The notes beneath the pieces are model-generated. The model did no database searches and had not been told where the DNA came from. It worked only from the letters and a program-made list of their open reading frames with translations. From Bugula neritina (taxonomy: Eukaryota > Animalia > Bryozoa): 64,000 nucleotides of DNA. Positions 1 to 64,000 of the stretch are shown here, one piece after another; within the stretch, counting starts at the first letter, position 1; each line of letters starts with the position of its first letter. Where the stretch lies: the NCBI GenBank assembly GCA_964035545.1, contig OZ037772.1, positions 7,796,889-7,860,888 of the forward strand, read 5' to 3'. Made by a program: the position numbers and the translations under genes.

Positions 1-530
1 AGCACAAAAATGTTTACATGTGGCTTTTACAATGCAATGAAACTTGGAAAAATTTCAACCAGGTCAAATTGAATTTCTGATCAAAAATCATGAAGGTATA
101 AAGGCAGCTTTATTGCTTATAATCTCTATGGCTACAGTCTTTATATTGCTACAGTTATTGATAACCGAATAACATTTGAAAATAGTTAAGCTCCAATCCT
201 GTAGATCATTATCATAAGCTCGAAAGAACAATCAGTTTCATATTGCATAGGGTATAGTATAATTTTAAAAATAAATCTAAACAATATTTTGACTACTAGC
301 CTAATTAAATTGAATGTTCAATAAAAAGACTGGTACATGTCAACAATAATCATTTTTGTTGAGAAATTTTTTGTTAACATTTTTTATGTAGGGTAGAGGG
401 GGGTGTAAAGTAATAAATAGGAAAGCAGTTGAAAACGGTCTGTGACATCAGTTCTGCAATTTTAATAACTGAATTTCATGTATTATGTTCGAAAATTGCA
501 CAATTATGTTAAAGAATAAAGCCAACTTAC

Positions 531-3500
531 GTGATGTTTCATTTCTACTGCCACCACCGTGCTCACGACCGTGTCTTTGCATCTGATTATCTATAAATAA
601 GTCATTATTTTTAGGCAATTGTATGCAATAGAAATATTTCCGTAAATCGTATGTTAAATATGCTTTGCGTTTCAGCCATATTATCTAAAATTTGTTTATA
701 TATACATACACACGGACATATATTGTGCGTGTGCGTGTGTGTGTGTGTGCGTGTGTGCGTGTGCGTGTGCGTGTGTGCGTGTGTGCGTGTGTGCGTGTGT
801 GCGTGTGTGCGTGTGTGCGCGTGTGCGCGTGTGCGCGTGTACGCGTGTGCGCGTGTGCGTGTGTGCGTGTGTGTGTGTGTTCAACTCACCCTCTTTTAAA
901 AAGTTCTTCCTTCCAAGATAAACTAATGCAACCAGTACTATCAGTCCAGCCACAGCTCCTCCTCCAATCCCAATATATTTGATTAAACTATTTGGAGCAG
1001 CTTGCTCCAATGCGCTCTGGGATATATTTTGCGATACATCTACAAGAAAAGCATCTATTCTATCTGAACCCATTTTGCTATATATGATCACACAAGCATT
1101 TACGATGCTTATTTTATGAATTTTGTCTGTAATGCCTAATTAAGCACAAACTGTCAATAATAATATTATTATGTACTATCTTTAAATAATTAGCAGTCAA
1201 AAGTACATTAGTCATTCAATAACATTTTTTCAAATTTTAATTACAATGTTTCTAAAGTTTAGTAAAATTATTTGATCAATAAAATTTCTAACAGCGGTAA
1301 ATACAATTTTACTGGTTTCAGTGACTGTGAAAGAGATGTTGAAATAGAGAGAGTTTGGTAGGGTTATATGATAGCCAACCACAATCGTACCCTGATTGGA
1401 GGAATTTCCAGTAATCCCAGTTTCTTTCGTCAAGGTTACTGGAGCATTGCTTGTACTTGAAGTTTTATCTGAACAAATCAACAGAAAATTGTCCATTGAC
1501 TAATTTAAAGTGCAGCTGGTGATGATAACAGATAAAAATTTTAAGCAATTTGTATTTGTTTTCACTTTTTAGCTTAATCTGTTTGCATACAAACATTTCC
1601 AGCCGTTGTGAATATAATTTCGGTTCACCATCACAAATGCATAGCAGGCCATGCTTGGTGAGTAAATAGGGCTGTGTTTTCAAGCAAAATCAAAAATTTT
1701 AGTAGAAAAAATAGCTACAACAAGAACTCACCAAAATATTCCAAGCTGTAAATTTCAGAGTCCCCTAAAATGTATAACGTTGACGATTCATCTAATAGAA
1801 AGACCTGGTTAGGAAATCGTATTTTACAGTCTTTGGTGTCTCCTTCCATAACAGACACCTCACCTGTCTGTGGTTGACAAATAGTTGAGACTTCTGAGGT
1901 CAAAAGGTCAACCACTCTTATCACATGATTTGAATTGTCAGCTAACAGTAAGTTGTTCTCATCAAAGAAATAAAGACCAAGTGGCTTTCTAACCAGTGCA
2001 TGTGCTACAGGGCCGTCATTATGCCCGGCCCCATTGTCTAAAGGAATGACTTCTTCAACTGAACTTTGCCAAGTGACAGGAACCCGAGTCATTCCATGGT
2101 TATGGGAAAAATAGACATATGTTTTTGTGGATTCAAACACAAATCTGTTTACATTAAGTCTCAAGGAAAACAGGGAAATCACTTGCCAGTCACTGTCTCC
2201 TTGAGTGAGACACTTAAAATGTTGGTCTAAGTTGTCAAAAAAATAAACCGTTGTGGCCTGAATTGACAACTTAGCCATACCGATTGGGTAACCAATTTTA
2301 GATGTTCCAAAGTCTTCACTTCTAGAACCACGATCTTCACAGGCTCCAGTCAAATGGTGTGTTTGATTATTCTGTCGATTGATGGAGCGAATGCAGCCAT
2401 TGGTATGGTCGGCCACCCAGATGTGTTCTGAACTCGTTGGATTAGTTACAATTCCTGTTAAACTTCCGAATCTTACTGATGACCCTACACCTTCTTGGTA
2501 ACCAATTTCAGAAGAGTCTCCAGCTATTAGATCAAGCTTGGTAAAGTCATGTGTCGTGTAGATGGCATACCCACCAACAAGCAAGTAATTCCCGGTAACA
2601 AAGTCGTCTTTAGCCATTAATTTAAATTTTATATTTTGTATTGATGTTGTCTCTGCAGATATCACTGTTTCAACTTGCTTAAATTTAAATCTGAAATGAT
2701 GACGAAAAACTACAATTACACCAATATACTTTACATGTATATTAGCTATTTATCATGGAAACCTGAATTAACTTCATGAAAACTTTTAATAACAGATACT
2801 CTGGTGTAAATATTTTGCCAACTAACAAGTCAATTTTGTTTAGACTTGTGTAGGCTAATAAATTTTCTTTGTCTGTCGGGGTCTGTAAAAAGCTTCAAAT
2901 TAAATTTAAATGTTATAATAGTATATAGCCATTTTGATCAAGAAAACAGTATTCAATTTTAATCACAGTGATGATTTGTTGATAAATTTGATTTACATAA
3001 AAGAAGGAGCCAAAAATACAATAACGCTTTATACTGACAAATGATAAAAGTGACAGTAGCAAAAAATTCTTACATTTTAATATGATTTTTTGGCAAGTAT
3101 TGCCTAGTTTGTTACCACCAAGTAGTTTTTATTCAAAAAATGGTTGTCAAATGACAAGAAAAAATTCATTTTACCTGTTTATTTCGTCTAGATGTTGCAC
3201 GACTCCATCAACTTTGTGAGTAAAATACTTCACCTGCAAAAAATCCGATCAAGCTTTGAATATGATGTCTTATACTTTATTAGGTACAGACTGTTTTCTC
3301 TGCTTTAATATTGCTATAATATAGTTATACCAACTAATGTAAATCTTTGTTTTTGACTTAAGAATACATTTTAGGCATTTTTCTAAGTTGCCTACATTTT
3401 TAACCCCTTTCATTTTTCAAAATATATTAAATGAAGGCTTCAATGACAAATTTTGTATAGTGCAACACATTTATTGTTTCAAATATATCACAAGTTTGAG

Positions 3501-3642
3501 TTATTTTGCAAAATTTCTGTTTTTTCAATTTATATATCTGTATTGCAATAAGTAATATATTAACGCTTATTGTTCTATATGTATAGTCAATAGTCTTACC
3601 TACATTGATAATAATCAGTGTCATATAAAGAGTGGCTTTCAT
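531..3642 (-). CDS. G1: type-I membrane protein with NHL-like beta-propeller ectodomain (3' end probably runs off the window)
   Basis: Predicted exons: 3604-3642 ([13 protein letters not shown]), 3175-3233 ([20 protein letters not shown]), 1732-2690 (propeller; ORF 1715-2665), 1391-1468 (S/T stalk), 890-1039 ([22 protein letters not shown] then GRK), 531-590. GT-AG sites and phases (0,2,1,1,1) are consistent. No stop found in the window. Confidence 0.8.
725..880. repeat. (GT/GCGT)n microsatellite
   Basis: Directly visible; source of the VC/HT junk ORFs. Confidence 0.95.
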
Positions 3643-4771
3643 GTTTTACTAGTAATTTAAATAGTCTAAAATCTTTCATTTCCTTGTGTCATTATTTAAA
3701 AAAATATGAAAAATGTCTTTGGAATGCAAAAAAATAATTTGCTTTTATTCCAATTTTTTCTATTGTATTCCGATAATTTCAAAATAATCTAGATTTACAA
3801 GGTAGTAATTTATCTATAATTCTTTTAAAAATTAACATCACTCTATCAAATTGAGTCATTATTAATTGCATGAGCTAATCAAATGGCAACAATAAATCTT
3901 TACATCAAGGGTTTGACCACCTAATTAAATTATAACCATTATTTGTTTTAAAAGTTCAACATATAAAGCTAGTGCTATACTTGCATATAAAGTTATATCA
4001 CTTCTAACTTCTCACTTGTTCTACCAAATGTGTATTGAGTCATTTTTTGTTTTTGCGCAAAATAACTGAACCACCGACAGTCAGCAATAAATGCTGTTTA
4101 TTTTTAAACTTAGAACAACAGCACTAAGATATTCGACCATTTTTTTTAATTCTATAAATAAATTTCAAGTGTGACAAGTAACTGCAAGATTCTAAATTTT
4201 TTAATTCAATGCAGGTGTTTTTATTCAAAATAGAATGAAAGAAATGTCTTTGTAGTTTTTGGTCTAGCTAATTACTCTATGTGAAGATGCGACTTTCTTA
4301 TTAGATTATTTTCAAAAAAACTTCTTGCTTCATAGCGTTACTTCAATTTTAAATACATTAAAGTATGCAGGTTGGTTCTTAGATTTAACAATGGTTATAA
4401 ACTAAACAGCTTATGATGTTTATGAAAGCCTAGAGAAAAAAAGGAAAATTCAAAGATAATAAAGATAAAGAAAGACAAAGAAAGAAAGATAGAGAAAGAG
4501 AGATAAAGAAAGAGAGAAAGAGAGATAAAGAAAAAGAGATAGAGAGAGAGAGAGAGGGGGGGAGAGAGAGGGGGGAGAAGTAAGAGGAAAGACAAAGAGG
4601 GGGGAAAATGAGAAAGTATGCAATGAATTATTTAATTTAATTTCCAATAAAAAAGTATGACACTAATTTATTGCAATGCATCTCAATGTGTTCAAATTTT
4701 CAGTTTGTGTTTTAGAAACCAAACTATATTCAACTTACTTGCTGCAAGTAATCTTAAAAAGCCTGCAAATT

Positions 4772-11703
<6,932 letters not shown>

Positions 11704-12826
11704 GTTGCACTTTCAAATCTCTTTTTGAAAATGTTATTATTTGAAAAATGAGAAAAACTCATGGAATGTACAAAAAACCTTGCCTGCTCAAGCTTTAATA
11801 AAAAAAATTACTTCTATTATTTTTTTAAAACTAACAGGTATAGATTATGCACATTTATCAAATTATGAACAATTATTAGAGTTTCAAGGATCAAAAGTCC
11901 TAATTTTTACTTACTTGCAAGAGTTAAGTATAAAGCCTAAAGGTGTTGTGCAATACCAAAGTAGGGGCACTCACTTATATAGCCTATTTCAGACAACTAT
12001 CTTTAAAAAGTAAATATAAATTACTCAAGTTCTTGCTTTCGGACACAGTTTTTTAGTGCTATACTTAAATTTAACAAGTGATAGAAAATTTCCGAAGAAA
12101 TTTACTGATTGTTAGAGACAAGCTATACGGCTTAAATCACAGAGTTACCAATTTACCAGTGCAATATCGGATAATCTTGCATTGATCGAAGCAGTAAAAA
12201 ATTTAGCAAGTTTTTGCTGCATATGCTTGTTTACATAAAACCTGTTTAAACATTATATTTTCAGCCTGAATTTATGTTACCTCTCTTTCAAACTTAAGAC
12301 TTTTTAATTGTAAAAACGTACTGTAGCTCAAAAAGTTGCTTAAAAAGCAACCACATATTAAAATAAAACTTGCTATCTTTTGAAACTGATTAACAATATA
12401 TACAATTTACAATAATTTTTTAAATAAATAGGTGGATATATATATAGGTAGGTAGCTGAATACACAGACATAAAAAATATGCAAATGGACAGGCAGACAG
12501 AAAGACATACAGACATATATACAGACAGACAGACACACAATTGCACAAAAATACAAATAGACAGACAGACATACAAGCAGGCAAGCGGACAGAAGAACAT
12601 AACTTATATTTTGTTGAACAATTTAAAACATTTTCAACTTTTGGCTATACACATATAGCAGATCTCAACGGTATAAACTACAGGAATAAAATTATTACAG
12701 TGATTTAGTAAGTATAGTAGAATATACCTTTTAGACTTATTAAAATCTTTAAGATTACTTACAGTTTATGTTTAAATTAGAAGAAAAGTCTACTTACTGC
12801 ACTTTGTGCCAGAGAATCTGCAAAGT

Positions 12827-18940
<6,114 letters not shown>

Positions 18941-19040
18941 GACCAAATTGGTTCGACATTTATTTGATAAAAAGTATTTCGTTGTTTCTAAAACTTTATA
19001 ACTAGCATCAAAAATGTTAATCATTCAAAGTATTTCACTA

Positions 19041-19473
<433 letters not shown>

Positions 19474-20634
19474 AAAGATTACTAAAACCGTTCAACTTGT
19501 CATTATTTGCAATATTTATAAATCATTCAAAAATTTTGCACTAGAGTATAAAGTAAGTTTTTCTCATAAAAAGTTTTCCGCCTCTGAATCAATAAAACTT
19601 TATTGTAAGTATGTCTATTTTTACTTTATTTTTTCAGAACAATTTTTTATTATCTGTATAAAAACAACAAAATTATAATTATTTAGAGATCATGGCTAGT
19701 TCTACACTTTTTTGATAAAACAACCAACAACATTTGTAGATGTAGTATATGAGTCAGTACTGTATATTAATTAAAAAGCATTAAAATCTAAAGTTGTATT
19801 AATTTATTTAAAAAAGCAGAATAAAATTCAAAACCCACTGCAAAATCTGATTCTTTCAGTGACATCAAGTTTTATGAGAACATAATGTAATTTTAAAAAG
19901 TAATTTAGCTGTATATACAGTTCAATAGGAGATTGCTTATTTACATCAACCTGCAGTTTTATCAAATTGAATTGGTAAATTGAAGTTATTAAAGTAGTGA
20001 ATCCATATAGGCTAGTAGTAAAGTAGTAGTAAAGTAGTAAATTTATATACTACGCCAGCAGTCAGGTAGATAAGCTCACAATTCAAAGGCCACAGGTCAA
20101 AGGTCACACATACAGCGAAATAATATACATTTTTAAAAGCATAATCAGTTTATTATCATACATATAGCACAGAGATGGACAACTAGGTTCACAGATGAAA
20201 ATATTTAGCTTGTTTGCAAAATATGTGATTTTCTGCATTTTACCAAAACTGTGTCATCACCTGTAGCAATTGAACTTGCTCTTCCTGAAGCAAATAGTGA
20301 ATAATCTAGAATAGAATAAAGATATAAGTTTGCAAGTATTTTAATATATGGTCATAACTTTGTAACTTGTAAATTTAATTCTCAGTAGTTTATTATAGTG
20401 AATAGTCCGTTTGTATGTCTACAGTTCAAAGCCTCTTTTGATGTGTGATTAATAATATTAGAGTGTTTTTCAGGTTGTACGTCATGTATAAAAAATTGCT
20501 ATGTTAAACTGAAAAGGCAAAATCAAGTTTTTTGTTTATAATTACCCATGCCAACTTTACAAAAGTTTTGATTCTGTTTCATATGCTTGAGTGTTTTCTT
20601 TTAAATGAAACAATTTACTTACACTAACAACTGG

Positions 20635-22866
20635 TTATTTTTTTTTATTTCCTGATCGATTCTTTTTCTTATTTTTGTGCGATTTTTTTTCTAAAATAGT
20701 AGATGGTTGCATATTATAAGTGCTACATATCAAGAGAAAAAAAATTATAGATAATATACAACAATTGATATATTGTTATACTTACGCAACAAACTACTTC
20801 TAGATGTACAAGCATACAATGCAAAATAATAATATACAGCCACCGATTTATATATCAGTGTTACTTTTCACACAATATTAGATTGTGAATGTACAAGAAA
20901 TATGGAAAGAAGACTTTCAGTTTTAAAAATATATGAGTGGAGTATAAACGTTATGACTCATATAGCTCGCTTAACTGCGTTTTCCCAGAAGGTTTACTTA
21001 CTTGGTTTAACCAACTCGTTTACAATTGCATCCAAATCACTCTTGTCCTTGTATGATTGAGGCCACACAGAGCTCGGGTCATCACCTACAAAATGTACAT
21101 ATATAGACGTTAGTAATAAAATTGTATATTATGGTATAAGATCTACGTTGACCATTATATTTTGTATGATTACAGCATGAAATGTATGGTATAGCTAAGC
21201 ATTTGTTACCAAATTAAAATCTATGATAGTGCGCTTATAAACTAAGCCAGTTTAAATGCTCACCAAAAGGAACTGTGACTGGCTTTACATGATCATTGAT
21301 GTTATGGGTAGGTGGAGACACAAGAACTTCGTCTATATAAGGAAATACATACATAGATTATTAAACTTAGTAAATTAACCATTTTTCTTAAAAATATGCA
21401 ACAGATTATAAATAGATTATTTAAAATAAGAAGTGGACCATTTTACTTTATGTATATCAACAAATTATGACTAGAAATTAAAGTTAAAGCAGGTAAAATA
21501 CCATTATTTTAACTTTATTTGTATACGCATAGTAGTTAAGGAATTATTCCAGGCTTAATACAAAAACTGCTGTATAAACTGAATTGTTGTAAAAACTCAC
21601 CATACAACATCGTCGCTGGTTCGCCATCAATGAAATCATTGGCGTGTTGAGAGACAGGAGGTGGGTCTACACAAATATATAAATGAATAATAAAATAATA
21701 AATGAATAAAGCTCAGAAACGTAACTAATGCCTATCCTTGTTTAGCTAGAAGAATTTTTTACAAAGTTATTTTTATAAGGCACAGAAGCAATTATTGCTA
21801 AATGCTTTTTCTAACATTGCTATGATGCCATTTACAAATAATTAATTTCATGACTTTGGCTTTATCCCTTAAAACATGGCTGCTCCCTGATAAATCAAAA
21901 TCTGAAAGCCATAACCTATTGTGAAATCAAAGACTTCTAAACCTCATCAATTATCAAGTGTCAATTTTAAAAAAGACTATAGCTGATTAAGAGTTCAACA
22001 AACCAAGTCCTACTATATTCAAACTCTGTTTCTTGCACTCACAAAACGTAAGATTTAACATTATGGGATCAATCGTTATTGGAGATTGTTATTATTTTGT
22101 TCTATGTCTAGTCTCTCTATTCTTCAACAATGTGCTAAGCTGTAGCTATGCAGTTTTTTTAAAAGTCGTTATTTATAATTACTAGAAGGAACCATCATGA
22201 GTGTTTACTCTTTTTCACAGCCTAATTCAACACAGGTAAATATTGCAAATAGCATGTGATTTCATTACAACTCTAATAATTTTTATAGTGATCAGTCATC
22301 CCAATATATCAGAAAATTTTATTAGTAAATTGTAGCATTAAGAGTTTTACAGATTCAATACTACTACTAGGAAAGATTTTTTTAGTCAGACTTGAAATTG
22401 CAGCTCAGCAATTTACTTTTTTCTAAGCCTAGGGCCACACGGTGCGTATTTTCGCATGGAAAATTGAAATCACAAGTAGCAAAGGTGTCCACTGTAGCGT
22501 CAGTGATGCGTGATAAACAAAGCTTTCATTTTTAAATCGCACTCGCTTTCAATAGAACGCAATTTACTGGAATGTAGCACTAAATTAAAGAAATTGGGCT
22601 CGCTGAATAGCTACCAGCCAATTAGGTGACGATGACAGAGACGATTCGCACTTGTCGCTCAACATTTTCAACGCAAGTGCGAACGTTTTCTCAACGCGCA
22701 CAGTGGACACCTTTCCTACTTGTGATTTCGATTTTCGCATGCGAAAATACGCACCGTGTGGCCCTAGGCTTAATAAACCTATTTTAAGAACTTACATAAA
22801 GGGTGTAGCTGTGTGTTAAACTCCATAACATAACTGGTGGCTGGAAGCATTGCAGGGCGAGCTAGA

Positions 22867-22936
<70 letters not shown>

Positions 22937-24044
22937 TATATAAGCATAGACAAATGAAAGTAACTCTTTATTATAGATTAGTTATCAGCTATACCATGTG
23001 AGTCTTCGTGTGTCGGTGCAGTACGTGTGTATGTGTCTGTGTGGTGTGGTGTAGTGTGGTGTGTGCGTGTGTGTGTGTATTGCAAACACATTTTAGTACT
23101 GCTAAAATGATACAACTTATGCACCTATACTTTGTGCATACTTCAGTAAAAAGAGTATTTTTGACTAGAAGCCTACCTTTCAAAAATGATCTCTTTACTG
23201 CACAAAATAGACACGTCACTAAAAATCCTACACCAAGCACGCTTGCGATTACAACACCCATTATTTCATATTGATCCCTCTCCTTAGATCTCTTCGATAG
23301 ATCATCAATAATTCTTTGTAGTTCGTAGCAGTCGTCATCTGTAATATTGGCCTCTCCGCCTGTATAGAGTATACACAACTGATTCTTACATGCTCACTTA
23401 ACTTCTTTGACAGCTTGTAATTGAAAATAATTCAGAATAACTGATGGCAATATATCTATGACAAAATATTATAAGGATTAACATCCTGTATTTTACAGAT
23501 CAACTACTTGGGTCGTATGTTATTTTGATTTACATAAAAATTTTCAGTAAATTACCAGGTATTTTGATAGGCTCTGAACTTGTAGTGAAAATAGGGCTCC
23601 AGCTGGTTGTACTACTAGTTTCAAAGTTCACTGTTGTTGGAGTTGGTGTTGTTTGCTTGCTGGTCCTAATAGTTACAGTAGTACTAGCTGTGGTTGAAGT
23701 TGGAATATTTGTTGTATTTGTACTTGGAGTACTTGTTATAGTTGTAGTACTAGTAGGAGCAGCAGTACTAGTAGTAGTGGGAGTACTAGTAGTAGTAGGA
23801 GGTGCAGTTGTTCTAACAATCTCTGAAAATACACGCATACCTAAAGATCCTATACCAGGTGAGAAAATTTTGTAGGATGATGTTAGAATGTCAAATGACT
23901 AGCTAGGTATCTTTCTGTCAATGTTTTTGTCTGTCTGTCTGTCTCTGTCTGTCTCTGTATGTCTGTCTCTGTCTGTCTGTTTCTGTCTGTCCGTCTGTCT
24001 CTGTCTGTATGTCTCCCTGTCTGTTTGTTAATTGTATGTCTAAC

Positions 24045-24075
<31 letters not shown>

Positions 24076-24184
24076 GTCTGTATGTCTGTCTACATGTTTG
24101 TCTGTCTGTCTGTCTCTGTCTGTCTGTTTCTGTCCGTCTGTCTCTGTCTGTATGTCTGTCTGCATGTCTGTCTACATGTCTGTT

Positions 24185-24217
<33 letters not shown>

Positions 24218-26192
24218 CTGTCTGTCTGTCTGTCTCTGTCTGTCTGTCTCTGTCTGTCCGTCTGTCTCTGTCTGTATGTCTCCCTGTCTGTATGTCTCTG
24301 TGTCTGTATGTTAATTGTATGTCTAACTGTCTGTCTGTCTCTGTCTGTCTGTCTCTGTTTGTCCGTTTGTATGTCTGTCTGTATGTATGTTTGTCTGTTT
24401 GTCTGTATGCCTGTCTGCATGTCTGTCTGTCTCTCTGTCTGTCTACATGTCTGTCTGTCTGTCTGTTTGCCTGTCTTTTTCGTCTGCTACCTACCTACTA
24501 ATCTATCAGTTTAGCTATCATAGTTTGTTAGTCATTCGTTTATTTCTATTCGAGTTTATTATAAAACCAATAGAAACTGTTTCTGTGTATAAATAAAGTT
24601 TACCTATTTAGCATATTACCAAACCACAAACCTAGCTATGATAGAACAGTTTTATAAGCCAATAAATTTTATTGCTACAAACTCTCTACAAAGAAGAGTT
24701 TTTAGGTTTTTACTAAACAATCAAGGTATAAAACCTACCAGAATATTTGAGTCCATATATTGCATACAACCCATGGAAGTAAAGCATCGATGAATTTCTA
24801 GATATAGCAAATTGCTTAGGATGTTCAATATAACAGTAATCAAAATCACCCTCTCGGGTTCTAAGATTGTCTTTTTGGGCGCGGCATAATGATGATACAA
24901 AAGATTTATGCAAATCGAAAACTCGTAAGACATTATAGCCATAATCGGCCAATATAAAGGTGTTGTTGTCTATGAAAAACAAAGAACGAGGCTCTTCTAC
25001 TCTTGCCAAGCTCAAGTCGCCGTCAGTCTGTCCAGCACCAGAAACAAACTTCTCAGATAAGGATTTCCAAGTTGTAGATACTCGGAGAATGCCTGATGGA
25101 TGTGTGAAGTAGATGAACTCCCCATGAGGATCAAATCTCATGCCATTAATATTTTTGTTCACATAAAATAAAGTGCGGATGTACCAGGTTGATCCAATTT
25201 TAAGCATGCACCTGAGAATGTGGACCCTACTTTCGTAAAAATAAACAGTGCCTTTATCTGTTGGCGTAGTAGTCATTCCAAATGGGTAAGCAACTCCTGC
25301 ATAAGAAAAGCTACCATCTTGTACAACATCCATTGAACAATATCCAGCAAGACCACTAGTTATATTGTTTCTTCGACTGATGGTTCTAAAGCAATTGTTA
25401 TCTTGATCGGATACCCATATATGATCATTGCTAACCGGGTTTGCAACTATTCCATTGATATAACCAAACCTTGCACTATTCCTTGCACCATTTGTGTACC
25501 CTGATGCACCTGCAATACCGGCTATTCGATCAATCTTTCTAAAGTCTCGAGTAGTGAGGATAGAGTAGCCAATCACAAGCAAGAAGTTTCCTGTGATGTA
25601 ATCATCAGGACCAATAAAACGGATTTCATGACCATTGCTACGTCCTTGATACAAAAGCGTAACATGTTCAAACCGGACACTGAAATTATAAAAAAAACCA
25701 TTCACGCATACATAATACTAATTTTGGTACAATAAAAACTTCCTTAAAAAATGTTTCGTTTGCAGCAAACATGAAGAAGAATGCCTTTGACCAGTTATGC
25801 AGCCCTAAACCTTCTACACATGACAATATAATAAATATAATATAATAAATATATATAATAAAAACAATATAATAAACATAATATATATAATAAATATATA
25901 CCTGTCAGTTTTTCTATGGTAGTCAAAATAAATTCCATCGTTTGTGCACAAATGTAGTTTTACCTAAAACATATTTTTCTCAAGTTTGTTATCTTGTCCC
26001 CTATTTATAATAATTGATTTAATTTTGTAATAGTACACTTTTTAAAGAATTTTAGCAATTTTTTACATTATAAAGTTGACTGTCCAACAATACTCAAAAT
26101 GTTTTAGATTAATTTTTTGCTGATCAGTGTCTTAAAGTAAAACATGAACTTACACACATGAATATAGCTGCAGTGCCTATTGCAAAATGCAT
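20635..26192 (-). CDS. G4: NHL-like propeller receptor with long mucin-like stalk, TM and multi-exon cytoplasmic tail
   Basis: Exons 26154-26192, 25902-25963, 24739-25679 (propeller), 23556-23822 (Thr-rich), 23177-23359 ([27 protein letters not shown]), 22796-22861, 21601-21666, 21264-21332, 21002-21085, 20635-20690 ([18 protein letters not shown]). All downstream junctions are phase 1. Confidence 0.8.
22426..22770. mobile_element. MITE (~345 bp) with ~70 bp terminal inverted repeats, in a G4 intron
   Basis: agcctagggccacacggtgcgtattttcgcat...aaaggtgtccactg pairs with cagtggacacctt...atgcgaaaatacgcaccgtgtggccctaggct. TA on both flanks is a possible target-site duplication. Confidence 0.88.
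23910..24490. repeat. Degenerate (GTCT)n tract
   Basis: Directly visible. Confidence 0.9.
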
Positions 26193-29067
26193 GATAAGCT
26201 GGGTATCAATTCACAAAACATTTTTTTTTACTTTTCTTGTAAATGGGCAGACAATAATTTTAAAAAATTTCAACAATTTTAATAATGTAAAGCATTTCAC
26301 ATTTTGAACAACAAATATCTCTACATCATAACAAAATTTCTGAGGTATGCCACATATTATATAATATGTAAGAATTGCCATCACTGAAACAATGTTTCTC
26401 AATTTTTTTTAATACTAAATATTACCATTAAAAGTTTAGGTATAGTATAAGTATTAGGCGTGGCGTTGGTACATAAATTTGTGATATTAGCAAGTGTTAA
26501 ACGTTTTTTGTATTACTTCCAGTTTTCAAAGTTCTTTGGATATCTTTGACAATGACTCATGCAAAATGTTCAGCTTAATTTACAAGTTATATTTTTTATT
26601 CAATTCAACAAATAAGCAAATTAATAATTTGCTATTTTATACTGCTTCAATCAATTTGGCTTATTTTTCAACAATCACTGCAAATGATATATTAAAAATG
26701 TTTGGATATAATGCTCAAAGCTAAAACAACTTTTAAATAATGTTTGATGTGGGGTAAAGTTCTTGTATACGTCCCTCAGAAAATGTTTTGCTAAGTAAGA
26801 GAATTAGGTGTGGTAGTTTTGAAATCATCAGTTGTCTAACATATTTTCTAAGCAGTACAATAGTTTTTGGTTATATGTAACCAGAAGTTACGAAAGTCAA
26901 GAGGTTTGCATTGATAATAGCACATTTATAGCTGGCACAAGTTTAATAGAATAGATAAAGCAGATTTTCATATGACGATTGCGTTGGTAGAAACAGTCTA
27001 ATCATAGTCAAATTGGCATATAGTCAGTTAGCTATATTGTTGACAGAAAAAACTACGGACCGAGCATAAGCCAAAACATTGACATTTTCCAACACCAAGT
27101 GAGCTTTTATAGCAACTTGAAGAAAAGCTATTATAATTTACTAGAGAAGACTGCACCTAAAATATGACACAACAGACAGGCATTGTGAATAATAAAGTTA
27201 TTATGTAAATGCAAAGAGCTGTTTGTACTTTATTTGTAGTTAGGATAATTAGATATAAGGCAAATGACTGCAGTACATATATAATTGCATTGTCATCAAT
27301 CATACTGCTCACAACTGTATATTCATCATTTTATTATTTTTAAAATTGTTGTTGCAATTTACATTATTTTACCAACTTAGAGCTAGTTTTTCAAGAGTTT
27401 ATGGCTGTTCAATTTACAGACTGCCTTGAAAAGTATAGTTATTTTCTATTATTGACATATTTCAGTCTTTCATGTAATTATTTGAGCAATTTGAGGGCAA
27501 CACTTGAAATACTTTATAGAAATGTTGTAAGTTTATGTAAAACTAGTTTCACAACATTTAAAAAGGCACACTGTAGTCTATCTCTCTAAAATGATGTGAC
27601 TGAAAATTGATAGGAAATGGCGAAAACTTTGACGTGATGCGTAGCTTTTTTGGATGTACCCGATAATATCTAAGCCGTAAAACTTTTGTTGTTTTAGCAT
27701 CTATAATGTTAAGTTTTTTCATACAAATACTTTTAGTGTTCTTATAATTTATAACAGTCAACAGTTTATCTTTATAATCGAAAACATGAGACTCGACTCT
27801 CATTCTGACTTTTTCGGTTTTAGAAGCTGTAAAAAGGTTTAATTTTGTCTAATTACTCAAACAATCAAATACTTGACGTTTCACAATGTTGCTGATAGTT
27901 GGCCAACCCATATTTATCTACCTCTTTCAAGCGTGAGCCTCTGATTTCAAAAAGATCACTTGAAAACTTTAAATAAGTAGGATGCTAGCTTCAAATTCAT
28001 ATATTATAGTAACAAAGCTTCACCCGCCCCATTTTGCGTGTTGGCACTCCCACTATTTGATTTGAGTAACTTACAAATTAAATATCTATTTATAATTAAT
28101 TATCTAATGATCATCTAACAAATAAAATTAGTATTTGACTTATCTTTCATTTCTGATCAAACTATTTTTTTGAAACTTGCACAAATTAGATGACAAAAAG
28201 CCATAGTTTCAGCAAGTGTTGACTGATATTTTTAGAGATTAAGTACTTTAGCAAATCAAACAATTATCGGTTTAAAAAGTCAAATAAAAAAGTTTTTATC
28301 ACTTTTTATCTGAGTTTCTGAGCTAGATAAATTAACTATAATATCTAAAGGTTGACACTTCATTTCCACACTCCAGTTTGAGATACAATTGACTAGGCTT
28401 TTATACTTTTAAAAACAACCCTCAATGTACAAAGATCAAAATTAGACATGTATAGATATATGTAATAATGCAAGAATAATTGCAAGCTAGTTGTGTGTGC
28501 GTGCAAATGTGTGAATGTGTATTTGTCTATATGCATGAGAGTGTGCGTGTATAAGTTTATGAACAAAAAAGTTTTAATGTATGATGATGATCTTTCTATA
28601 ACCGTTTTGATAAATGCTATGCATTAATAGACTGACGTTTTTAAACAATTGTCCCTGATATGTATTTTAACTCTTTGTTCTAACACTAACATTTTTCTAT
28701 AATATAACAATGATGAAATGGTTTTTTGATAAGCTCAACTAGTTTGGATTTCACTAGACTTGCTGTAATATGGCACATCTAAAAACAAACTGAGACATTT
28801 CTTCATAAATCTTCAGTCTAAATGAGCATTATCAGATTCATGTCAAATTTTAAACTTATAAAACGTTTGTTTAAACTTTTTGCTATTCTGAAGTACAATT
28901 ACTCAGTTTATTATTTTATTCTTAGAAGGTTTTACAAGAAAGTTCTGTCAGTACTCATCAGGGTTTTGGATCGAGTACTTTTGATAATTTTAAAACATTA
29001 GGATGCTCAGCAAACTTTTCTTTTGAGTTGTCAAACGTCTTTCATCAAGCAACTTATTTTATCAGGT

Positions 29068-31183
29068 TCAAGAGTAAAATTGGAGCAGTACCAATAAAAT
29101 GTATACTCGAAAGTATCCTTTGAAAACATGTGACCTCAGCCTTGATGTTGCCCAAGATCTAGCTGGAGAGGTAGTGGTAGTAGTGGTAGCAGGCTTACTC
29201 CTACCTCTACTAGCAGTAGTTTTAACTCCTTTTCCTATAAAAAAACGCAATGGCATTTTACGGTTTTGAATAGGGAAATACTAAAATTCCACTTTCTTTC
29301 TTATTGATACTAAATATTTTAAAAAAAATTATTGTATATCTTTGTTTTGAGATTTACAAAAAAAACCTAACATTCTAATTAATACATGTAGCTGTGTAAA
29401 TTTAAAGCTGTAATACCGTAGAATAACTAAACATGGTGCATGGCCATTGTTTTGGAAAGCAGAATGTTATAAGTAAAATTCAGTTTGAATAATTTGCATC
29501 AGTTTGATTAGGTAATATACATGCGAGAATTTTTTTTTTTCAAAATTATCATAAGAAAAGCACTACAATAGTGTCATAAAACAAAAGATTAGCATTTGTT
29601 TAAAGGCAAAGAAAACAAGTCTAATGAAAAAAAATTATTACGAAAAGTTGACTTCTATATAAGTTGACATATCTTATTAACTTGATAAGAAGTTGAAGCC
29701 AACTCACTTGAATATTTGAGCTCAAAAACATGGGAGTCTCCAATAAAATAAATCTTTGATGATTGCTTGGATGTCACAAACTGGCGGGGATTCTTAATCA
29801 GACAAGTATCATAAATACCTTCTGAAACCTCGACATCATTCAGTTGAGGAACACAAATAGTTGTTACTAAAGAATTTAACTCAACCACCCGTATAACATG
29901 GTTACTGTAATCAGCAAATAGAAAAGTTTTTTCGTCTAAGAAGAGCATATTTTTTGGATCTCGTACTCTTGCAATGCTTAAACCACCATCATTGTGTCCA
30001 AAACCAGAGATAATAGTCTCGGGTTGACTTTTCCAGGTGGAAGATACTCGCAAAATACTTGAACTGGTGGTAAAGTAAAGATATGTAGCAGTTGGGTCAA
30101 AGATCATACTATTTACTGGTTCTCCTAACTTGTAGAGGGTATTGACGTACCAGTAACTTTCAATTTTCCAGATGCTTCGAACAGTTCCTTCTTGGCTTTC
30201 ATAAAAATAAGTTATACCAGTTATACCGAGGTTGATAGGTTTTCGAGTAATACCCAAGGGGTATGCAATTCCAGCATCGTCAATTCTGGCATTCTTTACA
30301 TATCTTGATGTGCATTTTCCCGTTAGTTCAGCAGTTGCATTGGTCTTTCGATTGATAACTCTGAAACAACCGTTATCCTGATCGGAAATCCATATGTGAG
30401 TCTCCCTGAACGGGTCTGTAATTATTCCGTTGATATAACCAAACCTTGCTCTAGCTCTGATACCTTCTGCATACGCATAGGCTTTTAAATCTCCTGCTAT
30501 CAAGTGAATTGTTAAGAAGTTAGAGGTAGTAAAAACAGCATAGCCAACAACTATCAGGTAGTTTCCTTTCACGTAGTCATCTTCCACAATGTAGCGTATA
30601 CTAGCATTGAGTTTTTCTGTGTCAGTTACTTTTAGTATGTTGTCGAACGTTAGCCTAAAAGATTTTGCAGTCAACATTAGTATACTACTATTATTATCCT
30701 ACTGTATAAATCATGACTAAATATGTGATTGACTACTGGTATGAAAATGAGTAGGTTGCTCAAAGTTTATGCATACTTACTCGTCGGTTTTATATTTATA
30801 CAAAACAGTTCCATAAGTTGAATGCCAATTTATTAGTATCTAAAACATAATTATTACATATTACTTTTCCAGCTTAAACATATTTTTTAAATCTTTGGAG
30901 TGTAGCTATATACATGTATGTATTCCTGTTATTGTATAAAAGTTACAATGATGCTGTTATATTCTTCGTAATATTTAGCTAACATTGTTCATTGATGGAC
31001 GCACTTTGGTTGGAACATAAAAATAAATTAAACTTACATTAAGACTTGTTATATTTTGCTACAATATATTCAAGTTATATGTGAGTTAGATTGGTAAAGT
31101 GTTACTAGTATCATATAGTCATGTGGTTGTATACTCACACAGATTAGGATGAAGGATGAATATATTGTAACATCTATTGCCAT
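29068..31183 (-). CDS. G5: NHL-like propeller protein, 4 exons, terminal hydrophobic (GPI-signal-like) tail, frameshifted relative to G6/G7
   Basis: Exons 31139-31183 (MAIDVTIYSSFILIC), 30781-30839, 29708-30654 (propeller), 29068-29234 (Thr-rich, ends YILLVLLQFYS*). No TM-plus-cytoplasmic exons found downstream. Confidence 0.78.
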
Positions 31184-33267
31184 TTTAGTTCACACTGTGA
31201 CTAATAAAAAATATTCCATTGCTCATAAAAGCTGGGAGATAAAATTTTCATGTATGCTACTTCAAAAATGGTAAATATGTGAAATATTCTTTCTTCAAGA
31301 AAATTATTAGAAGCAATATTGTAGTTCTTAGCTGTTTTCTTTGATCGAAAGGTAAATCCACAAAAAAGTTAAAAATGAAAAACTGCATGTTTAATAACTG
31401 CGAAATAATAAAAAAATTCATCTACATACTTTTGAATTGCTATGGAATGAACAATTCTGCCTAACTCTCATGTTGGTAATTTATTAAAATAATGGGTTTA
31501 GCACTTTTAAGTCCTGAGGTTTTTAATTTTTAAGAAAAATCAATTTTGTTAGGCAACTAAGCAAGTTAGTTTGTTGATAAGCATGCAGAGATTATCTAAT
31601 TTTTATGCTGCAGGATGCATGAGCAAAAGATTCTTCACCTGATCACCAACTTTGTCAACACATTTTAACAAGAAGACCAAAAAATATTTTATAAGCAATT
31701 CTTTGAAACGATTGAAACATGCTGTTAATAAAAATTGACTTTGCTAAAATGTATTAATAAAACTAAGAAAAGGCTTGAAGGCAAAATACAGCAAAGATAT
31801 TTTGCAAGTAAAGCTACTTTTGCTTATTTGTACTAGTACTATAGTTTTCTAACCATTTGTTTATAATTATGTGTAACACTTACTTGTGGAAGTGAACACC
31901 AGAATTAGCTTAGATTCAATGGTTTTCGAACGATCTCAGATCAATCTCACTGAGATCGATTCATCAAAAGATATCAAAAGACGATCTCCATCGATCTGAG
32001 CCGGTTGGTCTGTAGAGGTCAAACTTAGATCAATCTCTAGGCCATAAGACCATTGAACAGAGCCAAATTGATCTGAGAAGTATAGAAAAAGATTGTTTGA
32101 CAAAATTCTGTCTGCTAACAACAATGATAACTTATTGTAAATCGCTAAGCCAAGTACTTAATAATTACGAGACCCACTTTTTAAAATGCCAAAATTTTGA
32201 CTTTCAGTTTTCTCAAACATTGTATACAATGATTGAGAAAACTGAATTATATAAAAATATAAATGATAGAAAGTACAAAATTGGAGCATTTAAATTGACT
32301 TTAAGTAACTAGCAAATCTTACTTTCATTAGTTACTTAATTACTGCCTAATTTCTAGCCCAACAATCCTATAAGTTTATGAATAGTCTGCAAGATAGCTG
32401 TTTATTTTATATAAACTGTTAAGCTAACAAACATAAAATTAATTATCATAAATTGGTCAAATTACTTTACTCTAAAAACTTTCCTGCGTATAGTTTATAG
32501 GTTGCTTTAATTTCTAGACCGCTACAATCTTGTTTTTTATGATCACAGTAGCTTTAATCACTCAAGTGGGTGCACGAACAACTGGTTCTAGGCAAGTTAT
32601 TCACTTAGGAGGTGGCCACTACGCAAGATCAATCTGACATTGTCATGAAAAAAATCATCGATCTCATCAATAGATTTGAGATATATTCATAGAAGCCGGT
32701 AATTATGGTGAGACAGTTATGGTGGCCCAGTTAATAAATAGTATTTTATAATACTATATTACAATACTATATAATTTTAAAACTCATACTACTATCCATT
32801 GTGTAGTTGTGTGTGCCTGTCTGTCTGTCTGTCTGTCTGTATGTCTGTCTGTGTGTTTGTCTGTCTCTCTAAAATAGTGATTATGTGTTAATTTGTTGAG
32901 TTATTCTCTGATTTGTTACAGTTTATTCACAATGAATACATGCAGATATGTGTTTTAGAAAACTATTGCTTTAATAAAATATACTGTAACAAAGGACATT
33001 AAACATCAAAACTTTCATAGAGCAAAAAAATTTATCAATGATGTAAGCATTGAATTAAAGTATTGTACTATTTTAAACTTTTGCTAATTTTTTTATGTCT
33101 AAACTATTCATATGCATACCTTGTTAAAAAGTTTTACAAGAAAGTTTTGGCAGTGCCTATACCAAAATCTTTTATTGTAGAGTTTTTAAAATGCTTAAAA
33201 TTGTGCTCAGGTGATGATTCATAAGAGATATCTGTTCAAGCTGATAATATTCCTGTGTTCAGCCAAC

Positions 33268-35423
33268 TCATACTGTGAGATGTAGAAATAAAATTGAAGC
33301 AGCCAGAACAAAACGTGAACCCGAAAGTATCCTTTGAAAGTTTGTAGCCTCTGTCATGTTATTGACTTTCCTAATGGTAGTGACTGAAGCAGTGGTAGTA
33401 ATCGGGCTATTAATATTAGCAGTCAATTCTGAAAAAATAAAATCTAATGAAGTAATTTTTTATTTGTAAAATAAAAACTGCACATTTTATTTTTTAATCA
33501 TTCTATATATATATATATTGAAAAGATGGTTCATATTTTTGCTTATTTGAAATTTCTATGAAACTGCATGAAAAGAAATTTTTTTTTCAGTTGGTACTTA
33601 TTAGAAGTTTTATCAACCAAATTGTATATACTAGGCTCTGCAAATAACATTTACATTTATAAATATATATAGAGCTTTTGAATCTTCCTTTTATACGCTG
33701 TCATACCCTGAAGCATTGCAAGACCTTAATATGAACAACGTGATATGTATATCAAATATAGTTTTCATTATGCCAAATAGCTTGAAGCAAGCTATTAGTT
33801 CAATCTTTAATATCTTAAAAAAACAACTAATCAGCATTGTTATATTAGTTTATGAAAAAATTTAATAATCTACAGACTGAAAACTTCTGCAAAGAGTTTA
33901 TTTGTATTCAATCGAATCATAACTTATTTAATTAAAAAATAATAAGGCCAGCTCACCTGAGTAATTGATTTCAAACACCCAAGTGTCTCCAATGATATAA
34001 ATTTTTGAGGAAGTTTTGGATTTAATCAATTGCCTGGGAGATTTTATTAGACAAGTATCAACAGATCCTTCTGAAACTGTAGCATCATCTAGTTGAGGAA
34101 CACAAATGGTTGATACGGAAGAAGTGCTCAGATCTACTACTCGTATAACATGATTGTTGTAATCAGCAAATAGAAAAGTATTGTTGTCTAGAAAGAGCAT
34201 ACGTTTTGGGTCACGAACTTTTGCATTATCTAGATTACCATCATTGTGTCCAAAACCAGAGATAATAGTTTCGGGTTGACTTTCCCAGGTAGAAGATATT
34301 CGAATAATACCTGAATTAGTGCTAAAGTAAAGGTAAGTACCAGCTGGATCAAAGATCATACCATTTATTGACTTTTTCAATTCAAACACGGTATTGACAT
34401 GCCACTCTAGTTGAATTTTTCTAATGCTTCTAACAATTTTGGCTTCGCCTTCATAAAAATAAATTATATCCTGATAAGATTTTCTGCTTGTAAGACCAAA
34501 AGGGTATGCAACTCCAGCATCTTGAAGTCGGCCATTTTTAATGTATCTTGATGTGCATTTCCCCGTGAGTTCAGCAGTTCTATTGTTATCTCGTTTGACG
34601 TATCTCAAGCAACCATTGTCCTGGTCGGAAATCCATACGAAGTTATCACTGATAGGGTCTGTAATCAGTCCATTGATATAACCAAACCTTGCTCGAGCTT
34701 TAATGCCTTCTACATACCCATGCTCTTCTAAATCTCCAGCTATCAAGTAAATTTTTGAAAAATCAGAGGTGGTACAAACAGCGTAGCCAACAACTATCAG
34801 ATAGTTTCCTTTTACGAAGTCATCTTCCCCGATGTAACGCAGACTAGCATCGAGTTTTTTTGCGTCAGATATATTTAGTATTCTGTCAAACTTTAGCCTG
34901 CAAGATTTGACAATCAACTGAAAAGCTCAAAGGATATTAGAAGTTTGTTTGAGAAAAACTAGCATCACTACTACTATTATATCATTATATGTACGCAGAT
35001 TCACCTGTCAGTTTCAGGTTTATACAAGACAGTTCCATGAGATGAATGCCAATTCAGTAGTACCTACAACATGAATATTACATATTATGTGTCTAGCTTA
35101 AAAACCACTTTCTAATTCCTGGGCATGTAGCTATAAAATATGGCTACATGTACATATGTATTTGTGATTTAACAAATATATAAGAAAAAGTATTCTGTTA
35201 TATTCTTCATGATATTTCGCTAATATTTTATATTTATAGATGCACTTGCAATGAAGCCTAAACTAAATTGAACTTACATTGATACTTGTTATATTTCACT
35301 AAAATATAACCAAGTGGTATGTCAGTTAGATTAGTAAAGTGTTACTAGTATCATATAGTCATGTTGCTGTATACTCACACAGATTAAGATGAAGGATGAG
35401 TATATTGCAACATCTATTGCCAT
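33268..35423 (-). CDS. G6: NHL-like propeller protein, predicted GPI-anchored
   Basis: Exons 35379-35423, 35005-35063, 33957-34897 (propeller), 33268-33428 (ELTANINSPITTTASV...FQRILSGSRFVLAASILFLHLTV*). Intact ORF. Confidence 0.82.
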
Positions 35424-36347
35424 TTTAGTTCACACTGTTACTAATAAAATGTATTCCATTGCTTATAAAAGCCGGGAGATAGAATTATAAGGTATGTTGC
35501 TTCAAAAATGGTAAATATGTAAAATATTCTTTTTCTAAGAAAGTTATTAGAAAAAACTCTGTGGTTTTTAGCCAAATTATATGATCAAAAAGTGAATGCA
35601 TAAACAGTGAAATATGAATTTTAACTATTTCGTGATCGTGAATCAATAAAAAAATTATTTACATATTTTTCAATTGCTATATGGATTGAACAATTCTGCC
35701 TAACTCTTATGCCAGTAATTTTTTTAAAGTAGTTCCTGAGTTCAACACTTCTAATTTCTGAAAAAAATTTAAGTGAAAAATAAAGAAGGTTTGCAACTTT
35801 TAAAAAACTCGACTTTGTTTAGCGATTAAGCATGTTAATTTGCAAAATCTAATTTTTATGCTGAAAGATCTATATGAGCAAAAGATTCTTTATCTGATCA
35901 CTAACTTTGCCAACATATTTTCACAAATTTGCCTTAAATTTTTCATTTGCTGGGAGGTGAAGTTTGATTAAAGAGTTTTGTGATCATTTGTTTACAATTT
36001 CAACAAAAATACTTCAAAAGATAGTTTAAAACAAAAAAATTAAAATCAATGAAACCCACTAGCATGTGAAATTTTATGCTGCCTAAAATTGGCTGTGTTG
36101 TGAAAAAAAGGAATGATACTCAACAGAAAAAAAAGTAAGGGTAAAATGTGCAAAAAAAATATTTGCAAAACTACTTTTCCTTTTAAAATAATTTGTCTGA
36201 ACTGGTTTACTCACCTATACTCATAAAGAGTAGACTGTGTTGAGGGAGCGCATCTATTAACATGTTCAATATTTTATAATACCTTTAAATACTATATATA
36301 GCCTGATATAATAATATAATTCATAATAATATACATAATTATGTGTG

Positions 36348-36699
<352 letters not shown>

Positions 36700-37217
36700 T
36701 GTCTGCCTGTATGTCTGTTTGTTTGTCTGTATGTCTGTCTGTTTGTATATATGTCTGTCTGTATATCTGTATGTCTATCTGTCTAAATGTATGTCTGTCT
36801 GTTTGTTTCCAAAACAGTTTATGTCTTAATTTGTTAAATTACTTTCTGATTTGTTACAATTTATTCACAATGAATACATGCAGATATATGTTTTGGAAAA
36901 CTTTTACTTCAATTAATACTGTAAAAAGGGCATTAAACATCACAACTTTTGTAAAGCAAAATAATATATCAATGATGTAAGCATTTAATTAACCTAACTT
37001 CATACAATCAAAGGTACTTTTTCAAACTTTTGCTATATTTATTTATAATTAAATTATTCATTTGCATAATTTTTTAGCAAGTTTAACAAGAAATTTTTGG
37101 CAGTGTTTATACCAAAAACTGTTATTGTAGAGTCTTTAAAATGCTTCAAATTGTGCTCAGGTGATGATGCATAAAAGATATCTGTTCAAACTGATAATAT
37201 TCCTGTGTTCAGCCAAT

Positions 37218-39487
37218 TCATACTGTGAGATGTAGAAGAAAAATTGAAGCAGCCAGAACAAAACGTGAACCCGAAAGTATCCTTTGAAAGTTTGGAGCCT
37301 CTGTCATGTTGTTGACTTTCCTAATGGTGGTGACTGAAGCGGTGCTAGTAATCGGGCTATTAATATTAGTAGTGGTAGTAGTAGTAGTAGTAGTAGTCAA
37401 TTCTGAAAAGATAAATTGCCAAAAAGATTTTTCTAATTTTGTTTGAAAAATAAAAAATGCATATTTTCCCTCTTGATCCTCCAAAAGATGTTAAAAAGAT
37501 ATGGTTCATCCTTTTGCTTTGAAATATTTATATAATCTGCATAAAAAACCACTATTTTCGGTAAAATGTAATTATAAGTTTTATCAACCAAATTGTATAA
37601 ACTGCCGGCTCTCCTATATATAGAATTTACATTTATACGCATATAGAGCTTTTGAAATTTCCTTATATACGTTGTCATACCTTGAAGCATTGCGTGACCC
37701 TAATAAAGATAGTGGCAAGTATGTAAAATATAGTTTTCATGACGCAAATAACCTTGAAGCAGACTATTGGTTTAATATTTAATGTATCTTGCAAAACAAT
37801 TTTGAAAACTACCAATAAGCATTGTTATGTTAGTTGATTGGCAAATTTAATAATCTACAAAAGACAAACTATTGCAAAGAGTTTTTGTTGGATCCAATAG
37901 AATCATAACATATCTAATTAAAAATTATTGAAGCCAACTCACCTGAGTAATTGATTGCAAATATTGAAGAGTCTCCAATGATATAAATTTTTGAGGAGGT
38001 TTTGGATTTAATCAATTGCCTGGGAGATTTTATTAGACAAGTATCAACAGAACCTTCTGAGATTGTTGCATCATCTAGTTGAGGAACACAAATGGTTGAT
38101 ACGGAAGAAGTGCTCAGATCTACTACTCTTATAACATGGTTGTTGTAATCAGCAAATAGAAAAGTATTGTTGTCTAGGAAGAGTATACGTTTTGGGTCAC
38201 GAACTTTTGCATTATCTAGATTACCATCGTTGTGTCCAAAACCAGAGATAATAGTTTCGGGTTGACTTTTCCAGGTAGAAGATACTCGCATAATACTTGA
38301 ATTGGTGCTAAAGTAAAGGTAAGTACCAGCTGGGTCAAAAATCATACCACTCACTGATTTGCTTATACTATTGTGCTGGTTATTGACAAACCACGATTTG
38401 CCACTAGGGGTCCAAATAGATTTAAATGCCCCTGCTCTGCTTTCATGAAAATAAACTGAACCAGGAGAATCAAACGGCTTACGCAAAAGACCAAAGGAAT
38501 ATGCAGCTCCAGCATCTTCAAGTGGACCATCGTCAATTTATCTTGATGTGCATTTTCCCATTAGTTCAGCAGTTCTATTGTTATCTCGATTAATAACTCT
38601 GATACAACCATTATCCTGGTCGGAAATCCATATGTGGGTATCTCTAAAAGGGTCTGTAATCACTCCATTGATATAACCAAACCTTGCTCGAGCTTTAATA
38701 CCTTCTACATAGCCACTCTGTTTTAAATTTCCTGCTATCAAGTGAAATGCTAAAAAGTCAGGAGTAGGTAAAACAGCATAGCCAGCAACTATCAGGTGGT
38801 TTCCTTTCACATAGTCATCTTCCACAATATAGCGTAGACTAGCATCGAGGTTTTCTGTGTCAGTTACTTTTAGTATGTGTTCAAACTTTAGCCTAAAGAG
38901 TTTTACAATCAACTGAAAAACTCAAACAGAATTAGAAGTATGTTTAAAAAAAACCAACATCACTTTTATTATTACATTGTGTTGACTAAGTATCTGATTG
39001 ACTACAGGTATGCAGATTAACTAACAGGTTGCTCAACATGTAGGCAGATTTACCTGTCAGTTTCAGATTTGTACAACACAGCTCCATGAGATGAATGCCA
39101 ATTCAGTAGTACCTAAAAAAACAAAACTACTACATATTATGTGTCTAGCTTAAAAACCACTTTTTAATTCCTTGGCATGTAGCTATAAAATATGGCTACA
39201 TGTACATATGCATTTGTTATTTAAGTAATATATAAAAATGCAAAAATGACTACCATGCTGTTATATTCTTACATAGCATTTAGCCAACATTTTTCATTTA
39301 TAGACACACTTGGGTTGAAGCCTAAACTAAATTAAACTTGCATTGAGACTTGTTATATTTTGCTAAGATATAATCAAGTTATATGTTAGTTAGATTAGTA
39401 AAGTGTTACTAGTATCATATAGTAATGTGGTTGTATACTCACACAGATTAAGATGAAGGATGAATATATTGTAACATCTATTGCCAT
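37218..39487 (-). pseudogene. G7: G6-like paralog with an in-frame premature stop in the propeller exon
   Basis: Exons 39443-39487, 39054-39112, 37943-38892, 37218-37402. ORFs 38538-38912 and 37914-38486 share a frame and are split only by TAA at 38538-38540, where G5 and G6 have TAC (KCTSR-Y). Could be a true nonsense allele or a base error. Confidence 0.75.
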
Positions 39488-39657
39488 TCTAGTTCACACT
39501 GTGACTAATAAAAATATTATATTGTTTATAAAAGCTGGGGGTTAGAAGTATTAGGTATGCTATTTCAAAAATGGTAAATATGTCAAATATTCTATTATTA
39601 AGAAAGTTACTAATTACATAAATATTTGTGATCCTGTTATTATACAAAAAACTAATT

Positions 39658-39885
39658 TGCTGTTATATATTCTTTATAACACTCAGCTAACATTTTTTAT
39701 TTATAGACCCACTTGGGTTGAAGCCTAAACTAAATTAAACTTGCATTGAGACTTGTTATATTTCACTAAAATATAACCAAGTGGTATGTTAGTTAGATTA
39801 GTAAAGTGTTACTAGTATTATATAGTCATGTGGTTGTATACTCACACAGATTAAGATGATGAGTATATTGTAACATCTATTGCCA
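39658..39885 (-). pseudogene. Orphan duplicate of the G6/G7 signal-peptide exon plus part of intron 1
   Basis: Closely matches 39257-39487 and 35165-35423. The ATG is lost (tgccag vs tgccat) and the exon has a 5-nt deletion (agatgatgag vs agatgaaggatga). Confidence 0.75.
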
Positions 39886-41469
39886 GTTTATTTTTTTCTG
39901 CACATTAAATCACGAAATTTATTTAATTTTGTAAAAAAATCAACAAATAAACAGCTACTTTACTGCATTTAGATATTAATTAGCTGAAAAAAAAAGCTTG
40001 CAATTTTAAAACTATTTTTTATCTGAAAAAAAAATAGTCATAAAACATAATTTGTGTTTTTCAGTCAAGTTTCTTTGATAAAACACAAGTAGATAATAAG
40101 ATGTAAGTTAGTTTGCAATTTTTTAAATTGATTTTCAAATATAAAAGAATTGAGTTTAGCTCTCACGTTCCTTATTTCTTGAGGCAGAATTTTCAGTAAT
40201 TTACAAGCCTTAAAATTTATTACATCTAATTTAAGAGATTCTTCAATTTCTATAATTAATCTGACTTTTTCATAACTTTTTTGCTTATTTATGTTGCTGA
40301 GAATTGGATTTGCTAATTTTTAATGATTAATTCACATGCTGGAAACAGTAAAACTGCTACATTAATTCACCTGCTTGATTACTTTTATTTTTTTTATTAG
40401 CATAGTGTAATATTTTCACAAACTGGAATAAAACTTCCGCTAATTGTTGAGCTGTTATGACTGATCAAAAATCACTTATCTATTTTTTCAACAATATAAC
40501 ATTCTACAAAAAAATCTTCAGAATAGTTAAAAGTGTTATTGTATTAGGTTAAAGCTGTTTGAAGTGCACTGTGAAATGTGTTTCACATGAATTTTGTTGC
40601 GTTATTATAGCGGAGAAGCTTTATTAACTTCAAAGCTCTAATAAATCTTTAGGTGGAGTTGCTGTTTAAGCTTTTTCAAAAACATTTTTTCTAATACATT
40701 TATTTTATAGAACAAAAATTTTTATTAAAGTTTTAACTGCTTCACCTGCATTGTAATATCATATACAGGGCTCTATACGTAGTTACATAACTCAATATAA
40801 TATATAGAGAAAAAGTTATTTCAATAAAATTAGGTATTGTGAATAAAAACCTCAATTTTTTATTATTAAGCTGAACTTAACTGCAGCGATATCTCGCTTT
40901 TCTATCTTATTTTTTTTTACAATTCTACAAAAAAATCATACAGCATGGTGATAACCCTACAATTTATTTAATAGACACACAATGGAAGATGTATGGTAGA
41001 CCGTCTCAGTCAAAGTAATATTCAAAATAGCATGTTTAACCCATTTTATAAAGATATGCTTTCGGAATTCTTGTTAAAAGACTTGTGTAATCTTTCATTT
41101 ATCTATCTTCATGTATCTTTCTTTTACAGGAAACACGCTGTATATCAGTTGAGATTAAATCTTCAAGGCAGCGTGGATCAAATAGTGGTGAACAAGACTA
41201 ATTCTAAATAAAAAAAATTATTACTATAAATTTATAATTATAATCTTAGTAATTTATTTTGAATACATTAAAATAAAGTAACATATTATAATGCATAATC
41301 GTAATTATAAAGAATAATGATTATTATTTTAACTAATATAGCATTATTACTAGTATTATAATTACTATCTTATTTTCATAACTTAGCAGAATATATTAAA
41401 CAAATTAATAATAATAAACATATGATAAAAATAACATTAAATAACATAAATAGTATATCTATAATATTA

Positions 41470-44208
41470 CAGTGAAATCTCTAGTTTTTAGCTATTTTTC
41501 ACAATTTAGCTGCTAATAAACATGGATTTTTAGCCAAAGCTAGTAAAATATCAATAAATCCACACAGTTGGTTTAAGGTCATTACTTTCCAGATTCAGGC
41601 ACTGCTTTATGTTATATATAAACGGTTTCCAGGGGATAGCTCGAACAGTTTTTGTCTCACATTAACAAATTTTACATGAAAAGATAGCTCTTGCATTCCT
41701 CTTTCATATACTTTTTTAATTTTTCAATAAAAGTTTTTTGAGAAAGTTGTTGCATAATAAGTAAAATTTTACACCCTCCATGTTCCACTGCTGTAGCACA
41801 GGGGATTCATTTTATAAAGTATAAAAGTTAAACTTGACATTCCTTGATATGTTTTCTCTAATATACTTTCTTTGTTTTTTAAAATTCTGTTTATGCTCTT
41901 CACAATTTGGTAAAAACATACACCGTTTTGCAAGTTTCACTGCAATTTTCTAAATTCTTCATATGGTGGTTCTAGCTACGCTCCTGTGACTAATTATAAC
42001 ATTCCTAGTACGTTTGCCGCTCTGCGCTATCACAATAACATATAGTACCCTCTCGCACAAATTGGCAGTCTATTGGATTTCTGCCAATATAATGTTCCCT
42101 GTTTTACATTAGCACTTAGCTGAATCATCTCACTATGTTACAATAATATATTGAAAATGCCTCAGCACAACATAATTCTTTGTTTGTTTGGCAGAGTTAA
42201 TTTCAGCTAAATCACTTCACTTTGCAGTCTTGTCAGTAAAGGTCTGTCTATAGAGCAGCAGGTGTACTTTCAGTTTCTCTAATTCACATATGATTATTTT
42301 AAGTACATTGTATTCTATAAGATCAATTTAAGGTTTAGTCCAGTGTTCAGTATCTAATTATTATGCTTGTATGTTGTCTTACTGTTGAACAAAAGTTAAA
42401 AAAAACTTTACAATTATAGCCATATTTATTATACATGCGTAGGATTTGCATAAGTTGACAAAAAAAATTGCGACAAAACAGGGTTGAACCATAACCAACT
42501 AACTCCTCGCTGACGCCTCTAACCTCTAGACCACGCAGTCATCGTTAATAAAACGCGCACTATATGAGTAACTATCATTACATAAATATTTCGCGCAGAG
42601 TTTGCAGATGTGCTCTAAAATGAAACTTAAACTGTATGGTATTACATAAGTATTTGTATGCGAGAGATAAATGGACATTACTGAGTTTCTGGAAAACAAC
42701 ATACTTGAAGTTAACTTTGACAATGGTGTGTTATTTTCATCATACACTAGCACAGATAGGGCCTATAGCATAAATCTCTAATCATATGAATCTTTATGAA
42801 GCCCACAGCTCATGTAAGGGTGGCAAATGTAATTTGAAACTAAAAATTGTGTTGCTGCATTGTGTCTAAGGTATATTAGAGAGCAGAATTTGGTTTTACT
42901 AGCCTACCCCAACGGCATTCTACAATGCAGCTTATATGCTGGCAGTTGTAATAAGTACTGTCAATAGCAAGGTTACTATCACTGCTAGCTCTGTGCAGTA
43001 TGTAACCTCTTGAATAATTGCGCCAATTTTAAACTCTTGGAAGTTGGCCAAGTTATCATATCGCAGCCAGCCACCGGAGACAAAGCATCAGAGCTATTCA
43101 TATAATATTATACTGATGCACTTGGTAGCAGAGTGGCTAATCTAATATAGTTCATAGTTCAACACCCTTTACTTTGGGAATACAGCCTCTTTTTTTAGGT
43201 TTACCTTACAAAGCATGAACATATCTAAACTGATATTCTGATAATTTAGAGGTACATTTTGAAAACTAGGTTAATTGCACTTGTTTGCACAACAACAATA
43301 ATAAAATAGATATTATGCAGTATAATAAAAACACACATAATACTATATAATATATTATAATGATAATAATATAATATTATAAGTACCATTACTGCATTTT
43401 ATAAATCACATGGTTGCCAGAAAAATGTATCACAAATTTTGTAATTATACATCAAAAATAGAACTATAGCTAGGCAGCGGGTTAGAATAGAGTAAATTTT
43501 TAAAACATGAAATCATGATTTGACTATTGTTTTATTTAGGCCAACCAACCTAGGAATACAAGATTGGGTTTTAGCTGGCAGTTTATAACATTTAGCTTTT
43601 GAGCCAGCAGCACTGGCACTTGTGAAGTATAGGCAAAGTTAGTGAAGCGAGACTAACTAGCACTCAAATACAAGGCATATTGAGACGCAATAACAAGTCA
43701 GGAGCGTATAAATTGAAAAGAATGTGGAAGGGGGACTATGTTTTTCAACAAGCTATAACTTAAACATGAATTGGTTTTTGAAAAAAATAAAAAAGTATAT
43801 TGGAGAACATAAGTTTCTTTATCTTTTCATATTTTTTTTGTTCCTGTGACATTCAACCTGTTCGAGCTATCAGTGGAACATTGTTCATATAGAACATAAA
43901 GCACCTGGCAAAGAGCCAGAAAATGAAAAGTGTGACCTTAAACTAACTGTGCACCAAAAAAATCAAAATTATTTTTAATTTTGCTTGATTTCCCATGTTT
44001 TTTTTTAATGATTCTAATGGAAAAATCGTAACGATCCGCAATCCACATTAGCTATACAAATAGAACGAAACATGGAAATTCTAGCAAAATTAAAAAGAAT
44101 TATGATTATTTAGGTGTATTTATTGATATTTTACTAGTTTGGGGCAAAAATCCATGTTTATTAGCAGCTAAATTACGAAAAATAACTAAAAATCAGAAAT
44201 TTCCAGTG
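41470..44208. mobile_element. Non-autonomous DNA-transposon-like element with long imperfect TIRs (or two inverted repeat copies)
   Basis: 41470-41660 (..tttagctgctaataaacatggattttt..tagtaaaatatcaataaat..gatagctcgaacag) is inversely repeated at 43858-44208. No transposase ORF inside. Confidence 0.65.
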
Positions 44209-44265
44209 TTTATTAATTAAATAAAATGACCCATAATAAATTAACAGTCATCATTTTGTCCTTAC

Positions 44266-47200
44266 AAGTCTAGCATAGACTCCTGTGTCATCATATTTCA
44301 TCTGCCCTCTATTCATGGAGAAGTTTATATAATCTTGATCATTATTTTTAGAAACGTACTGCTGTCTCCCATGAGGCAAAGAGGTAGACTGAATACAAAA
44401 ATAGCTATTTCATTATTTCTATAAAACTTGCAAGATACGTACAGAATGAAAAGACTAAACAAACAGAATGAAATAGTTTAATGGGCTTGGTTAGAATTCA
44501 TGTGTAAAATGAGATTTTTCTTACAAGACTTGCATAAACCCCCGAGTTGTCAGCCGTCATTTGTTTTGAATTTACAGAAAATGTGGTATAATCTTGGTCA
44601 AATCTTTCTTTTTGTTGAGAGGGTGTCTTTGCCTTAAACGATAAACATAAAAATTAGAGTAAAACATTAATGCAAAACAACTAGAATTTAAATAAAACAA
44701 TTAGCATCTCAATACCAAATAGATTCTATTTTTTATCAAACTAGCTTGAACTGCTATAAGTTAGTATACTAAGGCATCATACTGATTATGGATAATTTCT
44801 GGTTGTCAAACTATAGGACAGTTATTACAGACTTAAAATTTCCGTTGCCAATTTGAGTAATTCAAGCGAATTGTAAATATACATATATGTTTTCCTCTAT
44901 AAGATTCTGACAAAGATTCAAATCATTCTTATAATATACGCTTGCAACTTTTTTATTTGCTGTTGAAATGTTTACCAACAAATATCATATATTTATAAAA
45001 GAATACTAAATTCTTTTAAAATTATATAATAAATAATATAACTCTTCTTTTTCGGATAAACTCTTTTTTTCTAAATAATACAAAAACTATATAAATGCAT
45101 TAATTTGATTGCAAGAATATAGCATATAGTGTGTAATGCCCTGACATTAATTTAGCTTATCACTGGCTGCATTAATTAGTGCAAAAAACTAGATTTGAAG
45201 GAATTTTTCAACACGTTATGTAGGATATTAATTGACTTGTTTATTGTTTGCAAAAGTACTTAGCTATTCCTTAATTAGGCCTTTGCTTTGCTTTGTTTTT
45301 CTGAGTTTCCACTAATATAATTTTAATGCATGCGCATGACTCTAAATTTAATCCAGTGTGACAAAATTGAATTTAATGCAGTATTTCTAAGTGAATATAA
45401 CATATTTGCTTAAAAGTTAAAGATTGTAATTTATAATACCGTTTTAGGGTATCTATAATTTAATCTTGTTTTTCTTATTCTATGTGATCATAGACTGACA
45501 AACCTAAACCTATATTGGAGAGCTGAGGTTACTCGGTGACGCCAATGGTGTAATTAGTTAGCGTAGCTGCTAGTAAGCTGCAGATACTGAGTTTGAATCT
45601 CAGTGAGAGCAAAACTCCCAAAAGTTATTATATTACCTTTAAAACCAGTATAATTTGTTTACCTATTATAGTTTGTTTGCTAGAACTTTATTAAATACCT
45701 AATTACTTAATTACTTTTAAAATTTTAAAAAATGCTTACTTTGTTTTTCGGAGAGTTCAAGTTCTTCTGTCTGCTGTGTTCTAAAAAAACAAAATAAATT
45801 AATTATCTAATTTTTTCCAAGATCAGTAATTTTTTTGTATATTTGTTAGTTAAGCTTTCAGCTGGAAAATATATATGAAGTTTGCTGATTGCAGTTAACT
45901 AAAAGTTGTGTGCCGATTTTTAGGTATTTTGCGAACTTTTTCTAAAAAAATTGTGGCACCAATAAATTGACAAAAGAATAAAAACTGTAAAACATATATC
46001 ATTAAATTGTAAAAACTTTGACGGAAAATACAAAACTACAATCAGAAGGTAACACTGTGACTGTGAAAAAGAAAAAAATCATTAGGTTATCTTATTAGTT
46101 CTTCAACTACACAACATGTAATGGTACATTCGGAGTAATCTTTTATCAGTTTAAAAGCTAATACTTGCAGTCGCTTAGAGCATGTTAATGATTGGCATGT
46201 GTTAGCAGCTACTAATATAACTAAAATCATTATAGAAGCAAATCTTACTGCAAAAAAAAATCATTTGAGTTTAGGCTGGTAAAAATAGGCCACAATAAAA
46301 ACCTTTTATTAGTATAAGGAAGCATATAAATTGTTATGATATTGAAAATGTATCCGTATGTGTTTATGTACACTCGTTTTGGTAGTGCCTTAATTGCTAC
46401 ACTACCAATATACTACAATGGAAATATAGAATAAAATTTTAGGTCAGAACGAAGCCTGTATTTTTATTCAGTGGTTCTTAGTGTATAATGAATACCTCAG
46501 TTTCACAATGATTTTACTGCACTGCAACCTTAAAATTATTGAATTCCATTTCGGTGCTTTTTGTGATGCGTTGAAAAACTGAAGTTTAAACTTTCTTTAA
46601 AATTTAATGTGTATATTTCTATATCCGTTAAGCTTATTCATGAAAAAATCTCATTAGATTAAAAAGGGTATGTATGACTATCAAATGGTCATTCTTAGTT
46701 TTATGCAGCTAAACAACTTACTTTGTCGTTCGTCTTTTATTGATGCTCCAGATTCCTGAAAAAATTAGCATTTTACAAAATTCAGTTTAAACAACTTTTT
46801 TTTATTTAGTAGTTATATATAAAAATGACAGCAAGTTACAATGTCAATATTTGTTTTGCTTTAATTAAAGTATTGCTTTTTTTAATTTAAGTATAAGTTT
46901 TATCAATATCGTTCTTTTTAATTTGATAATCGATTATGTAATTGGCAGCTAAATGTAAAATTTTCTTAGTAAAAGTACTAGTATTAGTAGGCCTAAATCA
47001 ATTATTGTATGACAAATTGCGCTTGTAATATACTATTTTTTTAAAGATTGCTATTGCCATTTGTTTTTATAAATGTAACACCGCAGCAGCAGTCAAAATT
47101 GAAACTATTTTGTTAAGAGGCTGCAGCCTGAATTCCTAGAAGTTATAGATCAGTTTCAGAAATAAAAACAGTCACATGTTAGGCCTAAAGTCTAACCATC

Positions 47201-50200
47201 AGTGACTTTAAGTGAAAATTGGATAAGAGTATAAAGTAAATTAAGAAAAATTGTTCAAATGGTCAATAACAACATTATACAAAAACATTCTTTTTTCTAT
47301 AATAATAATTGATTTACTACAAAATTAATTATAAAAATTGTACTTTTTTGGAAAAAATATTTTGGGTTAAAATTAATAAGAACATTTATTACTTTGCAAC
47401 TTCAAATACTCTTTTATAATGATGCAGGCATTTTTTTATATTTTTCATTAAACAATTAATATCTACAACATTGCAATTAAATTAATATAGTAACACTTAC
47501 TGGGGTACCAGCGCGCCACTCGACTGTCGCCATATCAGAGGGTTTCATTCTCTTGCCCATAGCTTGCACTTGTCGCTCTCCTACAGCAAATTTACAATAT
47601 TTCATATCTCAAATTGGTCAGGTTACCTAACTTTAGAAACACTATAATTATATATCTCTAGTTTTTTAGTCTTTTTCACAGTTTAGCTGGGATTGTATAT
47701 AGTTTCTTGAAAAAAACTGATGAAATATTGAGAAAAATGAGTGAAGAATTATTTTTCAATTTTGCCTAATTTCCTGCATATATTTCATCCTAACTTCTTA
47801 ACAAATTTGAGTGTGCGGAGCGTTGCGAACCAGCACACCCGAATTTACTATAAAATTGGAATAAAAGCTTTTAACAATCGAACATTAAAAAAACTGGTGT
47901 TGTTTTTTTTCAATTAATTGCTTCTAGCATGTATAAAAAACACAAAATAAAAAAAAATTAAGCGAAGGAAAAACGTGAGTACAAAAAGAAAAAAACAGAA
48001 GGATAATATTCAATAGCTTGTATTGATTAACTACATGATGCCTTCCCTGCGAGAACATTTAATGGGCGAGGGTTTTTAAAAACCCCATGAGAATTTTCTT
48101 GTTGGCGATAAACAATTATTAATAAATGCTGCTTTTTGTGCCTTACTAATCACCTTTATATTAAATAAAACCACTTACTAGATTTTTGTTAAGCCAGCGC
48201 TCTAACCTCTAGGCCATGGCTACTTTCTAATTAAAAATTCTCAAAATCAGATAAATAATTATGCAATAACAGTTTTTCTGTATCACAAACCTAACGGCTC
48301 TTAAGCTTATACATATTCAGTTGCCTATTACTAGCATTTAAATACAAACAGGTTTCAGTTTTACTACTTACTTTGAATTTTCTTTTGTCTCAGAAGTAAA
48401 AGTATTCCTGCCATCATGACTAACACAATTATAATGCTTGCTGCAATGATTCCATCATTATGGGTTTTATCAGGTGTTTCAGGTACCTCAACGCCGGTAG
48501 TTGTCGTTGCTGCTGCTACAGTGGTTGCTTTCCTAGTGTTAGTATGAACAGTAATAGTGGTAGTTGGTTTTGGAGTGGTTATCATTGATGAATCTGAAAA
48601 CAATAATATAATTTATGAGAATTTTATATTCCAAATATATACTCAAAAGTATAACATACACTAAAGTTCTTGCACAATGTGCGTGTCTGTGTGTTATGCT
48701 TGTGCACCTGAAAAAATTAGCGTAGCTACTTCTTGCCTTACTGTTTTTCATTATTCTGCCTAGCTATGTTTCTTCCTGATAGCAATTATACATGTATACA
48801 AAATTAAAGTTTTCACAGTCAAAATTTTGAAGTGTATTGTAAGTTAATTAATTCCATCTTTTGTTGAAAATTACACAGTTCAAGAACACCATAAAACAAT
48901 TGGTTTATATGAGAATGATGTTCTTTTGTATATACTACAAAAATAAAAGCTACAGCAACAAACTTTTTGTCTGAAAAACATCTTTTTTAACCAAAATTGG
49001 TGTGTAGCGGTAATAGTAAAAGCGATGTTCAGATTAAATAATTTAGACTCACCAGTATACTTCAGTTCATAGATTGTGTAATCACCAAGGATGAAAATTT
49101 TCCATGAATCTTCTAATTTGAAAAGATATCTTGGAGATTTGAATTTGCAAGTAGAAATTGAACCGGATTGGAATTCGACGTCACTTGTTTGAGGAATACA
49201 TATAGTTGAGACAGATGGGCTGGCTAAATCAACCAATCGTAAGACATGGTTCTTGTAATCAGCAAATAGAAATGTCTCGTTGTCCAGAAAGAATAAGCCA
49301 TTTGCCTCTTGTAGTTTTGCACTCCCTAGTGCACCATCGTTGTGTCCAGTACCAGAAATAACGTTCACAGCTGGAGTACTCCAAGTGGAAGATATGCTGA
49401 CAATACTTGTCTTAGTGCTGAAGTACATGAAGTCACCGCTGGGGTCAAAGTTCAGTCCGTAAATTTTCTGTCTTAGATAAAGCACAGTATTAATGTACCA
49501 AGTTAACCCAACTCTCTCAATACACCTGAGAGTTTCCACCACATTCTCATAAAAGTACACTTTCCCTTTCTCTGAAGGTGAGGCAGCCAGTTCAAATGGG
49601 TAGGCAACTTTTGCAAGGCTAAACTCTCCGTCTCTTACAGTTGCGTCATTGCACCCCCCTACTAGCTCGTTCGATATATGATTAGTTCGGTTAACGGTTC
49701 TAATACAGTTATTACCCAGATCGGCAATCCATATATGTCGATTATTGGTAGGGTTTGTAACTATTCCAGTGATATGTCCATACCTTGCATGAAGTTGCTT
49801 ACCTTCTCTGTAACCCTTGACCTTTTTATTTCCAGATACGTAATATATGCTCATAAAGTTACGAGTAGTATAAATACCGTATCCATATACTAACAAATAG
49901 TGTCCTTTGATGTAATCATCTCTTCCTACGTATCGAAAGGAGGGACCGCTCTCCGAAATTTTCGCAAACTGTTTCATTGTCTCGAATTTTTTGCTAAAAT
50001 TAATTACAACCAACTGAGCAAGAATACTAAGCTTGTCTAATTTTTTATACTATATAAAAATATAATTTCTAACAATGCTACCTAATTAACAGCTAATAAA
50101 AAAACTCACACAAGCTTATAGTAGCCATCCCTAAATCGGCTAAGGACTTGTTTAAATAAGGCACAGGAGCAATTATGACTGGATGCTTTTCCTAACATCA

Positions 50201-50755
50201 CCAATGGCCTTTGTTTGGGTTTGAACCCATGACCTTTGTGTTTACTAGTCAAACGCTCTACCCCTAAACCATGGCTGCTCTTTACCTAATTAACAGCTAA
50301 TACTTTCTATACATCATACTACTGTGCACATATGCTGAACGATTTATGTTTGTAGATTTACCTGTTGATTTGGTTTTTGTGAATAACACTTCCATAAGAC
50401 AAATTCCATTGCAGTTTTACCTAAAACATAGTTATTTTATGCTTTATGTCTAATCATTTGCCTAAAGATCAATTTAGAAGATGCTCCTGAGCATGCCCAA
50501 ACATATTTCCTGTTGGAGAGGTTGCGCAACTCGTTGCATCAGTGAGTTACGTTTTGTGTTTCATTGACTGACACAGGATATTATAGGCATACATAACAGT
50601 CATGTGATATGCTATAAATAAGATTTTAGGTGACTAAAAATGTTAGAATAGACATCTTTAAGCTTCAATACAAATATCCTCACAGCAAACTTATATAGGG
50701 CTTTTTGTATACTTACACACACGATGATCACTAGTGTATATTTTCCAAAATACAT
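44266..50755 (-). CDS. G8: NHL-like propeller receptor, TM, tail with duplicated tyrosine-motif exons (final exon uncertain)
   Basis: Exons 50717-50755 (MYFGKYTLVIIVC), 50362-50420, 49053-49993, 48372-48593 (Thr stalk + TM GIIAASIIIVLVMMAGILLLL-RQKK), 47501-47580, 46722-46755, 45740-45780, 44525-44632 (..DQDYTTF..GVYASL), 44266-44388 (..DQDYINF..GVYARL). Alternating phases 1/0 fit at every junction. Confidence 0.78.
50099..50282 (-). mobile_element. tRNA-derived SINE with a 20-bp target-site duplication
   Basis: Minus-strand head gagcagccatggtttaggggtagagcg...gggttcaaaccc (A and B boxes). tacctaattaacagctaata is repeated at 50079-50098 and 50283-50302. Confidence 0.85.
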
Positions 50756-52700
50756 TATAGCTACATTAACTGAAACTGCAACTTATTTAAAAGAAGTGAT
50801 TGCTAATAAATTTCGGGTAGTAATTAAAACATAAAGTTTTCAATCATGAAAATTTCAACTATGTAGAATATTTTCAACTCTAGAAATTAGCACAACGCAA
50901 TATTGTTATTATTTAGTTTCTGTATGTTTCAACTGATAGGATAAGCAGAATATGGAACATAACTTTATTCAGAGCTGTTATTCAAACTATTGAACTTTTT
51001 AGTTAATACTGGTTTTATGAGGTGGGTTTTTTAGATACTCATTTTAGCTTTTGCAAATAACAAAATATTTCAAATTGATTTAAAAATGTTTCATATTTTC
51101 AGAAGTTGAGTTGTATGTTTAGGCGTATGATAGAATGTAGGCTAATTAATTTTCTTCATCTTTTGATACAAAATTTTAATCAAATTTTTTTAAAATGTTT
51201 GTACCAGCCTGTTTGATTATTGATTTTTATATCAATTAACTTAGGCTAACTAGTAATTCAGCAATAGAGTTATCAATTAGCAGTTTTACAAAGAAAATAA
51301 TCGAGCACAGCCTTTGTATATGCATTAACTGATCAAAGTGATAATGTCAAGAAGAAAACAACCTAATAAGAATACTGTTGAAAAATTTAAACAATGAGTG
51401 AAAACAGGTTAGGCCTGGAAAAGAGATATGTCCTATATAGTGATCAACACAGCTAGAAATGTGTTTGAAAAGTTAACTGCATGAAACTAACAGGAGCCAA
51501 AGTTGAAAGGCAGAACAAGAAAGAACATAAAATTTTGATGTAGCAGGCAGCAACTATTTAGCACTAAAAAAACTGGATTTAAACTTCTGACACTTTATTA
51601 TCCTTATCAGACTTTTTCTTTGGGGTTTGGGTCTATTCTGTTGACATATCCAGCTATTGAAACATGACTTCTTTTCACCAATTTCCCTATTTCACATGTA
51701 TAATATGCGTTTACAAAGTCACTGTGCAGTATGGAAAACATCATATAATCCAAAAGCGACCAAATAGTTCCTATTATACAATTAAGTATAGAGTTTCGTC
51801 AGTTTTAAACTAAATTGCGATCTCTTTCATGCTAAGAAAGTGTAAAAATGTGTGTAATAGTAGTTTACCAAACTTCAAACGGGTGTAGAGTAATTAATTT
51901 TAAAAATAATTGTGGTTAGGTTACATGTTCAAATTTCATGGAAAAAAAAATATCAGTATATGTTTACATTATGTTTGCTTTTTGTGTGTAATAAACCTAA
52001 TTCTTCATTAATTTGTGCACTACACTGAGCAGCTTGGAGTTGCATCCAAATCAGTTATACCTATAACACGATTGTATTTCAAAGTTTATTAATTTGATTT
52101 TTTGTTTAGAAGTCATGCTTCCATTGTTGTTCAAATCTGAACCATGGTTTTTACGCCAAAAACGTTTTGCAGTTTTTTAAACATTGCGCAATTAGGCTAA
52201 TGCCTTTCTTAAGGTAGGAAAAAAAGCATTTGCAATAGTTATTTGAGGCCTGGAATTTGTAAATTTATCTGTAATGCAAGGTTATTTAAGCTGCCAGTAG
52301 ACATTTGACACTTATATATTGGGGACATATATTATATTCCAGAAAAGTGCATTTTGGTGAACAATATAAATTCACCTATACACATAGGTAGACGAGATGT
52401 TTAAGCTCAAATGAAATTAAAGTTATAAATATTTTATTTTGTTAGCTCTGTTTCAAAGTTGAGAAAATAAACATTATACAGATCAAATACTGATTTTAGA
52501 ATATGGCTTTCTCAATGATCATCTGTTTAGAATCCTTAGGTTAGATGTCACATAAATGAAATAAATCAAATAAGCATATCTTGTAGATTTTATAGACTTT
52601 GATGACAAGAAGTTGCCCATCGCTGGTTTGCTGAAGCCTCGGCTTTACCTCTCCGGTGTTCACAGGAAATGCATTATATGCCTTGATTGGGGTTTGAGTT

Positions 52701-55700
52701 TTAACGTGGGCTTTTTGCTTTCTCAGATACTGTTGAAGTTAACTAAAGAATACAAATGATCAAAATATACAACATTTACCATTTTCTTATATGTTGATCA
52801 TTTCTACGTATTGACTATTTTTAACCTAAATTTCATAAATATTTTTTTGCAAGCAGCTTGCAGTTTGTTGCAAGACCTTTTTGCAGCATCTATTGAACTT
52901 TTATTCAAATAGTTTTTTTGATTTCTTTTTCAATTTCGCTATAAGATTCTAATTTGCTTGCTTGTACTAAATAGATTGAAATAACATAGTTTATTACTGA
53001 TGCCTGCACTTTTTATATACACAAATATAAACCTGATTGCAATTCCAAAGTATTTGGTTGCATTATTGCAAAATGGTCATAGCGCCATCTTTAATTGTAG
53101 TTTTTTCTACCATAATATATTTAAATGCTGGCTAATAAAACGAAATGGTTCAATATTAGATTAACTCTAATTTGAGACAAGCTACGTGTTAGCTAATCTA
53201 CCACATTAACAACTATATACTTTTAAACACATCAGGTTTTCTTAATTAGTTTGTTTAAATACATCTCACAAAATAGCAATGAATTTAGGCTTCAAAATTT
53301 TTGCAAGAACTTACTGTCTTTGTAGTGCTCATTTTAATGACAGGCTTTTTCTTCACTTTTTTCCCAGGTGCTGGTGCTAAAACCAAAAGTTTTTTCATTA
53401 AAAACTTTGTGTTATATCAAATGTCTCCGTAGCTGTCAGTCAAATATATAAAAATCTTGCGGTAGGTCTGTTTGTAAATTTTGCGAAAACTATTCAGAGA
53501 ACTTAAGCAAAAAATTCCTAAAGCAGAGTTCTAAGAAAAAATATTTCTTAACTTTTTATTATTTAAGCCAAAGTTTTTTAATTAAAACACATTATTTATT
53601 AGGGAATAAACAATTGAAACAAGCTATTTTTCATTGTATAGGATTCAAACAATATAAATAATCAATTATAATTATTAGGTAAAATTATTATTTTGTAAGG
53701 AATTGTTCTTAAATTGAGTAGTTCTGATAATTTTCACTAAATAGAAAATTTGTTATGTAGCGCTCATATTTATTATTTTTACGTTGTTTACTGTGATACC
53801 AGTTATTTTCAGCATAAAAACGAGCTAAATATTTTAGTAGCAGTAAACTGATGATTGCAGTAGGTAAAAAACATTTTAAATTTTAAGTCCATTACACTCA
53901 CAATCAAGTGGAGATAAGTTTTTAGTGAAGCACACTGCGGAACAATTGTAACATGTTATAATATAAATGAAACAATATAGAAAGCAACAGTTGAACAACA
54001 AAAAGACATTTTTCATGTCTAAGACTAACAGAATAAACATTGAATAAATAAATATAAACATAATTTGGATATTTTTAAACAGGTAAAAAAATTCAGTCGA
54101 TGAGCATGCTTGATCTTTGTGTTTTATGATAAAATAACTGAGTTTAATATTATAGTAGTTAAACAATAACTCAATTACTATTGTCTGTTGATAATGATTA
54201 TGTATTAGTAGTAGTCAGGTTATTGTTTACTATACTCATGCAGTTATCTTATATCCTACAGTATAATAATCAGGTAACTCATCAATGAAACATTTTCACT
54301 TGATTCATGAATAAAGGTTAACAACATACTTGAAAAGCTTGGTCCACCCGATACCTGAAACAATAATATTTTGCTAATTAGGCCTCAACTAATATTGTGT
54401 GTATCCTAAAATTTGAGATACGTATTCATATCACATGTAATAAAATATAATATTAATGTCAATAACGCCCACATTTTCATAGTCACCACAGCCCTGTGAG
54501 AAAACCCCTGATGGAATTTTTTTTTGTTAAATCGAGCTAAGAACTTATTCAGATTAGACACAGGAGCAATTATGACTGAATGCTCTTTCTAACATCACCA
54601 ATAGTTTTTGTCAGGGCCTAAACCCATGCTTCGTGAAGTACTAGGCAAACGCTCTAACCACTCAAACAAGGGTGCTACTATATACTATTATCAGCAAAGT
54701 TGATGTTTTATTTTTTTATTCATGATTTCTTTCAGCATATCTTATTATTTGAGTATTCAAGCAGTACATTTTCTAATTTTTAGGATTTGTATAACGTAGT
54801 TGAAAGTTCTCCTGTGCATAATTAAACGTGCATGATTTGTTTTTTATCTGACAAAAAAACAATGCCAAGATAATGCTTTTGCAGCGAACACAAGGCTACT
54901 GAGCCACAGATGCATTAGAAATATAATTGCAATTATAATTATAACAATTATAACTACACAAAGCTCAAGTTATATATGCAAAGATGTTGAATATCTTATA
55001 GTACTATGATTTACTAAAAAAACAGTGTCGATCAAACACCTTTTTCTACAGCCTTAATAAACAAAATAATCATTGTTTGAAAATATATAGGCAATAATAA
55101 TTTCATCATGTTTCGAGCAAATTAACAAATTAAAACAATTTTACAGATTATGATACAATTAAAGTAATTCAAAGGCACATACACGGCTACTCACCTTGTT
55201 GTTGACTGCTCCCACCTGCTGCTCTTTTCCTAAAAAAAGTAAAAAGCTCAACAACACTACACAAAAATTAGCAAATGCATAAGTTTTTACATAAGTCAGT
55301 CAAAAATTCTAAAATAAATTTGTGTGAGTCGATAGCAATTATCTTTGTTAGAACTTTTAAACAAACCCAAAGGTTTTACTAGTGAGCAATTATGCACTCT
55401 TCCTAGCACCACCGGGTTTTACTGGGGGTGAAGACACTGAGTTAATGTTTGTTGAGGCACGAATTTAACTGCGAATCTGTGACATGACAGGTTGTCTTCG
55501 AAAACCTTATACAACTGAAATAGGATGGATATATTATTTCTTCACAAGGATTTATATACAGAATTGCCGTTCATTATTATTACTTACTTTTTTGTATCTT
55601 TTGTCTTACGAATAATAATATTCCGCCCGTCAGGATCAACACACTTATGATGACTGCTGCAACAACTCCACCGGTTTTCTTTTTTTTAGATGCTTCAGTG

Positions 55701-57718
55701 GTTGGCGGTGGTGAGGTGAGAGGAGGGTAATCTAAGCATTAAGTTCTTTGAAAGTAAACAGGAACAACATGATCTGAATATAACTAGTGTTTTACTAGAA
55801 AGTCTTAGTAATGGCTGTCATACTATAACTCTGTTCTCTGATACTCGTGGACTCACGCAAGTTTATAGTTGCTATCCCTGTGAGAGACCCCTGATAGAAA
55901 TGGCTTTTGTTAAAGCAGGCTAAGGACGTATTTAAATGAAGCACAGGAGCAATTATGACTGGATGCTCTTCCTAACACCACCAATAGCCTTTGTCTGGGC
56001 CCGAACCCATGATCTTGTGCTTACTAGGCAAACACTCTAATCCCTAGACCACGGTTGCTCCGTTATAATTAGTGTTTTACATTTATTGACAATAAAAATT
56101 TATTCAGTAAAAAACTTACTCAATAAAACTCATCCAAATTTCAACTTGAGGTCAAGTATACTTAAAACTTTAGTTATACTAAATAATTAAAAACTCAAAA
56201 CTCACCCGTATAACCAAGCGAATAAATTGAATGATCACCAATGATGTAAATTTTCGAAGCTTCTCTAGACGCAACAAAGTTTCTAGGGTGCTCTAGTTTG
56301 CATGTAGCAATCGAACCCCCAATAACACTGACATCGCCATTTTGGAGAAGGCATATAGATGATACAAAGGATTGGGCCAAATCTACGACCCGTAGCACAT
56401 GGTTTTTGTAATCTGTGAGTAGAATGGTTTGGTTATCTAGAAAGTGTAGGTATTTTGGTTTCCGAATTTTTGCACTGTCTAGTGCACCATCGTTGTGTCC
56501 AAAGCCAGAAATAATAATCTCAGGTGAGCTTGCTGTGGCAGAAGATACTCGAATTATACTTGAGTTGGTGGTGAAGTAAAGGTATGCACCAGTAGGGTCA
56601 AAGGTCATACCGAATAGCTCTTCGTTTAAATTAGCTATAGTTTGAATGAACCAGGTTGAGCCGACTAGAAGAAGGCATCTAAGCCGTCCATCGCTGCTTT
56701 CATAAAAGTAAATTTTTTTGCTCTCCGATGGTGATACAGCCATGCCAAATGGATACGCTACTTCCGCAGATGTAAAATCGCCATCTTGTATGCGTCGGAA
56801 TCCCCCACAAACTCCAGTTAGATCACTGGTTATGTTGCTTACGCGATCAAGAGTTCTGAAACAACTGTTATCCTGATCAGAGATCCATATATGTTTATCA
56901 TTTGCCGGGCTTGTAGCTATTCCATTTATATAGCCAAACCTTGACAGACTCTTTCCTCCGTTAACATATCCATCAAGGTTTGACAATCCTCCTATATAGT
57001 GTGGAGTCTTGAAGTCACTAGTAGTGTAAATACCGTATCCAAACACCACCAAGTAATTCCCTTTCACAAAGTCATCTGCCACTATGTATCGACATTCAGG
57101 CCCACCGCTGTTAGTCCGAAATAAAACTTTCATTTCTTCAAATTTAATGCTAAAAAATGAGCATTGATAAATCACTCTGAACTAGTTTGCAATTTTTTGG
57201 GATATATTAGCAGAAAGTTTAAAACAATTTGCATAAAAGCAGTTTATACTGTCCACATTTTATTGTACTCGTTCTATCAGTGTGAATTCATGCAGGTTGC
57301 TTACTGTGTACTGTACAGGCTTACCTATCTGTGTGTGTTTTGTACTCAATATCTCCATAAGTGACATGCCAGAGAAGTTTTCCCTGAAACATTTTATTTC
57401 AACAATTATCATGTTTTTGCTGTTTAAATTTTATGTTTTTGGTCTCTGTTTACTGCCAGACATTTTAATCGACTTGTTGCATCAGGGAATTATTTAAGAT
57501 GTATAAGAGCTTGAATGAAAGTGTTACTTTCATGCTAGGTATTGCATGCTCTGATGCAGATATTCTCTTGTTAGCCAAAAATTGACATTTATTGGTATAA
57601 GAGCTAAAATATTTGATATGCAGGCCCTATTAGCATATACACTACATCAATTTTGAAATAATATTGTTTGTATACTTACACATATGCAAATCACTAATAG
57701 ATAGAGTCGGAATTTCAT
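52701..57718 (-). CDS. G9: NHL-like propeller receptor, TM, tail truncated before the tyrosine motif
   Basis: Exons 57680-57718 (MKFRLYLLVICIC), 57325-57383, 56206-57149, 55588-55731 (TM), 55195-55229, 54330-54354, 53315-53376, 52701-52742 (LTSTVSEKAKSPR*). Homology to the G10 last exon continues in another frame. Confidence 0.75.
54475..54678 (-). mobile_element. SINE, same family
   Basis: Shares cacaggagcaattatgactg..ctaacatcaccaat..aacccatg..tactaggcaaacgctcta with 50099-50282. Confidence 0.8.
55404..55514 (-). mobile_element. Possible decayed Tc1/mariner transposase fragment
   Basis: Translation KVFEDNLSCHRFAVKFVPQQTLT resembles the mariner (A)KFVP/WVPxxL linker motif; short and unverified. 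Confidence 0.3.
55852..56061 (-). mobile_element. SINE, same family (most complete copy)
   Basis: Same core and tRNA-like head (ggagcaaccgtggtctagggattagagtg..gggttcgggccc). Confidence 0.82.
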
Positions 57719-58873
57719 TGTCAACTTGAATAATCTCCTGACTTACAATATTTTTATCATAGAGTTTAGCTAGCAAAACAATACAGTTGCGAATTTGAGA
57801 ATTTCAGTCATGCAAAATATTTCACTTCAATAAAAATAAGAAAAAAAACATTGCTTTAATTAGCCTAATACCTTCATGCATTGAGTTCAAAGTAACAAGC
57901 ATGCAGTTGAATAAAACACATTCACAACTTTATTTTGTCATTTTTAGTGCCAGTTATTTAGAAAACTGTCTTCTTGTATACAAATTTTAAATAATTCTTT
58001 GAAACTTTCTACAAAAACACTAGTTTTTTTTCAGAATAGTTTACCTAGTTTTGACTCAGTTTCTCATTTGTTGATGTTGAGTATTTTTTATAACTTTAAG
58101 ATATTATATTGACTCGGTCCCATCCTAGACAAGAAACCAAACATAAAACAGCTCTGTCATATTTAGTTTCAATTGTATATTATATATATTGTGTATATAT
58201 TATGAACTTTTTTTTGCTGTATCTTATTTGAGCTTTCATTTTTGTTCTTTTTTAGATATCATGTATATATCACGTACATGTTACATCTATGTATATAGTT
58301 TTACCACATTGACATGGCATGTTTAAATATGTATATTATTAAACAGCAAAATGTCTAAATGTAAGTTTGAAGTAGATGTGTTTACATATTTTAGAGTGTG
58401 TCATTGCTTTCTGGGCTTTGGGCCGAATTTGAAACGTTGTTTGAGGAAACAACTGAGCTGCACACTTGCTAAGAAAGTTTATATAAATCAATTGAACTGT
58501 TTGTAATGTGAGGGTTGGGTAGAACCAAATCACGTGATCATCATAATTTAGGTTTGGTTTCAGATTTTAAGAAAATTGGGTTAATACTTTAGGAAACCTA
58601 TGGAGCCACTTTTTAGACAACTCAGTCAAAGCTGTGATAAAACTGCAAAGAATTTACAAGTATTCATAAATTTTTATTTATTGAAATTTTGTTTTAAGTT
58701 GAACATAATACAGAAAACTAAAATATCAATTGTATAGTTTGCATTATAGTAATGCACTGAGTTTGAAAACAAGTTTTTGGGATAGATGTCACATAAAACT
58801 ACCGAAATAAAAAAAAATAGTTTGTAGTATTAAGTAGATTTTTAAATAAAGATGTTTTTAGTCACTGAGGTGC

Positions 58874-61800
58874 TTATAGAAGACTGGCATAAACATCCGC
58901 TTCATCGACTTTCATTACTCCTGTAGTCACAGGAAATGAACTGTACACTTGCTCTTGAACTGGAGGGTTTGCATAATCATGCTCTACTTGCTCAGGCTGT
59001 GTTGAAGGTGTCTATAAAGAACAAAATTCCATCACCCCAAAGTTTTAAATACGTTCTGTTTCAAGCAAATCAAATTTGTTTAATTTATTCAGAAAATTGT
59101 ATCAGAAAAACATGTTTTTCATTTATTTTAAATCATTTCAATTCAGAATTTATTCTAATTTAATGGACAACAATTCAAATAAAAAAATTTAGTGTTTGTT
59201 GAAAAAAATATTTGATGAGCTTTAGGCCTATATTTTATTGCACTGAATTAACTGCTTTTCCATTCAATGAGTTTTATTTGACTTTGTAGTATATGCGCTT
59301 CTCTACAACTAACTATTAATTATTAAACTTATATTAGCTGGCAGCTACATGATCATTTTATAGAGTTGTGAATTTAAACTTTAATTTTTTTAAATAAATC
59401 TTTTTTATTTTGTTTATAGTAGCTATTATAACTATAATCAAATAATGTTATTTCAAGATTTCTGTGTGAAAAATGTGTAGTACACTCATTTATATTTTTA
59501 CTACTTATTTTGCTATTCATTTGCGGAATATAACATTCCAGCTGCTATAATTGGAGGTTTCACCAAAACTTTTAAACTGTAATATTATTAATTAAAAAAA
59601 CTTTAAATCTTTGATAATTCGCACTAAATACATAGATTGAAATGATTTGACTTTGATGAACTATTTATATACACATATATAGAGTTGATGTAGTTAGAGT
59701 ACCTAATTGTATTAATATATCAAGTATTATTATATAAATTGTAAGCTTCATCAGCAGTTAAAAATAAAATAGTTGAATCAAAAATTTAATCTAAGGGAAA
59801 TTAAACAATTGGATAGCAAGCTATACCAACTGTAGTAATTTGCCCAAAAACTAAGAAATAATGTTTAGCTAAAAGTTTTTTGTAGAAAATATCCGCAGTA
59901 TATCAAGTTGTATTAAGTATGGCAAAGTGTCTTAGCCTAAAACTTTTATATAAAAGCTTACTCTGTTTAAATTGCTCTGCCTTTTCTTCGATTTTTTGGG
60001 TTTCTTTTTTTCACCGTCTTGTTTCTTGCGTTCTAAAGAAAATGTTTTTAAAATGTTACAATATTTAAAAGTCAACTTGAAAAACCTTCCTGGCCTCTCT
60101 ACTACTCATTCAGTCTTTAAACTCCCTTGACCTCTCCATACTACTCCGGAATACGCTATTACTACACTTCACTAAAAGTTTAAATAGCTTGAGAAATGGT
60201 TTTTCCCATTAGGATTCATGCAAACCCGATACATCCTCTTTGAAAGCAGGAACACTAACCATTACGCTAATAATTGGCCACAGAGTAATAGCGACACTAG
60301 CATATGCTGATCAATTAAGCTTATTATCCAAATGTACTTGCTAGCTTATTATAAAGACAAAAAACATACCTGATTTTGGCCTGGCTACTTCAGCGCTTGT
60401 CTCGCTGTACCCCTAAAATATTCACATTTTTAAAATAAAGTTTTGTAATTGTTTTAAAAAACCTGGTTTTGTGCAACTCGAGTTGGTAAAGAAATTATAA
60501 CGTTTTGTTCATTTATTTACAATTGTTTGTTATACTCTTCAAACCATTTCCAAACTCATTCTTTAAATTTTATAATTCTTTATATAAAGTTTTTTGTAAA
60601 AATTGCACAGGACCGTACATTTAGAACATGTGGGTTTGAAAAGATTTGTAAATAAAATAATGTTATCTTTTACTAAGATAATTATTAGAAACTAGAAGAG
60701 CATTCAAAAAATATGCAAACATAGGTTTGTGGTATATTATATAATACTCTTATGGTTGACTATAAACATAGTTATTCAAATATTTTTTTTAAAGAAACAT
60801 AAAAGATAAAAATCTAGAGTTAATGGAAGCATAGCGATTGCATATTGTAAAATTTTTGACCAAATCAAAATTGCACACTGGTTCTGTTGCAGTTGAAATA
60901 ATAAAAAAAGCACGTACTATGGTGTCAGCTTGCACTACAGGAGGTTTTCGATGGTTCATTCTGTCTATCGTTGGCTCTACTGTTCTGATCTCTCCTAAAA
61001 GAGATAGTAATAATTTTAGTACCAATAATACTATAGTAAAATTCACAAATATTTATAGTTATTTTCTTGTGAGAGTTTTTATTAGAAATGTTTTTGTAAG
61101 GCATGCTGAGGATTTTTTCATATGAGGCACAGGAGAGAGTATGACTGAAAGCTTTGCCAATGGCTTTTGTTGAGATTTAAACTCGTGACTTAGTGTTTAA
61201 TTAACCATTGCTCTAACCCCTAGAATATGTTGATCCTTTTTCAAGGTTTTGTTATCAATCATTTCTCACGTTTTGAAAGGATTATATTTGAATAATCATC
61301 TCTGTGAGAACCCCTTCAAGATGTTTAGCAAAAGAACATTTGTTGATACATTGATGCCTTCTTAGTATCCCCAATGAGAAAAACTCTGCTAAAATGCTTG
61401 AAGTACCATTTTGTTTTCTATGCTACTCTTGCTCCTTAGCACAGCAACTAATAGTCCTCAAACCAGTGTTTTCAACGGTTGAAAATATATCATTGCGAAT
61501 TAAATTTTTGAGGATCCACGAAAAGCTGGTGTATGTCAAAATGTTGTACAAAACATTTGATTGTCGTTAAAATAGCATCTTTTTTTTCATATGCACGTAT
61601 TAACAAATTTGTCAAATAATTTCACTACTAACCTTGTTTTTCTTTTAGTACAAGAAATATTAAAACTGCAGCAACCAAACTCAGCAAAACAAGGATGATT
61701 GCAGCAAAAATTCTCCCAGCGTTGGTTTTACCAGAACTCCCAGAAGGTGTTGCGGTGGTTGTAGGTACTGCTACAACTAAAATAATAAACTTTGCTAAAT

Positions 61801-63471
61801 AGTATATTTATCTACTCAATAGAAAATGCAATGTTTAAAAACATAGTTTTTTTTCTCTAGTTATGGAAAGAACTTTTGATCTATACCACAAAAATACATG
61901 AACAAGCAAACATATTAAAACAGGGTTTATCAGGTCAAATTTCTGTCTGCAGTACAGTGCAACTTGTATAAGAATAAAAAATTTGAGATCAAAAACTTAC
62001 TAGAATAGTTGAGAGCATAAATCGTAGAGTCTCCTATTATGTAAAGTGTCGATGATTCTCTAGATATGACAAAGTTTCTAGGATAAGGCATTCTGCATGT
62101 ATTAATTGAACCATTTTGAAGCATACTACCATCAGTTTGCAAACGGCATACAGTTGACACAAAAGAGAGAGTCAAGTCTACAACTCTTAGCACATGGTTC
62201 TTGTAATCTGTGAGTAGAATCGTTTTGTGGTCTAAGAAGTGTAAATATTTTGGTTCCCGCATTTTCGCACTGCCTAATGCACCGTCATTGTGTCCGAAGC
62301 CAGAAATAAGAGTCTCGGGTGAGCTTTCCCAGTTGGAAGATACTCGCATAACACTGGAGTTAGTGGTAAAGTAAAGATATGCACCAGTAAGGTCAAATGT
62401 CAGACCAGATATATTTTTGTTAATTTGAGCTATAGTTTGGATGGACCAAGTTGAGCCAACTAGAAGAAGGCACCTAATTCGCCCATCGAGGCTTTCATGA
62501 AAGTAGATTTTTTTGCTCTCTGATGGTGATACAGCCATGCCAAATGGATACGCTACTTCCGCAGATGTAAAATCGCCATCCCGTATGCGTCGTATTTTAC
62601 CGCATGCTCCAGTAAGATCACTGGTAATATTGGTTAAGCGATCAAGAGTTCTGAAGCAACCATTATCCTCGTCAGAGATCCATATATGTCGATTACTACT
62701 CGGGCTCGTGGCTACTCCATTGATATAACCAAATCTTGACTGGCTCTTTCCACCATTAGCATGTCCTCCTATGTTTGACAATCCTCCTATATAGTGTGGG
62801 GTTATAAAGTCACTAGTTGTGTAAATACCGTATCCAAACACCACCAAGTAATTTCCTTTTATGAAATCATCTGCCACTATGTATCTACACTGAGGTTGAT
62901 TGATGTTTGTTGCAAACAAGTATTTCACTTTGTGAAACTTTATGCTACAAAAAAAGTGTTGAATTATGCAGCTTAAAAAACCTTGTCACTATGTTAAGTA
63001 TACATAAAATATCAACACACAGGACAGTTAAGGGCAACCTTTAGCTGCAGCTCCCATACTGAGGTTTGCATTGTAATCATATTCATATCATATATATAGC
63101 TTGCTGTGTACTTTGTTTATGTAGCACCCATAATGAAATGTTAATAGATGATGCAGCCATAAGTGAGGTTGCTGTTTACTGGTTGTAGTTAGATCGTAGG
63201 CTAAACACTTGTAGGTAGGCAACACACATGCTACTCACAGAGCAATATTATAAAAGAAGCTGAACTACATTTTGAAAGAAATTTCTGATATTTTTAGTAA
63301 GGGTGCCCTTAACTATTCTGAAAAGATTTATTTTTAGAAATTTGGCCTGAAAAAAATTTAGCTGTTACTAAAAGTTTACTATCTGCAAGTTGCTCATTGT
63401 GTATAAGTGTACCTGTTGATGTGATCTTTATACAAAGCCCCTCCATCTGTTGCATGCCAATACAGCTCTAG
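58874..63471 (-). CDS. G10: NHL-like propeller receptor, TM, tail with bi-tyrosine motif (signal exon not located)
   Basis: Exons 63413-63471, 62001-62944, 61633-61776 (TM IFAAIILVLLSLVAAVLIFLVL), 60918-60994, 60370-60412, 59962-60032 (Lys-rich), 58874-59011 (..HDYANP..QVYSSFPVTTGVMKVDEADVYASLL*). Exon 1 not identified; it may lie beyond 64000. Confidence 0.78.
61085..61236 (-). mobile_element. SINE, same family, degenerate
   Basis: gcacaggag..atgactg..ccaatggcttttg..ctctaacccctaga matches the family core. Confidence 0.65.
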
Positions 63472-64000
63472 CTAAAACACAGTTTTTAAAGTTTATCATT
63501 TTTTTTTTCAAAAATTATTTTTCAGTTAAGCAAATAGATACAATGGCAATCATTTTATGATACTTAATTTTTTAGACATGAAACCATAGGTGTATGTCTA
63601 ATGAAGAGATTCATCTAACTTGGTTTGTTTTCAGGCTAGGAATTTTTATTTTCTATTGAGTCACTTTACTTTATTTAGTAAAAAATCTAGACGTTCACAC
63701 CAAAACTTAGATTTTCCTCAAAGTTGATGAAATTTACTTTGAGGAAAATGGGATAATTTTATTTGTTGATTCTGATAAAGTGTAGTCAAAAAAGCTAGAA
63801 AAGGGTCGTACAACATTAGTTTGCCAAATGCATCTATTCAGACCATGATAATTTTTTCATTATAGTCCACACATCTCAATTTACTAAAAACATAGTAAAA
63901 GATATTTAAAATCAAGAGAAATAATAAAATTAACAGTTATCTTCATTCTTTAATATTTTTGATTTAGCTAAACTTTTATACATTTGCATCTATATTTTGA

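Follow-up and report, generated by a model that had tools for sequence, protein, structure and literature searches.

Predicted NHL beta-propeller surface receptors form a large, apparently undescribed gene family in bugulid bryozoans

The window (the whole 64,000-nt stretch of DNA analysed here) contains ten co-oriented paralogues, G1 to G10, all on the minus strand and all built to one common exon plan, as the earlier note on this DNA had claimed. A signal exon is followed by an exon of 59 or 62 nt, then by the propeller exon and finally by exons for a stalk and membrane anchor. The propeller exon measures 941-959 nt and is always of length 3n+2 (n = 10 window genes), and in every gene it is closed by a phase-1 donor (G/GTRAG, or A/GTRAG in G5 and G10). 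The second exon was located in all ten genes (59 nt, except for 62 nt in G4) and has a GC rather than a GT donor in G2; an ATG exon of 39-45 nt that encodes a hydrophobic peptide was located in G1-G9, and none was found for G10 in the roughly 530 nt remaining before the window end. Splice sites and phases are conserved across the ten genes, and TM, stalk and tail segments could be located gene by gene. An Rfam scan of the window gave no match, nor did Pfam searches with two transposon-like open reading frames and P0170.

At their C-termini, the genes fall into three contiguous classes, and exon mapping bears out the blocks proposed earlier: a TM segment with a tail in G1-G4, a hydrophobic C-terminal end in G5-G7, and a TM segment with a tyrosine-bearing tail in G8-G10. 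The first gene, G1 (531-3642), has exon 1 at 3604-3642, exon 2 at 3175-3233 and the propeller exon at 1732-2690, followed by a stalk-like exon starting at 1468 (its donor uncertain), a TM exon at 890-1039 and a further exon at 531-590; its tail probably extends past the window start. The remaining members of this class, G2-G4, have Pro-rich exons and a polybasic last exon in common. In G2 (4775-11703) these follow exon 1 (11665-11703), exon 2 (about 11200-11258), the propeller exon (9527-10485), an S/T stalk (7190-7327) and the TM exon (6774-6962), with the Pro-rich exon at 6338-6451, another exon at 5809-5892 and the polybasic exon at 4775-4821. G3 (12830-18940) comprises exon 1 (18899-18940), exon 2 (18727-18785), the propeller exon (17443-18383), and stalk (15228-15359), TM (14872-15051), Pro-rich (14484-14570) and polybasic last (12830-12876) exons. 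In G4 (20638-26192), exon 1 (26154-26192), the 62-nt exon 2 (25902-25963) and the propeller exon (24739-25679) precede a mucin-like stalk that is 64% S/T/P (23556-23822), a TM exon (23177-23359), two candidate tail exons (21264-21332 and 21002-21085) and the polybasic last exon (20638-20690).

The middle class is more compact, each gene having four exons, of which the final one carries both a short S/T stalk and the hydrophobic C-terminal end. G5 (29071-31183) has its exons at 31139-31183, 30781-30839, 29708-30654 (propeller) and 29071-29234, the last encoding a short T-rich stalk and a hydrophobic end that resembles a GPI signal; those of G6 (33271-35423) lie at 35379-35423, 35005-35063, 33957-34897 (propeller) and 33271-33428. 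The C-terminal letters are ...SGSRFVLAASILFLHLTV in G6 and G7 and ...FRVYILLVLLQFYS in G5. As a GPI-like signal this end is short, with about 18 residues from the putative omega site and a spacer that is nearly absent. G7 (37221-39487; exons at 39443-39487, 39054-39112, 37943-38892 (propeller) and 37221-37402) is a broken copy, in which a single TAA at 38538-38540 stands in place of a Tyr codon and splits the propeller reading frame, and its propeller exon is a mosaic: Identity to G6 is 94-98% over the 3' third, and the middle part has diverged from G5 as well as from G6. The propeller frame is unbroken in the other nine window genes. The pseudogenisation and mosaicism reported earlier thus hold for G7, but no other copy in the window is demonstrably broken.

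In the third class, G8 (44254-50755) has exon 1 at 50717-50755, exon 2 at 50362-50420, the propeller exon at 49053-49993 and a stalk/TM exon at 48372-48593; the corresponding exons of G9 (52544-57718) are at 57680-57718, 57325-57383, 56206-57149 and 55588-55731; and G10 (58877-63471) has exon 2 at 63413-63471, the propeller exon at 62001-62944, the stalk/TM exon at 61633-61776 and its last exon at 58877-59011. The tails carry two tyrosine motifs, (D/G)(V/M/F)YA(S/T/R)L and (V/D)Yxx(F), 14 residues apart, which together form a module of rough consensus PVY(A/S)xFPV-x10-(V/M/F)YAxL (in G10, VYSSF-x14-VYASLL). The TM-plus-tyrosine tail that had been assigned to all three genes is present, but not uniformly: G9 keeps only the first motif of the module (AYNAFPV) in a candidate last exon that runs from 52729, and G8 has the bi-tyrosine exon twice (44525-44632 and 44254-44388). 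The phase-1 end of the TM exon does not fit the phase-0 start of the motif exon, so the models of G8-G10 must miss at least one exon; a tblastn comparison of their tail regions found no common intermediate cytoplasmic exons. Beyond the window, the module recurs in G11 and, at C8:7.78 Mb, in plus-strand genes; propeller exons sampled from that flank share no more than about 25-31% identity with G5. When the 45-residue tail exon was searched genome-wide, by a method insensitive to short peptides, it matched only itself and G11.

Going by sequence logic and cross-species conservation, the propeller exons would be joined to the signal, TM and tail exons. Contigs derived from B. neritina span the first two exons of G5 and of G6 and, in G9, exon 2 together with the stalk/TM exon; the AG/GT sites, exon lengths and open frames are kept in every covered exon, and the exon 1 ATG of both G5 and G6 is retained. 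The hydrophobic ATG exon (G1-G9) and the TM exon (G1-G4 and G8-G10), whose phases are compatible, would give these proteins a type I layout.

The earlier note had also read the ectodomain as an NHL beta-propeller, and structural modelling and profile searches sustain this. AlphaFold (AF2) models reached pLDDT values of 94.5 and 93.0 with a pTM of 0.90, and in the model of the full exon (pLDDT 93), 24 strands form six four-stranded blades, the last of which is closed by the N-terminal strand; on these models the ectodomain is one complete six-bladed NHL beta-propeller that is encoded by a single exon. VIA-align returned Z scores of 30.9 for the NHL domain of SOQ1, 29.1 for NHLRC2, 25-28 for teneurin NHL domains and 21.4 for PAL, and Foldseek and Atlas agree with an NHL fold (Atlas NHL clusters, TM 0.79-0.83). 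The family profile likewise matches NHLRC2 (E = 5e-23) and SOQ1 (about 3e-22), as well as teneurin and teneurin-like proteins, and the Pfam NHL model (PF01436) rises above its cut-off in G1 only (26.2 bits vs. 20), all others falling below. Across 32-33 members, the invariant or near-invariant columns are those of the NHL repeat signature (Gly, Asp, Cys, Arg, Pro, Ala and Tyr). The 'fixed scaffold' motifs singled out earlier are the ordinary NHL repeat consensus rather than anything special. Four conserved cysteines, whose spacing fits two disulfides, point to an extracellular fold; on the other side, the propellers show no excess of N-glycosylation sequons (27 observed vs. 26.4 expected).

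The best structural and profile matches, NHLRC2 and SOQ1 (PDB 6g7w and 7djj-7djm; Z 29-31, rmsd 2.5-2.8 over about 291 residues), have the repeat signature G..G..DG....A.F..P.G ... D..N..IR in common with the bryozoan proteins. However, identity is only about 14%, and these are single-copy conserved genes with a thioredoxin-like domain, whereas the bryozoan family has a lone propeller behind a predicted signal peptide, with a mucin-like stalk and a TM or hydrophobic anchor, and exists in more than 130 copies.

The window makes up one-sixth of an array of about 390 kb with about 59 copies (C8:7.58-7.97 Mb), whose sequence was examined in alternate 10-kb pieces. The genome holds at least 133 propeller exons, all 133 scored places matching the family profile and 132 of the 133 being free of stops. 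These duplicates are old, with dS between paralogues of 0.3 to more than 1. The earlier note had recognised no named family, and we also found none: A literature search on NHL proteins of bryozoans and Bugula and on expanded invertebrate NHL receptors turned up nothing relevant, and sequence searches gave a single named animal match, a Bugula neritina 'hypothetical protein'. The family thus appears, from these searches, to be undescribed, and has so far been seen only in bugulid bryozoans.

Selection on the family is purifying overall. Gene-wide dN/dS is 0.29 (M0), pairwise omega among paralogues ranges from 0.16 to 0.41, and partitioning pairwise dN/dS by structure gave no class above 1. Site models without and with positive selection did not differ significantly for M1a vs. 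M2a (2dlnL = 4.97); M7 vs. M8 was significant (19.05), a result that we discount because M8a vs. M8 was only marginal (2dlnL = 3.3, p about 0.03), with about 11% of sites placed in a class at omega 1.3. Eleven of the 13 best sites in this class lie in D-A or B-C loops, and some diversifying selection may act on one face of the modelled propeller, where loops were assigned to 'top' or 'bottom' by the order of strands in the DSSP string rather than from coordinates. Five B. neritina-derived sequences, taken as coming from a related species, are one-to-one partners of G5, G6 and G9 inside the window and of G11 and G14 just beyond it, with 81-86% amino-acid identity, dS of 0.32-0.51 and omega of 0.14-0.30, and the replacements between partners show no focus on one propeller face. 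Within one DNA run, two haplotypes differ at 176 places in 5991 nt; among the differences listed for the propeller exons of G5 and G6, a very small sample, 13 of 19 are synonymous and six are non-synonymous, and extreme allelic polymorphism with an amino-acid excess was not seen in these two genes. The earlier note had likened the cluster to the birth-and-death evolution of KIR, LILR, Siglec and Alr genes and had named site-wise dN/dS and allelic variation as checks; the low gene-wide omega, the mostly non-significant or marginal site tests and the listed allelic differences speak against the analogy, as do the one-to-one partners, the age of the paralogues and the near-absence of broken copies.

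Given the age of the paralogues, the intact state of nearly all of them, the conservation of each one between related species and the purifying selection on them, we think it somewhat probable that they constitute an undescribed, lineage-specific and germline-encoded repertoire of binding receptors at the cell surface, each with its own stable specificity (cues from microbes, substrates or cell surfaces are examples), and the family does not look like a fast-diversifying or hyperpolymorphic self/non-self system. Each product would be a cell-surface glycoprotein laid out as signal peptide, six-bladed NHL propeller, Ser/Thr-rich stalk and membrane end, and its propeller loop surfaces would bind an extracellular ligand. 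Both tailed classes may link binding to intracellular partners: The tyrosine module could be read by SH2 or PTB-type phosphotyrosine readers or by endocytic adaptors, and the Pro-rich and polybasic tails could engage SH3 proteins or acidic lipids. The tail-less class (G5-G7) would then be a lipid-anchored or decoy form. A more specific proposal, in which the more than 130 NHL-propeller receptors make up an undescribed superfamily of invertebrate recognition receptors, sense microbes, symbionts or conspecific tissue, bear a novel bi-tyrosine module (PVYxxFPV-x10-xYAxL) and diversify in long D-A loops on one face, is one that we advance tentatively and regard as rather doubtful.

One alternative is that these are paired activating and inhibitory innate immune receptors built on an NHL propeller, whose variable ectodomains bind ligands of pathogens or of self, whose tyrosine tails signal, and whose tail-less members serve as decoys or join with adaptors. 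By analogy, the tandem array, diverged ectodomains and three tail classes do recall Hydractinia Alr, KIR, LILR and Siglec, whose single-pass surface proteins are encoded in tandem and have related ectodomains but tails of different kinds, some with tyrosine motifs, next to forms that have no tail; and the conserved bi-tyrosine module, the very large lineage-specific expansion and the marginal class of sites with omega above 1 in one-face loops are in keeping with such a role. But those systems use Ig-type folds, undergo rapid birth-and-death or are highly polymorphic, and carry ITIM motifs, ITAM motifs or charged residues in the TM segment, whereas the bryozoan family has an NHL fold, purifying selection, one-to-one orthology without replacements focused on one face, old duplicates with almost no pseudogenes, and no canonical motifs. 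An ITIM conforms to [SIVL]xYxx[ILV], and in no tail is this pattern found, position -2 of the tyrosine motif being D or G; ITAM tyrosine motifs are spaced by 6-12 residues, a range that the 14 residues observed here exceed; and no TM segment in G1-G4 or G8-G10 contains a charged residue by which adaptors might be recruited. We consider the paired-receptor explanation unlikely.

We would give equally little weight to a function in cell-cell or cell-matrix recognition as colonies and zooids take shape, neurons are wired or larvae settle, through homophilic or heterophilic binding like that of teneurins. Teneurins carry an extracellular NHL propeller on a cell-surface recognition protein, and are among both the nearest folds and the sequence matches; the intracellular domain of teneurins is polyproline and NLS-bearing, which the Pro-rich and polybasic tails of G2-G4 may be said to resemble, and stable orthology under purifying selection fits a developmental recognition code. 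Yet teneurins are type II giants of few copies with EGF, YD-shell and Tox-GHH parts, none of which occurs in the bryozoan family, whose members are predicted type I proteins of roughly 450-600 residues; and more than 130 paralogues far exceed the known adhesion codes of this kind.

That the genes determine colony fusion and rejection is very improbable. Bryozoans are colonial and are not known to have any identified allorecognition genes, our literature search having found none, and the present genes form a clustered surface-protein family with many differences between two haplotypes; but the listed coding differences are mainly synonymous, the partner genes are well conserved between species, and no one or two hyperpolymorphic loci stand out. 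As remote is the idea that the genes encode enzymes tethered to the membrane, with their active site in the propeller, after the manner of PAL-like lyases or SMP-30-type lactonases. PAL (peptidyl-alpha-hydroxyglycine alpha-amidating lyase), a membrane-tethered, six-bladed propeller of NHL type, lies on the luminal or extracellular side of the type I protein PAM, and the propellers of PAL and of lactonases are neighbours in structure (Z 21-23), but these lie well below NHLRC2, SOQ1 and teneurin and are absent from the profile matches, the 32-33 aligned members have no invariant or near-invariant His, no catalytic His/Tyr/Arg set and no His triad or metal-binding set, and more than 130 diverged copies would be unusual for an enzyme.

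To our knowledge, the NHL fold is not the basis of any other expanded animal surface-receptor repertoire, and recognition in bryozoans, be it of microbes, of symbionts such as the bryostatin producer, of substrates or of other colonies, is almost unexplored in molecular terms. In scale and tandem organisation the family is comparable to the TLR, SRCR, C1qDC and FREP expansions of marine invertebrates, and in size it rivals those of TLRs and SRCRs, though its fold is different. The slow and stable evolution of these genes cautions against an immune or allorecognition label. What the family supplies are concrete candidates for recognition in bryozoans, together with a conserved cytoplasmic motif that can be tested.

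The ten propeller genes of the window (G1 to G10, all on the minus strand) belong to a larger family. About 59 copies lie in a single array at C8:7.58-7.97 Mb, on the contig that carries the window (which covers one-sixth of the array), and six further copies lie at C8:8.71-8.73 Mb. A profile of the family matched all 133 genome places that were scored, which were drawn from 222 first-look candidates, and 132 of these are stop-free. Single-exon NHL propellers of greater divergence also form large arrays at C2:24.0-33.3 Mb and C7:13.4-14.7 Mb.

Within the window, which extends over C8:7796889-7860888 and is AT-rich (GC about 30%; the source assembly comprises 216 Mb in 321 contigs), ten long ORFs lie on the minus strand, each about 315-400 residues in length and alignable with the others end to end at 38-75% identity. 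The pseudogenisation and mosaicism described in the earlier note hold for G7 (37914-38912), which is interrupted by a single TAA in place of a Tyr codon, whereas the other nine propeller ORFs are intact. The 3' third of G7 shares 94-98% identity with G6, and the middle part has diverged from G5 and G6 alike.

An intron of G2 contains an ORF of 249 residues (7759-8508, plus strand), and an intron of G3 a related one of 238 residues (15727-16443, minus strand). They have in common a Cys-rich CNCR...CPL.G.C block and a YxG.SE..F..R..NH block, returned no match in a Pfam search and are probably transposable-element remains. Between G6 and G7, a long 12-nt tandem repeat (36341-36980) is open in three frames as (CLPA)n. 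A 101-nt inverted repeat (18688-18788 and 19221-19321; arms 84% complementary) covers exon 2 of G3 with one arm, its second arm lying upstream of exon 1 amid TA repeats. TA/CA microsatellites at 9306-9520, 10599-10970 and 699-830 lie directly after the G2 propeller donor and in the introns of G1-G3, and because of them raw ORFs extend as (IY)n or (HT)n.

The closest database proteins to the window genes are short ORFs from JGI metagenomes with the scaffold prefix AY690838, which is also the accession number of the mitochondrial genome of Bugula neritina (PMC2678162). The sole named animal match to the family profile, 'hypothetical protein EB796_008239 [Bugula neritina]', groups with the copies at C2:24.67-24.85 Mb. 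Because its best identity anywhere in the source genome is 83%, and because metagenome contigs collinear with G5, G6 and G9, introns included, are about 70-88% identical, the source is a bugulid bryozoan that is akin to published B. neritina but distinct from it. The window locus belongs to the animal, given the 13-Mb contig on which it lies and its ordinary GT-AG introns. One JGI metagenome protein, P0170 (451 aa), is an uninterrupted ORF that combines a signal peptide and a family-type propeller with ~110 further C-terminal residues, without a TM segment; it had no match in a Pfam search and may be a secreted relative.

Support for the exon models came from comparison with these B. neritina-derived contigs, used in place of RNA. 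The 3' end of the propeller exon is identical in all ten genes (one base into a Gly or Ser codon, then GTRAG), and its lengths by acceptor, 941-959 nt, are every one 3n+2, consistent with phase 2 in and phase 1 out. Upstream of it, each gene has a 59-nt exon (62 nt in G4) coding related peptides (e.g., GKLLWHVTYGDIEYKTHTD), with a GC donor, not GT, in G2. An ATG-initiated first exon of 39-45 nt, coding a hydrophobic peptide, is present in G1-G9, and none was found for G10 in the ~530 nt left up to the window end. The contigs keep the ATG of exon 1 in G5 and G6, as well as AG/GT sites, exon lengths and open frames (exons 1-2 of G5 and G6; exon 2 and the stalk/TM exon of G9); the compared exons have zero indels, against 10-330 gap columns in the introns.

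The C-terminal exons of G2, G3 and G4 follow the order S/T-rich stalk, TM, Pro-rich and polybasic last exon, except that no Pro-rich exon was seen in G4, whose stalk exon is 64% S/T/P and which has other candidate tail exons. A TM exon is also present in G1, whose tail probably continues past the window edge. G5, G6 and G7 are four-exon genes, whose last exon codes a short stalk rich in Thr, followed by a hydrophobic C-end that, judged from its sequence, is GPI-signal-like, though short. In G8, G9 and G10, a stalk/TM exon is joined by a last exon with a tyrosine module, a conserved pair of cytoplasmic motifs (Yxx(F)-x14-(V)YAxL in G10) of which G9 has the first tyrosine only. G8 has this exon twice, as tandem duplicates (44525-44632 and 44254-44388) that are both open and phase-compatible, and one G8 transcript could carry two modules. 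In G8-G10, the TM exon leaves off in phase 1 but the motif exon begins in phase 0, so our models lack one or more exons between them; a tblastn comparison of the three tail regions turned up no shared intermediate cytoplasmic exon. The module also occurs in G11, an array gene just beyond the window, and in plus-strand genes at C8:7.78 Mb, and its retention in the latter, where sampled propeller exons are about 25-31% identical to G5, argues for functional constraint. The predicted architecture fits a surface receptor. The likeness to paired immune receptors drawn in the earlier note does not extend to the tails and TM segments, which qualify neither as ITIM or ITAM nor as charged-TM.

AlphaFold2, given a 33-member family alignment, returned a confident model (pLDDT 94.5, pTM 0.90), and the full-exon model (pLDDT 93) has 24 strands in six four-stranded blades, the last closed by the N-terminal strand. 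The proposed NHL beta-propeller ectodomain is thereby upheld, the nearest solved structures being the NHL domains of SOQ1 (Z 30.9) and NHLRC2 (Z 29.1), the latter also matched by the family sequence profile at 5e-23. Next come a teneurin-like protein (Z 27.9), teneurins (Z 25), TRIM71 (Z 24.4), PAL (Z 21.4) and YWTD propellers (Z about 19-20), and a teneurin-like role in cell recognition is one of the two main alternatives for the array. Motifs such as WIxDxxNxC, DYxNHVxR and GHNDG, previously described as a fixed scaffold, are present, but they belong to the repeated NHL signature (G..G..DG....A.F..P.G then D..N..IR); they determine the fold and mark no special site. The four conserved cysteines form two pairs, 17-18 residues apart, which is compatible with an extracellular domain.

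Nei-Gojobori dN/dS of propeller-exon pairs is 0.16-0.41 (0.56 for a pair with the broken G7), dS of the closest pairs is already 0.3-0.6, and in a codon tree built from 14 intact genes the terminal branches are long. Codon site models, run in our own implementation, which reproduced the IQ-TREE M0 likelihood, gave an M0 omega of 0.29. The M1a-M2a comparison was not significant (2dlnL = 4.97), that of M7 and M8 gave 2dlnL 19.05, and that of M8a and M8 gave 3.3 (p about 0.03), with 11% of sites at omega 1.31 under M8. Eleven of the 13 M8 sites (posterior >0.8) fall in D-A or B-C loops, the most numerous loop class, conventionally taken as one propeller face. Immune pattern recognition is the other main alternative for the array. 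Across species, five B. neritina-derived sequences correspond to five different genes (G5, G6, G9, G11 and G14, the last also just beyond the window) at 81-86% identity, dS 0.32-0.51 and omega 0.14-0.30, and replacements between partners are scattered across strands and both faces.

Allorecognition is an unlikely role. The sole DNA run contains two haplotypes, with 176 variant places in 5991 nt, and 13 of the 19 haplotype differences listed from it for the propeller exons of G5 and G6 are synonymous. An enzymatic role for the propellers is likewise unlikely, and no His-rich catalytic set is conserved across the family alignment. In intron 3 of G5 (29361-29656), the same run yields two equal-depth contigs: one matches the window exactly; the second differs by 25 substitutions and 3 gaps over 293 nt and represents a very divergent alternative haplotype.

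Purifying selection and one-to-one orthology, both named in the earlier note as counting against its immune proposal, largely describe how these genes have evolved, although the orthology is not to a known family. Given these two features and the failed ITIM, ITAM and charged-TM comparisons, we interpret the array as a stable repertoire of germline-encoded, putative binding receptors, from an NHL-propeller receptor family that seems to be undescribed.

Follow-up and report, generated by a model that had tools for sequence, protein, structure and literature searches.

A conserved two-tyrosine cassette in the predicted cytoplasmic tails of bryozoan NHL-propeller receptors

This locus raises the question of whether a pair of tyrosines, repeated at a fixed distance in the tails of clustered receptor genes, serves as a signalling site. 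An earlier note on the window (the whole stretch of DNA that was analysed, 64,000 nucleotides) had pointed out the motif YxxF-x14-YAxL twice in gene G8 (G8a and G8b) and once in gene G10, and had proposed that it docks a tandem-SH2 protein. By its sequence, the cassette looks like a relative of the ITAM and ITIM motifs of immune receptors, and its function can be predicted on that footing. As part of the best explanation, it would form the signalling module at the C-terminus of one subgroup within a lineage-specific family of type I NHL-propeller receptors from a bugulid bryozoan.

The motif and the genes that carry it

A six-frame scan of the whole window with the regular expression Y..F.{14}YA.L gave exactly three matches, all on the minus strand. 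The scan recovered the three peptides as they had been quoted for G8a, G8b and G10, each with its spacer of 14 residues. Since simulated sequences with the window's dinucleotide content gave a mean of 0.023 matches and a maximum of 1 (300 sequences), the three observed matches are real and not a chance occurrence. The tail exons are indeed missing from the ORF track, because their stop-to-stop frames are just 45-52 codons long and have no start codons.

The three cassettes are encoded by homologous small exons with AG acceptors. The G8a exon (44525..44632, minus strand) is 108 nt long with phase 0 at both ends and holds YTTF-x14-YASL at 44525-44590. The G8b exon (44251..44388, minus strand; 123 nt, phase 0 at its start) holds YINF-x14-YARL at 44266-44331 and terminates in YARLVRTK and a stop. 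Downstream of G8b lies a third copy, a truncated relic without the second tyrosine (IYSVFPVKERYMKIDK and then a stop; 41098..41151, minus strand), which is also present in B. neritina, there with an internal stop. The terminal exon of G10 (58874..59011, minus strand) holds YSSF-x14-YASL at 58880-58945 and ends in YASLL and a stop. Gene G9 has a degenerate tail exon (52643..52740, minus strand) with the first half of the cassette only (AYNAFPVNTGE) followed by a donor-like gtaaag, and its B. neritina counterpart is equally degenerate.

Upstream in G8, all on the minus strand, we found a signal-peptide exon (50717..50755; MYFGKYTLVIIVC followed by a GTAAGT donor), an ectodomain exon (49053..50013) and an exon for a Thr-rich stalk, a transmembrane helix and a basic stop-transfer sequence (48372..48593; donor phase 1), the last with 65% identity to its B. 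neritina ortholog. A signal exon homologous to that of G8 is found in G9 at 57680-57718; the G8 signal exon is presumably joined to the propeller exon. The propeller exon of G10 spans 62001..62944 on the minus strand, and its stalk and transmembrane exon, with phase 1 at both ends, spans 61633..61776 on the same strand.

Direct splicing of the transmembrane exons to the tail exons was ruled out, as the transmembrane donors are in phase 1 and the tail acceptors in phase 0. We located the bridging exons by a splice-phase search; tblastx between paralog introns gave few extra exons. In G10 the basic mid exon (ERKKQDGEKKKPKKSKKRQSNLNR; 59962..60032, minus strand) leads from phase 1 to phase 0 and has a conserved counterpart in B. 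neritina (L012:1013-1084). Its probable equivalent in G8, a basic juxtamembrane exon at 45740..45780 on the minus strand with the same phases, is the sole candidate whose phases and composition fit. It is required for frame closure, and it is conserved in part in B. neritina. Searching for islands of conservation did not discriminate exons because the introns also align with B. neritina at ~70% identity; the evidence for coding used here is dN/dS, indel counts and splice phases. Assembled in this way, G8 has 502 codons from six exons and G10 has 431 codons from four, both with compatible splice phases and no internal stop.

The predicted order in both genes is thus signal peptide, six-bladed NHL propeller, stalk and transmembrane helix, basic exon and tail. 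The predicted proteins have the features of a type I single-pass receptor (a signal peptide, with signal exons for G8 and G9; one transmembrane helix; and a positive-inside tail). The helices have KD values of 2.9-3.4 and a Lys/Arg-rich stretch follows them. With a signal-peptide exon, a transmembrane helix and then this basic stretch, the tail cassette is predicted to be cytoplasmic as well as C-terminal.

The AF2 model of the G8 ectodomain (pLDDT 92) matched the NHL domains of SOQ1, NHLRC2, a teneurin-like protein and TRIM71 (Foldseek E 1e-12 to 1e-8; TM-scores 0.68-0.77). Scores for the Pfam NHL repeat PF01436 were 12-14 bits (13 for the G8 exon), below the cut-off of 20; fold search settles the assignment, and the modeled ectodomain is a six-bladed NHL-type beta-propeller. 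Between cassette-bearing genes the ectodomains are 28-31% identical, while the tails are 50-58% identical.

Conservation of the cassette

Two genome-wide profile searches found the cassette in 10 exons, all within one receptor cluster on contig C8. Outside this cluster, an exhaustive search of 1.84 billion representative proteins found it only in one Bugula neritina ortholog fragment. Four other matches from the protein search are repeat proteins and were judged spurious; P0006, which ranks first among these four, is a secreted repeat protein of the beetle Diorhabda whose score is the sum of six weak repeats.

The consensus reads [D/E]-x-x-Y-x-x-F-(P/S)V..G.hKVDE..h-Y-A-x-L-(V/L), after which 1-4 further residues lead to the stop. 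Averaged over pairs, identity reaches 0.90 in the Y, F, Y, A and L columns vs 0.31 in the remaining 21, and the Ala at +1 of the second tyrosine is invariant save in one copy. The spacer is 14 residues long in nine of the ten exons (two of these being identical duplicates) and 15 in G13. The earlier note had made its reading depend on conservation beyond the three copies, and both motif and spacing are kept in paralogs with ectodomains of just 28% identity and in all four comparable B. neritina orthologs. Its description of the surroundings needs revision. The flanking sequence, said to be poorly conserved, is so on the N-terminal side, where its length varies freely, but the spacer is partly conserved as PV..G.hKVDE..h, with Gly at s5, a hydrophobic residue at s7, Asp at s10 and a hydrophobic residue at s14. 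The "conserved Met" is family-wide only a hydrophobic position (M/I/L, with Lys in B. neritina G8b).

Against B. neritina, the tail exons have a dN/dS of 0.27-0.32 at a dS of ~0.5 and conserved splice sites. The 363 nt of tail exon align free of indels, whereas 2307 nt of intron take 76 gap openings. These exons evolve under purifying selection, although their dN/dS (~0.3) is not below the 0.32 of the G8 propeller. The constraint centers on both tyrosines, on +1 and +3 of the second, on +3 of the first and on spacer length. It can also be followed within the sequenced animal, where reads of DNA run X1 (~120x depth, two haplotypes) gave nine allelic SNPs in G8a and G8b. Six of them are nonsynonymous and none falls on a motif residue; both haplotypes keep the motif residues and the 14-residue spacer.

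The same comparisons bear on whether the tail exons are expressed within receptors at all. They might instead be relics or belong to another transcript, with a pattern that reflects shared ancestry only. The B. neritina annotation contains only the propeller exons, as single-exon genes, and some copies have decayed (G9, G15 and the relic downstream of G8b). However, low dN/dS, absence of indels and splice-site conservation have persisted over a dS of ~0.5, the frames close across four to six exons, and the motif is preserved across ectodomains that are just 28% identical. We therefore consider non-expression very improbable. The cassette is dispensable for some paralogs, since G9, G13 and G15 have lost part of it. 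G13 retains the second tyrosine only, its first being replaced by Phe together with the change in the spacer.

That replacement is relevant to a further explanation, in which the 25-residue cassette would bind a cytoplasmic partner regardless of phosphorylation, either as a linear motif or as a short folding element, with the tyrosines as aromatic contacts. Conservation does run through the spacer, no known motif class fits exactly, and the cassette has no detectable relatives outside the lineage. However, the Tyr-to-Phe change in G13, coming with an altered spacer, looks like decay rather than a tolerated aromatic exchange. Outside G13, tyrosine is never replaced by Phe at either site (eight paralogs, four orthologs), which is typical of a required hydroxyl. 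A role independent of phosphorylation is accordingly one that we rate as improbable.

Candidate readers of the two tyrosines

We predict, tentatively and at a little under an even chance, that the cassette is a docking site for a tandem-SH2 protein. In this proposal, receptor clustering would lead a cytoplasmic Src/Abl-type kinase to phosphorylate both tyrosines, and the fixed Tyr-to-Tyr distance of 18 residues would let a single tandem-SH2 protein engage both phosphotyrosines simultaneously. The two tandem cassettes of G8 would double the valency. The contexts of the tyrosines (hydrophobic -1, upstream acidics, Phe at +3, Ala at +1) resemble Src and Abl substrate peptides, which are AEEEEIYGEFE and EAIYAAPF, respectively (PMC5876402). 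Bivalent binding by tandem SH2 domains can span more than the ITAM spacing (PMC12132298).

The genome encodes two candidate readers, a SHP-2/Corkscrew ortholog (C3:23.740-23.749 Mb; E = 5e-35 to PTPN11) and a Shark-type SH2-Ank-SH2-kinase gene (C7:14.371-14.378 Mb). In both genes the SH2 domains are split over exons. With SHP-2 as the reader the output would be inhibitory, as for the ITIM/ITSM pair of CD33; with Shark it would be activating, as for the long-spaced ITAM of Draper. Our analysis slightly favors SHP-2 as the predicted reader, given the YAxL core and a distance equal to that in CD33. The proposal of tandem-SH2 docking thus gains from the constraint, the C-terminal position and the encoded readers, but the cassette falls outside the definitions of both ITAM and ITIM.

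Reading by one bivalent protein has to be weighed against independent reading of two phosphorylated tyrosines by single-SH2 or PTB proteins (Src-family kinases, adaptors, SHIP). Spacing would then be a by-product of the conserved intervening peptide. Partial conservation of the spacer means that its constant length might stem from a contiguous epitope for binding and not from a ruler between SH2 pockets. Conservation of PV..G.hKVDE itself fits this alternative, as do the single remaining tyrosine of G13 and the YINF of G8b, which also matches the Grb2-type motif pYxN. What argues against it is that both tyrosines are kept together in nearly all copies, and that the spacer is constant in paralogs and orthologs alike beside an N-terminal flank of variable length. 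Kinase-substrate-like contexts are equally expected under independent and tandem-SH2 reading (PMC5876402). Overall, we think it unlikely that the two sites are read separately.

Trafficking rather than signalling is the remaining possibility. Here the tyrosines would be unphosphorylated YxxPhi sorting signals, recognized by AP-2 mu or a related adaptor for endocytosis or lysosomal delivery. Both half-sites, YxxF and YAxL, fit Y-x-x-(L/I/M/F/V) in every intact copy, although this pattern is very permissive. The second lies 1-4 residues from the C-terminus, and LAMP-type proteins have C-terminal lysosomal signals. Sorting signals of this type are single, however, so that one YxxPhi would suffice, and we know of none that depends on a partner at a set distance of 14 residues. 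Neither the near-invariant Ala at +1 nor the upstream acidics and the hydrophobic -1 are known to be required for mu2 binding; SH2 domains read the +1 position, for which the AP-2 mu2 subunit has no known requirement. Sorting would also leave the conserved spacer unexplained, and we regard it as a doubtful account of the cassette.

Comparison with known receptors

The earlier note had stated that neither ITAM nor ITIM is matched exactly, and a position-by-position comparison agrees: the spacer is 14 residues long, Phe occupies the first +3 and the -2 position of the second tyrosine is never hydrophobic. Every copy has a second half-site that fits the Yxx(L/I) of an ITAM, whereas the first half-site reads YxxF in seven of eight paralog exons and YSGI in one. 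ITAM spacers are 6-9 residues (PMC9546547), or 6-12 in a broad definition (PMC6219719), as against 14 here and 15 in G13. Relative to the ITIM, (I/L/V/S)-x-Y-x-x-(I/V/L) (PMC9546547), the second tyrosine has Leu at +3 in all copies but G, D, E or R at -2 in 8/8. The first has S, V or L at -2 in only 3/8 and Phe at +3 in 7/8. The Tyr-to-Tyr distance of 18 does fall within the spacing of ITIM/ITSM pairs, whose tail tyrosines are ~18-30 residues apart.

The ITIM core of CD33 is Y-A-S-L, which is also the core of one site of the cassette, and a SHP-2 ortholog is encoded in the bryozoan genome. CD33 (Siglec-3) also carries a pair of tyrosines close to the C-terminal end of its type I receptor tail, an ITIM at Y340 and an ITSM at Y358, 18 residues apart, and recruits SHP-1/2 (PMC10906256). 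However, the order is reversed in the cassette, where YAxL is the distal site, the -2 residue is G/D/E/R and not I/V/L/S, and the other site is YxxF rather than TxYxx(V/I). The cassette receptors also have an NHL propeller in place of an Ig domain, and the function of their cassette is predicted from sequence.

The second comparison is with Draper/MEGF10, whose long-spaced ITAM binds Shark/Syk after phosphorylation by Src42a. Draper and Shark provide an invertebrate precedent (PMC6219719, PMC8092387), and the bryozoan genome has a gene for a Shark-type SH2-Ank-SH2 kinase. As in an ITAM, two Yxx-hydrophobic sites lie in one short stretch, and position -3 relative to the first tyrosine is acidic in most cassette copies. 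The cassette departs from the ITAM in having a spacer of 14, Phe at the first +3 where an ITAM has Leu/Ile, and conservation of the spacer sequence.

If the cassette does dock its reader bivalently through two phosphotyrosines, the accepted rules on the spacing and sequence of tandem-SH2 ligands would have to be widened, and immunoreceptor-style signalling would be placed on a non-Ig (NHL-propeller) ectodomain family. The cassette would then also provide a testable handle on what a large, polymorphic, lineage-specific receptor cluster does, in the form of a 26-residue peptide and two reader genes. Bryozoa are colonial animals, and to our knowledge none of their immune or allorecognition receptors has been characterised. 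A broader reading, speculative and in our view unlikely, takes the cluster for a bryozoan complex of self/non-self or immune recognition in which NHL propellers stand in for Ig domains, with GPI-type, short-tailed and signalling members. The x14 cassette would then be an independently evolved counterpart of ITAM and ITIM, read bivalently by Shark or SHP-2, and would represent a third architecture of immunoreceptor tyrosine motif.

The allorecognition complex (Alr) of Hydractinia, another colonial invertebrate, has a comparable layout, although Alr ectodomains are Ig-like, Alr motifs are canonical and the function of Alr1/Alr2 is genetically proven. The present sequence data give no link between the bryozoan cluster and allorecognition. 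Both comprise large tandem clusters of divergent single-pass receptors with domains encoded exon by exon and variable tails, and in which some members carry ITAM- or ITIM-type motifs (PMC9546547). Homologs of Syk/Shark and of SHP are present in both genomes (PMC9546547).

Cassette exons and receptor gene models

A six-frame regex scan of the window for Y..F.{14}YA.L returned exactly three matches, all on the minus strand. They lie at 44525-44590 and 44266-44331 in G8a and G8b, the two tail-cassette exons of receptor paralog G8, and at 58880-58945 in paralog G10. The same peptides had been quoted in the earlier note, and the 14-residue spacer that it described holds at all three sites. Chance is excluded as the source of the three motifs, because 300 simulated sequences with the window's dinucleotide content gave a mean of 0.023 matches and a maximum of 1. 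The window is AT-rich eukaryotic DNA (31% G+C).

All three copies are carried by small exons preceded by good AG acceptors. Exons G8a (108 nt) and G8b (123 nt) begin in phase 0, and each has CTT|gtaag directly after the Leu codon; the G8b reading frame continues to VRTK-stop, and the G10 tail exon terminates as YASLL-stop. The stop-to-stop frames of the tail exons are just 45-52 codons and would therefore go unlisted in an ORF track, which accounts for the absence remarked on earlier. Since most copies stop 1-4 codons past YAxL (VSKP, VSKK, VTKP, VTP, VRTK or L), the cassette is C-terminal.

Ten paralogs lie on the window's minus strand, each with a propeller exon of ~310 codons. Among named proteins, a Bugula neritina 'NHL repeat protein' is closest to the G8 exon (74% identity). 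AlphaFold2 modeled this exon confidently (pLDDT 92), with TM-scores of 0.68-0.77 against solved NHL six-bladed propellers (SOQ1 lumenal domain, NHLRC2, a teneurin-like protein and TRIM71); with Pfam NHL alone, the G8 propeller scored below threshold. An in-frame stop divides the propeller exon of paralog G7 (37917-38921, minus strand) into pieces of 127 and 207 codons, and G7 may be a pseudogene.

Direct joining of transmembrane (TM) and tail exons was ruled out, since the TM exons of G8, G9 and G10 end in phase 1 and the tail exons begin in phase 0. Between them is a short Lys/Arg-rich mid exon whose acceptor is in phase 1 and whose donor is in phase 0; splice phase and composition located it in G10 at 59962-60032 and in G8 at 45740-45780. 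Both are kept in B. neritina, and equivalents occur in G12 and G16. G8 and G9 are each preceded by a signal-peptide exon, and the two exons are homologous. With exon joins inferred, G8 gives an uninterrupted model of six exons and 502 codons, ending …YASL-STSLPHGRQQ…YARLVRTK-stop, and the G10 model, which starts at the propeller, runs uninterrupted through four exons and 431 codons. On these joins, the predicted proteins would be type I receptors with a signal peptide, propeller, Thr-rich stalk, TM helix, basic stretch and cassette-terminated tail of ~75-110 residues. At least 27 propeller genes occupy a 174-kb stretch around the window, most of them with a stalk/TM exon. As a tandem family that is large and polymorphic and includes TM and tail-less members, the cluster invites an analogy with paired immunoreceptor clusters and with the allorecognition complex of Hydractinia (PMC9546547).

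Spread and conservation of the cassette

In two genome-wide profile searches, 10 exons proved to carry the tail cassette, and every one of them falls in a single cluster inside C8:7,773,718-7,895,742 (C8 being a contig of the assembly searched): G8a, G8b, G10, G11, G12, G13, G16, and, on the plus strand, P5 and two identical copies of P6. The observation of the earlier note is confirmed and extends beyond the three window copies. The motif is intact in G11 (YSSF-x14-YASL) and P5 (YASF-x14-YASL), and both P6 copies read YATF-x14-YATL. G12 has Ile at the first +3 (YSGI-x14-YASL), G16 has Glu at the second +1 (YAMF-x14-YESL), and G13 has lost the first Tyr and gained one spacer residue (FSTF-x15-YASL). 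G9 and G15 retain the first half only. When 1.84 billion protein representatives were searched exhaustively with HMMER, there was one true match, a 45-residue fragment from B. neritina-derived metagenomes that is an ortholog of P5; the other four matches were repeat proteins, judged spurious.

The P6 tail exon and its surroundings are identical at C8:7780791-7780907 and 7784223-7784339 (loci L006/L007 and L027/L028), 3.4 kb apart with no second propeller exon between them; this is a very recent segmental duplication. Downstream of G8b, a truncated third cassette copy (IYSVFPVKERYMKIDK-stop) occurs at 41098-41151 (minus strand) and, in the B. neritina comparison stretch L012, at 17474-17527. 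This copy, shared by both species, is an old remnant left by one more exon duplication.

The window and B. neritina contig VXIV02001303.1 run collinearly (G10 tail, G9, G8, G8a/G8b tails, G7) at 70-76% nucleotide identity, introns included, and dS ~0.4-0.6. On this divergence, the source of the window is a bugulid bryozoan that is near to B. neritina yet separate from it. The three tail exons gave dN/dS of 0.27-0.32 (dS 0.5-0.8), with conserved splice sites and 0 indels in 363 nt, against 76 gap openings over 2307 aligned columns in the adjoining G8 intron. The stalk/TM exon gave 0.51, and the propellers of G8 and G9 gave 0.32 and 0.15. The tail is coding, yet overall no more constrained than the ectodomain.

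Constraint on the cassette depends on position. Comparison of eight paralog exons gave a mean pairwise identity of 0.90 at the five motif columns versus 0.31 at the other 21, and both tyrosines and the final Leu were invariant. Between P5/P6 and G10/G11, ectodomains are 28-31% identical and cassettes 50-58%. X1, the DNA sequencing run of the sequenced animal, resolves two haplotypes that are distinguished by six sites within G8a and another three within G8b; six of the nine changes are nonsynonymous, and none alters Y, F, Y, A, L or the spacing.

The sequenced individual is highly heterozygous across 44200-50100, with many SNPs and short indels in the G8 introns. The second haplotype's contig has 31 differences in 339 nt (46222-46559, ~9%), G8a has 6 SNPs in 108 nt, and one contig, with weak support, omits 2427 bp (45007 to 47435). 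A block at 41564-43951, matching L012:14387-15163, lies downstream of G8b here and upstream of G8a in B. neritina. In one part identity is 88%, clearly higher than the background level of the introns, and the block is likely a mobile element or local rearrangement.

Relation to known tyrosine motifs and candidate readers

The earlier note held that the motif matches neither ITAM nor ITIM exactly, and it fails both definitions. ITAMs are Yxx(I/L)-x6-9-Yxx(L/I) (PMC9546547), or x6-12 in a broader definition (PMC6219719); the cassette falls outside because its spacer is 14 and Phe occupies the first +3. It is outside the ITIM class, (I/L/V/S)xYxx(I/V/L) (PMC9546547), because G, D, E or R always occupies -2 of its second Tyr. 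The cassette is a bipartite tyrosine motif of receptor tails that belongs to neither class.

Its two tyrosines are separated by 18 residues, exactly as in CD33/Siglec-3, whose ITIM (Y340) and ITSM (Y358) are both required for SHP-1/2 recruitment (PMC10906256). Modeling and experiments indicate that tandem-SH2 binding may reach beyond ITAM spacing (PMC12132298). In its hydrophobic -1 residue and upstream acidic residues, and in having Phe at the first +3 and Ala at the second +1, the cassette resembles the standard Src and Abl substrate peptides AEEEEIYGEFE and EAIYAAPF (PMC5876402). A docking site for a tandem-SH2 protein, as proposed in the earlier note, is the best available explanation, and we offer it tentatively, from sequence logic. 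A pair of YxxPhi sorting signals and two phosphosites read independently of one another are each less likely, and a peptide ligand acting without phosphorylation is less likely still.

Candidate readers for such a docking site are encoded in the assembly. At C3:23.740-23.749 Mb, two SH2 domains precede a tyrosine-phosphatase domain, and one exon of this SHP-2 ortholog matches PTPN11/SHP-2 chains (E = 5e-35). At C7:14.371-14.378 Mb, an SH2 domain, ankyrin repeats, a second SH2 and a tyrosine-kinase domain lie in succession on one strand, the architecture of Shark. Drosophila Shark binds the Draper ITAM after phosphorylation by Src42a (PMC6219719, PMC8092387).

Other features of the assembly and window

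Tyrosine-phosphatase-domain exons form large tandem arrays at C6:8.02-8.43, C1:3.96-4.23, C5:1.31-1.51 and 2.14-2.31, and C3:7.6-8.14 Mb, which suggests lineage-specific expansions of PTP genes. Many small contigs carry full-length intron-less kinase and phosphatase domains broken only by TAA/TAG, almost never TGA (e.g., C176:33222-33977, C183:13502-14260, C10:262-966 and C201:57526-58122). This pattern is compatible with a ciliate-type nuclear genetic code, and the assembly probably includes contigs of an epibiont or contaminant ciliate.

Within the window, a repeated element (…NPP(Y/F)S…SYSC…CNCR…) is represented by related ORFs at 7756-8505 (plus), 15730-16449 (minus) and 16317-16616 (plus), which had no significant Pfam match. 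Between the receptor genes, (TA)n, (CA)n and longer-unit tandem repeats are abundant.
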